Below, one piece after another: positions 1 through 64,000 of a stretch of DNA of 64,000 bases (positions are counted from its first letter, which is position 1; the number at the start of each line of letters is the position of its first letter). Position numbers and translations under genes: made by a program. Source of the stretch: Paramoeba atlantica (Eukaryota > Protista > Discosea). The stretch lies in contig CDRNVI010000012.1 in the NCBI GenBank assembly GCA_977017575.1, positions 868,001 to 932,000 of the forward strand, read 5' to 3'. The notes beneath the pieces are model-generated. The model worked only from the letters and a program-made list of their open reading frames with translations. It did no database searches and was not told the DNA's origin.

Positions 1-700
1 GCATGTACACCTTCGCCGACCGCGCCCACACCGACTGGGTCAACGCCGTGCGGTTCAGCCCCCGCGCGGAGAGCCCCTTCATCGTGAGCGCCGGGGCGGA
101 CCACCTGGTGAAGCTGTGGTCCGTGAACCCCTTCCGCCACGCCATGGACTTCGAGGGCCACGACGGGTACGTCAGCACCGTCGCGGTCTCCCCGGACGGG
201 TCGCTGTGCGCGAGTGGGGGGAAGGACGGGGTCACGATGCTGTGGGACCTCAGCACGGGGTCGCACCTGTACCAGCTCGAGGCCGGGGAGGTGATCCACG
301 CCCTCACGTTCTCCCCGAACCGGTACTGGCTGTGTGCCGCCACGGAGAGCTGTATTCGGATTTGGGATTTGGAGTCGAAGAAGGCCGTCGCGGAGCTTGC
401 CCCGCCCTGCCCCACGATGAGTCGTAAGGCACTGAAGCCGGAGTGTATCTCGTTGACGTGGTCCGCGGATGGCAACACGCTGTACACGGGACACACCGAC
501 AACACCATCCATGTCTTTGGGGTACGTGAGTGAGAAGAAAGTAAATGTTGAGGTAAAGTCGAAGGGAGAAGTTTTAGGTGATAAAGTAAGCGAAGGAAGT
601 GGAAATAAAGGATGTTTGTCAGAAATCGTCGTTTGCGGAGTTTGAAATGGTATTGTTTCGTGTTGTAGTGGAAACTATCGTGTATGGTAAAATCTGTAAA
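1..700. other. Right part of a skew-switch island (left arm mostly outside window)
   Basis: RACK1 is GC-rich with C-ending then G-ending codons, followed by a G-rich/C-poor non-coding tail at 530-700. Confidence 0.6.
3..533 (+). CDS. RACK1: RACK1 (receptor for activated C kinase, WD40), 5' end outside window
   Basis: RACK1-type blades: HTDWVNAVRFSP, GHDGYVSTVAVSPDGSLCASGGKDG, FSPNRYWLCAAT, C-terminal CISLTWSADG.TLYTGHTDN. Confidence 0.95.
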   Translation: MYTFADRAHTDWVNAVRFSPRAESPFIVSAGADHLVKLWSVNPFRHAMDFEGHDGYVSTVAVSPDGSLCASGGKDGVTMLWDLSTGSHLYQLEAGEVIHALTFSPNRYWLCAATESCIRIWDLESKKAVAELAPPCPTMSRKALKPECISLTWSADGNTLYTGHTDNTIHVFGVRE

Positions 701-719
701 CTTCTTTTTGTTTGTAAGC

Positions 720-810
720 GACGCAGCGATTAATCCCTGCAGTGTCCCAGTTACTGATTCATACCCAGTACTTCATGGACCTGCAGTTTCATAGCTTGCG
801 GAGATTTATT
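720..810. repeat. 91-bp direct repeat, copy 1
   Basis: gacgcagcgattaatccctgcag...gcttgcggagatttatt is identical to 1614-1704. Confidence 0.95.
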
Positions 811-1049
811 GATCAGCGGTTTATACATGTGTCTACTTTTCACGCTTCAAGAAGATTACATGGAGAAGTATACCATGACTAGTACTTTCGTTTGAACCCA
901 CCCATGTTGCGAGAAAGCAAGTGTGTGATGCTCGGCACTTGGGACCGCAGAGAGGATTTGATCTCACGAACGACTCTCCGGAGCGAGTGGACCTATCCCT
1001 TTCTATGATAATACGCATTTGTTTTTAAACCCAAAATCCCCGCCCAGTT

Positions 1050-1470
1050 CGCGAGCGCTATTGAAGGCATTTTCGAGGTCCGCCGCTGCTGTGACATCCT
1101 GTGGTCTGTCGCTGAAATGGTCGTGCACCTCATGGACGATGTGCTCAGACTGGGTGCTTCGGACCCCAAAATTATAGGCCTTGTAAAAAGGTGGGCAGGT
1201 GTTCATGCACCCTTTCGAGGGTGAGAAGACCTGCCACCTTCAAAAGCAGGCCTTCATGGCGATGGGGCGATATGTGAAATGATGTCCCGAGTGATTCGCT
1301 CAGTTTGGAGAACATCTGCAGTAAATAGTTCACTCAGAGAGGGTAGGGTCAAAATCGTCAGGATGCCATGAATAATTCGAGTAATGCAGTCCCGGTGGCC
1401 GTCCTCCATAAGGATTGAAACCAGCAGCTCTTTGGTGCTAAGCCAGACTTGGCCAGCTGCTTGATCCCCA
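1050..1470 (-). pseudogene. Decayed non-LTR retrotransposon reverse transcriptase fragment (CRE/SLACS-like)
   Basis: Frameshifted minus-strand translation gives AAGQVW..KELL, YRPIAM, LKVAG, NFGV..SEHIVH and ADLENAFNS in the order expected for CRE-clade RT domains 0-3 (RPIA, QFGV, E.IVH, D..NAFNS). Confidence 0.7.
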
Positions 1471-1526
1471 CTCAGTATTCCCTTGCCGTAATACGTAAGC
1501 TAGTAGTATAAACTACTGCACTCCCT

Positions 1527-1567
1527 AGCTATCTGTCACCAATTTTCGGAAAAGGTGACAGATAACT
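1527..1567. repeat. Inverted repeat / hairpin
   Basis: agctatctgtcacc ... ggtgacagataact (14 bp, 1 mismatch) enclosing a ttttc/gaaaa inner stem. Confidence 0.8.
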
Positions 1568-1613
1568 GAGTTTTTACCAATTCGTACTTCCTCTGCACTT
1601 CCAAAGTTGAAAT

Positions 1614-1704
1614 GACGCAGCGATTAATCCCTGCAGTGTCCCAGTTACTGATTCATACCCAGTACTTCATGGACCTGCAGTTTCATAGCTTGCGGAGATT
1701 TATT
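1614..1704. repeat. 91-bp direct repeat, copy 2
   Basis: Identical to 720-810. Confidence 0.95.
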
Positions 1705-1848
1705 AATCACACCCATAGGGTTTGTATCTACTGTAATTTGTATCTACTTTAATAATACATATCCTTTGTGTTATCCAAAACTCAACGAGGCATGACGTTC
1801 CTTACACTTTTCATTTGAACTCACCAATGCCACAAGAAGGCAAGTCCT

Positions 1849-2949
1849 ATGACTGCATGCGTGATGCTCCAAACATTAGACAACAGCGAGGACAGTGACT
1901 TCACGAGCGACTCACTCGAGCGGGTCGACGCTGTGCTGTACAGCACTACCGACACCTCCGAGCTCTTCGCGCAGGCCCGTTCACGGCCGTTCGAATGGGA
2001 AGCGACAAATGTACCGGAGGCCAATGCCCATCAACCTCTATGCTACGTGCGCTGGCTGCACGGTGGTGAGGGGTGGACCACCGATACAGTGGGACTACTG
2101 TCCGATGAGCAACGAGAACTCACGCGTCGAACCGACTTATGTTCCCATCGGGTCTCAAACAAGCGGCGTGATACGACTTCGTTTTCCCAGTGTCTGTTGA
2201 GATTTAAAAAATACTCCCCGGAGAGGGACAACGTGGAAAACCCAAAATGTGGAATTACTTCCGAATCCACCGCCGAGGAGCTTTCTCAGTATCAAGTGAC
2301 GCAGTGGGTACGTTCCAGGAAGTTACCAAGCGTGGACTCCGAGAACCGCGGTGCAATGTTTACTCCGCGACTCAACGGAGTCGATTTTTCCCCAACCGGG
2401 GAGATCTTGTTTCACTGCTCCACAGACTCCTTGTTGGACTTTCACACCTTGCCTTACCGTGACCTCCCCAAGGATGTGCGCCACACGCAAGAAAGTCAGA
2501 TTCTTTCACACATCCGAGACAGCGTCATTCAGACAGCCGTGACCCCGCGGTATCGCCTGGGACTGGAGCTTCTCCAGGGACGTTATGAGCGCTTTTGTCG
2601 TTTGCCACGTGATGTAGCGGATGCCTGCGCGGAGAGCTTAATTTCACAATATGACGCTTTTCCTACGCCAGAGTTCCTGTTGGGCTGTGCAGCCTCTGAA
2701 GGCATCGTGGAGGATTCTCCGGAACGTCTCAAGGGGGATAAACGAAGGAAAGTGAAAGCAAAAAGCGTCAAAAGAAATGGGTACAATGAACAAACAAGTT
2801 CCTATGACGCTGCATCAGCATTCGCCTTTTTGTCCCCACTTGATTTTAAGTTACCCGATGAGAGGTTAGCTCGGTACGATAAAAAGTGGAGCAATTTTTG
2901 TCGAACTCGCAGGCAACTTCCCGTAGGCAAGGACCTAATGAAGTTGTGA
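1849..2949 (+). CDS. Hypothetical protein (366 aa)
   Basis: Long ATG ORF on the cluster strand; no family recognised. Confidence 0.7.
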   Translation: MTACVMLQTLDNSEDSDFTSDSLERVDAVLYSTTDTSELFAQARSRPFEWEATNVPEANAHQPLCYVRWLHGGEGWTTDTVGLLSDEQRELTRRTDLCSHRVSNKRRDTTSFSQCLLRFKKYSPERDNVENPKCGITSESTAEELSQYQVTQWVRSRKLPSVDSENRGAMFTPRLNGVDFSPTGEILFHCSTDSLLDFHTLPYRDLPKDVRHTQESQILSHIRDSVIQTAVTPRYRLGLELLQGRYERFCRLPRDVADACAESLISQYDAFPTPEFLLGCAASEGIVEDSPERLKGDKRRKVKAKSVKRNGYNEQTSSYDAASAFAFLSPLDFKLPDERLARYDKKWSNFCRTRRQLPVGKDLMKL

Positions 2950-3289
2950 AGTGTCCATTGCACGCACAATTAATATTGTTACCCTTTGCCTGACCCTCTC
3001 ACCTACAACACCCTCTCCATCACACTGCAGCTGTACCCTGAAATGCAGTGTATCATCCGAGGTCTTAATTTTTTGGTAAAAACCTTCCTCACACACCGAA
3101 AAATGACATCGTGCGTTTCGCTCTTAAAACCCTGGAATAGATTTTAACATCTGTGGTACACACGAAAATGTTAGCTTTAACAACCGATTTCTCCAGGACT
3201 TTACCTCACACATCCCTTTTCTCAACTTCTTTTTCTCAACTTCCCCACCTAAAAACCCTCTTTTTACCCCTTTCCCCTTTCTCCCCACC

Positions 3290-3946
3290 ATGCCACCTCC
3301 CCACCACCCCCACCCCACCCTCTCCCCTTTTCTTCTCTTCCTCCTCCTCCTCCCCCTCCCCCCCCTCCCCTCCTCCGACCCCTCCGACGACCCCCCGTCC
3401 CTCTCCCTCTACCACGACCCCTACTCCAGCCCCCACACCTCCTTTGGGGCCTACACCCCCGACCCCTTGGCCTCCCCCTTCCACGACCCCCTCGACACCC
3501 ACCTACGCGAGAGCAACACCTCCTCCTCCCCCTACCCCCCCTCCTCCTCCCCCTACCCCCCATCGTACTCGTACTCGTCTTCCTCCCGTTCCTCCCCCCC
3601 TCACTTCCGTGCGGAGGACCCCACGGAGGAGCGTGACAGCGCCCACGAGTGGAACCTCGACGCGTGCTGCGCCTCCCTCCCGCGCCCCGTGCGCTGGCTG
3701 CTGTGCCCGCTCGCGCTGTTCTACTGCTGGGCGCGCTGGGACCGGGTCTGGTACAGCTGGTGGAACTACCCCGGGACGTACGGCACCCGGCCCGGGGGGG
3801 AGATCTACGACGGGCCGCGGCCCGATACGTGGGGCCCCGGGGCGGAGGTCCCGGATAGGACGGGGAGTGGGGCGGGGAGGGGAGGGGGGGAGAGGGGGGA
3901 GAAAGGGGGTGGGGGAGAGGGGGGGGAAGGGGGGGGGGGTGTATAG
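3290..3946 (+). CDS. Hypothetical low-complexity protein with Cys/Trp-rich hydrophobic segment
   Basis: Only the 3290 frame gives a protein-like core (EWNLDACCASLPRPVRWLLCPLALFYCWARWDRVWYSWWNYP); start uncertain. Confidence 0.4.
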   Translation: MPPPHHPHPTLSPFLLFLLLLPLPPLPSSDPSDDPPSLSLYHDPYSSPHTSFGAYTPDPLASPFHDPLDTHLRESNTSSSPYPPSSSPYPPSYSYSSSSRSSPPHFRAEDPTEERDSAHEWNLDACCASLPRPVRWLLCPLALFYCWARWDRVWYSWWNYPGTYGTRPGGEIYDGPRPDTWGPGAEVPDRTGSGAGRGGGERGEKGGGGEGGEGGGGV

Positions 3947-4046
3947 GGTAAGGGGAGGGCGTGGGGAGGGGGAGGGGGGGAGGTACGGTACACCGCCGTC
4001 GTTTGCGAGATGGCCGACGCCGGAGATGGGGTGATGGGGGGAGGGA

Positions 4047-4070
4047 TGTGTGTGTGTGTGTGTGTGTGTG
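4047..4070 (+). repeat. (TG)12 microsatellite
   Basis: Direct reading. Confidence 0.95.
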
Positions 4071-4285
4071 TCGAGTTTAGGGCCAAGTTAGGGTTGATTG
4101 AAAAAGGAGAGGATAGGTGAAGGGGTATTGGGAAAGAGGTTTACAGGGAACTTGTAGAAAAGGTTTGATTTCTTGGAAATTTTAAGAATTCGTTTTTTTC
4201 TTTGCTACACAGAGAAAAAGGGTATGTCGGAAAGAGGTCGAGCACTTCAGAGTTATGGACGTAAAAAAAGTAAGATGGAAAAGTA

Positions 4286-6061
4286 ATGCCGAAGCTGCAC
4301 AACATAAATGTGGGGATACTGGGTCACGTTGACAGTGGAAAGACCACGCTGGCGAAGGCTTTAAGCACTGTGAGTAGCACCGCATGCTTTGACAAACATC
4401 CCCAAAGTAAGGAGCGAGGTATAACTATCGACTTGGGATTTAGTTCTTTTTCCTTACCGCTTACGTGCTCGTCAGGCGATACAACGGACGGTGATCGCAT
4501 TCAATTTACCTTAGTAGATTGCCCAGGACACTCCAGCTTGATTCGCACGGTTGTCGGAGGTGCGAACATAATTGATTTTGCTCTCCTAATAATTGACATC
4601 ACGAAGGGATTGCAAGCTCAGAGTGCCGAGTGCATTCTTATCGCTGAAATACTCGAAATACCGCTTCTCGTGGTTTTAAACAAGACTGATTTGTTGCCGT
4701 CTGGCCCCGAAGGCGCGACGCGAATCAATCTTCTTCGGAAACGGTTGAAAAAGCAGTTCGAGTCCACGCGGTGGCCTAATGTAGAAATGGTACCAGTAGC
4801 GGCTCGTGTGAACAATGGGAACGTCTACCAGGTCGAAGAATTGAAAAAAAAGATGTATGAAATAGCGTATGCGATTCTGCTCGATAAAGGCAAGGCTTTT
4901 ACGCCTGGTGGGGAAGAAGCTTATCTTTCTAATAATTTGAGAGAGTTGGGAAATGACTTTGGTTTTTATATGTATGTGGATCACTGTTTCGCTTTGCAAG
5001 GGAAAGGGGTTATCCTCACAGGTACCGTGGTCAAGGGAAGACTTGCTGTCGGTGATACAATTGATATACCCGCCTTGGGGTACCAACGAAAAATTCGCTC
5101 GATGCAAGTTTTTCATCAGAATGTATCATTTGTGCACTCAGGAGACCGCGTTGCTATTTGTGTGTCAAACGTACCACCCGAAAAAATTGAGCGCGCCCTT
5201 GTGTGTGCACCGAACTCAACAAGCATATACTCAGCGGAGCGATTTATTGCCCGCGTTCGTCGGATACGATATTATAAAGCCGCACTTCACTCAAAACAAA
5301 TGATGTTATTATGTGTAGGGCACTCCACATGTTTGGCACGAGTACACTTCTTTTACTCTCAGGAAAAATGTTTTTCGCTGCAGAACAAGTATTGTTATCT
5401 TAGCCAACTTCCCGAAGACTCGTCAGTTAAGTTTGTCTCTTCAAAAGGTAGCGACAATGCTAGCGAGTGTACTTCTTACAGACCTCTCCGAAACGAAGAG
5501 GATCGGTATTGCTACTATGCCTTGATAGAGCTTGAGCATTCTCTAATCATGCCGCACAACGCTACAATTATAGGCATGGACCAGCAAGATGTGTTTGAAG
5601 GCGTCGGAAAGTGTCGCATTGCTTTGGAAGGAAAAGTGGTCTTTTCACTTACACAAGAGCGTCAAAAATTACTAAAAATAATGCGTTGGAAGTCATATGC
5701 GTTGACAATCGACCGTATAATCGATGAAAAGTCATGTGTCATACAAAATCCTGGACGCCGATTGATACATGCAGAGCACTCATGTACATACTTTCAACCG
5801 CCAGACTACCATCCTGATCCAAACTATCGGCTTATGGAACAATTGATATCCAAGAACATGCTAAATAACTCTCAAAAAATAACGGAGTCCTGTGATTTAC
5901 CTTTTTGTGGCACCCTGGGTGCAACTTTTGGAACCAAAGGAAAGATTAAGATCCAGTTTGCACATCCCGTCTTTGGAAAACGCGGCGCAAAGCATGAATA
6001 TCGGCACTACCAGATAATTTTACACAAGCAGGTTTGTGTTACTCCTGGGCATGCTAGCTAA
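4286..6061 (+). CDS. EEFSEC: Selenocysteine-specific elongation factor (eEFSec/SelB)
   Basis: NINVGILGHVDSGKT, FDKHPQSKERGITIDLGFSSF, TLVDCPGHSSLIRT, NKTD; DHCFALQGKG..LTGTV domain II. Confidence 0.93.
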   Translation: MPKLHNINVGILGHVDSGKTTLAKALSTVSSTACFDKHPQSKERGITIDLGFSSFSLPLTCSSGDTTDGDRIQFTLVDCPGHSSLIRTVVGGANIIDFALLIIDITKGLQAQSAECILIAEILEIPLLVVLNKTDLLPSGPEGATRINLLRKRLKKQFESTRWPNVEMVPVAARVNNGNVYQVEELKKKMYEIAYAILLDKGKAFTPGGEEAYLSNNLRELGNDFGFYMYVDHCFALQGKGVILTGTVVKGRLAVGDTIDIPALGYQRKIRSMQVFHQNVSFVHSGDRVAICVSNVPPEKIERALVCAPNSTSIYSAERFIARVRRIRYYKAALHSKQMMLLCVGHSTCLARVHFFYSQEKCFSLQNKYCYLSQLPEDSSVKFVSSKGSDNASECTSYRPLRNEEDRYCYYALIELEHSLIMPHNATIIGMDQQDVFEGVGKCRIALEGKVVFSLTQERQKLLKIMRWKSYALTIDRIIDEKSCVIQNPGRRLIHAEHSCTYFQPPDYHPDPNYRLMEQLISKNMLNNSQKITESCDLPFCGTLGATFGTKGKIKIQFAHPVFGKRGAKHEYRHYQIILHKQVCVTPGHAS

Positions 6062-6300
6062 CATTTTTCGATATAAAATTTTGACATTGCACATTATTTA
6101 AATTTGTACATGTCGAATCATTGCTTAAGCAATGTCTAAAAGTCAGAATGGATTGCATCTTTTGATTATATTTCGCAAATACCATAGTCAGGATTTTTTT
6201 GTAACGTAAACAGTATTTCGTTTGAACACATTTGTTTGAACTCTCAGATTATTTGCTTGCGATTTTAAAACGTAACGTGTAGCTTCATCTAGCACTCACA

Positions 6301-6828
6301 ATGAAAAAACTTATGTTCTGCATCATTTTTTTAGTCCGGCCGCTATTGGAATGTAGGGAACCAGTCAAGGAAACAAATTCCAAAATGTGGACTCCAGAGT
6401 ATTGTAAAAAACTTGGGTACCATTCAGCTCTCTTGAATTGTGCGACTTGTAACGTAGTGTTTGGCTCAGCAGAATTCAAAACAATATATGATGAGTGCAT
6501 GGAATGTTGCTACGATGATCGGGCGCCACTCCAAGCGTTACCCAACGTGTACACTAGGGTAAAATTTTATCTCCCTCAAAGAACATATGAATTCGTTCCC
6601 ACATACAGATCTCTCATCGACGAAAGGCTCCGTCCGAAATACAAAAATCAGATTGACATAATTTTTGAAGAGACCCCTCCGCGATTTTTACTATACAAAG
6701 AAAATGACTCTGTTGGAGACGCGTTTGATGCGTCGGAATGGTCTGTAGATACAATTTTTGATTTCTTAGCTGATCAGTTGGAGGTCTCGACCATGTTAAA
6801 CGGTGAAAATTCCAATGATGAATTGTAG
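6301..6828 (+). CDS. SELENOF/Sep15-like ER protein lacking the CxU motif
   Basis: N-terminal hydrophobic leader; CKKLGY..ALLNCATC and ECMECC Cys-rich UGGT-binding region; C-terminal EWSVDTIFDFLADQL; ends NDEL. Confidence 0.8.
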   Translation: MKKLMFCIIFLVRPLLECREPVKETNSKMWTPEYCKKLGYHSALLNCATCNVVFGSAEFKTIYDECMECCYDDRAPLQALPNVYTRVKFYLPQRTYEFVPTYRSLIDERLRPKYKNQIDIIFEETPPRFLLYKENDSVGDAFDASEWSVDTIFDFLADQLEVSTMLNGENSNDEL

Positions 6829-6960
6829 ATCAGGAAAATTCTCCCATTAGAATCTTTAAATATTGGTCCATGCTCTGGGGCTCCTTTTAGCGCATGAACT
6901 ACGAAACGTAGGATTCAAAAAGCGAAATCCGTCATCATTTCTCCTGGCCAATTCACTGGC

Positions 6961-7016
6961 CGCGCGAATCTGTTGCCAAATGTTGCAATGTTCGCGCGAA
7001 TCTGTTGCAATGTTCG
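6961..7016. repeat. Short nested direct repeats
   Basis: cgcgcgaatctgttgc x2 and tgttgcaatgttcg x2. Confidence 0.8.
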
Positions 7017-7354
7017 GTTGATACTAACGACTACCAACCACGACAAGTTATTGGGGTAACGGGGCCGACTCATGTGCAACTTGGGTCGACTCTGTTGAGA
7101 GCGCATTGAAATCATTCAAATGATTATATGTATTTGAGTGGTGAAAAAAGAAGTAAGTTAGCTTAAATCATTATATTTTTGTAATTGTTTACGCTTTTCC
7201 AGAACAAAATTACGTAGCACATTATCAGCGCGTCCAATGCATTATCGTTGTTCTAGAGTTTCTCAACCCTGCTCCAAGAAGGCCTCGTTGATACTCGTCG
7301 GGTAGAGATGCCTCTCTACCTGAAAAGTGTCCCTCTGTTACTCTCTCAAGTTTC

Positions 7355-7378
7355 AAGACTTAGAGTCTAAGTCTTAGA
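7355..7378. repeat. Overlapping palindromes
   Basis: aagacttaga-g-tctaagtctt (10-bp arms) overlapping tctaag-t-cttaga. Confidence 0.75.
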
Positions 7379-7591
7379 CAAGTACACAGAGTACAAAAAT
7401 TGATCACTTCAAATTTGCATAATTGAACACCTCATAGTTTTACCTCATAGTTTTATTCTCGATTCTGTGATCGTTTTTTTCTTCTTACGTTTCAGTTTTC
7501 TACCCCTTTTCACAACTGGGAGTTTTCTTTTGCTTTACACACAACTTTTGCTACTGTGCAATTATCACTTTACAATAACAAAGGTATTGCA

Positions 7592-8248
7592 ATGTTTGCG
7601 AAAATCTTGCGATTGTCTTTTGCGACGTCAACTAGTCCAGTTTATACATCAGACACTCAGGCCCCTACCCGCTTAGCGAAGGTAAGAGGCACATTTTTAC
7701 CACAAGAATACCATTTAGTGCGGCTTATAGAAGGCATCGAGAACCAACATTCCTCATGGAATACTGGCACACCTGCATGCAAATGGCATGGAATACAATG
7801 CAATGAAGAAGGCGCAGTAATTTCTATTTCCTGGCTCTATGGCAACCTTTGCGGAGAGCTAAGTTGGAAGTATTTACCACCCACGTTATTCACTTTATCA
7901 CTTTATGACAATAAACTGTGCGGAAATGTGCCCTTCTCCTCGTTGCCGAAAAAGTTGGATCTAATTAATCTTAGCCAAAATCGCTTTTCTGGTGAGCCAA
8001 ATCTTCGGGATTTGCCCCCTTTACTAACTTATTTGGACATTGGATATAATCACTTCGAAGGGCACGTTGATCTTGATTCACTCCCTGTATCACTCACTGA
8101 TTTATATCTTGCATCAAACCAAGGGTTGGAAGGCATCTTAGATCTGGAAGGGAGAGTTAGCCATTTTTGTTACAGTGTTCTAGAAACTCACATCACAACT
8201 AGCAACGGAAAGTTGTGTGTCTACTCTGATGATGAGGCATCAGAGTAG
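7592..8248 (+). CDS. Leucine-rich repeat protein, paralogue 1 (plant-type LRRNT cap)
   Basis: LPQEY.L.RL..IEN.H.SWNT.TPAC.W.GIQC cap followed by L.L..N.LxG repeats; likely start at internal ATG 7592 (MFAKILR). Confidence 0.88.
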   Translation: MFAKILRLSFATSTSPVYTSDTQAPTRLAKVRGTFLPQEYHLVRLIEGIENQHSSWNTGTPACKWHGIQCNEEGAVISISWLYGNLCGELSWKYLPPTLFTLSLYDNKLCGNVPFSSLPKKLDLINLSQNRFSGEPNLRDLPPLLTYLDIGYNHFEGHVDLDSLPVSLTDLYLASNQGLEGILDLEGRVSHFCYSVLETHITTSNGKLCVYSDDEASE

Positions 8249-8574
8249 GTATTTTTTACATTTGCGTGCATTTTTAGGTCCGTATACAGTATCTCAAGAA
8301 ACTGATAACACTTTCTCGCGTTGAACATTGTTTTAAGAATTTTTTTTATATAACAGAAGCCTCTACTTAATATTATGGTGTGGTAATATAGTCCGCTAGA
8401 CCATGTGGGTAGCCATTAGCTTTCCAGTCTGATTGCTTACTCTCTGAACAAATGGGAATGCTATTTGTGCTCTGTTTCTATGTGATCTGTTTTTTGTCCC
8501 TCTGTGATCAGTTTTGTCAATTTTGGTATATATTACGAAATAAAAATACTTACTTCATTCGATACATGCTTACA

Positions 8575-8850
8575 TCAATACTTTATGTAACCGTCCTTCG
8601 CCTTGATTACCGTTTGTATACGTCGCGACATGCTTTCCAGAAGACATAACAGTATGAAGAGGATGTGATCTCCCACATTTTCTTAGAACTCTACACAACC
8701 TCTCCCATATTCGCCGGTGGAGGCTCAACTTCACCTAGCTTTGCCGTTAGTTGACTCCAAAGATTCTCAATGGGATTTATATCCGGTGACTGCGGCGGCC
8801 ATTCAACCAGAACTTGAACTCCCACGCTGGCAATCTTGCTGGGGTATTTC
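8575..8850 (-). mobile_element. Tc1/mariner transposase C-terminal remnant
   Basis: Minus strand reads GVQVLVEWPPQSPDINPIENLWSQL, then after an in-frame stop and frameshift LLESMSRRIQTVIKAKDGYIKY*; classic Tc1 SPDLNPIE motif and SM.RR..AVI.AKG..TKY end. Confidence 0.9.
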
Positions 8851-9031
8851 ATATTAAATAAAAGAATCTTGACATTTCGCGAAGAATATGTAGTACTGTA
8901 GAATATTGCGGTGGTTGTAAAACTACCGCTCTACCTTCGATTATTGGGCTTGGGGGTACGTTCGTTGAGTACTCAACGAACGTACCCTGTGACAGTAAAA
9001 AATCTGCAGGACCTTAGAGGGAGGAGGAAGA

Positions 9032-9290
9032 AAGGCCCAACTGTGAGCGAAGCCCACGCCTGCAGGCAAGGCCCCCGTTTGCGAGCAAGGCCCAACTGTG
9101 AGCGAAGTCCACTACTGGTGGCAAAGGCCCCCGTTTGCGAGCAAGGCCCAACTGTGAGCGTAGCCCTGGGACATAATTATATTTTTTGACGACTCGCGCG
9201 CTCCAGCGCGCGGGTCGCGCACTGAGAACCTATGTCTACCACTTCCGCAGGATTGTCCAGAGGAAAGGACCAACTGTGAGCGTAGCCCAC
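9032..9290. repeat. 55-56 bp tandem repeat (about 2.5 units) plus one dispersed copy
   Basis: aaggcccaactgtgagcg(a/t)ag(c/t)cc at 9032, 9087, 9143 and 9265 (variant); aaggcccccgtttgcgagc at 9068 and 9124. Confidence 0.9.
9191..9216. repeat. GC-rich hairpin
   Basis: gactcgcgcgc-tcca-gcgcgcgggtc, 11-bp stem with one G:T pair. Confidence 0.8.
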
Positions 9291-9672
9291 GTCTGCGAGC
9301 GCAGGGAAGTGGCAGAGTAGGCCGCGGCGATGACTTTCCACCTGGGGGTACCCCCCTGGTAAGCGCTGGAGGGGTCCGACAAGGTCAAAAATTCCGAAAT
9401 TTTTGGGATAACCAAAAAAAAAAAAAATTTTGACGCAAACAAAAGTAAAAATATTATTTTTTCAAAATCGACTCCTAAACCGTATTTGGAGAGTTTGGGA
9501 CCTCACCTACCATTGTACGACGTTTTTTCGTCAGATTCGACTCCTGCCCCTACTGGTAAAGCATCAAAAACAGCCCAAAATTGGTGAAATTTCGCAATTT
9601 TTGCCGAAAATTCAAGCCTTATAACCCAAAAAGGTAGATTATTCATGATCTTTCGGAAATTTTCCTTTTTTT

Positions 9673-9767
9673 GGCTCTTCGTTAAACGCGGTGGTAGTTT
9701 TCAACGTGAAACGCGCAGCATGAGTGACTTCTAAGTTGAAAACAACCACCGCGTTTAACGAAGAGCC
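9673..9767. mobile_element. 95-bp element with 33-bp terminal inverted repeats (MITE-like / cruciform)
   Basis: ggctcttcgttaaacgcggtggtagttttcaac (9673-9705) versus gttgaaaacaaccaccgcgtttaacgaagagcc (9735-9767), 1 mismatch, 29-bp spacer. Confidence 0.65.
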
Positions 9768-10371
9768 TAAAAAAGTGCTATAAATGTGTTTACTAGATAT
9801 AAATTTATACAAATTTATACTGTATTTGACATAGTTCTTCAGTAAATGACAAAGAATCATCCGAGAATTACTTTCCTTAAACTTCCATTACTATTGACTG
9901 ATTGCAGTGGGTTGCATAACTACCACTCTACCCTCAATTATTGAAAAATTATTTAAAAAAAGTGGACAAAAATAGTGAAAAATAGAGAAACACGGTAAAA
10001 AAGAAAAAAAGGTAATAGAGAACAAAGTAATGAAGAAATGAAATGCGAAAGGGGTGCCGGTGGTTCAAAAATAAAGTGTGTAATCATTACTAATGGTGTC
10101 CTCAAAAAGCTGTTTTTTAATCGCAAAAACAAATTCGGCCCCGCTTTGCGGCGCCTGTTTTCTTCGACTCACAAATATGTAGGGAAAGTGATTTTACTAT
10201 CTTTTCCCACAATTGACAAATAAGTAGGGGGTGTGCAGCGACAATTATGTAGGAGGGGATAACGAGTGGAAAAGTCTTAAAAAGTCACCAAAAAAGGTTT
10301 TTTCGACAAAAAAATAATACTTGAAACCTGCATTTATAGTGCCGGTTACCCAAAGCTTCTTTATCCTTCAT

Positions 10372-13300
10372 ATGACAAAACTAGGCAATGTTCCATCCGT
10401 ATTCATCCCTGCAATAGGTACAGCACGGTCACAAGAAAGATGTGCGTGGAATGTTTTGAGCGAATCTGGCATGGAAGCAACGATTGTTATTCATCGGCGT
10501 GACGAGGAACTTTTTCGTAGGCTTGTCAAAAAAATGAGAGGCATTCGCCTTCGGGTTGCCCCCCGACGTTGCCACTCTTTTTCTCAACTTTGCAATTACA
10601 TCATCACCGAACTAGGAAAATCTCGGAACTGGGTATGGATTATTGATCAGCACGTGGAAGATTTTTGTTTCCCGGCGACACCTTCCCATGAGTACCGTTC
10701 TCTTTCGCCGCTAATTGCCCTGCAGCACCGCACTGAATGGGAAGATTGTCAATCACTTTCCACAGAAACCCCGGAAAGATCAATATCAATTATAGCACTA
10801 GAACGATGTTCTGTGTCAACAGGAGAGGTGGTACCTTTTTGCGAAGATTGTCAACCTTCTGCTATATGCATTAAGACCTCCATGGGAACATGTTTCCGTA
10901 GCAATCTTCGTGCAACGGATGATGTGCTCCTAGGTGCAATGCGTAAGGGTCACAATGTATGCTTTATTGGAACCGTTGGTTGCGCGTTCAAAACGGGTGT
11001 AAACCGCTACACGGAGCACATCCTAAACTACTCCATGTTGCCGGCGCAGGTAGAAAAAGAAAGATCGCAGTTTGAAAAACGATGGAGTTTCTTGACTATA
11101 AAAGCGCGGTCGCCCCGGTACTCTGTTTCATGGGAAAACGTCGAAAAACATTTTGGCGAGCATAATGAAGATGACTCAGCTGTTACTGAAAATTCTTTGG
11201 AGTCGAGGCGTAACACAGGTTCGTCACCACGTACAAGCCGCTTTGCAGCTGTAGAAAATGTTTCCTCGAAGGCTGGATCGCTTGATGAGGCGGGGCAGCA
11301 GATAAGGGGCACCAGCACCGATACCCTTCCAAATAAATATTTTTTGAGATCCAAAGGAACAAATTCTCGCGAACCCTTCCTGTGGGATGTGGGTAAATCG
11401 TTTTTTAAAAGAAAGAGACAAACCCAGAAAAAATGTCCCTTAGATACTTGGGATGTAGGTGGTAAATTTCTTTATGAGAAGTCACTTCCTTCAACAAAAG
11501 TGTGTCTTAAGCCTATTTCAATTTCAAGAGGTATTGAGACGCCTGAAATGATGTCTAGTCAGCCTGAGTCGAAATCTGCCCAGGGGAGAAGCGGTGCAAC
11601 AAAATGTCAAACGTCTTGTGCAAAATCGAAGGACAGTGTGTCTGAGGATCCGACAAATCTAACTTCTGAAAATCCATCCAGAGATCTACTTGAAGATATG
11701 CCTACGCGAATCTCAACTAGTATGCCACAAAAAGATATTGAAAAAGAGCTTCCTATGAAAATTGGGATCGAAGACGAGATTATCAATCCCTTTGATTTTA
11801 ACAATACTAATCATGATCTAAGTTTTCTATTAGAGCAACTAAGAACGCATTCTACGGAATACAATGAGAGCTGTAGCCCCGACATCGACAAGGTGCAAAG
11901 TCATTGGGTTGGCATCATAGAAGTCGAATACGCCTCCCTAATATGTTTTTGGGGAGGTACCATTTACGTTGTTGACATGGCGTCACCCACAAACGTAGAT
12001 CAGCTAATCGAAATATTTTCTTTGTCAGTTGATAAAATAGTTGTAGGAGCTCAACCGATTTACCGCAGTCTACTTCGACACTTGCGCGGTACGCCGCTTT
12101 ACGACACGTTTTACCCTTCTATGATTCAAGACCTTTCAATTTCATCGTTTCTTCTTGGGCACCGCACGCTAACTGTAGATTCACTCCCCGAACACGCACG
12201 TAATCTAGGATGTGATGTAGTTGAAGTTCGGTTTCCTCAAATTTTATGTGACATCTCATTCCAACACAAAAAATTGTTACAATATGAGAATTTGTTCTCT
12301 GTGTGTAGTACCGCGAACGAACTCGAGTTTGTTCTAGCCCGAATGCACTGCGATGGACTATTGTTAGACTTACAAGAAATGATTCGAGTCAAATCCGAAT
12401 GGCTCTCCCAGCTTGAATCCCCTTCCATTACAAAGGCCAACGAACGAAGTCTCATATCTCGTATCGGTAACTTAGAGAGCGTTTTACACGAGACCGTTTC
12501 AAAATCACTCACGGAATCCGATTGTGCGCTACGAGAAATTCACCCTTTTTATCGTCAGACCACGCGAACGGGTCGCATCATGTGTTCACGGCCCAATATT
12601 CAAACCTTTCCAAAAGAAACCCTAGTGAACGGGGCGAGCAGTTCGGGATTACGAACAGCTCTACGTCCACCGCTTGGCATGGTATGGGTCTCTCTGGATT
12701 ACAGCCATTTAGAACTCCGTCTCCTGGCACACTTTGCAAACGACGACGTTCTCAAGGAAATGTTTACCCACGATGTCGATGTTCACGCACACTTCGCCTC
12801 CTTGTTGGAACAGAAACCAACGGAGGCGATTACCCATGACGAGAGAGAGCGGGCCAAACTTCTGATTTATAGTTATCTTCATGGAGCAAAAGTTGAACGG
12901 CTTGCTGCATCCACGGGTCTCGGCTGGGAGCGTGTCTCGGCATTTCTTTCTCGGTGTCAGGAGACTCACCCAAGGCTTACGGCTTTTCGGGCATCCGTGA
13001 AACAAGAATGTGAGGTAAATGGTGTAGTTCGTACGCTATGTGGCACAAGGGGTAACTTTCCTCCTACTACGTCAGGGAGTGAGCCCGACCCGTGGCTCTA
13101 TACCCAGGCGGTGAGTTTTATGATCCAAGGATCTGCTGCGGATATTATGAAAAAGCTGCTTTGTACTCTTTTTCGCATGACCCAAGCCCACACGCCGTGT
13201 CCATTTTATGTAGCATTCCAATTGTTTGACGAAGTAGTCTTAGGGGTGGATAAGAGATTCTTGTCCTACGTGCTGCCTCGTATTTTAAAAGAAGCGGAAA

Positions 13301-13449
13301 GTGTAGTGGCTCTTTCCGTGCCTCTTCGTTGTACCGTTCGAGTGGGTAAGAATTTCGGGGCAATGCAACGTTTGGGTCGAACTCGACTACTCAACGTCGA
13401 TAACACCAACGCTGGAAGCAATCTTTTTACAAGAAATACATGGAGATAG
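10372..13449 (+). CDS. Family-A DNA polymerase (Pol theta/nu/PolIE-like) with N-terminal TAGT/JGT-like glycosyltransferase-fold domain
   Basis: TRTGRI...PNIQ, motif A SLDYSHLELRLLAH, motif B RERAK..IY..LHG, IQGSAADIMK, motif C QLFDEVVL; first ATG at 10372 (track starts at TTG 10321). Confidence 0.88.
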   Translation: MTKLGNVPSVFIPAIGTARSQERCAWNVLSESGMEATIVIHRRDEELFRRLVKKMRGIRLRVAPRRCHSFSQLCNYIITELGKSRNWVWIIDQHVEDFCFPATPSHEYRSLSPLIALQHRTEWEDCQSLSTETPERSISIIALERCSVSTGEVVPFCEDCQPSAICIKTSMGTCFRSNLRATDDVLLGAMRKGHNVCFIGTVGCAFKTGVNRYTEHILNYSMLPAQVEKERSQFEKRWSFLTIKARSPRYSVSWENVEKHFGEHNEDDSAVTENSLESRRNTGSSPRTSRFAAVENVSSKAGSLDEAGQQIRGTSTDTLPNKYFLRSKGTNSREPFLWDVGKSFFKRKRQTQKKCPLDTWDVGGKFLYEKSLPSTKVCLKPISISRGIETPEMMSSQPESKSAQGRSGATKCQTSCAKSKDSVSEDPTNLTSENPSRDLLEDMPTRISTSMPQKDIEKELPMKIGIEDEIINPFDFNNTNHDLSFLLEQLRTHSTEYNESCSPDIDKVQSHWVGIIEVEYASLICFWGGTIYVVDMASPTNVDQLIEIFSLSVDKIVVGAQPIYRSLLRHLRGTPLYDTFYPSMIQDLSISSFLLGHRTLTVDSLPEHARNLGCDVVEVRFPQILCDISFQHKKLLQYENLFSVCSTANELEFVLARMHCDGLLLDLQEMIRVKSEWLSQLESPSITKANERSLISRIGNLESVLHETVSKSLTESDCALREIHPFYRQTTRTGRIMCSRPNIQTFPKETLVNGASSSGLRTALRPPLGMVWVSLDYSHLELRLLAHFANDDVLKEMFTHDVDVHAHFASLLEQKPTEAITHDERERAKLLIYSYLHGAKVERLAASTGLGWERVSAFLSRCQETHPRLTAFRASVKQECEVNGVVRTLCGTRGNFPPTTSGSEPDPWLYTQAVSFMIQGSAADIMKKLLCTLFRMTQAHTPCPFYVAFQLFDEVVLGVDKRFLSYVLPRILKEAESVVALSVPLRCTVRVGKNFGAMQRLGRTRLLNVDNTNAGSNLFTRNTWR

Positions 13450-13723
13450 TTGGTGCACCTAATAGTTTCTTACGAGTTATCAGCTATTGATAGAGCGTTT
13501 TTAGCAATACATAAAAAAATTACGTAAAGGCACAACAAAAAACACGATTCAAAAAAATGTACATGAACGAAGACCAAGCTTTTGATACCCATTATTTAAT
13601 AAGAATTATTGCTCATTTATTTACTAAGCTCATGACATTCCGAAACTAAAGGCTGATTAGTCTACCGTTGTAGTGCCGATCCAGTGGGCCACGTTTTAGT
13701 CGCGTTTTTGGTCGCGATTGAAA

Positions 13724-15637
13724 ATGTGTGAGCTTTCCTCCGTTATTACAAAATGGTGCGACCAGCAGGAATTACTTATTGACTCGGAGAAAAATGCCTC
13801 CGAATTAAAAGGGGCACGTTCACGTGCAATACGCGGTCATATCGAGCAAGTTATTGCCGTACTCGACGAAGTATATCATTTTCATATTCAACTTGCTAAG
13901 AAGCTAGAAAAAAATCCTTACCGTCCGCGTGAGTCAGTTAGATTGCAGCGACATGATCCAACAGACAAGAAGCCTATCTCGTCAACTTCATGCACTAGAC
14001 AAGACAAAAGAAAATTAAATGGAGTCGTCATACAAGTGGGAGCAGGAAATATCGTGCTTGCCGTGCAGGATTTCGATTTTACATCTGAATGGGGTATGGA
14101 TGTGGAAGTAACTCTAACGTCATGTCCTGATGAACTTACCTTTCGACGACTTCGACGTGTATTGGGATCCGAAGAGCCCAGCATACGCGTCTTGCAACGA
14201 ATGTTTCCTACGCATGCTGATATTGTTTTTGGGAAGTCTGATAAAATTCCAGAGCCTGACGCAGATAAACAAAATAGTATAGAGCTTTTCAACTCCTCAT
14301 TGAATGAAGCACAGCAGCGTGCTGTACTAGGCGCTCTACATTCACCAAACATTCACATTATCCACGGTCCTCCAGGAACAGGGAAGACCACTACAATTTG
14401 TGAAATTGTTCGCCAGATGACCATTCGTCAAAATTTTCGTATTCTGGTTTGCGCACCATCAAATGTAGCCGTGGATAACATTCTGCTTAGCTTGAGCAAC
14501 ACAAGGCTTTCCAGCAAAGGCATCCGTCCGATTCGATTAGGTCACGTCGGTCGAGTACATCCCAATATGGCGCAGTATACCTTAAATGAGTTACTCCGCT
14601 CGCACGAGCAAAACGAGGTTCTTTGCGATATACAACAAGATATTAACAAACTTCTCAAAGAGCGATGCACCGGTAGGTCTAAATACAGTGAAATCAAGAA
14701 ATTACGTAATGAACTGCGAATGAGAGAACGAAAAGCGACAGAGCAACTGTTCATGTCGGCAAACATGATTACATGCACGTGTAGCTCTGCGGCCCACTAT
14801 CTTGTACAACAAGACTGTTTTGATGCTGTTCTAATTGATGAGGCATCACAGTCGCTTTTTGTTGAAAGTTTCATCCCTTTGCTTCGAGCGTCCCGATGGA
14901 TTCTTGTTGGGGATCCGTGTCAGTTACCTCCTACGGTGCTAAGCGGCTCTAAAGAGCTCGAAAAAACACTTATGGGTCATTTATTGTCTAAGGAAAAAGA
15001 AACTTCGAATATTTTATCCTTACTTGATACGCAATATCGTATGCATGAAGAGATTTGTGGGTGGAGTAATCGGGAGTTCTATGAAGAAAAACTAAAAACG
15101 GATGTATCCTCAGCGAGCGCTCTTCTGTGTGATTTGCCAAGTGTTGAATCCACCTACGAGACCTGCAGCGCTATTATGTTTGCAGACACCAGGGAAATGG
15201 GTCTTGGAGAGAGTTCTTCGTCCTCAGGAAGCAAAGAAAGTTTTGGGGAATCTATGCTGGTGGAACAGCACGTGCGAAGTTTGAAGTCTGCTGGAATTGC
15301 TCTCAGTTCGATCGGAGTTATCACACCGTACTCCGCTCAGGCAAAGCTGATTTCTGAAAGCTTACGTGCTGAGATCGATCCTGACTCCAACGTTGAAGTT
15401 AGTACAGTGGATGCATTCCAGGGAAGAGAAAAACTAGCAGTCATTCTATCTTTAGTGCGTTCCAACGTGGAAGGAGAGGTTGGATTTCTATCAGATTCTC
15501 GTCGGATGAATGTAGCCTTGACCAGGGCACAGAGACATCTCTTGATAATAGGAGACTCTGACACCATGAACCGGGATTCCGGGCTGCGAAAACTTTGTTC
15601 TTATTTAGAAGAAATAGCTTCGTATGTCCAGATTTAG
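13724..15637 (+). CDS. IGHMBP2: SF1 helicase, IGHMBP2/SMUBP-2/Hcs1-like
   Basis: GPPGTGKT, CAPSNVAVDN, IDEASQ, GDPCQLPP, QYRMH, ITPYSAQ, STVDAFQGREK, RRMNVALTRA. Confidence 0.88.
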   Translation: MCELSSVITKWCDQQELLIDSEKNASELKGARSRAIRGHIEQVIAVLDEVYHFHIQLAKKLEKNPYRPRESVRLQRHDPTDKKPISSTSCTRQDKRKLNGVVIQVGAGNIVLAVQDFDFTSEWGMDVEVTLTSCPDELTFRRLRRVLGSEEPSIRVLQRMFPTHADIVFGKSDKIPEPDADKQNSIELFNSSLNEAQQRAVLGALHSPNIHIIHGPPGTGKTTTICEIVRQMTIRQNFRILVCAPSNVAVDNILLSLSNTRLSSKGIRPIRLGHVGRVHPNMAQYTLNELLRSHEQNEVLCDIQQDINKLLKERCTGRSKYSEIKKLRNELRMRERKATEQLFMSANMITCTCSSAAHYLVQQDCFDAVLIDEASQSLFVESFIPLLRASRWILVGDPCQLPPTVLSGSKELEKTLMGHLLSKEKETSNILSLLDTQYRMHEEICGWSNREFYEEKLKTDVSSASALLCDLPSVESTYETCSAIMFADTREMGLGESSSSSGSKESFGESMLVEQHVRSLKSAGIALSSIGVITPYSAQAKLISESLRAEIDPDSNVEVSTVDAFQGREKLAVILSLVRSNVEGEVGFLSDSRRMNVALTRAQRHLLIIGDSDTMNRDSGLRKLCSYLEEIASYVQI

Positions 15638-15641
15638 ACTC

Positions 15642-15681
15642 GTACTTCGGTTGGTAATTTCGGTTGAGTACTTCGGTTGAG
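15642..15681. repeat. 13-bp period repeat x3
   Basis: ttcggttg at 15646, 15659 and 15672. Confidence 0.8.
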
Positions 15682-15840
15682 AAAGTGGAACTCTCAAACG
15701 GATTCTCCTATTTCAATCTTACATTTCACAAACAGAACGCGATATTTGTCTTACAGTTTTACCTCGAAAAACTACCGCATAAACATGGCGAGCAAACAAA
15801 ATGCTTTTATTACTCCTCTGATCAAAAATAAAGGAAAATG

Positions 15841-16186
15841 AAAATCCAGAGAGGGGGGATTTTTTTTTCCTTTGTTTTTGATCATGATAGAGAAAATATG
15901 AAGTATAGCATTGCAGTTGTGGAGTACCTTTGTCCGCTTACAACGTAAGATGTTATCTACTTCAAAAATTCTCTTCGGTGGTTCTCTTCGTGGTTCTTTG
16001 GAAAACTTGACTTGACTGAGCAGTTGTTTTTGAAGACTTGAGCCGAATACCAAGTTTGTTAATCCATCTACGAAATGTTGAATAAGAAGGGCCATGACCA
16101 TCACACGTCCCACGAAGCGATGATGCACGAGTTATCGCTTGGCGTCCACTTTCACGTTCTATCCGTGCCTTTTTTGGAGGTGCCAT
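15841..16186 (-). pseudogene. Possible IS630/Tc1-like transposase N-terminal remnant
   Basis: Minus ORF MAPPKKAR...PSYSTFRRWINKLGIRLKS resembles the HTH segment (S.ST.RRWL.KLG...K); broken by a frameshift; minus-strand pyrimidine tract upstream at ~16200-16330. Confidence 0.35.
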
Positions 16187-16525
16187 GATCAGAAATACAA
16201 AGTCCAGTAAGAAAATGTGTAATTAAGAAAATTCGAAGGGTGGGAATGAATTTGGCTACAAGAGAAAAATGACTAGAGTGACCAATAAAGGTGAAGAAAA
16301 GATCAAAAAAGTAAAAAGGTAAATATCGATCAGAATCCATTTTCTTTTATTTTTAATCAGGGGAGTAATCATTTTTTAAGCATATTTGAGGCCCACAAGT
16401 TTATTAAAAAGTGAGCATAAAAGTCCCTAAAACATTATACGGTACTTTCTAGTAAAATTTGCACATGTCTTCAGCTCAAATACTCCAATAACAAATTAGA
16501 GAAAACTAAATCGTCTTGCAGCGTT

Positions 16526-18925
16526 TTGGAGCAAGAACCAACTAGAATAGCATTTACAGGCTTTGAAAAAGAAGTAATTAAGAAGTTTGAAGTCTCCACA
16601 AATTCTTGTGAATGGCTCACGGTACAGAAAGATATTTCACAACGAACCTCGGTTCTAATCTGTGCTTGCGTAGCAACTCATAAATATGTTTACGCAGTGA
16701 AACATAAGATACCATGCGTTCAGAGGACTTGGCTAACCGAGTCCGTTCGAACGGGATACCCCTTGCATTGTATCGAAAAGTTCATGGTTCCTCCACTACA
16801 TGGTCTGCGAATATCCGTAACAGGAGGATCTCAAAGACAGAGGGAAGAAGTAGCGACGAAATGCGTGCAGGCAGGTGGGCAATTTTCAGCCAACTTGGAT
16901 AAATATGTCCATTGTCTTATCATACTTCAAAAGAGCGAAGCGGGACGTATTCAACAAGGGCCAAAAATAGATTTTGCAAAAAAGTATAAAATTCGTACGG
17001 CGAATTTAGAGTGGCTGATACAAATTATTGCGCAGGGTTACTGGAACGACACCGTGTGCGATCAAGATTCCGCGCATGCTTCTCACTCTGTTCGTATGCT
17101 TTCGAATTCCCCTGAAAACTCCACTTTAAAAGTACAATCGCCCACCACGAAGGAATGTTACTTGAACGACTTCTTTGTATGGTTTCTAGGCGAACTTCCT
17201 TTACATTTTTCTGGCACAAAGGAAGCGACTGGATTTGTGCACGATAAGGTTCTATCTTCACATACAAATATCATATGCCTATCTGGGGTGAAACTGAACG
17301 ATCTGGATGTGTGTAATGCATTTCAACGTGTAGACCCAGAGTTTCGTCGCTTCGCTATACAACTGTGGTTAGAGGGAAAAGCGACCCTTCTACACTGGTC
17401 GTACTTTTTGCTATGTGCTTCATTAAAATCGAAGCAAGATTTAGCCATCTATACAATCCCTCCATGCCTGCACTATTTTGAAAGAGTCATAGGATTGCAT
17501 TCTTCAATTTCTATTAAAGAAAAACAGGAATTGGCCATTATCGTTGAGCGATTGAACGGTTGTGTGCTGTTTATGGATTTCATGGAACCTGGTCCAGACG
17601 ATGGTGTCAATGAAAACATAGAAAATATATGCAGAATATCATCTCATCTTATTGTGCGTCAGGAGGACGACTTGACCTCGGGTAGGCGTATTAAAAGCCT
17701 ACCAAAAAATCATCCCACGCCCATTTTTGCTTATGCCAGCTGGCTTCGAGATTGTGAAATCCAAAACAAATGGATGGAACCGCGCAAGGAACATTTATAC
17801 CCAACGGAGAATTTTCAGAGGCCACTGCGACCGATGCTAGAATCAGCAGCTTATATGCGACAGCCCTCAGTTACATCTACAAACAACTCCTTTACACCCA
17901 CGTCCCAAGACCCTTACAAGCACGATCTCAAAAGAGAACGATCTGACACCTCCTCAACTCAAAACTTCCACAACGAAACAACTCAACCGGATCGATCCGA
18001 CGAAATCCTTGCCTTGTTTTCGCAACGTTGCAAAGCCCAACCTCCACAACCTCAACCCTCTCCCCCCCCTCCCACCTCCACAAACCCTCCCCTGCGCTAC
18101 TCTTGCCTCCATCGTACCTTTGTACCCCGCCACCTCGACCCCACCCCCACCTCCCCCCTCTACGAAAGCCAACGCGTCATCTACAACCACAACCCCTCCC
18201 CCTCTCCCCCTCCCCCCTCCCCTCCCCCCCCCTACCGCTTCCTGCTCGGCCACAAGGACCCGCGGCAGCGCTCGGCCCTCATCGCCCACATCCGCGCGCT
18301 CCCGGGGGCCACCGTCGTGGGGTCCGTGTCGTCCTGCACGCACTACCTCCCCCCCCGCGCCTCCAGGTCCGAGACCTTCCTCTCCTGCATCGCCTCCGGG
18401 AGGTTCATCCTGCGCCCCGCCTTCCTCACGGAGAGCGTGCGGCACGGGGCGTGGCAGGACCCGGGGGGGTATGAGTGGGGGGTGGGGGTGGAGGGGGAGG
18501 GGGAGGAGGGGGGGGTGGGGAGTATGACCACACAGTCACTGCTGCTTCAGGCGTGTCGAACGTGGCGACTCCGGGGTGGGGGGGCGTTTGGGGGGTGGAG
18601 AGTGGTGTTGGTGATGAGGGAGGTGGGGAGGAGGAAGAGTTTTGGGAATGTGTTGCGACGGGGGGGTGCGTCGTGGGTGGGGGAGGTGAGTCCAGAGGAG
18701 GTGGAGAGGGGGGAGAGGTTGTGCGAGTTTGAGAATCCGAACTATGTTATCTATGATGATGGTTTGGATGAGGAGGAACAGCGAGCGATGTATGGTAAAC
18801 TCCGGGGTAGGACGAAGAATTCGTCGCATGTGCGCTTGGAGTGTATTATTTTCGTATTGACCTATCCGGATGAAGTGATTCCAGGGGCCTTGCGCGTGAA
18901 CGGTCGTAGTCATAAATTCAGGTGA
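16526..18925 (+). CDS. TOPBP1: TOPBP1/Rad4/Cut5-like multi-BRCT protein (start codon unresolved)
   Basis: N-terminal BRCT pair (VPPLHGLRISVTG); C-terminal BRCT7/8 pattern CTHY...RSETFLSCIASGRFILRPAFL.ES...GYEWG and GAFGGWRVVL...R.KSF..VLRRGGA. Confidence 0.85.
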   Translation: MEQEPTRIAFTGFEKEVIKKFEVSTNSCEWLTVQKDISQRTSVLICACVATHKYVYAVKHKIPCVQRTWLTESVRTGYPLHCIEKFMVPPLHGLRISVTGGSQRQREEVATKCVQAGGQFSANLDKYVHCLIILQKSEAGRIQQGPKIDFAKKYKIRTANLEWLIQIIAQGYWNDTVCDQDSAHASHSVRMLSNSPENSTLKVQSPTTKECYLNDFFVWFLGELPLHFSGTKEATGFVHDKVLSSHTNIICLSGVKLNDLDVCNAFQRVDPEFRRFAIQLWLEGKATLLHWSYFLLCASLKSKQDLAIYTIPPCLHYFERVIGLHSSISIKEKQELAIIVERLNGCVLFMDFMEPGPDDGVNENIENICRISSHLIVRQEDDLTSGRRIKSLPKNHPTPIFAYASWLRDCEIQNKWMEPRKEHLYPTENFQRPLRPMLESAAYMRQPSVTSTNNSFTPTSQDPYKHDLKRERSDTSSTQNFHNETTQPDRSDEILALFSQRCKAQPPQPQPSPPPPTSTNPPLRYSCLHRTFVPRHLDPTPTSPLYESQRVIYNHNPSPSPPPPSPPPPYRFLLGHKDPRQRSALIAHIRALPGATVVGSVSSCTHYLPPRASRSETFLSCIASGRFILRPAFLTESVRHGAWQDPGGYEWGVGVEGEGEEGGVGSMTTQSLLLQACRTWRLRGGGAFGGWRVVLVMREVGRRKSFGNVLRRGGASWVGEVSPEEVERGERLCEFENPNYVIYDDGLDEEEQRAMYGKLRGRTKNSSHVRLECIIFVLTYPDEVIPGALRVNGRSHKFR
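17850..18800. other. C-rich to G-rich skew-switch island (switch ~18445)
   Basis: C-runs 18050-18430, G-runs 18460-18730, inside TOPBP1. Confidence 0.9.
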
Positions 18926-19181
18926 CGTGCAAGGTAGAGTATGAACGCCGTAGTCGCATGTAAACACTATGTAAGTTTTTTTTCTTCATTTGGTTTATTT
19001 GAGGAGGAGTGTTTTCATAGTGTCTAACGTAGTGTATGGACATGCTCGCGCAAAGAAGAAGTACAGCAAGATCTGCATAAAAACGCGCATAAAACTCGAT
19101 GAAAAAAAGCATTTTCATATTTTTATTGGAAATAATGAAAAGGAATACTTAGCCTACATCAAAATATCTGACACCTATTAC

Positions 19182-20408
19182 ATGGCAGCGAGCTTATTTC
19201 TTGAGTACATGCGACGCAGAGCGCATGTACCTTTTTCTATTGAAGAACTCTATGGAAGAGTAAAAGAGGAACGGCGAGAGGCAATGAAGCTCGATGTAGA
19301 ATCAATTAAACGGGATCTCGGTAGAGTGCTACGCCACCTTGTGGTTTCCTATCCATGGCAGTGGAAGTGTGTAGATACCTCAAGAGAGATGTACATGTAC
19401 GATCCACAGCGCATACGAACACGACAGGACCTACTAAATGCTCTTCAAGAGATTATGCAAAGTATGAAATCTGTAGAGCCCTCTGAGGGAGATGAATCTG
19501 CTTCGGGCTATTCAAACACTCGAATCGGTGTTCCTCTTGCCGCGTTCGATCTTTCTGATGCGACAACAAAGAAAATTATTCATGAAGCCTTGGAGGAGAA
19601 CGAAATATCGAGCCTAATTCCGGGAAGCAAACAGCCACCGCGTTCCACTGGTCACGCTGTAATGACGGACTCACGAGTTGAGCTTGTGCACTACAGTTCT
19701 CGGATATACCTGGATGGAAAGTCTCAGGAGGTTCGCCTCAAAATGAAGAACGTTCCGGAGAATGACTTTCTCATGACTGTCCACGTGCAGTGCTCTCTCC
19801 CCAAAGCAGTCAGCATAGCCCCGACTGTTCATGACGCGAAAAAGGGGGAAACCGTATCCTTCCTCGTGGACCCCAAAATGATCTGCGAATGTGTCCTGCG
19901 TGTTGCGGTCGACGGAGCCGAACGTCTGGTACTCCCTCTGGAGGTGCGACGCAGTAAACTCGATCCTGGGATGGTACTCTACTCCCTTAACCCCTCTTTA
20001 GGGAAACTATGTACCGTGATCGACAACGCCGCCGATCTTCCTCTTCGTCATCTCTGGCACGCCCTCCCCACCGACACCCCCTCAGGATCAGATGTATTCG
20101 ATCGTCTTCTTCGGTTTTACACAACCTCCCGTCGTGGCTCGGGGAATGCGAGCTCCTCCCTCTCTGCCCCCTCCCACCCGGAGCGTACCCGTCCGCTGCA
20201 TCTCACCAATGCGCACATGCGACATCTCGGGTACGACTTCTCCAAGCCCTGCGGGTTACATACGGACCCGGACGCGTCCCGCCAGGACCGCGTGGAGGCG
20301 GCGATCCAGCAGGCCGAGGTGGAGATACGAAAAGAGTCCGACCCGAGTCGTCGGAGTTACCGGAGGAAACGAGCACGACGGGTCGTGGAACCTGTACAGC
20401 AGGGTTAA
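19182..20408 (+). CDS. Hypothetical protein
   Basis: Long ORF; first ATG at 19182; weak skew island at ~20040-20410. Confidence 0.7.
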   Translation: MAASLFLEYMRRRAHVPFSIEELYGRVKEERREAMKLDVESIKRDLGRVLRHLVVSYPWQWKCVDTSREMYMYDPQRIRTRQDLLNALQEIMQSMKSVEPSEGDESASGYSNTRIGVPLAAFDLSDATTKKIIHEALEENEISSLIPGSKQPPRSTGHAVMTDSRVELVHYSSRIYLDGKSQEVRLKMKNVPENDFLMTVHVQCSLPKAVSIAPTVHDAKKGETVSFLVDPKMICECVLRVAVDGAERLVLPLEVRRSKLDPGMVLYSLNPSLGKLCTVIDNAADLPLRHLWHALPTDTPSGSDVFDRLLRFYTTSRRGSGNASSSLSAPSHPERTRPLHLTNAHMRHLGYDFSKPCGLHTDPDASRQDRVEAAIQQAEVEIRKESDPSRRSYRRKRARRVVEPVQQG

Positions 20409-21066
20409 GGAAGTAGCGCAAGAACAAGCGGTTTGTACAGTATGTAAAAGGTCAAAACCTGAACCGTTCACGGTGTTTTCCGTAGTTTTCGTACTACAGA
20501 AGACGAAAACTTATGCGCTGGACGCATTGATGAAAAAGGCATGCAAAGCCGTGGAGTACTACTTGGACGTCCGCTCACTGCGTACCTTTGACGACTGTGG
20601 AATGAGATTATTAAGGTCCTGTGGACGGTAACAGGGCCACGCAAGGAAGACCCCGCGATCTGCTTTTTGTCATTTTGCGCTGGCCATTGCAGTGGCCATC
20701 TTGAAAGATAATGCACAGACACCCTTCACGGAACAGTAGACCGGAGGGATAAGGTAGTCTGCACCCAACCTAAAAATGTCCATCAATTTTATGTAGACAC
20801 TTCTTCATGTGAATCGGATCTACTATTTCTTTCCGACGGAATAGCAACTTTTACAGGCATTCTGCGCAGCCCGTGGCTTTTGCACGAAGGAATGTAGCCA
20901 AAGAACTTAAGAAAGTCATGGAAATAACAGTACAAGTTTTTGATTACATTAGAAGAAAACTTAAATGAATTATTATTCTATTCTGTATTTTATGCCTGTT
21001 TTTTATGTTTCATATTCTTCTGCAATGTACCTTTCTTCAGAAAGAGTTTTGCCCGTGAATTTGCTT

Positions 21067-21876
21067 ATGCCACTTTCATTGTGTCATTCGAAAGACGACA
21101 CAAATTCGAACTCACGATATTCTCGAGCTGGGAAAATTAGAGGGACACAATTACCTCAGGAATATGACCTTGAAAGATTTGTTACGGATATTGAAAATCC
21201 ACATTGGTCGTGGAACACCAGTACCCCGGCATGTGAGTGGGACGGGGTTACGTGTGCCAACGGTGTTGACGTGTCGAGAATTGAATGGTCTTCGAGAGGA
21301 CTTTCTGGTTCACTACGATGGGATTCACTACCACGAACAGTCGCTCGGCTCTCCGTTTCACGAAACAAACTTACAGGTTCGATAGAGTTATCTGTCCTTC
21401 CGCCAAGTCTGATATTATTGAGCCTGATGAAAAATAACTTTGCCGGCAGGTTTGATTTGCAACATTTGTCAGATTTAATGGAGAAAGTTGGGGTTGTGGA
21501 CAACCTTTTTGACGGGCCGGTAGACCTTGTTAATCTTCCTAAAAGTTTAACTGTGCTGTTATGTAACGAGAACATGTTTTCCGGTAACGTAATGCTTGAT
21601 TGTTTACCGCAGAGTATGAACTACCTTAATCTTGGAAATAATCAGCTGTCAGGTCCCCTCGATCTACAGCATCTGCCATCATCATTAAAAAGGCTATATT
21701 GCCAAAACAACTTCTTTGATGGTCTGGTTCAGTTTGACAGCCTTCCTGCGGGATTGCGCGTTCTATGTCTACGAAACAATACAGAACTACATGGTCTGCT
21801 AAGCAAACACACCATTCCTGCGTCATTAAAAGACATCGATGTGTGGGATACGAAGGTCATACAAGGGCTACCATAG
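21067..21876 (+). CDS. LRR protein, paralogue 2
   Basis: GKIRGTQLPQEYDLERFVTDIENPHWSWNTSTPACEWDGVTC cap plus LRRs; likely ATG 21067. Confidence 0.9.
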   Translation: MPLSLCHSKDDTNSNSRYSRAGKIRGTQLPQEYDLERFVTDIENPHWSWNTSTPACEWDGVTCANGVDVSRIEWSSRGLSGSLRWDSLPRTVARLSVSRNKLTGSIELSVLPPSLILLSLMKNNFAGRFDLQHLSDLMEKVGVVDNLFDGPVDLVNLPKSLTVLLCNENMFSGNVMLDCLPQSMNYLNLGNNQLSGPLDLQHLPSSLKRLYCQNNFFDGLVQFDSLPAGLRVLCLRNNTELHGLLSKHTIPASLKDIDVWDTKVIQGLP

Positions 21877-22223
21877 AGAAAGAGGGACAAGAGAATATCT
21901 CTGGTTTTCAAAAATCTCGCATTTGCGCATTTCAAAATAAAAGGAAATTTTTGAGCAAAACGGGTGAGATTTGACCATTAATTTTAGTAAGAATGGTTCG
22001 AGAATTACTGAGTACCTACTTTGGGGAGTGGGGCATTAGATGAATGGAGTGCAGTACGACCCGTTCGATGAACGGAAACGCAAATTTCTTTTCGCAAAAA
22101 AAAAGTTGATTTGAATTTCAATGAATTGTACGTATTCTATTCTGTATTTTATGCCTGTTTTTTATGTTTCATATTCTTCAGCAATATACTTTTCTTCAGA
22201 GAGTTTTGCCCGTGAATTTGCTT

Positions 22224-23033
22224 ATGCCACTTTTATTGTGTCATTCGAGGGACGACACAAATTCGAACTCACGATATTCTCGAGCTGGGAAAATTAGAGG
22301 GACACAATTACCTCAGGAATATGACCTTGAAAGATTTGTTACGGATATTGAAAATCCACATTGGTCGTGGAACACCAGTACCCCGGCATGTGAGTGGGAC
22401 GGGGTTACGTGCGCCAATGGTGTTGACGTGTCGAAAATTCAATGGTCTTCGAGAGGACTTTCTGGTTCACTACGGTGGGATTCACTACCACGAACAGTCG
22501 CTCGGCTCTCCGTTTCACGAAACAAGCTTACAGGTTCGATAGAGTTATCTGTCCTGCCACCAAGTCTGATATTATTGAGCCTGATGAAGAACGATTTTTC
22601 CGGTAGGCTTGATTGGCAACATTTTCCAGAAATAATGCAAAAATTTGCGGTTGTGGACAACCTTTTTGATGGGCCGGTAGATCTAATAAATCTCCCGAAA
22701 AGTTTAACTTTGCTGATATGTCACAAGAATATGTTTTCCGGTAACATAATGATGGATGGTTTACCGCAGATTATGAGGTATCTTAATCTTGGAAATAATC
22801 AGCTGTCAGGTCCCCTCGACTTACAGCATCTGCCATTATCATTAAAAATGTTATATTGCCAAAATAACTTCTTTGATGGTCTAGTTCAGTTTGACAGCCT
22901 TCCTGCGGAATTGCGAGTGCTGTGGCTACAAAACAACACTGAACTCCATGGTCTACTAAACAACTACACCATTCCTGTGTCATTAAAAGACATCGATGTG
23001 AGTGGTACGAAGATCATACAAGGACTACCATAG
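22224..23033 (+). CDS. LRR protein, paralogue 3 (recent duplicate of paralogue 2)
   Basis: Same cap and near-identical 5' half; likely ATG 22224. Confidence 0.9.
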   Translation: MPLLLCHSRDDTNSNSRYSRAGKIRGTQLPQEYDLERFVTDIENPHWSWNTSTPACEWDGVTCANGVDVSKIQWSSRGLSGSLRWDSLPRTVARLSVSRNKLTGSIELSVLPPSLILLSLMKNDFSGRLDWQHFPEIMQKFAVVDNLFDGPVDLINLPKSLTLLICHKNMFSGNIMMDGLPQIMRYLNLGNNQLSGPLDLQHLPLSLKMLYCQNNFFDGLVQFDSLPAELRVLWLQNNTELHGLLNNYTIPVSLKDIDVSGTKIIQGLP

Positions 23034-23256
23034 AGAAAGAGGGACAAGAGAATGTCTCTGGTTTTCAAAAATCTCGTATTTGTGTATTTACTCAAAATAA
23101 GCAAAATTTAATATGTTAAGAAATTGAGGGCAAAACGGGTGAGAGTTACCCATTAATTTTAGTTGTAAATGAAGTTTCCAAAATATTTAATAACTTCATT
23201 GTACATGTTGAGGATACTATTTTTCATTAGTATACATTGGTAGTACTGTTTATTAA

Positions 23257-23700
23257 ATGTGGCATTGTCTTGTTCTGTTGGCCTTCTTTCCGGCTACCTC
23301 AGCCGCTGAGTACGTCCCCGTCAGCTGTGCCACACCTCCTATGGAAGACTTATTCGCCCTGGAAAACGTTACCGTGACTCCGGATATCCCCGCACGCACC
23401 ACTATGGATTTTTTACTTCATGGCAAACCGTCCAGTGCCATCACGGGAGTCCAAGTCACCGCGACCAGTTCATTATGCATTACCGAGGAAACCTGTGTGC
23501 CAGTGGATACCCGATTGCTGCCCTGTGTTACCCCCACCTGTGAAAAGTTTCCTGTCGGTGTTGATCATATTGGTGTGCAAACGGTGATCCCTGCTTACAC
23601 CCCATCTGGCACCTATGAGGTAAAGTTACGCTACGAGGGGACCATGAAAGGGGATAAGAAGGAATTTGCTTGTGCGTTATACAGGTTCAGGCTGCATTGA
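23257..23700 (+). CDS. Secreted ML-domain (MD-2/NPC2-like) lipid-binding protein
   Basis: Signal peptide; F.LENVTVTPD, IP.YTPSGTYEVKL, terminal AC; conserved Cys spacing. Confidence 0.8.
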   Translation: MWHCLVLLAFFPATSAAEYVPVSCATPPMEDLFALENVTVTPDIPARTTMDFLLHGKPSSAITGVQVTATSSLCITEETCVPVDTRLLPCVTPTCEKFPVGVDHIGVQTVIPAYTPSGTYEVKLRYEGTMKGDKKEFACALYRFRLH

Positions 23701-24155
23701 AATAGGATGTGTGTTTGCAGGAACTTATACTACTTTATCCCCTATTAACATGTTGGACCGGAGAATTGTACGTAGTGGGCGCCACAATAGTGCAAATTGA
23801 GGACGTGCTCGATAGCGTATAGGTTCTTGCTTGTTTGTGTACATAATTATAAGAATTCTTTTTGTCAACGACTCAAATCAATCACGAATGAAGCTAGGTT
23901 TGTACAAAACATAATACACTCTCAGTAGTTCGTTCTCCGTTTCCCTGTTTATTATTGTTCGATTTTCTCATTGTTTTTTAAATAGAAACTGCGCTTTATA
24001 CTGCCTTGCATACATGTCGTTCACCGTTTACCAAGATTCCTCTATACATGCGTTTCATCTTACTTGATATTGGGACCTTCATCGGAATCTTTTGTTTGTG
24101 AAGAACACCATTTTCTTTATTAGTTAGACCTTTCTTCGTTAATTTCCTTACTCCC

Positions 24156-24719
24156 ATGCATCGATTTGAAAGTTACGAGTCCTTGAACGCGTATACAATA
24201 ACTATCTACGTCAAAGGAGCAAATGAACGTGATGTAGCTGTCGAATGGATCAAAGACTCTGCTGCAACGGAAATCGTGGGCTTCGTTGTAAAAATTCGGG
24301 AGAATAAGTTACCATTTACTCCACTGGCAGGAAGCGTTGATCCGGAACTTACGCACATCGCGGTAAGAAATGTAAAGGTGGAAATTACTCTTCACAAAAG
24401 TATACCTGGATACTGGGGAAGATTAACACTCCAACCAAGGGAACAGACAAATTCATCTGGATTAAATGCTCCAGCGGACACATCTGTCCGCAGGGAAACA
24501 CGTGACTGGTCAAAAATTAATTTTGAGGAAGACCCAAACACGGATATGCAAGATTTCTTGCGAAATATTTATGCACAAGGTACGGAAGAAAGTCGCAGAG
24601 CCATGATGAAGAGCTTTCAAGAAAGCGGTGGTACGGTACTTTCTACTAACTGGAGTGAAGTAGGGTCTAAAGCCGTCGACGCCAAGCCCCCATCCGGTAT
24701 GGAGGAACGAAACTGGTGA
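24156..24719 (+). CDS. SGT1: SGT1 co-chaperone (CS + SGS domains, no TPR)
   Basis: DWSK, F..IYA.G.EESRRAMMKSFQESGGTVLSTNWSEVG, PPSGME..W. Confidence 0.93.
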   Translation: MHRFESYESLNAYTITIYVKGANERDVAVEWIKDSAATEIVGFVVKIRENKLPFTPLAGSVDPELTHIAVRNVKVEITLHKSIPGYWGRLTLQPREQTNSSGLNAPADTSVRRETRDWSKINFEEDPNTDMQDFLRNIYAQGTEESRRAMMKSFQESGGTVLSTNWSEVGSKAVDAKPPSGMEERNW

Positions 24720-25834
24720 GATCCTTGAGCCTGAAATGTCCCCGTTTGTAAGTTTTTGAGCATTAGAAGAGTTCTCGTACTAAGCAGAACCAATATTCTT
24801 ATGAGTCATACGTTTCGTTGGTAGTTATATTCTTGCTTGGGGCATCCATTCTAGATTAATGTCCTGTCTCTGTTAAAGTGTATCTGTTGTATAGCGAAAC
24901 ATTGTTAAGAGCTCAGGAACTTCGTATCCGTCTGCAACTCACAAGTTTTGGTCTTGGAGTGATTTAAGCGTAGTGAACAGTCTTGCTCCACTTCTTGTTT
25001 CTTCAAAACGGAAAAACAGTGCTCAACTGAAGAAGTTAAGAAGTAGAATAGTCAGGGAGGTACCCCGTCAGGAGAGTGAAACCGCGAAAATAATCCAAAG
25101 TTTCGAAATAGCGTCTCGTCATTGGCCTAGTTGCACGCTCTAGTGTATTCTCATAAAAATGTGATCATTATAACATTGGCTCAATATTAGACTCCTAGTC
25201 ATAATAGTATTAATATGATTAGTTAATTTTAAAACCTTTATGAGATAAAGCTATAATCGTAACGATTTTGGTTTGGAGGGTGGGTGGTGTTGACGTTCGC
25301 TTCCGTACACCCCCGCTAATATATTTTTATAAACGGGTGATTTTTCGACTTTTATAATTTTCTGAATTTATAAAAAACATGCTTCGCTGTATAATTTATA
25401 AAACGTTTTTTTTCAAATTTGTATGCCTTTTTTCATTAAATCGGTCGAAAGCAGCATTTCGAAAGTATGGGAATCATCGTCGGTAAACGTAGGGATAGTG
25501 GTGACGTCAACCGATACCTCCGCAAATTAATTTGTATGAATTATAGATATAGATATAAATGTAAAAGTTTTATAATTCATGTTTATAGAAATTTATTAGC
25601 GAAGGTGTGCGCTAACTGGGCCACGGTGAGGAGTAAAAAGGTGTATCTAAACCTGTGTAAATTTCGCCAACCTTTTTCACATCCGCCTTCTGTCAGATTC
25701 TATTCAAACACGTACATGTACATGAGGATATGTAAATAGAAATAAACACAGTACTGATAACGGGAAAAGTCAAAAAGTAATTAAAATGAAAAACAAAATC
25801 AATCAACGAGTCATTTCAAGTTTATCTCTTACCT

Positions 25835-26464
25835 ATGTCACAGCAGTTTTCCGATCTTGGATATAAACAGCTCGCATATGCACTCATCGCTCTTTGCCTG
25901 GGCATTTACATTCTCTTCTTCACCAAACGAAGCGCCCTAGTCGCCGGACATGAACTTCCCACAACGTCGTCGAAACACCCTTCCAAAGTGGGGAAACAGA
26001 AGAAGAAGTCATCCCATGCGAGAGCGCCTCACTCCACGGAAGCCATGCCCTTGCAGCCACCGCATACGCCCCAGCCGGTTGTGAAAGGTCGCGGACGAAC
26101 CGTTCCGGGCCTTGGTATGGAAGCAGACGTGGTGCGGCTACGTACCACCGCGGATGTGGCCGCTGAAAAGGCAAAGCGCTCTCAGTCCGTCCGAGAGAAA
26201 GGAACGCAGGAAAAACTTGCCGAGCGTTCCTCCACACGTAAGCATAAAAAAGACAAGCCCTCGCGACTTGATGCTCGCAGTGCTAAAGCAGAATTTGAAC
26301 TTGAGATGCAACGAAAAACGCAGGAGCTTAGTTCACGAATTAATACTTTTGTTTCCCAACAGGGTCGAATCAAGCCGAAAGAAAGTGAGGCCCCCGGAAC
26401 AAGTGAGCCGGCTATCCGGGTCTCCTCTGATCTTCGACGAAGCAGTTTTACGTGGAATAGCTGA
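25835..26464 (+). CDS. Hypothetical membrane-anchored basic protein
   Basis: N-terminal TM segment (LAYALIALCLGIYILFF), Lys/Arg-rich body. Confidence 0.7.
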   Translation: MSQQFSDLGYKQLAYALIALCLGIYILFFTKRSALVAGHELPTTSSKHPSKVGKQKKKSSHARAPHSTEAMPLQPPHTPQPVVKGRGRTVPGLGMEADVVRLRTTADVAAEKAKRSQSVREKGTQEKLAERSSTRKHKKDKPSRLDARSAKAEFELEMQRKTQELSSRINTFVSQQGRIKPKESEAPGTSEPAIRVSSDLRRSSFTWNS

Positions 26465-26905
26465 TTTTCTGAACCCTAATACCCAAAATTATGGGGGATA
26501 TACAAATGACAATGTTGTTTGTGAGAGTTCGGTACAATGTAATACGGAATCTACGTCGAAATACATCTATAAATTGTTTGTCTTTCGATATCATTCCATA
26601 TAGTTTCTGCTGGTATGGAGCATAGAATTATGAAAATATTTTACAATATACGTTACTTTATGTGGTAAAAAGAATGAGATAGTATAATAGACCACCACTT
26701 TTGCCGCTCTGTCTTCTAAGCTTTTCAGCCATCATAGTTCGTTTCCCTTTATCTTTCACCTTCAGTTTGTGTACTCTTTTTTCGAATTTTTATGTTACTT
26801 TCAGGGCAACAAGTAATAGCCAAAACTGAATACTGTGGACCGTATAGTTCTTAGCCGAAATAACAATCTTTCTCCTTACTGTACTTTAAATTGCAAAAAA
26901 CACTC

Positions 26906-27106
26906 ATGGCGGTATCTGTGGACCTTGATCGCACACCTTTATGGATAGCTTCAGGGCTTCGCTATCTTGAAGAACACACTGATGCGATTGCCTGGACAGT
27001 TGTGATGTTTGTTTTGACCTTTCATGCGATGTGCGTGCCTATGATTGTGTACAACATGTACCGTCAGAACAATAGCCCTAAAAAAGCATGGCGTAAAAAT
27101 GACTAA
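26906..27106 (+). CDS. Putative small single-pass membrane protein (66 aa)
   Basis: ATG ORF after a pyrimidine-rich region; hydrophobic AIAWTVVMFVLTFHAMCVPMIVY followed by a basic tail. Confidence 0.45.
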   Translation: MAVSVDLDRTPLWIASGLRYLEEHTDAIAWTVVMFVLTFHAMCVPMIVYNMYRQNNSPKKAWRKND

Positions 27107-27329
27107 GGATGAACCCATCTCCACACTTTCCTCTTTACGATATGTTGATTTGTGCAGCAAAAAATACATGTGGCCGATGTCACATGCAGCGTTCGATTTA
27201 TTCCAATTTTGCTTACGAGACAAATATAGGCTTCATTCATATTCTTCCAATGCTAAGTTTTCCAATACTAAGCCTAACAACATACTAAAAGTTTTATCCA
27301 AAATTCTGTTCTCTTCTTTCTCTTCTTTC

Positions 27330-28360
27330 CATGACAATCTCTAACAAGGAGGACCTTTTCGATGGTATCCTCCTCGGACTCGCCCAACGCCATACCGGGG
27401 GCGTGGACGACCTACTGGATACTTTCTTCTCCTTCCTGGAACGCAAAACCGACTTTTTCTCCCGACCCGACGAAGCGCTCCGCAGAGTACAAAACCACTT
27501 TACCCACGCCCAGCAACAATTTGAAAAACGAATCGCCACAACACGGCAGCAACAACAACAACACGCTGCAACAATGAAAGCCACAACATCCCCCCAAGCC
27601 GAAAAACAACACCCCCACAGTCGTGTCGAGGTACTCAGTGACACAGAAGAGGAGACCGAGGCCGACGACACCCCCCGTCGTGTCGAGGCCTACAAGCAAA
27701 ACATCGCCGCCACCGAGGCACGTCTCCAGGACACCCTCCACGAGATTGCCTCCCGTCCCCCGACAACCTCCAAGACCCCGGAGAGTGAGGCTCCCCTCTC
27801 CTCCGAACAAACACAGTCACAGCCCCCCGCTCTCCCCCCGAACTCCGGCAACGGTGCCGATCTCCCGCGCTACCGTTTCACCCAGACCCTCGGGGAGCTG
27901 GAGCTCCGCGTGCCGCTGCCCTTCCCCTGCAAAGCCCGGGATCTCGAAATCGAGCTCACCCCGGGCTCCATCGCGGTGGGACGGAAGCGCGACCCCGCGG
28001 GGCCGTGGCTCTCCGGGGCCTTCACCCACGCGGTGAAGACCGGGGAGTGTGTGTGGACGCTGGAGGAGGGCGGGGGGACGGTGGTGGTACAGCTGGTGAA
28101 ACAGAACGGACAGCAGTGGTGGAAGTCCGTGCTGGTGGGGGATGCGGAGATTGATTTGTCCAAGGTGGTCCCGGAGAATTCGAAATTGGGGGATTTGGAT
28201 CGCGAGACACGGCAGACGGTGGAGAAGATGATGTATGATCAGCGGCGTAAGCAGATGGGGTTGCCGACCTCGGAGGATGAGAAGAAAAATGAGATGCTAC
28301 AGAAGTTTATGGAACAGCACCCGGAGATGGATTTCTCGAAGGCGAAGTTTAGCTAGTGAG
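27330..28360. other. C-rich to G-rich skew-switch island (switch ~27990)
   Basis: C-ending codons dominate the 5' part of NudC and G-ending codons the 3' part. Confidence 0.85.
27331..28356 (+). CDS. NUDC: Nuclear migration protein NudC
   Basis: DGILLGLAQ...LLDTFFSFL.RKTDFF, PNSGNGADLPRY.FTQTL, ETRQTVEKMMYDQRRKQMGLPTS, HPEMDFSKAKF. Confidence 0.96.
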   Translation: MTISNKEDLFDGILLGLAQRHTGGVDDLLDTFFSFLERKTDFFSRPDEALRRVQNHFTHAQQQFEKRIATTRQQQQQHAATMKATTSPQAEKQHPHSRVEVLSDTEEETEADDTPRRVEAYKQNIAATEARLQDTLHEIASRPPTTSKTPESEAPLSSEQTQSQPPALPPNSGNGADLPRYRFTQTLGELELRVPLPFPCKARDLEIELTPGSIAVGRKRDPAGPWLSGAFTHAVKTGECVWTLEEGGGTVVVQLVKQNGQQWWKSVLVGDAEIDLSKVVPENSKLGDLDRETRQTVEKMMYDQRRKQMGLPTSEDEKKNEMLQKFMEQHPEMDFSKAKFS

Positions 28361-28633
28361 GAGTTCAGCGTCGTGAAACAAGAGGGCTCGTCATGCGTGG
28401 GCTGAAGCGTTGGAAAGTATTTATTTGGTGCGTCAAATGAACAGCCAATGTGCTTTAGACATGAAATAGTGATCAGACCTGATATCCCTTTTATTCGTGT
28501 TGGTAATTAGCTCTTCGTTGTATAAAACAGTTTACGTTCTAGCAAGGTACTACTTAAAGGATAATAAGGTTAAAAAACACTTTCAATACTGGGCTTTTTT
28601 AGTTTTGTTTTGGCACCACTAACCGATTTTCTA

Positions 28634-29077
28634 ATGTCAAGCAATTTTTCCTTAGTGGGAAGAAGGCTTTTGTCTCCTCTTCTCCGGATACGGGCAATGA
28701 GATCTGTACCCCCAGAAGGCTATACTGTTTTCTACTTATCCAAAGGGCAAGACCTGGCGGAGTATCTAAAAGAGCACTCTAAAAAGTTGTCTATCGTCGT
28801 TTTGTACTCTGAAAAGGGGGAACTGCTCGACGAATTTCAAACGCATTTGTCTCACATTCCACTAGGAGATCCGAAGGATGTTACAGTGGCCTACTTGGGC
28901 ATTGAACACTGTCCTACTTCATTTATCGAAGCGAACAGAGTATGTGCACTGCCTACGTCTTTATTATTTATGAACGGGAGGGTAAAATACAAAGTAGTGG
29001 GGCTTAGGTTGAATGAGCTCAGCATTAAGAGCAACTTCGCATTACGTAACGCGGGTCTAAACCCATGTGCATGGTAG
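28634..29077 (+). CDS. Thioredoxin-fold protein without CxxC, probably mitochondrial
   Basis: Arg-rich N-terminal leader; V.ALPT.LLFMNG...YKVVG thioredoxin C-terminal pattern. Confidence 0.6.
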   Translation: MSSNFSLVGRRLLSPLLRIRAMRSVPPEGYTVFYLSKGQDLAEYLKEHSKKLSIVVLYSEKGELLDEFQTHLSHIPLGDPKDVTVAYLGIEHCPTSFIEANRVCALPTSLLFMNGRVKYKVVGLRLNELSIKSNFALRNAGLNPCAW

Positions 29078-29245
29078 TTCTTAAACCATACTTAATGAAA
29101 GTGTATATTTCGAGAAGTACGTTGTATGAATTAAACAAAAAAAGGCTTATAGAGGGTCACACATATTTTTCATTTGTAAGAGGGGTCTAAGATTTCTATT
29201 CTTACACTGAATATTGATTTCTATTTCAGTTACGTTTCTATTTTC

Positions 29246-32200
29246 ATGGACACTGAGTATCCCGAAACGGCAGATGTTGATTATAGCGAATATCCGCTAA
29301 AAGATTTATTAAGCCACAAGGAGTGGAAGGCAAGAAAGGTAGGATATGAGAGACTTCGCGATCTCAGCGCGAAGAGCAATCTTCCGGATCCTCTTCAGTA
29401 CGTTGAATTGATTCCCAGTTTTCTGAAAGAGCCGAATGTAGCCGTGCTTGAAGTAGCTTTTGAAGCTCTACATGGTCTTTTGAAGCAGTTGAATGTGCCA
29501 CATTCTGTAGAAGATTCTGTATTATCAACTCTATGTGAAAAGGGCTTAAGTGGGCGACCCCGCGCGCTTCGTGCTACTCTTGATGCTCTGGTAGAATTGG
29601 TAGCTATGGGGAATGGCCAGGCCGTCGTCGAAGCCCTTCTTTTGCACGCGAGTTCTAAGAGCCCGAAAGGTCGGCATGGTGTGCTTCAAGCCGTACGGCG
29701 GCTTCTTCAAGAATTCGGTTCCGTTTTCGACTCAAAACTGAAGCCTCTGTTAAAATCTTTAACTACGTTGGTAAATGATTCCGACAAGAACGTGAGAAAG
29801 GAAGCATTGGGTGTGTTTGTTGTGCTTTATCGTCATATAGGGGACACGATACGACCTTTTCTGGCTGATCTTCGAGATGTACAGAAAGAAGAATTAGAAA
29901 AAGAATTTGCCGGCGTTTCCAATACTCAGCCGCAAACCTATCGACCTTTACATGGCAACTTAACCGATGTAACTGTCACTAAAGCTTCTGTTAGACATGG
30001 CGAAAGTCAGAGTGTCTCTACTACGTTTGTTGCTGCTACTCCACTTGCTGGCATCGAGCTTCACGACGCCACACCGGTGTTAAGTAAACTTCCGAAAGCG
30101 TTTATTGGCACCGTGATGAACAAGGGACTTAAATGGCAAGAGCGCAACGAAATGGTACAGGAGAATTTGACGCCGCTGATAAAAGCTCCAAGATTAAAGG
30201 AGGACGACTATACTGAGTTGGTAAAATGTTTACGATCACTTGTACTGGATTCACAGCTGCCACTCCAAGTGGTGGGAATTAGAAGTATCGGAAGCTTGGC
30301 ATCTGGACTGAGCACGCATTTTTCGCCATACGTTCGATTGGTTGCACCTTGTTTATTCGATAAATTTAAGGAGAAAAAGAAAGGTCACCTTGAAGCCCTA
30401 TGGCTCACCCTCAACACTTTTCTAGACTGTGTTTTGTCGTTTAGCGACATTTTTGATGACTGGGAAGTAGCGGTGACAAGTAAAGTTCCTCATCAACGAG
30501 TGAACGCACTAGAATGGGCATGTGCAGCACTTACGAAACACAACAACGCAACGCATACCAATCGCATACATCAGGCCAGTAACCTTATCAAAAAACTTCT
30601 TTCTGACGATAAAGCCGAAGTTAGAAGCTCATCACAAAAGCTTCAAAGTGTTCTGAACGGTTGCAAAATTGAGAACCAAGCGGCAAAAACGAGACCAGAA
30701 GTGCATGAACCCTTACGCAAGATTCATGAAAAAGATGCGCGAGTACGCGAACGAACTCCTTCAAAACTTCAAGGTGGAACACACGCCAAGTTATTTAAAA
30801 CTGTGAACAAGGAAGTATCTTCTCTTATTGTGGATCAATCGCCTGCAAAAGTAAACACAGAAGTGAAACCCTATTCCTTCAGTGAAACTATTGGTCTCGA
30901 GTCAAAACCAAGAGAGTGTGATGAAGCAATTAACGATCTTACGACCTGTTTTCCCCACGAGATCATTACACAGCTCTCTAACAGAGACTGGAGTGTGAGA
31001 CGAGATGCTGTTCGCTACATGTTAGAAACTGTGAGGTCTTGGTCCGAGTCTGAAGTTATAGGTTCCATCGAAAGTCTTGTATCACTGTTACATTACAGTC
31101 CCAGTTGGAAAGAAAATAATATGTACACGCTAGTTGAAATGTTGTCCTTGCTGAAGGCACTCCTTATCCCGCTATCGCAAAGCACTATAATTCCTTCCTT
31201 CATTGCTCGCTTAATGATAGAGGGGCCTTTCCCGCGACTAATTGACTCACGGTGTCAACCTACTATTTATGAAATCTACGACTTGGTTGCGAAAATGCAT
31301 GGTTCTCAGTTTTTAGTGACCCATGTGGCATATTTGACATCAAAGAATATTTCCAACGCAAAATTAGCATGTGAAGGGATGTTGTATATGCAGCATAGCA
31401 TTGAACAACATCCTTCCGATCCTACTGATACTAGCTTGATAGTCCACATGGGTAAAATGGGTCTCGCGCACCTTCAGCCTTCAGTACGTGAAGTCACGGC
31501 GATCTTGGTTACTGCAGCAAGCCGGGTAAATAAAGAAAACCTTGCGAAGCACATGGAGGAAATTAAACCTCAACTCAGAGGAGCACTGGAATCATCGATT
31601 GACAGGGTATTAGATAATCAATCGGGGCGTCACCCTTATAGTACGTCTGCCTCTACAAAGACTAATTACTCGTCCCAGGTAAGTTCGAAAGATAACATTG
31701 ATCTGACTTCTAACGAATTAGTAAAGAAATTTGAGAGGTGCGCTGATTGGCAAGACTATTCTAAATTGCTGAAACTTCTTGAGTCCGAACTTTCATGTCA
31801 ACAAAAACCAATCAAATTTTCGTGCTTGGGGGAATTGGTGAAGCATTTCTGTGTACGATTGGAGGAGCCAAACAAGAACATAGTTCTTGAAACCCTTCAC
31901 TCGATGCTATTATTATTTCATGCAATAGAAGGCGGTATCAAACCGGTTTGCCGCGTAGTGATAATGTCTACAATGCCTCTTCTTGGGGATTTAAAGCCCG
32001 CTCTTAGACAAGCAGCGTTCGATCTGGCTGAAGTATGTGTACAACACGGAAATTTTGATACAATTGTCCCCGTCATGTTGCGTGGGATGTGCGCTGAATC
32101 AACACATGCTCGCCAACTTGCTCTTGAGCTTGCTCTTTTGTTTACATCTCGTAATGCCCCCTTTGACCGCGGTGCCTTAAGTGCACTATTAAGTCCTCTT

Positions 32201-34036
32201 CTTCCTCTTCTTCTTGACAAAAGCGCAGCGATTCGAGGACAAGCCGAAAGCATGTTAGAATACGTTGTACCGAACGTCGGATATGATGCTGCTGTTAAGG
32301 CGACTCTGGTGCTTAAACCTGTCGAACAACAACTCATTCGTGATTCTCTTGATCGCTTCAAGGGAATAAGTTCTGACTTAGACGTCAGTATTACGGCGCA
32401 AAAAAACGAGAGCAACGCTCAACCCACCATACATGAATCAGTGCACTTACCACAAGAGAATCGAACAAATGTACACGTAGATTCGGGCAAGAAAGCTGCG
32501 AAACAGAGTGAAGAAGTAAAAACTGAAGTTTTTCTGCATGTGAAAAAAGAGGGAGTCATTCCAGTTAGTGCCGAAACCTCCAACTTAGTACCTTCCAATC
32601 CTTCACAAGGTTCTAAGGTGGGGGTACGTGGTGAACTCGACGACCATAACGTCCACGATTTTTCTAAATCAAACTCTACTATCTTCAATTCAAAACCAAG
32701 TCCAAATGTGGAAGTAGGTCTGTCTGCACCGATGACTTTGCCGACTGAAGTAATACCAGCACCAGCTTCTCACAGTTTACGAGAATCGTGTCACATTATT
32801 GGGTATGGAGCGATCGAGCAAGCTCTTTATCAATGCCAGGAATGGATTCGGGCGCTACAAGGTACAACGCCCATAGCCTGCCTCGTTAGCGAAAAGGAAG
32901 TTTCTTCGCTCTTTCGTGCGTTGCTACATAGACTGCACAATGTGCTCGAAAACATTGCTGTGAATACCAAGCCTGCCTTTCAAAGATTGGTAGGGGCTCT
33001 ACAGGCTCTTGCAAAACGTAAAGATTTAGTGAGCCGCATGAGGACCGTCGATCTCCAGGAGCATTTCGCCAGCATGCTACAAGCCTTACTTGAGAGCAAC
33101 AATGTTGAGGATACGAGTTTCTCCAAGTCACTAAATTCACTCATTCTAAGCATGATTGAGTGCAGTGAACTTTCATCGTGCCTTGAGTCTCTCATTTTAC
33201 GTCTTATTGTTGTTACCCGGAGCTACTTTGTTTCCACAACGCGTTCGAATCACAAGCTGGTTGAAATCACGGTGAAATGTCTGCTTAAGGCTGGTCGCCG
33301 TATGAATCAAGAATTGCCATTGGAGTACAAAGCTGTGTTATCCGCAGCTCATCGTTTTCTAAGAGATCACCCGCCTTCCTCCTTTGAGGGCAAGGATGAC
33401 CTTGCACTACGCACGATAAAGACCCTTTTGTATGATATGACGCGAATATCAGGACCCGCCGTGCGAACCGCGTGTGAGGAATTATCTCCGGAAGGTTCCA
33501 TGATTTCAAGTTTTGTTGAACTCAACTTGCGAAAACTATCCATTTCGGTGTCTGCCTCGCAGAGTACCCCAGCGAGAAACTCATTCGTACCCCCCGTCCA
33601 ACTTTCCGAGAAGCAACATACCCCCTGGAAGGCGAAACCGAGTGGGGAAACTTCTGCTCCCGCGGCACCCATACCGAACTCAACACCGACTCGGTCTCTC
33701 GCCGGGGCGTTCACTCCGCAGCATCGAAGAGCCGCGAGTCCCTTGACGCATCCGCCGGGATCCGGGCCACACGTCACAGCCACACCTGCGGATGATCCTC
33801 TCCAGGGGATCTTCGGTAAAATTCGAATGCTCAACCACACGGAACAAGGCATGAGGGAACTTTACCAGTACGCAAAGTGCAACCCAACGGTCGACATGGG
33901 ACCGCATTTCTATCGATGCAGTGAGGCGTTTCAGACTTATATTGCCCGTCGCTTGAAGAAATATTTCGATGAAGATGTGCGCTCAGGCGCTCTCCCGGCG
34001 GATTTTCCTATTCCTATTCCAAGTCTACAACGTTAA
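29246..34036 (+). CDS. CKAP5: XMAP215/ch-TOG/Dis1 microtubule polymerase
   Basis: TOG repeats (HKEWKARK.GYE, KWQERNE, RDWSVRRDA), SDKNVRKEA HEAT motif, C-terminal ELYQY...F...SEAFQTYI.R.L. Confidence 0.92.
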   Translation: MDTEYPETADVDYSEYPLKDLLSHKEWKARKVGYERLRDLSAKSNLPDPLQYVELIPSFLKEPNVAVLEVAFEALHGLLKQLNVPHSVEDSVLSTLCEKGLSGRPRALRATLDALVELVAMGNGQAVVEALLLHASSKSPKGRHGVLQAVRRLLQEFGSVFDSKLKPLLKSLTTLVNDSDKNVRKEALGVFVVLYRHIGDTIRPFLADLRDVQKEELEKEFAGVSNTQPQTYRPLHGNLTDVTVTKASVRHGESQSVSTTFVAATPLAGIELHDATPVLSKLPKAFIGTVMNKGLKWQERNEMVQENLTPLIKAPRLKEDDYTELVKCLRSLVLDSQLPLQVVGIRSIGSLASGLSTHFSPYVRLVAPCLFDKFKEKKKGHLEALWLTLNTFLDCVLSFSDIFDDWEVAVTSKVPHQRVNALEWACAALTKHNNATHTNRIHQASNLIKKLLSDDKAEVRSSSQKLQSVLNGCKIENQAAKTRPEVHEPLRKIHEKDARVRERTPSKLQGGTHAKLFKTVNKEVSSLIVDQSPAKVNTEVKPYSFSETIGLESKPRECDEAINDLTTCFPHEIITQLSNRDWSVRRDAVRYMLETVRSWSESEVIGSIESLVSLLHYSPSWKENNMYTLVEMLSLLKALLIPLSQSTIIPSFIARLMIEGPFPRLIDSRCQPTIYEIYDLVAKMHGSQFLVTHVAYLTSKNISNAKLACEGMLYMQHSIEQHPSDPTDTSLIVHMGKMGLAHLQPSVREVTAILVTAASRVNKENLAKHMEEIKPQLRGALESSIDRVLDNQSGRHPYSTSASTKTNYSSQVSSKDNIDLTSNELVKKFERCADWQDYSKLLKLLESELSCQQKPIKFSCLGELVKHFCVRLEEPNKNIVLETLHSMLLLFHAIEGGIKPVCRVVIMSTMPLLGDLKPALRQAAFDLAEVCVQHGNFDTIVPVMLRGMCAESTHARQLALELALLFTSRNAPFDRGALSALLSPLLPLLLDKSAAIRGQAESMLEYVVPNVGYDAAVKATLVLKPVEQQLIRDSLDRFKGISSDLDVSITAQKNESNAQPTIHESVHLPQENRTNVHVDSGKKAAKQSEEVKTEVFLHVKKEGVIPVSAETSNLVPSNPSQGSKVGVRGELDDHNVHDFSKSNSTIFNSKPSPNVEVGLSAPMTLPTEVIPAPASHSLRESCHIIGYGAIEQALYQCQEWIRALQGTTPIACLVSEKEVSSLFRALLHRLHNVLENIAVNTKPAFQRLVGALQALAKRKDLVSRMRTVDLQEHFASMLQALLESNNVEDTSFSKSLNSLILSMIECSELSSCLESLILRLIVVTRSYFVSTTRSNHKLVEITVKCLLKAGRRMNQELPLEYKAVLSAAHRFLRDHPPSSFEGKDDLALRTIKTLLYDMTRISGPAVRTACEELSPEGSMISSFVELNLRKLSISVSASQSTPARNSFVPPVQLSEKQHTPWKAKPSGETSAPAAPIPNSTPTRSLAGAFTPQHRRAASPLTHPPGSGPHVTATPADDPLQGIFGKIRMLNHTEQGMRELYQYAKCNPTVDMGPHFYRCSEAFQTYIARRLKKYFDEDVRSGALPADFPIPIPSLQR

Positions 34037-34462
34037 AAAGAGCTGCGGGTTGTAGAGCAGTTGCATAAAAGTAGATCTCTTTCTTAGACACGTAGGGTGC
34101 ACACACGTATCATGCTTTTTTAGAAACAGCTCGCCCGAGTTGTGCAGTTCGGTGTGGCAAATTCTACGTACTTGTCTTCATACATTGAGCAATGTTGCAA
34201 GGCGGATAGTGATATTTTGTATTTGCACTATATTCGCCTATAACACTTATAGGAAAATACTTAGATTTAATGCGATAAGTTGATTATTACGCCCTAAAAA
34301 TTTGTTGTGGTGTTATTATTAAAAACGTGAAAAAAATTGCTTTTTTAGTTACGGCACGCTGCGTTGATAAACCACTGCAATCTTTTATTTTCTTCCAATA
34401 TCTAAGGCGTATGTTTACATACCAATCAGTCTTGTAACATATCTCTGTTGAACGCCATTCGA

Positions 34463-35134
34463 ATGCCTGTGACTCCCGGCAATTGTAAAGACGAAAGGTG
34501 TTCCTGGTCGAAGGCCCTATTGTTAGCGCTGTTTAATCAACAAATGGTTCTCGTGCACGAACTTCTCAAGGAAATGTCCCCGTTGACAACATCAGATTTA
34601 CAATTACCTGACCAAAGCATCAGCTTTTCTCATGTGTGTTACGCTGTAGAGGCCGATATTTCTACGGACGATCTCTCAATTCTTCTTTGTTTATGTACCC
34701 CCAGTGATCTTACAAGCTGTGTGGCCTTTGTTTCACTCAACTACACAAGCTGCAAAAACGATGTACTGCATGATACTATAAATCGTCTTTCATCTCAAGA
34801 GAAGGAAATGCTTTCATGGATGTTACTACTCCTTGTCAACGAACACCGGTGGGAATATTTTAACTTGCTGTGCTCGAAAGGTGTACTGCCGCCATCGCAT
34901 GATCAAACGATATGGACTTCTTTATTCGAACTATCGCTCAAGGAGGGAACGTCAGAATGGATTGAGGCTGGATTAGGAAATGCCGAAGTGCAGACTCAAC
35001 CTAGGATAAATCCCGAATTGGCTGCACAAATCGTGAACAAATGTGATGTGCATTTAAAAAGTGGGATTTTGGAGCCTCAAAAACACGATTTGATTAGGTC
35101 TATTCGGCGTACAATTTTAAATTCTCTCCAATAG
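34463..35134 (+). CDS. Hypothetical protein
   Basis: ORF on cluster strand; no family recognised. Confidence 0.6.
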   Translation: MPVTPGNCKDERCSWSKALLLALFNQQMVLVHELLKEMSPLTTSDLQLPDQSISFSHVCYAVEADISTDDLSILLCLCTPSDLTSCVAFVSLNYTSCKNDVLHDTINRLSSQEKEMLSWMLLLLVNEHRWEYFNLLCSKGVLPPSHDQTIWTSLFELSLKEGTSEWIEAGLGNAEVQTQPRINPELAAQIVNKCDVHLKSGILEPQKHDLIRSIRRTILNSLQ

Positions 35135-35354
35135 TCAGCAATGTGGTATTAGTGGATGATCAAGATGAGATCAAATACCCCGTTCAGGGAGATCATCTAA
35201 TTCGCTAGTGGCCGATTTGATGGTGCTTATCCATTTCCGGACCCGGACTTTATTATAACGGACACATTTCTTCATTATGTCAGGATTCGAAGAATACGCC
35301 GTTTGAACTCATCCTTCTCTCTTTCACTCTCGAAAAAGGGAAAACACTTTTCCG

Positions 35355-35416
35355 ACAGTTTCGAATTTCTTTTCGAACAGTTTTGAATTTCTGAACAGTT
35401 TCGAATTTCTTTTGGA
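35355..35416. repeat. Degenerate ~20-bp tandem repeat x3
   Basis: acagtttcgaatttcttttcga / acagttttgaatttctga / acagtttcgaatttcttttgga. Confidence 0.8.
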
Positions 35417-35666
35417 GGACCATTTCGATAGTTACAGTAATGTGTAGTTAGTAGTACAGTAAGTAGTACACTTTAGTGTGTATTTTATCATAGCCTGAAA
35501 GTGCAGTGAAAATGTTCAACATAGTGCATACAGTTTGTATAATTTTTTCATGCCATCACTCTATACAGTAAAAGGCGGCTCGTATTATTTGTAATAAGTG
35601 TAATTATCACTGCGCAGAATAAAAAAAACGAAGTATAAAATGGTTTCTTAATTACACCATTAATCC

Positions 35667-36359
35667 ATGATTTCCACCATTCGCGGGGACATTCTATGCA
35701 GATCTCTGAGGCATATCCCAGCTCTTGGCTTTACTCGAGAAACCTTTGAGACGGCAGCGAGAGAAGCTAGACTCTCTCCTATGAGCATCTCTTCAATTTT
35801 CCCCCGAGGGCCTGTCGAGCTCGTTGAGTTTGTCCTCCAAACGGCAAACAAATCGACAGTATGCGCCTTACAAGAATTAATAAGCTCCGCGCAAAATTCT
35901 GAAAGCTTAAATGAATTTCAAGGGACTAAGGGTGTTCAGTCGGCATGTAGAACGCGTTCAAGCGAATGGCAAAAGGATTTACATTCACAATATACTAGCT
36001 TGAAGCCAGAGATCATCCCATCTCTCTCTTCAGCGGATGTGGTGAAGCATGGACTTTCGCACCGTATTTCTTGCATCACACCGTACGCCGCACACTGGAC
36101 TACAGCGATACGATTAGGGCTTCAGTCTACGTCCATAGCACGGGTATTATGCCTTACACGAGAGCTTGCGGATGAGATTTCCTACTACGCAGAAACATAC
36201 GAGGTGGCAAACTATGGAATACGGTGGTACATGAAAAGGGGAGTTCTAATGGGGTTATATGCTGCAGCTGAAATGCATATGGTGGGAGACAATACGGTTC
36301 ACAAAAGATCAACTCATGAATTTGTAGGGAAGCAAGTGGATATGTTATGGAAAGCGTAA
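35667..36359 (+). CDS. COQ9: Ubiquinone biosynthesis protein COQ9
   Basis: L.H+P.LGF, FPRGP.ELV, LADEI.YYA, WY.KR..L.GLY.AAE.HM. Confidence 0.85.
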   Translation: MISTIRGDILCRSLRHIPALGFTRETFETAAREARLSPMSISSIFPRGPVELVEFVLQTANKSTVCALQELISSAQNSESLNEFQGTKGVQSACRTRSSEWQKDLHSQYTSLKPEIIPSLSSADVVKHGLSHRISCITPYAAHWTTAIRLGLQSTSIARVLCLTRELADEISYYAETYEVANYGIRWYMKRGVLMGLYAAAEMHMVGDNTVHKRSTHEFVGKQVDMLWKA

Positions 36360-36512
36360 ATTGTGTTTTTCCGCTTCTTTCATCATTTCCTCACTTCTAG
36401 TACGCTAAGTAAGGATACCGCCATGTTTTCGAGGGTATGTTCCAATCAATGTGAAGTCAACAACTTCCATGTACATGTAGTGGGCAACACTTGTAAATGA
36501 AAGTAATAGCGC

Positions 36513-37016
36513 ATGAGACTCGTGCTCCCTCCTTGGAATACCAACTTACATGTGTTGCAAATTCGCACTCCAAGTCATATCTCTTTTCGTGGACTAGGGA
36601 TACTCCCGCATTCCTCGTGTGGGATGTACCTTCGTGGAGAAGCTAATTCTGGGATTCGGTGGCGCTTTCGTTGTGCTTTATTTTTCGATTGCTTTCCTTC
36701 GATCCCTTTCTTGCGTAGTACCACTGCGCATGTTTCCTTCAAGTTTCTTCCTCCAAAATCCGTCAAAAAGGTCGCCACTCAACATCGTGAAATATCAAAA
36801 ATAACGTTCTTGGAATCTCGTGGAAAGACAGGGTTCCCCGAGCTTGACATTCGAAGCTACATGTCCCAAAATATGATAGAGTTTTTCATACAGCAGAAGA
36901 TCAAATATAGAGAAGCGAGCGGGGATTATGTCTCTGACTTTTCCCAAATCTGGCTTTCACTCGTATTATTAAATAGTTTGAACTTTTTCATCGGTATGTT
37001 CATTATCAAAGTATAA
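36513..37016 (+). CDS. Doubtful hypothetical ORF
   Basis: 167-aa ATG ORF, but it ends only 2 nt before the SCO ATG, leaving no room for a splice acceptor. Confidence 0.25.
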   Translation: MRLVLPPWNTNLHVLQIRTPSHISFRGLGILPHSSCGMYLRGEANSGIRWRFRCALFFDCFPSIPFLRSTTAHVSFKFLPPKSVKKVATQHREISKITFLESRGKTGFPELDIRSYMSQNMIEFFIQQKIKYREASGDYVSDFSQIWLSLVLLNSLNFFIGMFIIKV

Positions 37017-37018
37017 GT

Positions 37019-37807
37019 ATGTCCCGGGCATTTAGTTATGCTGGAAAATTTGCGGGGTTGATCCTTTTTCCTCCTCTTGGCGCTTACACCATATCAAAGG
37101 CAATGGACTATTTTTCACTCGTGCATCATGAATCCACAAAACTATCTGTTTCGACACCTCGAAACTCAATTGGTGTACCTGATCACTCAACGTCGTTCGT
37201 CTTACGCCGCACATCCGATGGGAAGGAACTTTCGGAAAAACAATTTCTTCGTGAGACTACTCATTGGACTCTTCTCTATTTCGGCTTTGCACAATGCGTT
37301 GAGGTTTGTCCCAATAGTATCCGGTACATCTGCAGATTGATCAAAGAAATACGAAATTCGGAAAAACAAATTGTAGGAAACAAGCGTGACGCAAAGGAAT
37401 CTCTCGAAAACGAGGCCTCGAACGCCTTTCAGGAGAATGGTGGCAGTGCGAACGAAGTTCGGGGAGCATTCGTCACACTAGATCCCATTCGGGATGGGTC
37501 TCAGCAAGTTGAATTATTTTTGAATACTCATTGTGACCGTTCTACTAGAGAATTTTTTGATGGTTATGCCGGGAATCCAACCGATACGATATCTGTGGCT
37601 CAAGTTTGGAGAGTTTATTTTTCATCACCAGAAAAGGATGAACAAAAATCTAACCCAGAGTATCAAATTGACCACTCTAACTTCATATTTCTAGTTTCTC
37701 CATCTGGAAAATTCGTTGATTTTTTTGCAAAAGATATGCCTGAAGAAATGGTTGTAGAAAAAATAAAAATGCACATGGAAGGCGCTTATGACATTGATGT
37801 GTATTAA
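37019..37807 (+). CDS. SCO1: SCO1/SCO2 copper chaperone for cytochrome c oxidase
   Basis: TM anchor; WTLLYFGF..CVEVCP (CxxxC), VTLDP.RD, YQIDHS.FIFLVSP.GKFVDFF. Confidence 0.93.
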   Translation: MSRAFSYAGKFAGLILFPPLGAYTISKAMDYFSLVHHESTKLSVSTPRNSIGVPDHSTSFVLRRTSDGKELSEKQFLRETTHWTLLYFGFAQCVEVCPNSIRYICRLIKEIRNSEKQIVGNKRDAKESLENEASNAFQENGGSANEVRGAFVTLDPIRDGSQQVELFLNTHCDRSTREFFDGYAGNPTDTISVAQVWRVYFSSPEKDEQKSNPEYQIDHSNFIFLVSPSGKFVDFFAKDMPEEMVVEKIKMHMEGAYDIDVY

Positions 37808-38477
37808 ATCACTCACTCCGAGCATCTACATTTGAAGGGCTGCGGGTGTGATCTCGCGTGATCTCGCTTTGAACCTCGCCCGCAGCCCCTCATCTCTTAG
37901 CACCGTACTGCATCACTGTGTGCCCGTCACCTCACGGAGGAAGCTTTTTTTTTCCGCTGTATCTTCTCGGAGATATATCCCCCGTGAAGATCACACTTGT
38001 CCTGAAGTGGACGCGAACTCACGTTCAACGGGCGGGACTTGGTCTCCTCTACTCAAGTCCCCACTTTTACTACAGACCTCCCTGATTTAAGTGTATTCAA
38101 AAGTAGGAAGGACAGCACCTCCCAAGACTTACATTCCATAGGTTACATTGTTCTAATGATACAGACGCGCTGTTTCTCTGCTTTTTTGTTGTAAATATTG
38201 CAGCTGTGACACAAATTCTATTGTTTTCTGGTCGCGTGCAATATGCCTTCAAAGGGCAACCTGAAAGAGTATTTTCTTCGCTCCTCTATAATGCTCTCTG
38301 ACATTTCAATCTAAGAACACCTCCGTGATCCTCCTCTGGAGTCCCAACGTTCATGCCAAAGACATAAGGATTTTTTTCGAGTCAACAAAGAAATGACAAA
38401 AGTTATTAGAAAAGCATCCCCCAACTCAAAGGAAGTATAGGATTTTCAGCGGAGCTCTGATTCTTTTAAGTAAAATA

Positions 38478-38801
38478 CTGTACCCCCTCTGTTTATAATA
38501 GCCTCGACCCCTCCCCCCCTTTATAGGTTCTTTTTTTTTGGCAAACCGAGGAATATTTTTTTTAATTTCTTGCACCGTCTTAAATGTTTTGATATTTTCA
38601 CATGGTTCTTCGAGGTATGGCGAGGGGTGGTGCTGGACATTTTACTTTGACAGAGCGCCGGGGCCCACTTAGCGATTGAATAATTACTGGTTCCTCGCTC
38701 CCAAATGTAGGGCGATTCCTGTGCCAACTTTTAATCGCCTTCCCCCCTTTATAGGTTCATTTGGGCAAAAGCGAGGCTATTATAAACGGGGGGGGGTACA
38801 G
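38478..38801. mobile_element. MITE-like element with ~29-bp TIRs (Tc1/mariner/Stowaway-like ends)
   Basis: ctgtaccccctctgtttataatagcctcg (38478-38506) versus cgaggctattataaacggggggggggtacag-type end (38772-38801); internal subterminal direct repeat cccccctttataggttc x2; TA next to the C/G runs. Confidence 0.75.
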
Positions 38802-38854
38802 AACTTAAACATCTTGAAATTCTTTAATATGCTTTCCTTTCGATCCTAAAAAGC

Positions 38855-39787
38855 ATGATTAAATTTCTTTTGGTAGCGTCCTCCGTCATCGGGGTTGATC
38901 CGCCATCAAAAAAAGGCAGGGTACATAGCTCATTGCTTCCTCAACAAATGCAGCTCTCCGGTTTCATTCGAAACCTGTCTAATATACCGGAATCATGGAC
39001 AGCAGAAAATGACATTTGTCAGTGGGACCACGTGGTGTGTGAGCAGAACACAGTACGGGAACTTAACTGGCAGCGAAGGATTTTTGGATTCGGAAGCACT
39101 ATGCCACTCAAGTTGCGGGGTAATATCTCATGGGAATATCTTCCACAAACGTTTCACGTTGTACGACTTGCCGAACAGGAGTTACAAGGGCAAATGAAAA
39201 GTGACCTTCCTCCCGAATTGCAACAGCTAATGATTAATGAAAATGACTTTTTGGGACCTCTGGATTACGATTTACTTCCTGAAACGATGAAACTATTCGT
39301 GATAAATGGTAACTATTTGGGCGGTAGCACGGATCTCGCTCATTTGCCACATGGGATGCAAAGGTTCGAAGTTTCCAGAAATAACATTAAGGGAACTATT
39401 TGCATGGCTCTTCTACCGCGCGGTTTAATGTGTCTCAATTTGAAGAAAAACAATTTTAGCGGCTTGATCCATTTATCGGAACTTCCGCGCATGCTTATGG
39501 TAATGTCCCTGGGGTGCAATAGATTCGAAGGAGATCTTGTATTAAAGAATCTACCACCTCTTATCAGTGATGTCGACTTAAGTGGAAATCAACTACGAGG
39601 GAAATTATTTTTGGAAGGTGTTCCAATGAAACTGAGTGTGTTACATCTTAACGGAAATCTTTTTACAGGAGTTGCGGATTTTCGTGGCCTTCCACATGGA
39701 CTCAGGAAGGTAACTATTGATCGTGTGGAAAGCTTAAAATTTATTCCCGATCCACCAAATTTTCCTGTTCAAATCACCAATGAATGA
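38855..39787 (+). CDS. LRR protein, paralogue 4
   Basis: Short hydrophobic leader, DP..KGRV...LLPQQ, SW...DICQW..VVC cap, ~8 LRRs. Confidence 0.9.
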   Translation: MIKFLLVASSVIGVDPPSKKGRVHSSLLPQQMQLSGFIRNLSNIPESWTAENDICQWDHVVCEQNTVRELNWQRRIFGFGSTMPLKLRGNISWEYLPQTFHVVRLAEQELQGQMKSDLPPELQQLMINENDFLGPLDYDLLPETMKLFVINGNYLGGSTDLAHLPHGMQRFEVSRNNIKGTICMALLPRGLMCLNLKKNNFSGLIHLSELPRMLMVMSLGCNRFEGDLVLKNLPPLISDVDLSGNQLRGKLFLEGVPMKLSVLHLNGNLFTGVADFRGLPHGLRKVTIDRVESLKFIPDPPNFPVQITNE

Positions 39788-40173
39788 GAACGTGACATAC
39801 AACTCTATTTGTACTGAACCGCGTATAGTTTGAGCCTCAGTACATATTGAAAATTTCGGTGAAATTTTTATTCTGTGTCTAAGATGGAGATGCCTTGAAA
39901 TGTAGACGACAATTGAAGATGATCTCAGAATTTCTGATATCATAAATGTTTCGCTTCGTACTTGTTTTCTACTATCTTGTATTCTGTGAACTCTGATTCC
40001 TTTTTCCCTAATTTTAGGTAGTTTCTGGTCCAATAACATTTATCTCCTTTTACATGTACATTTCTATGTACGTTTCGTACGTTTTAGTAGCTTATCAATA
40101 ACCTATAGGCCACTCCATCGCATAATGTAATGATCGATTAGTGCTACATATCTTTTCAAATTTTCTCGATTCT

Positions 40174-40974
40174 ATGCCAATTTTAAGTTCGTTGTTGTTC
40201 ACCCATGCCCACGCATTTTGTGTAGACCAACATTCAGGATACATGAAGGCTTCAAAAGTAAGGAGTACCAATCTTCCACTCGAATACTATCTTGAAAGAC
40301 TTGTTTCAAACATTGAGAATCCCCTTCCTTCATGGAATATATCTATTCCTGCCTGTGAGTGGCAAGGTGTAAGTTGCAAGGATAAAGAAGTACAAGCCTT
40401 AGAATGGCAAAAGATTAATATTGGGGGTCAGCTGAACTTCGCATCATTCAAATTCTTTCCTTTTTTGCAAAACATCGACATTGCATATACCTCTATCTCT
40501 GGTTCTATTACACTAGAATCTTTTCCTGAGAGTCTTGAACTGATGACTCTCGCGCGGAACTCTTTTTCCGGACATATTGAATTGGCTTCTCTTCCATCGA
40601 ATCTGCAAAAATGCAAGTTGTTTCACAACCAATTATCCGGAGAAATTGATTTAACCCGATTACCGTGCACAGTGGAAGTTTTATCCCTCCATGAAAACAT
40701 GTTTTCAGGGCCTGTAGATCTCACAAAGCTTTCTCCTAAAATGCGTCATCTGGTGCTTTCTGATAATAAATTTGAAGGCTCCATCGATGCGACTTCCTTC
40801 CCGGAATCTTTAGAACATTTCTGGATCGAAAAGAATCGGTTGTCCGGCATCGTAGATTTAAGGTTAGTTTCTCAAAAGTTGGTATTTTTTAATCTTTCTG
40901 GGAATTATTTCAAGGAATTCATCGGCCCAGGTCCTCCTTGTGCAACGCTCTACCCGCAGAATCCAGAATTGTAG
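40174..40974 (+). CDS. LRR protein, paralogue 5
   Basis: LPLEYYLERLVSNIENP..SWNI..PACEWQGVSC cap plus LRRs; ATG 40174. Confidence 0.9.
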   Translation: MPILSSLLFTHAHAFCVDQHSGYMKASKVRSTNLPLEYYLERLVSNIENPLPSWNISIPACEWQGVSCKDKEVQALEWQKINIGGQLNFASFKFFPFLQNIDIAYTSISGSITLESFPESLELMTLARNSFSGHIELASLPSNLQKCKLFHNQLSGEIDLTRLPCTVEVLSLHENMFSGPVDLTKLSPKMRHLVLSDNKFEGSIDATSFPESLEHFWIEKNRLSGIVDLRLVSQKLVFFNLSGNYFKEFIGPGPPCATLYPQNPEL

Positions 40975-41348
40975 CCTATAGTTCACGCTATGGATCAGAA
41001 ATTCTGCAATATATTATAAATTACGAATTGTTTACCAAAGATAATTGCTAAAAAATGAAAAGCTAAATCACTCTGTACATATTGTAGCTGTGGTATGTGC
41101 ATCATAAGAAGCGGTGGTTCTTCCAAAGTTCATTCAATTTTGGGGTAATTTGGCATTGTACGATTCTAAAAACTGATAAAAGGGTGGAGTTCTGAGCATG
41201 GTTTTACGCTATTAAGAGGGTTACAACCTCTTTTTATTTATCTCTAATCCACATTGCAGTATAGTACAAAGTTTTTAAGGCACAAAAACACAACTTTTGG
41301 TTTGTGAGTATTTCGGCGCGTTTGTAATTCATCTCAATTTCGTCTCAC

Positions 41349-42722
41349 ATGCATCGATCTATAGATGCCGAAGTTACTGCTGTTCTGAGCCAGCTCCGAA
41401 TCTTAAACGATGCGGATCGTAAATTTTTTATGTCCCTGTGGGAAGCCCGCGCGGAATCTGCTTTGCTAAAGGAGCTCACCACCGGCCATGAATCCACTGT
41501 CGCAAACTTTATGCTGCGAATCCTCACCACGATTCATACGGAGTCTGTACGAAAAGAGATTACCCGACTCTGTGCCATTCTCTGCCGTGAATCCACAAAA
41601 TTCTCCATTGCCTACGCCAACGCCATGCAAACCTCCCAATTTGTCGCCCAGAGCCTCCCCTCCGCCTCCGGAAGCACCCTCGTCTGTCTCGCCTACGCCC
41701 TCTGCCACAACGACACCCTCCAGAACTACGTCCCCAAATTCCTCCGCCTCACCAACGCCATGCTCCGCAAGACCTCCGAGGAGGACCCCCCGCCCCCCTC
41801 CGTGGTCCACGACACCCCCGCCCTCCTCAAGGCCCTCACCATCTTCCTCCGCAACCGCGCCCTGCGTGCCGCGTTCTGTGCCAACGACACCCCCGCCCGC
41901 CTCCCCCGCCTCATCACGCTCTACTGCGCCGGGGACTTCGCCGCGAACGCCCAGCTCGCCTACGACACGCTCTTCTGCTGCTGGGTCTGCCTCTACCAGC
42001 CCAGCGTGATTGCGCCCCTGGTCGCCCAGGAGCGCCTGATCCCGATCGTCCACGACGTGCTGCGCCGCGCGGCCCGGGAGAAGTGTGTCCGGGTCGCGCT
42101 CGCGGTGGTGGAGGTGCTGCTGCTGCAGCAGAGGCGGTACTCCTGGGGCACCCACCCCGGGCTGTCCGCGTTGAGTGGGATGAATGACGGCCGCGGGCCG
42201 TGTTTTGTGCAGGAGATGTGTGCGATTGGGCTGGTGAAGACGCTGGTGCGGTTGGAGAAGAGGACGTGGGAGGATGGGGATATTCCCGCACGGTTGGGGG
42301 AGATTATTAAGGAACTTACGATGAGTTTTGAGGCGATGACGACGTTTACGCAATATCAGGGGGAAATCCGAAGCCGGCATCTGGAGTGGACCCCGCCGCA
42401 CACAAGCGAGACGTTCTGGAAGGAAAACATTCATTGCTTTGAAGAGAACGAATTTGAAGTTGTGCAGGAGATTTATGAAATCCTTCGTACCTCGAAAAAT
42501 GAGCAATCGCTTGCCATAGCCTGTCATGACATTGGAGAGCTTGTTCGGTACCACCCACAAGGTAGAAAAGTGCTAAGTGCACCAATCTTACAAGGACTGG
42601 ACGAAAGCGTGCTAAATTTAATCACGCATGAGTCTCCCATGGTAAGTAGGCACGCACTGATGGCCACGCAAAAAATTTTAGTACAGAAGTGGCAGTACTT
42701 GGATGTCCAAGAAGTTAAGTAA
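41349..42722 (+). CDS. ATP6V1H: V-type proton ATPase subunit H
   Basis: REKCVRV, HLEWTPPH.SETFWKEN, F EEN, AIACHDIGELVRYHPQGR, V..HAL.A.QK. Confidence 0.93.
   Translation: MHRSIDAEVTAVLSQLRILNDADRKFFMSLWEARAESALLKELTTGHESTVANFMLRILTTIHTESVRKEITRLCAILCRESTKFSIAYANAMQTSQFVAQSLPSASGSTLVCLAYALCHNDTLQNYVPKFLRLTNAMLRKTSEEDPPPPSVVHDTPALLKALTIFLRNRALRAAFCANDTPARLPRLITLYCAGDFAANAQLAYDTLFCCWVCLYQPSVIAPLVAQERLIPIVHDVLRRAAREKCVRVALAVVEVLLLQQRRYSWGTHPGLSALSGMNDGRGPCFVQEMCAIGLVKTLVRLEKRTWEDGDIPARLGEIIKELTMSFEAMTTFTQYQGEIRSRHLEWTPPHTSETFWKENIHCFEENEFEVVQEIYEILRTSKNEQSLAIACHDIGELVRYHPQGRKVLSAPILQGLDESVLNLITHESPMVSRHALMATQKILVQKWQYLDVQEVK
41580..42380. other. C-rich to G-rich skew-switch island (switch ~42070)
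   Basis: Third positions almost all C at 41600-42000 and mostly G at 42100-42350; mixed usage outside. Confidence 0.9.
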
Positions 42723-42984
42723 ATAGTGTCAGCTTAAGTGAGAGTAACCTTTTATTGTTATGTCGTTAGACGTATCATGTATCATTTCACTACATGGGCA
42801 AAATGCTGCTTAACACGCTATCGATTTCCTTAAATACTCTAAAAGTAATCGTTAATACTTTGACTGTTTGTGCCAATAGAAAGGTATGATTGAAGGTACA
42901 TACTCTTTTATGATGTAGAGCAACATTTACTATATTTTTTTTTGTGTTTTTTTATCTAAAGCTTAGCTATCTTTAGCTTAGGTG

Positions 42985-44616
42985 ATGGCGGATATGACTT
43001 CTGATACGGCATGTAAAATAGCCTGCGAAGCACAAACAGGACACCCACAACCTTCGGAGGCCTTCCAAAATCTGCAAAACGCCTACGCCAAACAGCAACA
43101 ATCCTTGGTGACTTTGCATGAAATGCATTCCAAGCGTGTGAGCGATCTTCAACTCCAGATTCAACTACTGAAGCAGAAGGAGGAAGAGGCCGTGCAACGC
43201 GTCGAAGATGCCGATCAAGCGACCAAAGCAGCGGAGGCTAAGTTGGATCTGGTAACCTTGGAATTAAATATTCTAGTAGAAAATTCTCAACAGAAGGTGG
43301 TTGCACAAGAAAAAGAATATGAAACGAAGCTGACCTCATTGCACAGCTCGCTAGCAGAAGTTATACAAAAACAAAAATGCGAGATGGAAAGCGCGACAAA
43401 TAAATTGGAGAAAACCAGAATTGAATTAGTAAAGGCGAAAGCAGAAACTGTTAAGGTTCCCAAGCTTATAGCTGAGGCTGTGAACGAGGTAAATCTTTTG
43501 GCTTCGGTACATATACTTAATCTTGAAAAACAGATTCGCATTCTGTCGGAGGAAAAATCTGCGAACGATAACGAAAGAGAAGTGCTTCAAAAAAACCTCT
43601 TGGACCTTAGTAATAGAGTTTCTCAAAACGACAAACAGTGGCAAACTCAGGTGGAGAAACAGCAGAACGAAATACTGTCTAGTCGAATGCAATACGAAGA
43701 ACTGCAGGTTGTTAACCGTGCTCTTGAATGCCGAATTGAGGATATAAAAAATGGTGTATGCGAGGAGCATTGTGCTTCTATTGAGCAATTGAACGAACAA
43801 CTAGTGCGCGAACGTGAATTAAGGTGTACAACTGAAAATCTATATGAACAGCTGAAGGAAAAAGTATGCGTATCTGAGAAGCATTTCGAGGAGTACCAGA
43901 TGAAAGCCACGTTAGACATTAAACGGAATCGCGACTGTGCGTGGAAGAATGCCCTGCTAGTTGCTCAGGAAACAAAATCCTATAATGAACTCTTCGCAGC
44001 ATTACATGCTAAGCTAAACAGCGCGAATGCAGAAGCGGCGGCGACGCTATCCCTGCGAGATAGTACGATAGAACTTCTTCGTCAAGAGCTGATCAGCCTT
44101 CGAGGCAATATGGAAAATGGAATGACAGAACAACAGATATCTCAACAGGAAGAATTGGATCTTCTTCGAGATCAAATTACACAGTTACGCCAAGTGAAGA
44201 CACCACAAGACCTTCCAGCAAGCGTAAATAATGACGCAATCCGAATCGAGTCCATTGAACAAGAAAACGCGAGCCTAAAAATGCAGCTTCAAACATTACA
44301 AATCACTTTAGAAATGCAGCGATCCGAGCAGGAGATGATTAACAGTGAATTACGACAAGCACATGCCTCAGAAGTCGAAATCGTTCACAGAAATTCTACA
44401 GAAAAAGCTGAACAATCTTTTGAAATGTTGCAGAAATATCGTAACGAATCTCTGCAGGCTTCTGAAAATGCTTCACGGTTGGAGGCGAGAGTGAGAGAGT
44501 TGGAACAGGAATTGAAGTCCACAGTTTTAACTTTAAACAGGGCACGGGCCAAAGCTATTCTTCAAGAAAATTCGGAAAAAGCAGATGAAGAACCTTTGCA
44601 CTCTCGTAAAAGATAA
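42985..44616 (+). CDS. Hypothetical coiled-coil protein
   Basis: Heptad-like E/K/Q/L-rich sequence throughout. Confidence 0.75.
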   Translation: MADMTSDTACKIACEAQTGHPQPSEAFQNLQNAYAKQQQSLVTLHEMHSKRVSDLQLQIQLLKQKEEEAVQRVEDADQATKAAEAKLDLVTLELNILVENSQQKVVAQEKEYETKLTSLHSSLAEVIQKQKCEMESATNKLEKTRIELVKAKAETVKVPKLIAEAVNEVNLLASVHILNLEKQIRILSEEKSANDNEREVLQKNLLDLSNRVSQNDKQWQTQVEKQQNEILSSRMQYEELQVVNRALECRIEDIKNGVCEEHCASIEQLNEQLVRERELRCTTENLYEQLKEKVCVSEKHFEEYQMKATLDIKRNRDCAWKNALLVAQETKSYNELFAALHAKLNSANAEAAATLSLRDSTIELLRQELISLRGNMENGMTEQQISQQEELDLLRDQITQLRQVKTPQDLPASVNNDAIRIESIEQENASLKMQLQTLQITLEMQRSEQEMINSELRQAHASEVEIVHRNSTEKAEQSFEMLQKYRNESLQASENASRLEARVRELEQELKSTVLTLNRARAKAILQENSEKADEEPLHSRKR

Positions 44617-44975
44617 GAAAAATAGGGTATTTTAGCAAATTTTGCGAATCAAATATTCAGATAAGTTTCAAGTTATAGGAGACTTCAAAAATTAATGCGT
44701 AATGTAAATATTTCTTCCTGATTAGCCAATCCGTTTTATAGGACAATGTATGTTTGATACGTACCACACTATGCGTTATGTACGTATTACGTACGTGTTC
44801 TATACACCTATTAGATTTCTTTCACTGTTTCATAAAATTTAGCTTCTCGCCTTGTCACCACTCTTTACCTTGTCACAATACAAGCGCTTAGATCTAACAG
44901 GGAATACATGGTTTTTTAAAGAACCACGGATACAGTGTTGACAATCCTGTTGTGCTTCATCTGTGCCATTCTATA

Positions 44976-46238
44976 ATGTCGAGTTCACACTCACGTCGTG
45001 TTCAGCGGATACTACACATGGAATCCGGACAGGTTGGTGCCTCTCGAAATGATGATCTCACTCGTCACTACGCACGTCTCTTGTTAAGATTAATCTTTCC
45101 TGTAGTTATAACGATGGTAGGGGTGATCTGGTCCGTATGCTGCCTATCTGATGATCATCTCGCAGATGCTACAGCACTTCCTCTTCTTTTTGAAGAGGGT
45201 GAACACCTCTCTCATTCCACCAACGTTCGTGCGGGAACAATGAATGCGCTCATTCTCGTTGGTGTCATTGCTGCCGCCACGATTCTCATTGTTTTACTAT
45301 ACAAATGGGGTTGTAAACGTCTACTTTTCGCTTGGTTGCTTACAGGAGTCTTTTCTCTTTTGGGATTGCAAATGTGGTTATGGTTAGACCTACTCTGTGC
45401 TACCTATCGCATACCGTACGAAGCGCTAACTATGGCCTTTGTAGTCTGGAATCTAAGTCTGGTAGGAATACTTTCTATCTTTTTCGAAGGTCACCCATAC
45501 ATACGACAAGGTTACCTTATTGTTATTTCAATTATTCTGGGTTGGTTGTTGTGTAAACTGCCACAATGGACTACGTGGGCACTTCTACTATTAGTTGCCA
45601 TTTACGACATTTTAGCCGTGTGCTTACCGTACGGACCTTTGCGCCTCTTACTTCAGGAGATCGAACGCAGAGGGGAGGCGGTTCCTGGTTTGATATACGA
45701 ACCTCGTAGCGGGGTTGCCTATCAGGGCGACCTACAAGATCGTATCAATATTGAGGAAGAAAACATTGATGAGACCGTTACAAGCGGAAGCATAGTGGAT
45801 GTAACTGTGGGAGAGCAAACGTCAAACTCGTATTCAAACAATGGCTCCACTGAAGAGCTTTCTGCTTACCAACGCAATGAGGAAGTAACAATAATATCTC
45901 CAAGTGCGGAGAATTCCTCTTCAGTGTCTCAAGAAGCAACCGCTCAAGCTGCTACAAGTGGCACTTTCGAATTTCCAGCCAACTCTTTCGGACTTGGTTT
46001 AGGTGACTTCATTTTTTATTCTTTGCTTGTCGGACGTGCTGTTCGCACCTCTATGATATCTTGCATTTGTTGCATGGTGGCTACTGTAGTTGGCCTCTCA
46101 TGTACCCTACTCGGACTTATGTTCCTTAGGAAGCCTCTTCCAGCGTTACCCATTTCTGTTCTTCTAGGATGTGCATTCTATTTCTCGTCTCGTTTTCTAC
46201 TAGAGCCTAATATCCAGAAAAATATGTCTTGGCATTAA
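44976..46238 (+). CDS. PSEN: Presenilin (gamma-secretase catalytic subunit)
   Basis: YDILAV..PYGPLR, GLGLGDFIFYS, PALPIS. Confidence 0.95.
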   Translation: MSSSHSRRVQRILHMESGQVGASRNDDLTRHYARLLLRLIFPVVITMVGVIWSVCCLSDDHLADATALPLLFEEGEHLSHSTNVRAGTMNALILVGVIAAATILIVLLYKWGCKRLLFAWLLTGVFSLLGLQMWLWLDLLCATYRIPYEALTMAFVVWNLSLVGILSIFFEGHPYIRQGYLIVISIILGWLLCKLPQWTTWALLLLVAIYDILAVCLPYGPLRLLLQEIERRGEAVPGLIYEPRSGVAYQGDLQDRINIEEENIDETVTSGSIVDVTVGEQTSNSYSNNGSTEELSAYQRNEEVTIISPSAENSSSVSQEATAQAATSGTFEFPANSFGLGLGDFIFYSLLVGRAVRTSMISCICCMVATVVGLSCTLLGLMFLRKPLPALPISVLLGCAFYFSSRFLLEPNIQKNMSWH

Positions 46239-46632
46239 TCAATGACGGTAATCCGTACTTTGGTGCTGATCTACATGTATGACGTTCGTGGTGTAACGCT
46301 CGGCAGTATACTTGTCTTCATTAGACATCTCAATTGTATCACACACGGCAGGCGAGAAAAATTGCGGCCGAACAGATTCAATTTTTCCTGAGGTGCTGCG
46401 ACCAAAATGGTAGGTGACTTGATTGCCCGTGATCGATGCAAAGCTCAATGACCTCATATTGCTCCATACATTAGAGCGAAGCGACACGAGTCCACATTGT
46501 TCGAAGATTGCACCTTGTTCGAAGACTGCAAAGGATGTTGTATGTCATCAGCTAACCTTACTTTACTTTTGTTGTTCTATTCGCAATAATTTCATAAGGT
46601 CTAATGCCCTTTTTGCATAAACGGGGGCCCGG

Positions 46633-46702
46633 GATAACATACCTGTAACACGATAACATACCGGGGGGGTATGTTATCGTGAACAGGGGTGGATAACATA
46701 CC
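46633..46702. repeat. Array of four gataacatacc motifs including a perfect 14-bp inverted repeat
   Basis: Motif at 46633(+), 46652(+), 46668(-) and 46692(+); cacgataacatacc-ggggg-ggtatgttatcgtg. Confidence 0.9.
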
Positions 46703-46852
46703 CCCCCCTCTGGATTTTGGAACATCTCTACAAGACAACTTGTCGTTCTTACAACTTTATTTCTTATTACTAGAACGCTAAACATTTTCAAAAATTAGCA
46801 AAGAACATTGCTCCGGAAACTTTTCAACGAATAGCAATCGAATTCTTTCAGC

Positions 46853-48853
46853 ATGGTCGATACGACGTCGAAAAACCTTGACGCAACCGAAGTAGATGAC
46901 ATGTCCGCACACCTCAGTGAAGCAAAAATAGACTCACGATCAAGCACAAACAACGATGCGCAGCGAAAGCAAGACACTTCCTCCTCTCGACGTCCTCCCC
47001 CCATCGCGCTTCCCACGGAATCTCACGAGACAAAGCCCTCCGATGAAGCTTCTGGAACCAAGCTCGAGCCTCGTACCCCTGTAGCGGTGGACCTTCCCAA
47101 CAGTGCCTTGCAGAACGCACTTCCGTACCTTACACTGGAGGGTCTGCTCACCGCCCGATCCGTCTCCCGCAGCCTTCTACACGCCGTGCACGGACGCTAC
47201 CTCACTATGTACAACCAGGGCGTCGTGTTCCTCCACGCCCCTGAGGGGGGTTATGCCACCTACCTAACGTCAACCGACAATGCCCACCGCTGTCTAACCT
47301 GTGGAGGCCCACGGCCGGGAACCCATGCAGAACCCGGAGCGATGAAGTATAAGAACATGGAGAGTGTCCCGGAGACCTCCGCGCATCCTAGCGATACGTC
47401 GGCTGCGAAGGAAACGGACGGCGCGTCGTGTGTCGCGTGCGCTCCTCCCGCCTCCCGGCTGTTTGTCGGTCAGCTCCGCCGTCAGCATACCGCCGGGTCG
47501 ATTTTGTGGGCCCTCGCGATGGTCGCCCCTGAGGTGGCCATCGCCCACGTCGACAACCGCACCAACCGCGACACTGGCCGCGAGAAGGGGTGTTGCTGGA
47601 TCCACATTCCCTCCCGCTTCGAGTCCACCCTCCTCGGTCTCAACCGTCGCCTCCTGTTCGACATCAACCCCCACGGCGGCTCGCTCTCCCAAGGCGAGGG
47701 GTTCTGGCGCGTCCCGGACCACTTCGCCCGGGTCTCTGACCTCGAAGGCTTTGCCCTACGCCGGGTCGAACGCGACCTCCTCCTCCCACGCCGCCCCGTC
47801 GTCATCGAACGCGCCAACGGCTCCGGTGGCCGTGACCCCACCCGTGGACCCCGTGGCGGTCTCCACAACCTCCCCTCCCTCACCCGACACACCCCTCGTG
47901 AGTGTGCCCGAGCCACCCCTCTTAGTCTCCACCCCGCAACCGCTCCCCCACCCCCACCCCCTCACCCCCCGATGCCCCCCACAGGTCTCCATCCCTCCAC
48001 CCTCCCCGGTACCATGACAACCCCGATGCCCACCACAACCCACCGGGACACAACCACCACCACGACGACTCCTCACCCTACGGCTACGACTACCCTTCCC
48101 CCCCCCGTTGCCCCCTACCCCCCGACCTGCACCCCCACCGGCCCCTCCCCCCGGGCCCCCGCCCCCCCCCTCCCGCTCTTCCGCGTCCCCTCCGGCACCT
48201 GGGTCCCCTCCCCCGACGGCACCACGCTCGTCCACGTGGCCTGCGCGTGCGCGGAGTGCCAGGCGCTCCGGGTGCTGGGGAACGAGACCCCCGCGGCGTC
48301 CCCGGTGACCCCCACGGGGGCGGGGGCGCGCTGGCCCGGGGCGGACTCCCCCGCGAGGGTGCGGTACGGGTCGGGGATCGGGGCCGTACCCCATCCCCAC
48401 CCCCCGGGGATGCGGCGGAGTCACAGCGGGGTGATGGTACACCCGTACAACCCACAGGGTATGCCGCGGGGGGAGAGTGGGGAGGTGATGATGGGGAGTT
48501 CGGCATCGCTGGAGGGGGGGGCGTTGGTGGCGGGGGTGCATACCCCGCCGTATATGGTGATTACCCCGGAGCTGGGCGAGCTCTCCGGGATGGGAGGGGG
48601 GGGGATGATGGGACACTACCCGCCTCCGATGATGATGGCCCACCCCTCGGAGGAGATGTTGGCCTCGAGTGAGAATGTGACCCCGGCGCCGGTGCTGGTG
48701 GATCCCTCGGTGCCGTACCCTGTGAGTCCGTTGCTGGCGGGGTACCACCCGGGTGGGGGGTCTCCGGTGTTTACGGCCACGAATGTGGCGTTTGGTTCTC
48801 CGCAAGGTGTGCGTCACCGGGCACGGTCCGGTACTCCGCACAACCAGGGATAG
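46853..48853 (+). CDS. Putative F-box-like + divergent RRM-like protein with low-complexity tail
   Basis: LPNSALQNALPYLTLEGLLTARSVSR (F-box pattern); RLFVGQL...KGCCWIH...LLGLNRRLLFD (RRM-like RNP2/RNP1). Confidence 0.6.
   Translation: MVDTTSKNLDATEVDDMSAHLSEAKIDSRSSTNNDAQRKQDTSSSRRPPPIALPTESHETKPSDEASGTKLEPRTPVAVDLPNSALQNALPYLTLEGLLTARSVSRSLLHAVHGRYLTMYNQGVVFLHAPEGGYATYLTSTDNAHRCLTCGGPRPGTHAEPGAMKYKNMESVPETSAHPSDTSAAKETDGASCVACAPPASRLFVGQLRRQHTAGSILWALAMVAPEVAIAHVDNRTNRDTGREKGCCWIHIPSRFESTLLGLNRRLLFDINPHGGSLSQGEGFWRVPDHFARVSDLEGFALRRVERDLLLPRRPVVIERANGSGGRDPTRGPRGGLHNLPSLTRHTPRECARATPLSLHPATAPPPPPPHPPMPPTGLHPSTLPGTMTTPMPTTTHRDTTTTTTTPHPTATTTLPPPVAPYPPTCTPTGPSPRAPAPPLPLFRVPSGTWVPSPDGTTLVHVACACAECQALRVLGNETPAASPVTPTGAGARWPGADSPARVRYGSGIGAVPHPHPPGMRRSHSGVMVHPYNPQGMPRGESGEVMMGSSASLEGGALVAGVHTPPYMVITPELGELSGMGGGGMMGHYPPPMMMAHPSEEMLASSENVTPAPVLVDPSVPYPVSPLLAGYHPGGGSPVFTATNVAFGSPQGVRHRARSGTPHNQG
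46970..48850. other. C-rich to G-rich skew-switch island (switch ~48300)
   Basis: C-runs 47560-48220, G-runs 48320-48780. Confidence 0.9.
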
Positions 48854-49182
48854 AGCCAGCGCTGGTGTTTGGGTAAGTTAAATCGGTCGTATACAAAATA
48901 AGTGTGACATGCAAGGGGTACACAAGAAGTTGCGTTCATTCGAATGTCACTACTGTTTCCGAAAAGAATAGAATTGCATAACACGTATTTACGGAATAAT
49001 GTTTTAAGTGTTTCTGTGAACACTGAGAATAAGTTTAAAGCAAATGGTTTGAAGGTAGGTTTTCTGGTTGTATTAGAAAAACTTTTTTTTCTTATCACGA
49101 TGATGTAGTGGATGCGTAAAACTTTTTCTTGTTTACGAGAGTTTTCTCGTCAATTTTATTTTTGACTGATGTAAGAAAAGTG

Positions 49183-50568
49183 ATGAGGCTTTCGCCTTTC
49201 AGTTCTTTGGTCAAGACCAACGCAACTATTGGGAGGTTGAATTTTGCTTTTGACGCATTTTCTGGAATAGCAATCCCACCAAGGCCCCGTAGGAAATATG
49301 CTCCTGCAAGAAGATTTGCTTCTTGTTGTCGTGGTCATGAGCGCACGCTGTGGTTTTCCAGCAAGCGAATGTACTGGAACCCCTTTTTGTCTTCGAGTAG
49401 TCAACGTTTCAATTGGAGAAGGTATCGACCGATTTGTTGGGTTTCTGGTGCAGCGATTACAGCCCTTTTTTTGTTTGACAGTCCAGCTGCACGCCTTCAA
49501 ATAGCGCGTGAAAAGTTTCACTGTTTCATAGAGAGGTGTTCCTTATTTTTAAGAGATTTGAAATCGTTACCAGTGTCCTTGGCTAGTCGAAAATTAAGCG
49601 GAGATCAGGCAGAGTTCAACTTTGAAAGCGTGGAAGATCTGGACAGCAATGAGTCTCTGGAAGAATATATTGCTGCAATGAGCATAAAATCACCCAAGAA
49701 AGAGACTGGCAAGAAGCGACGTACTGGAAAACCGCCTCCTGGCTTCACCAATGCTTTTCAAGCTTACGCACTGGGGGATATCATTCCTCTCACTCACGAT
49801 GTCGCACTGCTTCGCTTTCTTTTTGATGACCCCGACACTGAGTTTAACCTCAGGCCTTGTAGCACACTACAAGGAAAGTTCACCACAGGTCTTCAGCTTG
49901 CCGATTTGATAACCCGGTTCTACACCCCCGTGACCCCTAACCACACAAAAGGCTATTTCGACATCATTGTCAAGCGCAAACCGAATGGAATGATGACAAA
50001 ACACTTATTCGGGCTACACGTCGGTGACCGCATGCATTTCCGTGAGGTCCCTTTCAAACTGCTGTACAAACCCAACCGGTGGAAAGAGGTTGGTCTCATT
50101 GCCGGGGGCACGGGACTCACCCCAATGCTTCAGGTCATCCGGCACGCCTTGGAGGAGTACCCCGAGGACCGTACCAAGCTGCGGCTTATCTTTTGCAACC
50201 GCACTGAGAACCACATCCTGTTAAAAGGGCTGTTGGACCGACTCGCCCGGGACCATCCCGAGCGGTTCTCTGTGGTCTACGGTGTGGACTGTCCGGTGGA
50301 TGCGGAGAGGTGGAAGGGGTTCACCGGGTACCTCACCGCCGATCTGCTCCGGGCTCACCTGCCCCCACCCTCCCCTAGCTCGCTTATTCTGGTATGTGGG
50401 CCAGACAATTTGCTGTGGCACGTTGCCGGGACCCCGACCCAGCTGATGGATACCCTCTCCGGGGGTCGCCCGGTACAGCCCATGGCCGTGGATCTTGCCA
50501 ACCTGACCAAACTTGGGGGTTTGTTGGCACAGTTGGGATACACGGATCATGACGTGTATCGGTTTTGA
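49183..50568 (+). CDS. NADH-cytochrome b5 reductase-like flavoprotein, probably mitochondrial
   Basis: RFYTP, FDIIVKR.PNG.MT.HL, LIAGGTGLTPMLQVI, LIFCNRTE, ILVCGP. Confidence 0.9.
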   Translation: MRLSPFSSLVKTNATIGRLNFAFDAFSGIAIPPRPRRKYAPARRFASCCRGHERTLWFSSKRMYWNPFLSSSSQRFNWRRYRPICWVSGAAITALFLFDSPAARLQIAREKFHCFIERCSLFLRDLKSLPVSLASRKLSGDQAEFNFESVEDLDSNESLEEYIAAMSIKSPKKETGKKRRTGKPPPGFTNAFQAYALGDIIPLTHDVALLRFLFDDPDTEFNLRPCSTLQGKFTTGLQLADLITRFYTPVTPNHTKGYFDIIVKRKPNGMMTKHLFGLHVGDRMHFREVPFKLLYKPNRWKEVGLIAGGTGLTPMLQVIRHALEEYPEDRTKLRLIFCNRTENHILLKGLLDRLARDHPERFSVVYGVDCPVDAERWKGFTGYLTADLLRAHLPPPSPSSLILVCGPDNLLWHVAGTPTQLMDTLSGGRPVQPMAVDLANLTKLGGLLAQLGYTDHDVYRF

Positions 50569-50801
50569 GGGTCTGAATTGGGATGATATTGGGTTCAAAA
50601 ATGCTTGTAGGTCTGCTCTGACGACGATAACATTGTCTTAAGCATAGTGATGTTTTTGTTATAGGGCTCCGTTCTTTTCAAAGAAATACAAAATTGTTTT
50701 TATTTACCTCAGATTAGATCACACGGAGATGTGCATTGGTACGCATCAAAATATTGCATAGTGTAACTAGGAAACATGATTTATTTCCCTACGTTGTTCA
50801 T

Positions 50802-51206
50802 ATGTTTGGTTTCCGAAGAGCATTATCTCAACAAAGAGGAAAATCGATAGATGCCACGCGCGGCGGTAAAATGAAATCTTCAACGAAGATCCCGCCATCT
50901 TCTCTTCACATGAGACATAATTCAATTAAACAGAATTTGGACCCTATGGATCATTCTTGTCCTCGGAGACCATGGACACCAGCAACCCCGGGGATCGGGA
51001 CAATTTTTGCCGGTAATGATCCATTTGATTTGCGAAAATACCGAAAAGCGATTAAACAGGGTAGAGTTCCCGCTGAATACGGTCGGGTCTCGCGACCTGG
51101 AAGTGTAGGCGCCCCTGCATCTAAGCTATATCCGCACACCACACTCCCGACTATTTTAAAACGTGATTGTTCTCCTTTTCTCGCTTACCGGCGACCTCCA
51201 AAGTAA
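50802..51206 (+). CDS. Small basic protein, probably mitochondrial
   Basis: MFGFRRALS targeting-like leader; family not recognised. Confidence 0.6.
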   Translation: MFGFRRALSQQRGKSIDATRGGKMKSSTKIPPSSLHMRHNSIKQNLDPMDHSCPRRPWTPATPGIGTIFAGNDPFDLRKYRKAIKQGRVPAEYGRVSRPGSVGAPASKLYPHTTLPTILKRDCSPFLAYRRPPK

Positions 51207-51443
51207 GTGCGGGGGCATGACAGTCCCTGTCCTGGCTTGTCCATGTACGAGGAATATACAACTCGGTACATAAATTCTCTCTGGTATTCATAATTATGCT
51301 GGACTTCGTACGATGCGATTTTATATATTTTACAAAACACAGATGTTATTACGTGGATTCCCCGAGATTCCCCGAGAACCCACAAAGTTGTTGATTGTCA
51401 GTATTTTTAGAATTTTTCGCAACTCTTGAACTATGTCCATGCA

Positions 51444-53135
51444 ATGTATCGGCTAACTTTCCACCGACTCACATGGATCGAACGTGTACACGCTGCCAGA
51501 GAGGAGACTGCTCGTCGATTCGGAAACATAAACTGTCTTGGGACCCCCGGTGCCATTCCCGGCTTTGACAACTTTGTAGCACAAAAGCGTGAGGAGAAAC
51601 AATATGAGGACTTTGACCAACGCGTGGAGAGAGCTTTTCAAAAAGCGTGGGGTACACACAAGCAAGAGGTATGGAACGCACATAAGCGACAGGTAAGAGA
51701 TGGAACTCTACCAAAGGGCACCTCACTGAACCAAATACGGGACTTGGAAGGCAAGCTCGAGGAGCGCAAGGAGTGGCTACGAAACGTGTGGGCACAGGTG
51801 GACTCAGATTACCGCAGTGGAGACACCGAACGTGTGACTCGAGCCATGTCTGACATAGAGAAGGCTAATGCAGGAAAGGGCAATGGCTACATGGAGTGGG
51901 CCTACCAAACAAAATACGATATGCGCTTCATGGGGAACAAAGAAAAGGACGAGCTTGTTCGCAAATTAAACTCAACGGAATTCCCGGATATCTCAGAGGA
52001 AGAGACGACACGATTTATCAACCGAAAGATGAACATGAACGAGTTGGAAAAATCTGTTACGCGCGTGTTCGGGGAAGCCGGACGACGCCACTGGGAGCTT
52101 CTGCAGCAGGAAAAAGATGATGAATACACGGAGAAAATGGACCGCGCGCTTGACATGTATGAAACATTGAGCAAGGAGGAACGCGAAGCTTTCAGTGCGC
52201 AACGAAATCGTCGTCTCCAGGCCCGGCCCTCTCGAACCGATGAGGCAAAGCAACGCCTCGCCGCTGCACTGGAACGAGAGGAGAAGAGACAGAACTTAGT
52301 AGACGCGGATCTTGCACGAGAGGCAGAGGAACGTCACGAAAAATATGTTAAGCGCCGTGAGAGTATGCTTGCCGCAGAGAAAATGCGCGTAGGTGGGGTC
52401 CCGAACCGCGAGCTGCTAAACACAATGCGTCGCCGATCCCTGGAAGAGATCCAGCAAAAACACAACTTGGCGGCACAACAGGAGCGCACGGAGTTGATGG
52501 AGAAGAAACGGGTACTGTTCGAGACGATGCGCGTGATGCAGCAAGAGGCGGAGAAGCGTAGTGTGTTGCGTGCGATGAGTCCCGGGGGGGTAGCGGCGGC
52601 ACAAAAGTACACCCCTCTCAGCGACGCGGAGAATACCTTGGAGGCCGCCAAAAGCCTTGCGCGACAAACCGTAAAGTCGAGCGCCGAGTTGGAATTTGCC
52701 ACGAAGCGTTCACTGTGGAAGTTAGTCCACAATACGAAATATGAGTCCCCCTCGGACGTGATTCACCAGGCACTCGTTGATGCGCACAAAACGTACAGCC
52801 AAGTGTATCGAAAGACCCGTGCCCACCGCCTGCGCCATAAACGTTACAAGGACATCAGCCAGGCGTACAGCGGGTTTGAGAGTCGATGCTATTCTGGGGG
52901 ATGGCGTGAGCGGGGGATCTCTACATGGGGGCTCAGTGCTTCGACGATTGCCAATTTGGATGACGATACTAATGTGACTTATGTGGAGGACAGCCGCGGA
53001 CCTCACCGCATGGATAAGAATATCCCCGGAGAGATCGATCCTCGGGAAGAAAAGCGAAGTGGTGAAGGCCCGATATTTCATGGGAAACGTTATCACAAGC
53101 TTCCTCCGTCGGATATTGGGGCCAACCTGTCATAG
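51444..53135 (+). CDS. Hypothetical helical/coiled-coil protein, possibly mitochondrial
   Basis: Long ORF; MYRLTFHRL leader; charged helical composition. Confidence 0.7.
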   Translation: MYRLTFHRLTWIERVHAAREETARRFGNINCLGTPGAIPGFDNFVAQKREEKQYEDFDQRVERAFQKAWGTHKQEVWNAHKRQVRDGTLPKGTSLNQIRDLEGKLEERKEWLRNVWAQVDSDYRSGDTERVTRAMSDIEKANAGKGNGYMEWAYQTKYDMRFMGNKEKDELVRKLNSTEFPDISEEETTRFINRKMNMNELEKSVTRVFGEAGRRHWELLQQEKDDEYTEKMDRALDMYETLSKEEREAFSAQRNRRLQARPSRTDEAKQRLAAALEREEKRQNLVDADLAREAEERHEKYVKRRESMLAAEKMRVGGVPNRELLNTMRRRSLEEIQQKHNLAAQQERTELMEKKRVLFETMRVMQQEAEKRSVLRAMSPGGVAAAQKYTPLSDAENTLEAAKSLARQTVKSSAELEFATKRSLWKLVHNTKYESPSDVIHQALVDAHKTYSQVYRKTRAHRLRHKRYKDISQAYSGFESRCYSGGWRERGISTWGLSASTIANLDDDTNVTYVEDSRGPHRMDKNIPGEIDPREEKRSGEGPIFHGKRYHKLPPSDIGANLS

Positions 53136-53326
53136 TCCTACACTTGAATTGCATCATTACTTGTGTGTCAAGGATTTCGGTAGTGTCTTTTCAGTAGCAT
53201 AGATGTTTTCTTCTCATTTAAGTTCTGTATGGTGTACAAACAACGTAAACTAGTCTCCACTATGTCATGTGTTCTTTTCTGTACGTTTTCTTACTCTCCT
53301 TAGTTGATTTACAGAATTGTTACAGA

Positions 53327-54109
53327 ATGGGATCACTGCGCTATCGTCGTCCCTACTGGATGCTTCACCTGAAAAACGTGAAGTACTGGAGAGTATACGC
53401 CAAAACAGGGGCAGGATATCAACGCACAGAGATGCTCTATCAGGCCTGGCTAGGAGGCATTGACCGGCCCTATGCCCGACCCCGATGCACGCATCGCACT
53501 CCTACGTGGCTTACGCGCAAGCGCTTCGCCCTCGAGAAACCCCACTTGACTCCCGATACGGTTGTCGAGCGCCTTTTTCTTGAGTTTCACCAGAAATATT
53601 TTGCGTATAGAGGAACACTAAGACCAGTCGTGGAGGATGTTCATAACATGTTTGAGCTTGTAGAGCGTCCGTTGGACATGAGCTATGCATGCCGAACGCT
53701 GTCTCACCTTCACAATGACTTCCTTGTTGTACTTACCTCAGAAACATTTGCTCTGTTCTTACATGCTGCTATGAAGGTGGACCGACGGGATCTCATTACT
53801 TTTGCGATCCAGAATGCTGAAAAGCTTGGATTTGTGTCGATCGACTCCAAATCTCGAGCCTTTGCCGAGGGAAAAAGTTCGTGGTATAAAATCGAAGACG
53901 GGCAATATCTTCCTCTTGAAGGCAATGAAAAATTGAACTCACCGGAGCTGGTCAAGGAACGTAGAGATGAAGAGTCCGAACTTTTGCGCCAGTTGGACCA
54001 AAAGAAGCATATTTCGAACATAGAAAATACACGCTCTCCTGAGGAAGAGCTTGCTCAATTAGAGAAAGAGCTTGCCGAAGCAGAGTCTGTAGGAAACGAA
54101 GAGAGATAG
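53327..54109 (+). CDS. Putative mitochondrial helical-repeat protein (possibly mitoribosomal)
   Basis: Basic/aromatic N-terminus, PPR-like helices (SETFALFLHAAMKV); assignment by resemblance only. Confidence 0.55.
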   Translation: MGSLRYRRPYWMLHLKNVKYWRVYAKTGAGYQRTEMLYQAWLGGIDRPYARPRCTHRTPTWLTRKRFALEKPHLTPDTVVERLFLEFHQKYFAYRGTLRPVVEDVHNMFELVERPLDMSYACRTLSHLHNDFLVVLTSETFALFLHAAMKVDRRDLITFAIQNAEKLGFVSIDSKSRAFAEGKSSWYKIEDGQYLPLEGNEKLNSPELVKERRDEESELLRQLDQKKHISNIENTRSPEEELAQLEKELAEAESVGNEER

Positions 54110-54352
54110 TAACGAAACAACAATTTCTTTCTTATTTCCCGTAGGTGAATTTTCTTACTTTTTTCTTACTTGTAGCTAGTATTCATTATTAGAGGCACTA
54201 GTGTAGCACGTCAACCCATTTTGCGAAGTTTCTTAGGATTAGCATTTTACATTTCAAAGTTTCAAATTTTTGTATAGATCTTTGTCCTTATTTTCTTGAA
54301 TAGACAGGTGTTTTTTTGCACTAACCAGATACACGTGTAAACAAGCATACCC

Positions 54353-55324
54353 ATGGGATCTACCATCGCTCAACGTACCCCCTCTGATGTGCCACATCAT
54401 TTATGGAACACATATCGTCACACTGTAGCCGTTCAAATTGCTGCCGCGTCCAGCACGTTACTATTCTACCCACTGGACTCTGTCAAATTTCGTATCATGT
54501 CCCAGGATGGCACATCCAAGCACAGCTATCATCACCATCGAGGTGACTTCTCTGGTGTCTCTCAAGCCCTACGCCAGACCTACAAGGTGGAAGGATTGAT
54601 GGCCTTGTATCGCGGCGCACTCATTTCGGTAAGCGGATCCGTCCTCTCTTGGGGAATCTACATGTTTGCCTACAAGTATCTTCTGCACTTAGGAAGCACC
54701 GGGTCGATGTCAAACTCGATTTATTTCGACTATACAGCGTCTTTGAGCGCAAGTGTGTTCTGTGCGATTTGCACTAATCCACTATGGCTAGTAAAAACGC
54801 GCATGCAGTTGCAGGACCGTACGGTTAAGAACCAGACATATTACCGAGGCTTTTTTCACGGCACAAGAGAGGTAATAAAGAGCGAAGGGATTATTGCTCT
54901 GTATCGCGGTCTCCTCTCTCAAATTCTACTAAGTGTTCCTACTGCAGCATATTTCCCCATGTACGAAGCCTTTAAGGCGTACGCCAGATCTATGAAACAA
55001 ATAGAAGATACCCAACACTTGAATTTCTTTGAGCTTCTTTTATGTACATTGGCTACGAAAGTCATTATGGCTGTAGTTTCGAATCCACTTATGGTGATAA
55101 AGACAAAGATACAGGATCATCGTAACGTGTCCACCTCTGCGAAAACCGGGACTAGGGCACCAGGTCAATATGAATCCATACGCAGCACAATTCTACTGGC
55201 GACTCGTCGAGAAGGCCTAATTCGTGGGCTGCTCGCCAGAGGGCTGTGGAGTAATCTGGTTCAGTCCATTCCTCGAAGCACCTCCCATATGCTACTGTAC
55301 GAGCTTATTCTAAGGTACATTTAA
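54353..55324 (+). CDS. Mitochondrial carrier, folate/FAD (SLC25A32-like)
   Basis: Three Px[DE]xx[KR]x[KR]-type repeats: YPLDSVKFR, NPLWLVKTRMQLQ, NPLMVIKTK. Confidence 0.88.
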   Translation: MGSTIAQRTPSDVPHHLWNTYRHTVAVQIAAASSTLLFYPLDSVKFRIMSQDGTSKHSYHHHRGDFSGVSQALRQTYKVEGLMALYRGALISVSGSVLSWGIYMFAYKYLLHLGSTGSMSNSIYFDYTASLSASVFCAICTNPLWLVKTRMQLQDRTVKNQTYYRGFFHGTREVIKSEGIIALYRGLLSQILLSVPTAAYFPMYEAFKAYARSMKQIEDTQHLNFFELLLCTLATKVIMAVVSNPLMVIKTKIQDHRNVSTSAKTGTRAPGQYESIRSTILLATRREGLIRGLLARGLWSNLVQSIPRSTSHMLLYELILRYI

Positions 55325-55795
55325 AAGATTATTTACTTGACTATCTCTGCTAGTCTTTCGTTAGTTTTTGGCCTCCTGTTAGCATACTGCAAGCATGATT
55401 TCCACGGTAGGTAAGTTCCTAAAGTTCGAGGCGTTGCGAGTAGAGAAAAGAAATCAAAGGAAATCGGACTTATCTCCGTTTGAGAAATTGCGAAGGTGGG
55501 AGATACGAAGGGGGGGAGATTGTGCAGTCTAGAAGATAGCTGGACTCCTAACCCCCCCCCCTTTACGTTTCGCATGCAGAGCACTTTGGTTAACCCACCC
55601 TACTGCCTCTCAGTCTAAAAAGAGTCTCACACATCTTATTGGAGATCACGGTACGGTAGTGTACGCTGTTAACTTTTACACTGCTTAATTTTATGGTCAT
55701 GTATGCTATTCATATTCTTCACCCAATAAAAAAATGGAAAGCAAAAATCATTTTTGCAACGTCTTGAAATTGTTTTTGTACAATTGAAATATTCA

Positions 55796-57085
55796 ATGTG
55801 TTTGTCCAAGATGCGGAGCGTGCTTCTATCACATTTTTCAAGGACATTTCGTCATCTTTTCGGCAGGTTTCCTCTTTGTCTTACTGTGCACGACATTCCC
55901 TTGATTCTGGGAGGCACTTCAATAATATTGAGCGTGCTTTCAGGCAAAGATCTAAGCCGTACCTTACTGGTAGTGGGAGCTGTGACTTATGGACTTCGTC
56001 GTATTACAGCTCTAATTTTTCCGAAGCTTTGCGTTCGACCCTTGTCTCAGGGGTTTGGCGCGACCCACACTGTCGGCGTCCGTTGGGTTCGATCAGACTC
56101 TTTGACCATTCCACATTTCGTCACACTTTATCCCATAATTTCCACAAGGGCTTTGAAGGCGATGAATTCGGTGCCTTGGCTTCCTTTCGGGAACTTGCGC
56201 TATGCTTCGGAATTCGCCCAGTCGCTTCATTTGCCGCAATTTCTAACAAATCATTTATCGGAGTGTCGAATTGAAGCCACCTTAGATGCTCCGTCGTTGT
56301 ACGATCAACAAAACATGCGGGGCAAGGCGAAATATGTTGTATTCTCACACGGTCTGTACGGGCACATGAATATGTACAGTACCTTGGCTCAGGAGTGGGC
56401 CGCTCGCGGTTACGTTGTGCTGTGTCCGGAGCACCGAGACGGTAGTGCTGTGTTCACCACGTGTGTAGATAAGGAACCGATTCCCTTTCGCCGCCCCTCC
56501 CTGCCTCACAATGATCCTGGGGTGAGACAACTCCGGTACGATCAAGTGCAACATCGCACGGAGGAGTTACTGGCACTGATTCGAGACAATGTTCCTTCTA
56601 CGGCTCAGGAGGTGATATTGGCTGGACACAGCTTTGGTGCCACTACCGCACTAAACACAGCTATTGAACTGCGTCTACGTCACTGTACTGATGGTCAAGT
56701 AGAATCCTTTCCTGTTATTTCTCGAGTCGTCACATTTGATTTGTGGACTTATCCGTTGGAGCATATTGCTTTTAGGCAGAAATTGAGCCGTTTGTGCTCA
56801 AAACTTGAAAAAATTCACGAATTAGTACCAATAAGATTGCAGCTTTTTGATAGTGAAGAATGGTACGAATGTGAAGAGCGAAATAGTATCCTGTCCAAGC
56901 TATTCTTGCCTGATCTTCGTAAAATTTTTACTTTAAGTCGTTCATGGCGTGCAGGGACAGATCATCACTCGGCCTCTGACATGGGTTTACTGAATCCTTA
57001 TATTCGAAGGAAAAGAGCGTGGCGTCAGCATTGCAGCGATTCTTACCATATTCAGGCTTGGGCTTTACGCGGTATCCGAGAATAA
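55796..57085 (+). CDS. PAF-acetylhydrolase-family alpha/beta hydrolase
   Basis: VVFSHGL, A.RGYVV.CPEHRDGSA, nucleophile GHSFG, DLW. Confidence 0.88.
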   Translation: MCLSKMRSVLLSHFSRTFRHLFGRFPLCLTVHDIPLILGGTSIILSVLSGKDLSRTLLVVGAVTYGLRRITALIFPKLCVRPLSQGFGATHTVGVRWVRSDSLTIPHFVTLYPIISTRALKAMNSVPWLPFGNLRYASEFAQSLHLPQFLTNHLSECRIEATLDAPSLYDQQNMRGKAKYVVFSHGLYGHMNMYSTLAQEWAARGYVVLCPEHRDGSAVFTTCVDKEPIPFRRPSLPHNDPGVRQLRYDQVQHRTEELLALIRDNVPSTAQEVILAGHSFGATTALNTAIELRLRHCTDGQVESFPVISRVVTFDLWTYPLEHIAFRQKLSRLCSKLEKIHELVPIRLQLFDSEEWYECEERNSILSKLFLPDLRKIFTLSRSWRAGTDHHSASDMGLLNPYIRRKRAWRQHCSDSYHIQAWALRGIRE

Positions 57086-57369
57086 TTTGTTATGCTTTAT
57101 CTGTGTATTCTAGGGCTCCTAGTCTAGAGTTATAGAATGAACACTAGGTAATTATTTCAACACAGGGGTCTCTCAAATACGAATTGAACATTATTTTAAT
57201 TCACTTTATTCATTTGTATGCTACGTAATGTATCATACAGAATGTGACATTCAGTAATAGATGCGAATCATTTTCATATAACGTCTAATATAACATCCTA
57301 TACACCAATTTTAGTCAAACATTCGTACATCTAATACATAAAACACTACGTATACTACATCCCCGCGGA

Positions 57370-58851
57370 ATGACATCTATTCCCAGACAGGATTTTCCCG
57401 GATCACAACTCCGATCGCACTCCACAGCACGAACTCTCTCATCGAGCGCACGCCCGACCCCACACATTTCTCTTCACAAATCCTTCTCCACCCTACCCCC
57501 TTCCCGAGGCTCCACGCCCCTTCCCTTGCGGGACCCCACCCCCATACTCTCACGGAATCGACCCCCTCGCTTGTCCCTTCGCCCCGCCCACACCGTCCGC
57601 ACCTCCCTCCGCGTCACCACGGCCTTCCACAACTCCTCTGAGGTCCTGTGCTACGGCGGCCCGAACGGACTCGGCCTACTCCACACCCGCTACCTCCACC
57701 AGCACGTCACCCCATCCCCCGGAATCGCCCCCCGTGCCATTCTCCCCTACCTCCCCGACCGTGACGCCAACCGCTTCCTCCTCCTCCTCCCCCACGGTGA
57801 GGTCCTCTCCCTGGACGGTACCCCCCATGCGGAGCTCACCCCCTACACCACACTCACCCTCCCGAGTCCCGCTCCCCCCTCCTCAGGTACCCCCCCTCCT
57901 ACCCACGGGAACCTCCACAGCGCCACCGTACTCACCCCCTCCCCCTCCGTCGTCGTGAGTACCACTCATGGAGGGCTGTTGCTGTGGGATGGTGAGGCCC
58001 ACGCCCCTTTCCCTAATAACTCTTCCACTACTCACTCCACTACTCACTCTACCACCCCTACCCCTAACTCTATGACGCCTCCTCCTCACTCTTCTTCTCC
58101 TACGGCTACTACCTCTTCCTCTCTCCAGCCCCTTCGTCCCCCCCTCCCCGGTCTCTGTGTTACGTGTTCCCAACACGAGTCCGGCCCCTACGAGCCCTTA
58201 CTGCTCCACACCCACACGCTGTCGTTGCTCTACGACCTGCGGTGTGAGAGGGTGGTGGGGCGCTTCCCCGTGGGGAGGGGGGGCTCGGGGGGGAGGGCTG
58301 GCCTTCCGGCGGGTAGGACAGGCAGCTCCTTGGGTACAGCCTCGACGCTGTCACCTGGAGTGTTCCCTTTTGCGGGAAATGTATCCAGTGTGTCGGCTGG
58401 GATGGCCGGCAGGAGTTGTGTTGGCACACAGGTCCCTGAGATCTTGTGTGCGACCCGTGAGGTCTCGGGACGGTACCTTGCGGTAGCGAGTGGGGCGGGG
58501 CGGGTGGGGTTGTGGGATGTGCGAAAGGGAGGGGGGAGGGAGGGGGAGGGGGGAGTACGAGGGGGGGAGGTGACCTCGGTGGAGGTACCGGGTGGGGTCA
58601 CGGCGATGGGGTCTGGGCTGGCGTGTGCGTCGGGGACTTTTTTTATGGGGACAGCGCAAGGGGAGGTGTGGACGTGGGGGAGTGGGAGTGAGGAGGTTGC
58701 GCGGTTGGAAAAGGGAGTGGAGTTGGGGGGTAGGGAGGATCGGTCAGCGATTACCACCGTTGTAGTGCCCTCGATGGCGTGTGGGGGTGGGCAGCACGTG
58801 ATGACGTTCTCGGAGAGTACGCAGGCGACGGTGTATGAAGTGCGAACGTAG
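57370..58851 (+). CDS. Putative WD40/beta-propeller protein
   Basis: YLAVASGAGRVGLWDVR, FFMGTAQGEVWTW, GGLLLWDG strand patterns. Confidence 0.6.
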   Translation: MTSIPRQDFPGSQLRSHSTARTLSSSARPTPHISLHKSFSTLPPSRGSTPLPLRDPTPILSRNRPPRLSLRPAHTVRTSLRVTTAFHNSSEVLCYGGPNGLGLLHTRYLHQHVTPSPGIAPRAILPYLPDRDANRFLLLLPHGEVLSLDGTPHAELTPYTTLTLPSPAPPSSGTPPPTHGNLHSATVLTPSPSVVVSTTHGGLLLWDGEAHAPFPNNSSTTHSTTHSTTPTPNSMTPPPHSSSPTATTSSSLQPLRPPLPGLCVTCSQHESGPYEPLLLHTHTLSLLYDLRCERVVGRFPVGRGGSGGRAGLPAGRTGSSLGTASTLSPGVFPFAGNVSSVSAGMAGRSCVGTQVPEILCATREVSGRYLAVASGAGRVGLWDVRKGGGREGEGGVRGGEVTSVEVPGGVTAMGSGLACASGTFFMGTAQGEVWTWGSGSEEVARLEKGVELGGREDRSAITTVVVPSMACGGGQHVMTFSESTQATVYEVRT

Positions 58852-58860
58852 TATGAGGCG
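57400..58860. other. C-rich to G-rich skew-switch island (switch ~58220)
   Basis: C/T-rich 57400-58200, G-rich 58230-58800. Confidence 0.88.
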
Positions 58861-59048
58861 GAGATAAAACCAACCCCTACAGATGGAGTTAAAAAAATAT
58901 TGATAGAAAGCCGTTACAAAACATGGTTATAGGACGTACGATTTACATACGAAAAAGGGATTACTGACAGCAATAATGGTGTTTACAAGATGCATACACT
59001 ATTCAAATCTCGTGTCAGTAGAACACTTTTTTCCTTGTATATCGTAGT

Positions 59049-59693
59049 ATGACTGATGTCAATTCTTCTTTATGTTCGTTCTGTGGTGCGCAGGGCATTT
59101 TTTCATTTTGTTTGAAGTGTCCGGGGGGCGGATACTGCAGCACGGTATGTCTCACAATGCACGAAGAAAGGGTTCACTTCGTTGAAGAGGACGACCCCGA
59201 GCTAACTGATAGTGACAGTTTTGATGAAGTTGCCTCGGAAAGTAGCACCACGTGTAACTCCGAAGCCGGCCGAATACCATTAATTTCATCAAACGTGTCA
59301 GTGGAGTCAAGTTTGCACTCTTCAAAAGATTCTGAAGATGATTCAGTAAAGGATTTATCACAACCCGAAGCAACGTACGCGAAAATTGTCGAAGAGGGAT
59401 CTTATGTAACAGAAAAGGAGGTATGTGCTACGCCAGCGCCGAAAGACGCGGAAACAAACAGCTTGACTTCTGGCAGGGAAATTGAGGGTTTACTGACACG
59501 TCGACAACTTCACGCTCTGGCTTCTGACTCAAGAATCCGAAATGAGGTTCGAACGTCAGAACTTCAGACTCTCTTAAAGACGATAGACTCCAGTCGCAGC
59601 CGCCTTGATGTGTTAGAAACTGCAGAATATAATATACCTGAGTTTTCAGAATTCTTGAGGCACGTTTCACAGACAATATACATGCACCCATAG
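59049..59693 (+). CDS. Zinc finger HIT protein (ZNHIT3/Hit1-like snoRNP assembly factor)
   Basis: CSFC...C.KC...YCSTVC...H HIT finger; C-terminal L..L..DS.IR..+...ELQ.LL..ID.S...PEFSEF. Confidence 0.78.
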   Translation: MTDVNSSLCSFCGAQGIFSFCLKCPGGGYCSTVCLTMHEERVHFVEEDDPELTDSDSFDEVASESSTTCNSEAGRIPLISSNVSVESSLHSSKDSEDDSVKDLSQPEATYAKIVEEGSYVTEKEVCATPAPKDAETNSLTSGREIEGLLTRRQLHALASDSRIRNEVRTSELQTLLKTIDSSRSRLDVLETAEYNIPEFSEFLRHVSQTIYMHP

Positions 59694-59909
59694 TGTTACC
59701 CCAAATTCGGAATTGTTGACTGCTTAATCTTGATTTTTCTGTATATAAGCGGAACAGTACACTTACGTAAATTCTAAATTCTAATTTAAGATTCGTGAGT
59801 AATTTTTACTTTTCTCATATCGAAATTGCCACATTTGCAGGATGTTACATACGAAAGGACGAGTGTTATGTATATTCGTATTAATCTATGAAAAAAATAC
59901 AGCAAGCAC

Positions 59910-60596
59910 ATGATCCATCCTTTTTTCTTATCTGACGACCAAAAGTCGTCGGAAAAATGCTCAGGAGCTGTTCTTCCACTAGAATATGATTTAATGAGAC
60001 TCGTACAACACGTCGAAAATCCTCATATTTCTTGGCATACCGGTACACCTGGATGTGAGTGGCGAGGCATAAACTGTAACAACAAGAATAGCGTTCTCTA
60101 TATTAAGTGGTCCTTCTTGAAACTGGGAGGAAAACTAAATTTGAAATACTTACCCCCACGACTGGTGAAGTTGGATGCTTCTTCGAACAACTTGTATGGC
60201 GAGTTTTTATTTGGGGACCTGCCTCCGAGTTTAGAATACCTTATGGTACCCCACAATAATTTTTCTGGAACTCCGATGCTTCATCTTTTGCCGCCATCTT
60301 TGAAGGCAATCGAAATTAACAACAACAATTTTGGTGGTCGTATCATTTTTAGTGTACTTCCTGTATCCTTATGCGAAGTGAATGTAAGCTACAATAAAAA
60401 CTTGGAGGGAACGCTAGATATCAAATGTCATGTGAAAGATTTGTGCTATAATGTTGAAGGGACACGAATCAAAGTATGCAACGGTCCAATGAGAACTGCG
60501 TCGGTAGTCAACCCTGTACCGGATTCCGAAGCTATGAATGCAGAAATTGAATCCATGGAGAGGGAAATGGAACGTCTAAAATGGCTACTGATCTAA
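59910..60596 (+). CDS. LRR protein, paralogue 6
   Basis: LPLEYDLMRLVQHVENPHISWHTGTPGCEWRGINC cap plus LRRs; short C-terminal coiled segment. Confidence 0.9.
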   Translation: MIHPFFLSDDQKSSEKCSGAVLPLEYDLMRLVQHVENPHISWHTGTPGCEWRGINCNNKNSVLYIKWSFLKLGGKLNLKYLPPRLVKLDASSNNLYGEFLFGDLPPSLEYLMVPHNNFSGTPMLHLLPPSLKAIEINNNNFGGRIIFSVLPVSLCEVNVSYNKNLEGTLDIKCHVKDLCYNVEGTRIKVCNGPMRTASVVNPVPDSEAMNAEIESMEREMERLKWLLI

Positions 60597-60858
60597 TCTG
60601 AATTACGAATTCGATCTAGTCTGGCAATTTGATTGAGTCGTTTTGACATTCATTTGTTTATTTACTCTAGCCTCCCCCTTATCCTAATGTTTCCCGGGTA
60701 CCCCCTTTATTTATTCTGCCAAACCGTGCAGCTTTAGGTAAACTTTGGGGTAGAGAGGAAAACAACTAAAAAAAGGTGCCGGTTTAGAAAGCAGTATTAG
60801 CCAATTGTTCAAAACTAAGTTTAGAATTATTATTGTTGTTTTCCTATTATAATATTCA

Positions 60859-61446
60859 ATGTCCGATGCACAATCCGCGGACGAGAGCTCGATGATCTTT
60901 ATTGCTAATTTACCTATTCGAGAACGCAAAGAAGAAACTCGAGAAAATTTATATTTTCTCTTCTCAGCGTACGGCGCAATAAAAGAAGTCATCTACAGAC
61001 GCCTTCCCGGTCGTCAGTGCTATGCTCATATAGTTTTTTATACTCCACGATCTGCACGAGCCGCTATTCGCGACCTGCAGGGATTTTCTTTTTTTGGTCA
61101 ACAAATCAGAATAGAATTGTGTGGAAAAAGCAAATTTTCGGAACCACAAGGAATAGAGAGCAAAGGCGAAGAGGAGCAAGAGAACCCATTGCCTGTGAAA
61201 GAGAAAATGGAAGATGAAATTGCAGCTGAAAGTGGTGGTAAATTTGTGGTACATGTGACTTTTCCATCTTTACTTCAGCCTACGGATATTTTTAGCTCAC
61301 TAAACGGATATCTAGGGATATTAGCGAGTAGGCAAATTGAACCTGCACTTTGCGAGGCTCGGGCAGAATTTCAAACGTCCGAAAGTGCGCAAGATGCCTT
61401 AATATTCCTTGAAGCAAATGAATTCAAGGCCTCTATAGTTCTATAA
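60859..61446 (+). CDS. U1A/U2B''-family snRNP RRM protein
   Basis: IFIANL...LYFLFSAYG.I...R.CYAHIVF...A..AIRDLQGF.FFG..IRI...KSK; degenerate second RRM. Confidence 0.8.
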   Translation: MSDAQSADESSMIFIANLPIRERKEETRENLYFLFSAYGAIKEVIYRRLPGRQCYAHIVFYTPRSARAAIRDLQGFSFFGQQIRIELCGKSKFSEPQGIESKGEEEQENPLPVKEKMEDEIAAESGGKFVVHVTFPSLLQPTDIFSSLNGYLGILASRQIEPALCEARAEFQTSESAQDALIFLEANEFKASIVL

Positions 61447-61633
61447 AACAAGAGGGTCCTTTTAAGTAAACTTTTTTTCTTGAGCTGCTAATCCTGGAAG
61501 AGGAGCCACCTAAACAATATGAAAAGTGCAACATACAAGTAGTTTATGTCTCAGAACACCCTTGATGTTTATACCTTAAACTTCTTGGTTATACCTCAAA
61601 CTATTACGATTCTACTATTAAAATCTATGCATC

Positions 61634-62767
61634 ATGATTCACCGAACCGCTTGTCAATGGATCAAAACCATTAAGCCAGCGAACATGCAGCGTCCCCGTC
61701 ACTATGACGGACTTTCAAAGATGTGGGCTGGGCGTGACACAAACATGAAGTGGACCGAGTACTACGACGGCTACACAGACGACTATGGTACCTTTAAGGA
61801 AGGCGCACCTACCTCCCTACGTCTGGAGTACATTCGCTCTCCAGAGCATAAAACCTCAAACCTAGAGTTCCTTCGCTATCTATGGTCTCCGTTCGAGGTT
61901 GGTAGAGACAAAGCCAATTACTCTCCTCTTTTCTGGGACCGGCAAAGTTACGGCAACAGAGACATGGAAGGACACGCACGAGGTCTAGCCCCCGGTGAGC
62001 CCAAGCGCAACTGTGTCGGAATGAAAACCAAACGAGAGGTACCCATGGGAGGCAGTCGATACTCTGTGAACTACAAGCCGCTGCATCGAATTCCGAAGTG
62101 GCTTGCGTACATTGTACACGACCGCGAACGAAAACGTTTGCTGGGATTCTTTCTGTACAGCAACGGGTGTTACGTTGCGGAGCTACTGACGTACAAACAG
62201 ATTCCCCGGCTTGTGTACAACAAGTATTTTCAAAAGTACATCCCGACTCTGGGGCAGACCGTCGAGCTCCGTCAAATTACCTATGGTAAGGAATTCCACT
62301 CGCTGGAGTGGTACCCAGGGGGTGGAGCAAGCATGGTACGAGCGGCCGGGACCTCGGCTGTGATCCTACGCGGAACGGAACCAAATTTGGTACCTGTGCT
62401 GCTACCGAGCACGGAGGTTCGATTATTCGAGGATAACTGTCACTGCGTGTTTGGACGGCGTGCCGGGGTCATGCAGCGCTACACCCGTTTCGGGGGATTT
62501 CGCACTCGTATAGGAATTCGTATGGTGCGACCTCGGAGCAAGAAGAACCAAGTGAAAATGGACCAGCACCCCGCAGGAGGGGGGAATGGCTCCAAGTGGC
62601 ATTTAATTTTTCCACTGGATTACCGCATTCACCCAGTGTCACAGAAAACGAAGCATTGGCTCTCGTCGTATATTTTGCGAGGACGATTGTACAACAAGCA
62701 TATGTCGATTGCTGAAATCAAGGAGAAAACATACGGGTGGAAAAGTCGCGATCCAGTTTATCGATAA
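61634..62767 (+). CDS. MRPL2: Mitochondrial ribosomal protein uL2m
   Basis: LE..PGGGA..VRAAGTSA.IL, V.LPS.EVR.F, DQHPAGGG.G; N-terminal extension. Confidence 0.85.
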   Translation: MIHRTACQWIKTIKPANMQRPRHYDGLSKMWAGRDTNMKWTEYYDGYTDDYGTFKEGAPTSLRLEYIRSPEHKTSNLEFLRYLWSPFEVGRDKANYSPLFWDRQSYGNRDMEGHARGLAPGEPKRNCVGMKTKREVPMGGSRYSVNYKPLHRIPKWLAYIVHDRERKRLLGFFLYSNGCYVAELLTYKQIPRLVYNKYFQKYIPTLGQTVELRQITYGKEFHSLEWYPGGGASMVRAAGTSAVILRGTEPNLVPVLLPSTEVRLFEDNCHCVFGRRAGVMQRYTRFGGFRTRIGIRMVRPRSKKNQVKMDQHPAGGGNGSKWHLIFPLDYRIHPVSQKTKHWLSSYILRGRLYNKHMSIAEIKEKTYGWKSRDPVYR

Positions 62768-62947
62768 ACTGCTTCATTTCTAAGATTTCTTGTAGATAGT
62801 TTAGGTTTTTTAAATATTTCTGTTCTACATGTACCTGTGGTCTTCACATGCTCGAGTGCCAAATATCGAATATTTTTTGAAAGTAATTTTCGTTTACCCC
62901 TTTTTAGGAAAGATTGCGATTCACATACTACAGCAATCACTTACATT

Positions 62948-64000
62948 ATGATGACTGCACCATCTCCCACTGTCGACAGTTCCCTACTCGATGACGCACT
63001 AAGCTCTGCGCTTCATAATTTATACCCCACCGGTCCACCCAAGCGCAATACCGAAAACTTACCTCCCAGCGAGCCCCCAGATAAAGCCATCCCTCGGGTT
63101 AAAATCGCCTCACGACCTCCCCCCCAGGAGGAACCTCCCCACACCTCGCCCCCCGAGACCTGTTGCCTCCACATCCCCACCCTGGAACCCGGAGTCACGG
63201 ACCAAACCCTCTTCGAGGCCTTTGCCCCGTTCCACGCCCTTGACGCCTTTGTCATCCAAGACCCCGCACTCTACACCTTCTCCACCTCCACCAGTCCCCC
63301 CACCTCCCCTCCCCCTCCCACCCCCACCCCACCCGCCGGCATCCTCCTCTTCCGTGACCCCACCACCGCCGCCGCCGCCGCCGAACGCGTCTCCCTCACC
63401 GGCCTCGTCCCCTCCCCCCCCTCCTCCCCCCCTCCCCCCCTCCCCGAGCTCGCGCGCTCCCCCCCCGCCTCCGCCCTCCGCACCCCCCTCGGTTGCGCCC
63501 ACCGCGGCTGCCGCACCCTCCTCTGCATCCTGCTCCACTCCCCGCACCACACCCAGGGCGCCACCGCGGAGGTGCTCTCCGCGCTCGAGGACCCCCGCCA
63601 CGCCGCGGCCATCCTCGCCCACCCGCGGTTCGTCTCCCCCGGGCTCGGCTCCGTCGTCGCGCGCGCCCGCCCCGAGCTCCGCCCCCACCTCTCCCGCGAG
63701 CTCCTCACCACGCTGCTCCGCGAGGACAGCGCCGAGGGCTACGTCGCGGAGGCCATGGCGCTCTGGGGGGAGCTCTTCGCCCGGGGGTGCTTCCGCGGGG
63801 TCAGCACCCCCGGGCGCGTGCTCGAGGCCGTGCTGGAGTCCGGGGTGGGGCTCACCCGGAAACGGGTAAAGGGGTTGTGTGGGTTGGTGGCCCGCACGAC
63901 ACGGGAGGGGTGGGAGGGGGAGGCTGTGGAGGGGGTGCTGCGGAGGTTAAGGGGGCGGAGTGTGGAGCCGGAGGGGAAGGAGGCGTTGGTGGAGCTGTGT
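62948..64000 (+). CDS. RRM + helical (MIF4G-like) protein, 3' end outside window
   Basis: Open frame from ATG 62948 to the window end (absent from the ORF track): LHIPTLEPGVTDQTLFEAF...AGILLFRDPTTAAAAA (RRM-like), then LWGELFARG helical region. Confidence 0.6.
   Translation, partial: MMTAPSPTVDSSLLDDALSSALHNLYPTGPPKRNTENLPPSEPPDKAIPRVKIASRPPPQEEPPHTSPPETCCLHIPTLEPGVTDQTLFEAFAPFHALDAFVIQDPALYTFSTSTSPPTSPPPPTPTPPAGILLFRDPTTAAAAAERVSLTGLVPSPPSSPPPPLPELARSPPASALRTPLGCAHRGCRTLLCILLHSPHHTQGATAEVLSALEDPRHAAAILAHPRFVSPGLGSVVARARPELRPHLSRELLTTLLREDSAEGYVAEAMALWGELFARGCFRGVSTPGRVLEAVLESGVGLTRKRVKGLCGLVARTTREGWEGEAVEGVLRRLRGRSVEPEGKEALVELC
62960..64000. other. C-rich to G-rich skew-switch island (switch ~63770)
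   Basis: C-runs 63110-63720, G-rich from 63770. Confidence 0.88.

What the first reader, a model, noticed from the sequence alone, without database searches (positions are those of the whole stretch)
1..64000. Recurrent C-rich to G-rich skew-switch islands: a positional, strand-symmetric mark along a unidirectional gene cluster
Seen: at least eight GC-rich islands of ~1-2 kb, with switch points near 250, 3770, 18445, 27990, 42070, 48300, 58220 and 63770 (weaker ones near 20250 and 50400). Each has the same polarity on +: C-rich (A/C tails) on the left, a CpG-rich centre, G-rich (G/T tails) on the right. The pattern is therefore identical read from either strand, although every gene is on +. 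It ignores gene boundaries and changes synonymous sites. Known: negative-to-positive GC-skew flips mark replication origins and bidirectional R-loop-forming promoters, and strand-asymmetric mutation flips at DSB hotspots. Inference: these are fixed, strong initiation or repair sites leaving an unusually local and extreme mutational footprint. Candidates are origins, internal Pol II start sites, gBGC hotspots, or sites of modified thymine (hmU/base J pathway) giving T>C on each strand 5' of the centre.
Basis: partly seen in the sequence, partly recalled or inferred. Interest (0 to 1): 0.88.

Follow-up and report, generated by a model that had tools for sequence, protein, structure and literature searches.

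The report
Mirror-skewed GC islands inside kinetoplastid genes
In a protist related to the amoeba symbiont Perkinsela, about one gene in five carries a 1-kb patch driven to 65-80% GC that is C-rich in its first half and G-rich in its second. Syntenic relatives lack these patches, so they look like scars of a local DNA process in this lineage that has not been described.

Summary
An unbiased scan finds 7 strong C-to-G skew switches (3724, 18429, 27972, 42075, 48235, 58237, 63719), two weak ones (20283, about 50400) and one cut by the window edge (about 193). There is no independent island of the opposite polarity.

- **Depth of the signal:** the skew persists at fourfold-degenerate sites (C 0.55-0.71 on the left, G 0.53-0.70 on the right, background about 0.2) and extends into non-coding flanks.
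- **Not an artefact:** independent assemblies from two other samples span island 18429.
- **Not an insertion or palindrome:** V-ATPase H aligns colinearly with orthologues through its island, and the arms pair no better than composition predicts.
- **New here:** syntenic loci of Perkinsela and two other relatives (56 kb) have no islands. An outgroup NudC has none either, so the islands arose in this lineage.
- **Link to genes:** every switch lies 125-650 bp upstream of a stop codon.

The substitution pattern is "any base to G" on the strand that runs 5'-to-3' away from the centre. Human CpG islands and bacterial origins show the same polarity. Human meiotic break hotspots and T. brucei SNS-seq origins show the opposite.

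My best reading (about 0.4) is sites of bidirectional duplex opening with error-prone bypass. Recombination/gBGC hotspots (about 0.25) remain open. The scan has flagged the same pattern repeatedly on other pieces of this genome.

The parts
1..533 (.). Island A, truncated by the window edge. Switch at about 193, inside the 3' part of a WD40/RACK1-like gene (3-533).
   Evidence: GC 0.62-0.70. GC3 is 0.90, with C3/G3 running from 0.71/0.29 to 0.29/0.49, against GC3 0.51-0.56 and no flip in orthologues of L004/L005. WD40 match in Pfam.
3174..4324 (.). Island B, the strongest. C-arm 3174-3724, switch 3724, G-arm to about 4324. It covers a small ORF (3290-3946) with no family match and both of its non-coding flanks. 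A (GT)12 run lies at 4048-4071.
   Evidence: Skew runs from -0.92 to +0.74 and GC reaches 0.75. The left non-coding tail has G 0.03 and the right spacer has C 0.09, against 0.19 background. G4 motifs lie on the minus strand at 3299-3561 and on the plus strand at 3862-3980.
17829..18829 (.). Island C, in the last 1.1 kb of a BRCT-repeat gene (16526-18925). Switch at 18429.
   Evidence: C3 reaches 0.78, then G3 0.78. A BRCT domain is encoded across the core at aa 589-647. Independent contigs of runs X1 and X2 span it. At least 11 of 17 differences fall in 916 bp of island.
19983..20383 (.). Weak island D, at the 3' end of ORF 18990-20408. Switch at 20283.
   Evidence: D = 0.2 peak. C3 0.45-0.47 with G3 0.07-0.15, then G3 0.47.
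27222..28472 (.). Island E, covering the whole NudC gene (27331-28356). Switch at 27972.
   Evidence: Pfam matches Nudc_N and CS, with the CS domain at the core. Orthologue GC3 is 0.42-0.61 with no flip, against 0.73 here.
41575..42375 (.). Island F, in the middle of the V-ATPase subunit H gene (41349-42722). Switch at 42075.
   Evidence: C3 0.72-0.85, then G3 0.57-0.68, while GC2 is nearly flat. Colinear alignment with 6 orthologues. The L005 orthologue has GC3 0.40 against 0.71 here.
46900..48800 (.). Island G, compound. There is a weak partial switch near 47330 and the main switch at 48235. It covers ORF 46853-48853 (no family match). GC reaches 0.81.
   Evidence: G4 motifs lie on the minus strand at 47872-48174 and on the plus strand at 48587-48612.
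49730..50570 (.). Weak island H, at the 3' end of a cytochrome-b5-reductase-like gene (49129-50568). GC3 is 0.7-0.8 with only slight skew.
   Evidence: FAD_binding_6 and NAD_binding_1 domains in Pfam.
57287..58837 (.). Island I, covering ORF 57370-58851 (no family match). Switch at 58237.
   Evidence: Skew runs from -0.67 to +0.68. C3 reaches 0.82, then G3 0.70. The left non-coding tail has G 0.07.
63000..64000 (.). Island J, truncated by the window end. Switch at 63719, inside a gene read in the frame that starts at 62762.
   Evidence: GC up to 0.81, skew from -0.65 to +0.48. Frame translation. G4 motifs lie on the minus strand at 63296-63488 and on the plus strand at 63903-63920.

Best explanation
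**Shown.** The islands are a lineage-specific, non-adaptive footprint at the DNA level, written over ordinary genes at fixed sites. The footprint reduces to one rule. On the strand that runs 5'-to-3' away from the island centre, every other base is replaced by G, and C is avoided. Two such tracts of about 1 kb, one per strand, overlap by a few hundred bp. The overlap gives a core that is near 100% GC at silent sites and has no skew. The non-overlapping parts give the C-rich left arm and the G-rich right arm.

**Inferred (about 0.4).**
- The centres are sites where the duplex is opened bidirectionally and repeatedly. They would be CpG-island-like initiation zones: divergent R-loop-forming transcription, or less likely replication initiation.
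- The outward-running strand is the one left single-stranded.
- Its damaged bases (deaminated C and A, abasic sites) are bypassed by a polymerase that inserts C opposite them, as REV1 does. This yields C>G and A>G on the exposed strand.
- G-richness of the displaced strand stabilises R-loops. The process could therefore reinforce itself, which would explain why genes carry either an extreme island or none.
For: - **DNA-level and synonymous.** Fourfold sites have C 0.55-0.71 with G 0.03-0.09 on the left, and G 0.53-0.70 with C 0.06-0.19 on the right. Background is A .27, C .19, G .21, T .33. Non-coding tails show G 0.03-0.07 on the left and C 0.08-0.09 on the right of island B.
- **Two offset tracts.** At twofold sites the T>C drive spans about -700..+150 and the A>G drive about -400..+700. 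The C fraction at NNY sites drops to 0.30 in the right arm, below the 0.41 background.
- **Mirror symmetry.** Residual base frequencies in the two arms are complements of each other.
- **Lineage-specific.** Syntenic loci in relatives have no islands, and the NudC tree places the window as sister to the Perkinsela clade.
- **Hypermutable.** SNP density is about 7 times higher in island 18429 than in its flanks.
- **Polarity matches known cases.** Around human CpG islands the A>G/T>C ratio is below 1 upstream and above 1 downstream, C>G/G>C symmetry is broken, and the pattern resembles bacterial origins (PMC2817419).
- **The substitution types are known for exposed single strands.** C>G is called a REV1 signature and occurs with A>G on single-stranded DNA (PMC7615360).
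- **G4 arrangement.** All 23 G4 motifs of the window lie in the arms, on the outward-running strand.
- **Discrete islands.** Island-free genes have flat GC3 of 0.41-0.49.
Against: - There is no direct evidence of transcription or replication starting at the centres. The only RNA-labelled run did not cover the region.
- One internal bidirectional start site per 7-9 kb contradicts the accepted picture of kinetoplastid polycistronic units.
- In T. brucei, R-loops are intergenic and not linked to GC skew (PMC6294496). SNS-seq origins there have the opposite G4 topology.
- A replication-based skew should extend far beyond 0.4-0.9 kb.
- The model does not explain why switches sit 125-650 bp before stop codons.
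- The polarity argument assumes that exposed-strand chemistry in this protist resembles that of humans and bacteria.
Confidence: 0.4

Rival explanations
1. The centres are recombination-initiation hotspots (meiotic or mitotic double-strand breaks). GC-biased gene conversion builds the GC core, and strand-specific repair of the resected flanks builds the two arms.
For: - Silent-site GC near 100% over about 1 kb is what gBGC at stable hotspots produces.
- gBGC is known to rewrite conserved genes (gerbil cases PMC6573468 and PMC7403616).
- Arm length of 0.4-0.9 kb is the scale of resection and conversion tracts.
- Human hotspots have an unskewed +/-100 bp core with strand-asymmetric flanks (PMC7615360).
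- SNP density is raised in island 18429.
- Spacing of about 7-9 kb is hotspot-like.
- The islands are absent from the endosymbiont Perkinsela.
Against: - In human hotspots the strand that gains G (C>G, A>G) is the resected 3' overhang. That is the forward strand to the left of the break. This predicts G-rich left and C-rich right, the reverse of all 10 islands.
- A variant with breaks in the flanking spacers predicts adjacent G-arm/C-arm pairs across spacers. None exists.
- gBGC alone is strand-symmetric.
Confidence: 0.25
2. The centres are replication origins. The skew is the leading/lagging asymmetry seen at bacterial origins and at some yeast centromeres.
For: A negative-to-positive skew flip is the classical origin signature, and the same polarity is reported around human CpG islands.
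Against: - The skew decays within 0.4-0.9 kb instead of running to the next terminus.
- T. brucei SNS-seq origins are intergenic, poly(dA)-flanked, and have G4 on the plus strand upstream and on the minus strand downstream. This is the opposite arrangement.
Confidence: 0.1
3. The arms are selected structural elements, with G-quadruplex or i-motif tracts on each strand. They could act as chromatin boundaries, base-J entry sites or Pol II pause sites near gene ends.
For: - All 23 G4 motifs are strictly polar and confined to the arms.
- Leishmania base-J entry sites show G/C strand bias with G-runs (PMC4344527).
- Switches are anchored 125-650 bp before stop codons.
Against: - In constrained coding parts the pressure only sets third positions to G or C, which does not build G-runs.
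- It damages proteins, for example by proline- and glycine-rich insertions.
- Relatives do without it at the same genes.
- Polymorphism is raised rather than reduced.
Confidence: 0.1
4. Modified thymine (the hmU/base J pathway) causes T>C on each strand 5' of the centre.
For: The organism is a kinetoplastid, a group that makes base J.
Against: At fourfold sites G (0.03-0.09 against 0.21) and A (0.07-0.14 against 0.27) are depleted in the left arm as much as T. Non-coding left tails lose G without gaining GC. A thymine-specific lesion cannot do this.
Confidence: 0.05
5. The islands are an assembly or base-calling artefact, a mobile palindromic insertion, or codon-usage selection.
For: Homopolymer-rich tracts are error-prone. 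The RACK1-like gene is probably highly expressed.
Against: - Independent contigs from two other samples carry island 18429.
- The arms are not sequence-level inverted repeats (z -1.9 to +1.35).
- V-ATPase H is colinear with its orthologues.
- The skew is present in non-coding flanks.
- A flip from C3 to G3 within a gene is not codon optimisation.
Confidence: 0.02

Closest known systems
Human CpG islands with bidirectional strand asymmetry and internal gBGC (Polak & Arndt 2009, PMC2817419)
   Same: A GC- and CpG-rich block of about 1 kb. T>C is in excess upstream and A>G in excess downstream. C>G/G>C symmetry is broken. There is a W>S excess inside. The polarity is the same as here.
   Different: Human ratios are only about 0.93 and 1.09 and extend for hundreds of kb. 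Here the skew reaches 0.7-0.9 and dies within 0.4-0.9 kb. Human islands sit at 5' ends and promoters. These sit in the 3' halves of coding sequences inside one-way gene clusters.
Mutational footprint of human meiotic break hotspots (Hinch et al. 2023, PMC7615360)
   Same: An unskewed core with strand-asymmetric flanks of about 1-2 kb. The substitution types are C>G (REV1) and A>G on a single-stranded tract.
   Different: The polarity is reversed. In humans the G-gaining strand is the 3' overhang, which is the forward strand to the left of the break. Here it is the forward strand to the right.
Runaway GC evolution by gBGC in gerbil genomes (PMC7403616, PMC6573468)
   Same: Local GC pressure strong enough to alter conserved proteins.
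   Different: The gerbil regions are large and I did not check whether they show a two-armed C/G flip. No recombination data exist for this protist.
[quoted passage not shown]
   Same: Kinetoplastid sites with strand-specific G4 tracts on both sides of a centre, spaced at about gene scale.
   Different: There G4 lies on the plus strand upstream and on the minus strand downstream, which is opposite. Those origins are intergenic and flanked by poly(dA)/poly(dT), with no GC island.
Trypanosomatid divergent strand-switch regions with G-tracts and GT-rich promoters (from my own knowledge, not checked here)
   Same: G-rich sense strand on both sides of a bidirectional Pol II start region.
   Different: Those lie between divergent gene clusters, about one per 100 kb. 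Here there are 8-10 in 64 kb, inside genes that all point the same way.

Membership tests
GC-skewed CpG-island-type bidirectional initiation zone | Block of at least 500 bp with GC at least 0.55-0.6 and CpG observed/expected at least 0.6 | tested here: met
   GC 0.65-0.81 and CpG o/e about 0.8-1.2 over 0.8-1.9 kb
GC-skewed CpG-island-type bidirectional initiation zone | Skew flips from negative to positive at the centre | tested here: met
   7 strong, 2 weak and 1 truncated island, all C-to-G
GC-skewed CpG-island-type bidirectional initiation zone | Divergent transcription and R-loops start at the centre | not testable with these tools
   The only RNA-labelled run (X5) laid one 166-bp contig, away from the islands
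GC-skewed CpG-island-type bidirectional initiation zone | Located at gene 5' ends or promoters | tested here: not met
   Switches lie at 0.5-0.9 of ORF length, 125-650 bp before the stop
gBGC recombination hotspot | Local W>S enrichment at silent sites over about 1-2 kb | tested here: met
   GC3 0.9-1.0 at cores. At the core, fourfold A is 0.00-0.02 and T 0.03-0.04
gBGC recombination hotspot | The bias is strand-symmetric (no G/C skew) | tested here: not met
   Arms have skew 0.5-0.9, also at fourfold sites
gBGC recombination hotspot | Flank asymmetry with the polarity documented at break hotspots (G gained on the 3' overhang strand) | tested here: not met
   The polarity is opposite to PMC7615360
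gBGC recombination hotspot | Raised crossover or conversion rate at the site | not testable with these tools
   This needs population or pedigree data. Only a raised SNP density was seen
Replication origin with skew flip | Skew persists along the replicon to the next terminus | tested here: not met
   Skew returns to about 0 within 0.4-0.9 kb of the switch
Replication origin with skew flip | Kinetoplastid SNS-seq origin topology (intergenic, G4 on the plus strand upstream and on the minus strand downstream) | tested here: not met
   The islands are intragenic. G4 lies on the minus strand upstream and on the plus strand downstream
Mobile element or palindromic insertion | The arms are sequence-level inverted repeats, and the block is an insertion relative to orthologues | tested here: not met
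   Left arm against the reverse complement of the right arm scores no better than within-block shuffles. V-ATPase H is colinear with its orthologues
Base-J entry site (Leishmania type) | G/C strand bias with runs of 3-4 G near the modified T | tested here: met
   23 G4 motifs in the arms. The feature is described in PMC4344527
Base-J entry site (Leishmania type) | Base J is actually present | not testable with these tools
   No modification data were available

The most novel reading that the evidence does not exclude
A basal kinetoplastid carries a dense set (about one per 7-9 kb) of intragenic, CpG-island-like sites where the duplex is opened in both directions inside one-way polycistronic units. 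A REV1-type 'insert C opposite damage' bypass on the displaced strand has driven a self-reinforcing runaway to near-pure C and G codon endings. This would be a new class of chromosomal landmark. It would also be the first evidence that kinetoplastid gene clusters can hold many internal initiation zones.
Probability: 0.3. Interest if true: 0.9.

Novelty: new variant of a known kind. Interest (0 to 1): 0.8.

Why it matters
Strand-asymmetric mutation around initiation sites and break hotspots is known, but only as effects of a few per cent that need thousands of pooled sites to detect. Here each site shows it at near saturation, so a single locus records the geometry of the process.

- **A direct readout.** Tract lengths, the overlap and the polarity can all be read from one island.
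- **A question for the field.** If the centres are initiation zones, the view that kinetoplastid polycistronic units lack internal start sites needs revising.
- **An extreme case either way.** If the centres are recombination hotspots, they are the most extreme biased-repair footprints known, and their strand polarity is reversed relative to humans.
- **Natural controls exist.** Syntenic relatives have the same genes in the same order without islands, so gain of the process can be dated and its cost to proteins measured.
- **A practical point.** The islands create spurious antisense ORFs, and proline- and glycine-rich stretches in proteins. Annotators of this genome should expect both.

Tried and rejected
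- **Hairpin or palindrome.** Local alignment of each left arm to the reverse complement of its right arm scored no better than shuffles within 50-bp blocks (z -1.9 to +1.35). The symmetry is compositional only.
- **Shared centre motif.** None is visible in the 180 bp around the ten switches.
- **Insertion.** V-ATPase H aligns colinearly through its island. The only addition is a short proline-rich stretch.
- **Strong protein rewriting in V-ATPase H.** Departures from columns conserved in at least 5 of 6 orthologues are 45% and 44% in the arms against 37.5% outside. This is a small difference, and the effect there is mostly synonymous.
- **General 3'-ward gradient.** Island-free genes are flat (GC3 0.41-0.49), with at most a faint bump 450-750 bp before the stop.
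- **Breaks in the flanking spacers instead of the centre.** No G-arm is followed by a C-arm across a spacer. In the 2.4-kb BRCT gene the C-arm starts mid-gene.
- **cDNA-mediated 3'-biased gene conversion.** This was prompted by the gene-end anchoring and by notes of SL-capped retroposition elsewhere in this genome. I know of no mechanism that would flip the skew within a cDNA.
- **Look-ups that gave nothing.**
  - The window's NudC and the PhM_4 protein are not on record.
  - Two V-ATPase H relatives had no retrievable DNA.
  - L002 is not a kinetoplastid locus.
  - L001 is a distant relative without islands.
  - The Perkinsela and Papus genome papers do not mention skew or GC-rich islands.
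  - Three literature searches found no description of such islands in kinetoplastids.

Full report
**1. Observation**

The window averages 46% G+C and all real genes lie on the plus strand. I scanned it with D(x), the G-C skew of the 400 bp to the right of x minus that of the 400 bp to the left.
- D has a standard deviation of 0.13 and seven peaks of 0.4-0.79. Cumulative-skew minima place them at 3724, 18429, 27972, 42075, 48235, 58237 and 63719.
- Weaker switches lie at 20283 and about 50300-50500. One more, at about 193, is cut by the window edge.
- Every negative (G-to-C) peak is just the outer edge of one of these islands. All ten islands therefore have the same polarity.
- Shuffling 100- or 200-bp blocks never reproduces the pattern.
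- In 200-bp windows the islands reach 65-81% GC. Skew runs from -0.5..-0.9 to +0.4..+0.74. CpG is not depleted.

**2. It is real DNA**

I laid 16500-22400 (5,901 letters, within the operators' limit) on Logan contigs of four runs.
- A 4.5-kb contig of X1 and two contigs of X2, from two other samples, run through island 18429.
- The X1 contig differs by 17 substitutions over about 4.4 kb, so it is not the same assembly.
- At least 11 of those 17 fall in the 916 island bases that the contig covers. That is about 1.2%, against at most 0.17% in the flanks.
- Depth spikes 5- to 20-fold at 18470-18666, with G-rich loose ends. This fits many similar G-arms elsewhere in the genome.
- The run labelled RNA did not cover the islands.

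**3. What lies under the islands**

Ordinary genes lie under them:
- a WD40/RACK1-like gene;
- a BRCT-repeat gene, with a BRCT domain encoded at the core;
- NudC, with its CS domain at the core;
- V-ATPase subunit H;
- a cytochrome-b5-reductase-like gene;
- four ORFs without family matches.

V-ATPase H aligns colinearly with six orthologues through its island. Its best hit is PhM_4, at 45% identity.

The arms are not true inverted repeats, and the centres share no motif. The islands are therefore an overprint on the genes, not an insertion.

**4. Anatomy at silent sites**

Third positions go from about 40% GC to 90-100%. C3 is 0.7-0.9 in the left arm and G3 is 0.65-0.78 in the right. In conserved genes the second positions barely move.

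| Fourfold sites, six islands pooled | A | C | G | T |
|---|---|---|---|---|
| Left arm | 0.07-0.14 | 0.55-0.71 | 0.03-0.09 | 0.11-0.22 |
| Right arm | 0.09-0.16 | 0.06-0.19 | 0.53-0.70 | 0.06-0.19 |
| Background | 0.27 | 0.19 | 0.21 | 0.33 |

The two arms are close to complements of each other.

Twofold sites separate two drives.

| Distance from switch | G fraction at NNR codons | C fraction at NNY codons |
|---|---|---|
| Background | 0.37 | 0.41 |
| -700..-400 | 0.37 | 0.72 |
| -150..0 | 0.85 | 0.93 |
| 0..+150 | 0.97 | 0.65 |
| +150..+400 | 0.82 | 0.30 |

- T>C acts from about -700 to +150, and A>G from about -400 to +700.
- C is actively avoided on the plus strand in the right arm.
- Non-coding flanks follow the same rule. 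Upstream tails have G 0.03-0.07, and the spacer after island B has C 0.09, against 0.19 background.
- All 23 canonical G4 motifs of the window lie in the arms. Fifteen are on the minus strand to the left of a switch and eight on the plus strand to the right.

**5. One rule fits all of this**

On the strand that runs 5'-to-3' away from the centre, A, C and T are replaced by G and C is avoided. Two such tracts, one per strand, overlap at the core.

**6. Links to genes**

The pattern is symmetric, but its placement is not gene-blind.
- All nine measurable switches lie 125-647 bp upstream of a stop codon. Only 37% of random positions do, which gives p of about 1e-4 for nine and 1e-3 for the seven strong ones, with a threshold chosen after the fact.
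- The C-arm carries more net skew than the G-arm in all 7 complete islands.
- In three short genes the island runs from about 100 bp before the start codon to around the stop.
- Spacing is irregular, averaging 9.1 kb for strong islands and 7.1 kb for all.
- Island-free genes are flat, so the islands are discrete rather than the tail of a general gradient.

**7. Relatives**

The NudC search led to three syntenic loci:
- Perkinsela sp. CCAP 1560/4 (L003);
- two ENA contigs of 0.99 and 1.42 Mb (L004 and L005).

L004 and L005 carry RACK1, SelB, PolA, NudC, XMAP215, SCO1 and V-ATPase H in the window's order. L003 shares a GTPase-NudC pair and several genes found downstream in the window.

None of the three has an island in 56 kb. 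D never exceeds 0.21, and L004 and L005 have no 200-bp window at 60% GC or more. Their overall GC, 0.43, is like the window's background.

| Gene | GC3 in relatives | GC3 in the window |
|---|---|---|
| NudC | 0.42-0.53 | 0.73 |
| V-ATPase H | 0.40 | 0.71 |
| RACK1 | 0.51-0.56 | 0.90 |
| SelB (island-free control) | 0.40 | 0.44 |
| XMAP215 (island-free control) | 0.40-0.46 | 0.41 |

(All.)

A NudC tree puts the window in a fully supported clade with these relatives. It is sister (85/85) to the Perkinsela, L004 and L005 group and has the longest terminal branch. The next outgroup, L006, has uniform GC3 of 0.61 and no flip. By parsimony the NudC island arose in the window's lineage.

**8. Mechanism**

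What is shown is a hypermutable or bias-driven, strand-symmetric DNA process in this lineage. Which process it is has to be inferred from polarity.
- **Human meiotic hotspots.** C>G (called a REV1 signature), A>G and C>A accumulate on the resected single strand, which is the forward strand to the left of the break. The +/-100 bp core is symmetric (PMC7615360). The substitution types match the islands, but a break at the centre would make the left arm G-rich, the reverse of what is seen.
- **Human CpG islands.** The A>G/T>C ratio is below 1 upstream and above 1 downstream, C>G/G>C symmetry is broken, and the authors liken the pattern to bacterial origins (PMC2817419). This polarity matches the islands.
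- **T. brucei.** SNS-seq origins have the opposite G4 arrangement. R-loops there are intergenic and not linked to skew.

I therefore favour repeated bidirectional opening at the centre, with damage on the displaced outward-running strand bypassed by insertion of C (about 0.4).
- The short arms fit R-loop-type opening better than replication.
- The overlap of the two tracts explains the GC core without invoking gBGC.
- Feedback through R-loop stability could explain the all-or-none distribution.

The other readings, with my odds:
- Recombination hotspots with gBGC stay plausible (about 0.25) if nascent-strand errors, rather than template damage, dominate in this organism.
- Origins: 0.1.
- Selected G4 elements: 0.1.
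- A thymine-only base-J route: 0.05.
- Artefacts: 0.02.

**9. Novelty**

I found no description of such islands in kinetoplastids.
- Three literature searches gave nothing.
- The Perkinsela and Papus genome papers do not mention skew or GC-rich islands.

The kind of phenomenon is known: strand-asymmetric mutation around a GC-rich initiation or repair site. Three things are new:
- the amplitude;
- the intragenic, 3'-anchored position within one-way clusters;
- the restriction to one lineage.

Earlier notes of this scan describe the same pattern on other pieces of this genome. My tests agree with them. They add the syntenic island-free relatives, the two-tract decomposition and the polarity comparison with published footprints.

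Noticed in passing
window 1-42722 against L004 and L005 (whole loci), and L003: Gene order RACK1 - SelB - PolA - NudC - XMAP215 - SCO1 - V-ATPase H is conserved with two ENA contigs of about 1 Mb. Perkinsela conserves it partly. The window is much less compact, with extra genes between the conserved ones.
   Followed up: partly
window 7556-8248, 20965-21876, 22164-23033, 38855-39787, 40141-40974, 59910-60596: Six paralogous leucine-rich-repeat genes share an N-terminal motif. 20965-21876 and 22164-23033 form a tandem pair with 241 of 282 aligned residues identical. None of the six carries an island. None is annotated at the matching places of the syntenic relatives.
   Followed up: partly
window 10321-13449: A family-A DNA polymerase with an N-terminal extension of about 500 aa. 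Genes of similar length (about 1006-1010 aa, PF00476) sit at the same syntenic place in L004 and L005, so the long form is conserved in the clade.
   Followed up: no
window 4286-6061: A selenocysteine-specific elongation factor (the L004/L005 orthologues carry euk_SelB_III). The organism probably keeps selenoprotein synthesis.
   Followed up: no
window 18144 and 19109-19120: Length polymorphisms between samples. Six bases (CCACGA) are inserted in the C-arm of island C in runs X1 and X2. A small cluster of deletions (8, 1 and 1 bases) lies in the next gene in X1, X2 and X4.
   Followed up: no
window 41466-42560 (-), 47756-48841 (-), 58230-58757 (-), 63110-63688 (-): Long antisense ORFs occur only inside islands, where stop codons are rare. 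They are likely to be mis-called as genes.
   Followed up: yes
window 18734-19883: One 433-bp contig of run X4 joins 19883 back to 18734. This could be an assembly chimera or a small rearrangement in that sample.
   Followed up: no
window 46900-47500: Island G looks compound. A first C-rich stretch ends in a skew-neutral patch near 47330 before the main C-arm begins.
   Followed up: partly

What the first reader, a model, noticed from the sequence alone, without database searches (positions are those of the whole stretch)
10372..13449. Family-A DNA polymerase fused to a degenerate TAGT/JGT/GREB1-like DNA glycosyltransferase domain
Seen: the first ~255 aa (10372-~11145) follow the TAGT pattern in order: PSVFIPAIGTA (P.FIPS.GR), IVIHRRDEELF (iVV...E...Y), LCNYI (RN.I), WVWIIDQHVEDF (W..DDdi..F), TDDVLLGAMRKG (ED.Dl....L..G), and EKRW...RYSVSW at the end. 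A low-complexity linker, an exo-like region and a Pol A domain with intact catalytic Asp motifs follow. Known: TAGT-family GT-A enzymes glucosylate hydroxymethyl-pyrimidines (kinetoplastid JGT makes base J), and kinetoplastid PolIE/PolN-type enzymes act at telomeres and in repair. Inference: the DD>DQ and GR>GT changes suggest a catalytically dead domain reused as a reader of hmU/J, or of UDP-sugar, that targets a translesion polymerase to modified DNA. I cannot tell whether this architecture is already described.
Basis: partly seen in the sequence, partly recalled or inferred. Interest (0 to 1): 0.8.

Follow-up and report, generated by a model that had tools for sequence, protein, structure and literature searches.

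The report
Degenerate J-glucosyltransferase domain fused to polymerase
One trans-spliced gene of a kinetoplastid-type protist joins a badly eroded copy of the enzyme domain that puts glucose on DNA (the base-J glucosyltransferase family) to a very divergent family-A DNA polymerase. No other sequence I could search has this combination, and it may link DNA synthesis to chemically modified DNA.

Summary
Window 10372-13449 (+) is one uninterrupted 1025-aa ORF.

- **N-terminal domain (aa 5-262):** it is homologous to the TAGT / base-J glucosyltransferase (JGT) family. The only hit among 1.84 billion representatives is a JGT orthologue (E 8.7e-5). hhalign gives E 1e-8 to 8e-10 against a JGT profile and 1e-6 against an independent phage-type TAGT profile; shuffled controls never do better than 0.003.
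- **Where the signal sits:** in the donor-binding half (aa 5-101). The acceptor half alone is not significant and is supported only by anchor residues in the same order.
- **Active-site motifs:** the family's R...DDD...EDY motifs read T, DQH and ATD here. The domain sits on a very long tree branch.
- **Rest of the protein:** a 238-codon polar linker, a dead 3'-5' exonuclease remnant, and a family-A polymerase with its catalytic carboxylates intact.
- **One mRNA:** contigs of one public run carry a kinetoplastid-type spliced leader joined 15-18 nt before the ATG and chain through to the stop codon.

The "hmU/J reader" function and the PolIE/PolN assignment are not shown. No TAGT-polymerase fusion turned up elsewhere. 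The scan already reported the same architecture on another piece of this genome (s1-381672).

The parts
10354..10357 (+). Spliced-leader addition site of the mRNA, 15-18 nt upstream of the start codon
   Evidence: A contig of run X2 carries 24 unaligned letters ending ...CAGTTTCTGTACCTTGTTG(ATT), joined at 10357. The same leader is joined at 13603 for the next gene. The leader is absent from the window. It matches the euglenozoan SL consensus ...ACAGTTTCTGTACT(A/T)TATTG (PMC3795323).
10372..13449 (+). Single 1025-aa coding sequence (stop TAG at 13447-13449)
   Evidence: There are no indels within it in the allelic contigs of X1 and X2. X2 contigs 10357-11541, 11512-11704 (two alleles) and 11675-13448 chain with 30-nt overlaps.
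10384..10674 (+). TAGT/JGT-like domain, nucleotide-sugar (donor) half, aa 5-101; this part carries the statistical signal
   Evidence: phmmer hit aa 4-113. Custom JGT HMM 32.6 bits over aa 6-101. hhalign of aa 1-115 alone gives E 6e-11. AF2 pLDDT is 86-95 over aa 21-90.
10645..10653 (+). D92-Q93-H94 in place of the family's invariant DDD
   Evidence: Alignment A2. DDD is named an active-site motif in bioRxiv 10.1101/2023.12.21.572611.
10675..11157 (+). TAGT/JGT-like domain, acceptor half and JGT-type C-terminal extension, aa 102-262; strongly eroded
   Evidence: It aligns in the same order in the full hhalign runs, with anchors R180, D184, L187, G193, G209, F234, W238, R249 and W254. Alone it is not significant, E 0.26.
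10909..10923 (+). R-A-T-D-D in place of the family's R-E-D-Y-D (E and D lost)
11158..11871 (+). Polar, probably disordered linker, aa 263-500. It holds KRKRQTQKK (11407-11433, looks like a nuclear localisation signal) flanked by two WDVG-x-x-F copies
   Evidence: 71% polar residues. There are 0 stops in 238 codons against 4-27 in the other five frames. It shows no similarity to the JGT C-terminal module and has no Pfam hit.
11911..12321 (+). Degenerate 3'-5' exonuclease-like region (aa ~514-650); catalytic residues lost
   Evidence: hhalign against bacterial Pol I Klenow-type parts aligns from aa 555 onward. Exo II NxxYD reads QPIYR (12046-12069) and Exo III YxxxD reads FPQIL (12232-12252). 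Pfam finds no DNA_pol_A_exo1 hit.
12460..13359 (+). Family-A DNA polymerase fingers and palm (Pfam DNA_pol_A, aa 697-996). Motif A is D776 (12694-12720). Motif B has R825, K829, Y833 and H837 (12844-12885). Motif C is F952-D953-E954 (13219-13239)
   Evidence: Pfam E 4.3e-51. PDB Bst Pol I E 1e-29 with alignment. hhalign E 7.9e-36.

Best explanation
This is a real, expressed gene of a kinetoplastid-type euglenozoan. Its product has four parts in order:
1. a JGT-derived GT-A domain (aa 5-262);
2. a roughly 240-aa disordered linker with a basic motif that looks like a nuclear localisation signal;
3. a dead 3'-5' exonuclease remnant;
4. a family-A polymerase that keeps its catalytic carboxylates.

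The glycosyltransferase-like domain is most likely a pseudo-enzyme. It keeps the hydrophobic and aromatic scaffold of the fold, especially the Rossmann-like nucleotide-sugar half. It has lost most of the family's invariant polar residues, including the Arg of SKGR, two of the three Asp of DDD, and the Glu-Asp of REDYD.

The inferred mechanism is that the domain no longer glucosylates hydroxymethyluracil. Instead it would act as a targeting or regulatory module for the polymerase. It could do this by binding UDP or UDP-glucose, by binding modified (hmU/J) DNA, or by binding the partners that JGT normally binds. That would bring a proofreading-less polymerase to J-rich DNA such as telomeres and the ends of transcription units.

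Shown: the homology, the fusion, the transcript and the motif losses. Inferred: loss of catalysis, nuclear location, and any targeting role.
For: Homology:
- The single hit in the whole library is a JGT orthologue.
- hhalign E 1e-8 and 8e-10 against JGT profiles and 1e-6 against an independent phage-type profile, with clean shuffle controls.
- Custom JGT HMM 32.6 bits.
- ESM-feature neighbours are TAGT clusters at 0.96.
- AF2 with the JGT alignment gives pLDDT 74 and pTM 0.78. The model is a GT-A fold (VIA Z 12.2, Foldseek E 4e-5) and matches a TAGT Atlas cluster at TM 0.73.

Erosion:
- Only 24 of 66 columns that are >=90% conserved in JGTs are kept: 6 of 27 polar against 18 of 39 non-polar.
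- The active-site motifs R...DDD...EDY read T, DQH and ATD.
- The end branch is about 10 changes per site against a median of 0.26.

One gene:
- A spliced leader is joined at 10354-10357.
- X2 contigs run without a break to the stop and do not cover the intergenic DNA.
- No spliced-leader end is listed inside the ORF.
- The linker is stop-free, unlike the other five frames.

Still constrained:
- Allelic differences in aa 1-275 are 7 synonymous to 6 non-synonymous (binomial P 0.02 against 76% non-synonymous sites).
- Other alleles carry no frame-breaking change.

Polymerase.
Against: - No biochemical data exist, so 'non-catalytic' rests on motif loss alone.
- D92-x-H94 could still hold a metal and UDP-sugar. 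D183 and D184 remain near the lost ED.
- The acceptor half, which a DNA reader would need, is the least conserved and is not significant on its own. The JGT C-terminal module is absent.
- The fold model was driven by the JGT rows of the alignment. The single-sequence model failed (pLDDT 35).
- The RNA evidence comes from assembled contigs of a run whose type is not on record. Seven loose ends were not displayed.
- Allele counts are small. In the polymerase half they run 2 synonymous to 8 non-synonymous.
- Whether this organism makes base J was not tested here.
Confidence: 0.55

Rival explanations
1. The N-terminal domain is still an active glycosyltransferase with rewired chemistry (DxH metal site, relocated base). 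The protein would then be bifunctional, re-glucosylating hmU or another acceptor on the DNA it has just synthesised.
For: D92-Q-H94 follows a hydrophobic strand, like the DxH of polypeptide GalNAc-transferases (my own knowledge). D184 is invariant and D183 is acidic. The donor-binding half is the best conserved part. The domain shows signs of purifying selection.
Against: Loss of S14, R17, R74, D93, E181 and D182, all >=90% conserved across JGTs and lying within the motifs called active-site. The branch is extremely long. The acceptor half is eroded.
Confidence: 0.17
2. The domain is a functionless relic of an old gene fusion. It is carried along because it does no harm, and only the polymerase matters.
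For: The catalytic motifs are lost. There is no orthologue elsewhere. The second half is barely recognisable.
Against: After about 10 changes per site, a neutral stretch would have lost its frame and its scaffold. Instead 825 nt plus a 714-nt linker stay open in at least three haplotypes. Core aromatic and hydrophobic residues are kept. Synonymous changes are in excess.
Confidence: 0.15
3. It is an artefact: two neighbouring genes (a decayed JGT paralogue and a polymerase) merged by assembly or read as one by chance, or the similarity to TAGT is itself chance.
For: The run type of X2 is not on record. Contigs cannot prove a single molecule. Pfam gives no TAGT hit.
Against: The same structure occurs in contigs of three runs and on another piece of the assembly. 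A spliced leader is seen only at the 5' end and at the next gene. The linker is stop-free. The library-wide E-value and two independent profiles agree in the same register.
Confidence: 0.04

Closest known systems
Kinetoplastid base-J glucosyltransferase (JGT; TAGT family, Pfam PF20691), e.g. the T. brucei chromosome-10 protein P0138 and the T. cruzi protein P0132
   Same: The GT-A domain has the same block order. It also shares the JGT-type extension (F...W, R..V.W) that lies beyond the Pfam domain. The nearest sequence in all libraries is a JGT orthologue.
   Different: Identity is 16-22%. The invariant S/K/R, DD and ED residues are lost. The conserved JGT C-terminal module is absent. It is fused to a polymerase. 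The branch is about 40 times longer than that of typical JGTs.
GREB1 / GREB1L (animal TAGT domain fused to an inactive, circularly permuted SF2 helicase module; PMC6163654)
   Same: It is a precedent for a TAGT domain fused to a nucleic-acid-handling module in a eukaryote.
   Different: The partner module and the domain order differ. GREB1 is reported to be catalytically active on a protein substrate (PMC7968844). I made no direct sequence comparison here.
Phage TAGT-type DNA glycosyltransferases that act on 5hmC/5hmU (bioRxiv 10.1101/2023.12.21.572611; phrog_842)
   Same: The same family. A profile of 33 environmental members matches aa 5-211 at E 1.2e-6.
   Different: They are stand-alone proteins of about 250 aa with intact R...DDD...EDY motifs. 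None of 80 loci had a family-A polymerase within 6 kb.
Exonuclease-dead family-A polymerases: kinetoplastid PolI-like enzymes (mitochondrial POLIA-D, nuclear PolIE; PMC7515707, PMC8887473) and animal Pol nu / Pol theta polymerase domain
   Same: A family-A palm and fingers with intact motif A and C carboxylates, a degenerate exonuclease domain, no helicase domain, and Tyr at the Klenow F762 position.
   Different: Only about 30% identity to any of them. PDB E-values are 1e-29 for bacterial Pol I and 1e-24 for Pol nu and theta. His replaces the conserved Tyr (Klenow Y766) and Phe replaces the His of HDE. There is no synteny with Leishmania POLIA. The subfamily is unresolved. None of these polymerases has a TAGT domain.

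Membership tests
TAGT (PF20691) superfamily, as a homologue | Significant sequence or profile similarity to family members over the domain | tested here: met
   phmmer E 8.7e-5 in 1.84 billion proteins, to a protein with PF20691 at E 2e-17. hhalign E 1e-8, 8e-10 and 1e-6; shuffles never below 0.003. The signal sits in aa 5-101; aa 116-275 alone is not significant.
TAGT (PF20691) superfamily, as a homologue | Reaches Pfam's own gathering score for PF20691 | tested here: not met
   hmmscan gave no hit even at E<=10. PHROGs gave none either.
TAGT (PF20691) superfamily, as a homologue | GT-A fold | tested here: inconclusive
   The AF2 model built with the JGT alignment is GT-A (Z 12.2; TAGT Atlas cluster TM 0.73). 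However, the fold is largely inherited from the alignment rows, and the single-sequence model failed.
Functional base-J glucosyltransferase (JGT) | Active-site motifs R...DDD...EDY/F intact | tested here: not met
   SKGR reads AIGT, DDD reads DQH, and REDYD reads RATDD. The motifs are defined.
Functional base-J glucosyltransferase (JGT) | Conserved JGT C-terminal module after the GT domain | tested here: not met
   hhalign of aa 256-560 against the JGT C-terminal alignment gives probability 0.1%.
Functional base-J glucosyltransferase (JGT) | Transfers glucose from UDP-Glc to hmU in DNA | not testable with these tools
   Needs an enzyme assay.
Family-A DNA polymerase | Pfam DNA_pol_A above the gathering score | tested here: met
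   174.5 bits against a cut-off of 34.3, aa 697-996.
Family-A DNA polymerase | Catalytic carboxylates of motifs A and C, and the O-helix Arg and Lys | tested here: met
   D776, D953/E954, R825 and K829 align with Bst Pol I. Y766 is replaced by H837 and H881 by F952.
Family-A DNA polymerase | Active 3'-5' exonuclease (Exo I-III acidic residues) | tested here: not met
   Exo II reads QPIYR and Exo III reads FPQIL. Exo I is not alignable.
Kinetoplastid PolIE / animal Pol nu-theta clade | Orthology shown by tree or synteny | tested here: inconclusive
   The polymerase domain is on a long branch that cannot be placed. The only kinetoplastid hit is mitochondrial POLIA, which has different neighbours. 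PolIE sequences could not be fetched.

The most novel reading that the evidence does not exclude
A glycosyltransferase fold has been turned into a reader or sensor module. The JGT-derived pseudo-enzyme would recognise hmU/base-J DNA, or UDP-glucose, and deliver a proofreading-less family-A polymerase to glucosylated DNA. That would be a dedicated system for copying or repairing hypermodified DNA in a euglenozoan, and the first polymerase carrying a built-in module derived from a DNA-modification enzyme.
Probability: 0.2. Interest if true: 0.8.

Novelty: new variant of a known kind. Interest (0 to 1): 0.6.

Why it matters
Base J and its precursor hmU mark telomeres and transcription boundaries in kinetoplastids. 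How DNA polymerases deal with such DNA is not known. In T. brucei a nuclear family-A polymerase (PolIE) works at J-rich telomeres (PMC7515707, PMC8887473).

A natural fusion of a JGT-derived domain to a family-A polymerase is a concrete lead for a physical link between DNA synthesis and the J pathway, and it can be cloned and tested. It would also be a clear example of a DNA glycosyltransferase turned into a pseudo-enzyme.

If the domain proves inert or merely structural, the finding is a lineage-specific curiosity of domain shuffling.

Tried and rejected
- **Pfam and PHROGs on the N-terminus:** nothing.
- **Word-index search of aa 1-300:** nothing.
- **tblastn against phage genomes:** nothing.
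- **Single-sequence AF2:** unusable, pLDDT 35.
- **Exact-sequence look-up of the protein:** not on record, so the organism could not be named.
- **Metagenome scan for close relatives of the fusion:** none.
- **Scan of 80 metagenomic TAGT loci for a family-A polymerase:** none within 6 kb.
- **Test of whether the linker hides the JGT C-terminal module:** no.
- **Trees of both domains:** both rows sit on very long branches, so placement is uninformative.
- **Synteny with the Leishmania polymerase hit:** none, and that hit is mitochondrial POLIA, not PolIE.
- **Literature searches for the spliced-leader variant and for TAGT-polymerase fusions:** nothing. The Iyer et al. 2013 paper that defined TAGT is not held.
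- **Rejected reading, chance motif resemblance:** ruled out by the E-values and shuffle controls.
- **Rejected reading, two genes:** ruled out by the spliced-leader positions and the open linker.
Full report
**1. What is there**

Window 10372-13449 (+) is one open frame of 1025 codons, from the first ATG after an upstream stop to a TAG. All 27 ORFs of 250 aa or more in the window that Pfam can name are ordinary eukaryotic housekeeping genes on the + strand. That is the layout of a kinetoplastid-type polycistronic unit.

**2. The polymerase half**

- Pfam DNA_pol_A covers aa 697-996 (E 4e-51, 174 bits against a cut-off of 34).
- The best solved relatives are bacterial Pol I large fragments (E 1e-29). 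Human Pol nu and Pol theta follow at 1e-24 to 1e-25.
- Profile comparison with Klenow-type parts of 14 bacterial Pol I proteins aligns aa 555-1000 (E 8e-36).
- Residues kept: motif A Asp (D776), motif C Asp-Glu (D953, E954), and the O-helix Arg and Lys (R825, K829).
- Residues changed: the Klenow F762 position is Tyr, Y766 is His (H837), and the His of HDE is Phe.
- The exonuclease region is a remnant. Exo II NxxYD reads QPIYR, Exo III YxxxD reads FPQIL, and Exo I does not align.
- The subfamily is unresolved:
  - The only kinetoplastid protein the word search surfaced (30% identity) is Leishmania mitochondrial POLIA (LmjF.34.1260). Its neighbours differ from those here.
  - In a tree the polymerase row has an end branch of about 10 changes per site.
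  - ESM-feature neighbours are short bacterial family-A polymerases and chordate Pol nu.

**3. The N-terminal domain**

*Searches that found nothing.* Pfam and PHROGs report nothing, and the word-index search found nothing.

*Searches that found the family.*
- An exhaustive phmmer of aa 1-275 against 1.84 billion representatives returned a single protein, P0121 (E 8.7e-5, aa 4-113).
  - P0121 carries a clear TAGT domain (PF20691, E 2e-17).
  - Its relatives are the trypanosomatid TAGT proteins, including the T. brucei chromosome-10 protein and T. cruzi, T. rangeli, T. vivax and Strigomonas proteins. This is the base-J glucosyltransferase family.
- hhalign of aa 1-275 against 24 of these proteins gives probability 95.7%, E 9.9e-9, over 195 columns. 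Against the trimmed domains it gives E 7.9e-10 over 211 columns.
- A second profile was built independently from 33 phage-type TAGT ORFs fetched from metagenomes. It matches in the same register with E 1.2e-6.
- Controls: thirty shuffles and the reversed sequence never exceed 11% probability or go below E 0.0027.
- A custom JGT HMM scores 32.6 bits over aa 6-101.
- ESM-Atlas feature neighbours are TAGT clusters at 0.96.

*Caveat on the two halves.* Tested apart, aa 1-115 carries the signal (E 6e-11). Residues 116-275 alone give E 0.26, which is no better than shuffles. The second half is supported only by residues in the same order as the family: R180, D184, L187, G193, G209, F234, W238, R249 and W254. 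The last four lie in an extension beyond the Pfam domain that the JGT alignment also has.

*Fold.* With the JGT alignment, AF2 gives pLDDT 74 and pTM 0.78. The model is a GT-A fold (VIA Z 12.2 to GT2-type enzymes; Foldseek E 4e-5) and matches a TAGT Atlas cluster at TM 0.73. This model leans on the alignment rows. Without them AF2 failed.

**4. Degeneracy**

- Of 66 columns that are at least 90% conserved in 20 JGT domains, this protein keeps 24. It keeps 18 of 39 non-polar columns but only 6 of 27 polar ones (Fisher P 0.07).
- The motifs described as the GT-A active site of JGT and phage relatives are R...DDD...EDY/F (bioRxiv 10.1101/2023.12.21.572611). Here they read AIGT for SKGR, DQH for DDD, and RATDD for REDYD.
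- In a tree with the JGT domains, this row has an end branch of about 10 changes per site against a median of 0.26.
- This fits a paralogue released from catalytic constraint.
- 'Dead' remains an inference. D-x-H after a hydrophobic strand is the metal motif of polypeptide GalNAc-transferases (my own knowledge), and two Asp remain in the RATDD loop.

**5. One gene, one mRNA**

- The 238-codon linker (71% polar residues, with KRKRQTQKK flanked by two WDVG-x-x-F copies) has no stop. The other five frames have 4-27 stops.
- I laid contigs of four public runs on 9900-13900.
- Run X2 behaves as RNA:
  - It does not cover the intergenic DNA.
  - Its contig starting at 10357 carries 24 foreign letters ending CAGTTTCTGTACCTTGTTG(ATT).
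  - The same letters precede 13603, just after an AG, for the next gene.
- That string is absent from the window. It differs at two places from the euglenozoan spliced-leader consensus ...ACAGTTTCTGTACT(A/T)TATTG (PMC3795323).
- X2 contigs 10357-11541, a two-allele bubble at 11512-11704, and 11675-13448 overlap by 30 nt. No leader-like loose end is listed inside the ORF, although seven loose ends were not displayed.
- Run X1 carries a DNA-like allele about 2% different, with no indel in the ORF.
- Allelic differences:

| Region | Synonymous | Non-synonymous |
|---|---|---|
| aa 1-275 | 7 | 6 |
| Linker | 2 | 2 |
| Polymerase half | 2 | 8 |

  - For aa 1-275 the binomial P is 0.02 against neutral expectation.
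  - The polymerase half has a seven-fold lower synonymous divergence, so that count says little.
- The first AUG of the trans-spliced mRNA is 10372, so the TAGT-like domain is translated.

**6. Is the combination known?**

- No polymerase hit carried PF20691, and no JGT relative carried PF00476.
- No relative of the fusion exists in the 1.84-billion library or in JGI metagenome contigs.
- None of 80 TAGT loci has a family-A polymerase within 6 kb.
- The paper library holds nothing on such a fusion.
- The nearest precedent is GREB1, a TAGT domain fused to an inactive helicase module (PMC6163654).
- Limits:
  - This genome's own proteins are not in the libraries.
  - The JGT word search could not see proteins longer than 836 aa.
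- The scan has already reported the same architecture, with the same length of 3078 nt, on another piece of this genome (s1-381672). That is probably the other haplotype. I reached the same reading from my own tests.
- Other notes on this genome are untested here: a candidate stand-alone JGT (s1-403873) and many TET/JBP-carrying transposons. If true, they would make this domain a paralogue in an organism rich in DNA-base oxidases.

**7. Mechanism**

*Best reading (0.55).* The domain is a JGT-derived pseudo-glycosyltransferase kept as a targeting or regulatory module on an exonuclease-dead polymerase that is probably nuclear.

The donor (nucleotide-sugar) half is the conserved part and the acceptor half is eroded. 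I therefore rank the possible roles in this order:
1. UDP or UDP-glucose binding, or partner binding. JGT associates with the JBP3 complex (PMC7055916).
2. Direct hmU/J recognition, which ranks no higher than the first.

*Rivals.* A still-active enzyme with rewired chemistry (0.17), a functionless relic (0.15), and an artefact or chance resemblance (0.04).

**8. Verdict**

- This is a new domain combination of two known families, so far seen only in this genome.
- Interest is moderate to high for people who work on DNA hypermodification and kinetoplastid genome maintenance.

Noticed in passing
window 10354-10357 and 13602-13604: mRNA contigs carry a spliced leader ending ...ATACAGTTTCTGTACCTTGTTG. 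This differs at two positions (C for T, G for A) from all 14 euglenozoan consensus leaders listed in PMC3795323. It could help to name the organism.
   Followed up: partly
window 13718-15637 and 16526-18925: The two genes just downstream are also DNA-metabolism genes: an SF1 helicase of the AAA_11/AAA_12 (DNA2/Upf1-like) type, and a BRCT-repeat protein (PTCB-BRCT, RTT107_BRCT_5). That makes three such genes in a row in one polycistron. This may be coincidence.
   Followed up: no
window 11383-11475: The linker holds two copies of a WDVG-x-x-F motif on either side of KRKRQTQKK. The first copy ends in SFF followed by basic residues. That is reminiscent of the FF-type PCNA/Rev1-interaction motifs next to a nuclear localisation signal in translesion polymerases (my own knowledge, untested).
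   Followed up: no
window 9900-9948 and 10196-10228: Short intergenic stretches are covered at very high depth in the runs (up to 1343 against about 40) and continue into unrelated sequence on both sides. They look like multi-copy short repeats, with an ATTATGTAGGG-like motif recurring in 10176-10260.
   Followed up: no
window 10372-11196 versus 11675-13449: Synonymous divergence between haplotypes drops about seven-fold between the 5' and 3' halves of the gene (7 of about 198 sites against 2 of about 426). That suggests a recombination or gene-conversion boundary inside the gene.
   Followed up: partly
alignment A1 (P0121-P0147), C-terminal about 120 columns: JGT orthologues share a conserved C-terminal module (W.GY...R...A..GL..I...G..VA..P...RG.P...CY..P) for which the searches list no Pfam family. 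It is absent from the fusion protein.
   Followed up: partly
L006, L013, L038, L045, L042: Several metagenomic (phage-like) loci carry two TAGT-family matches in tandem within about 2 kb, which suggests paired DNA glycosyltransferases.
   Followed up: no
window 9032-9166: A 56-bp tandem repeat (2.4 copies, 90% matches) lies in the gene-poor, lower-GC stretch 6100-10300 upstream of the gene.
   Followed up: no
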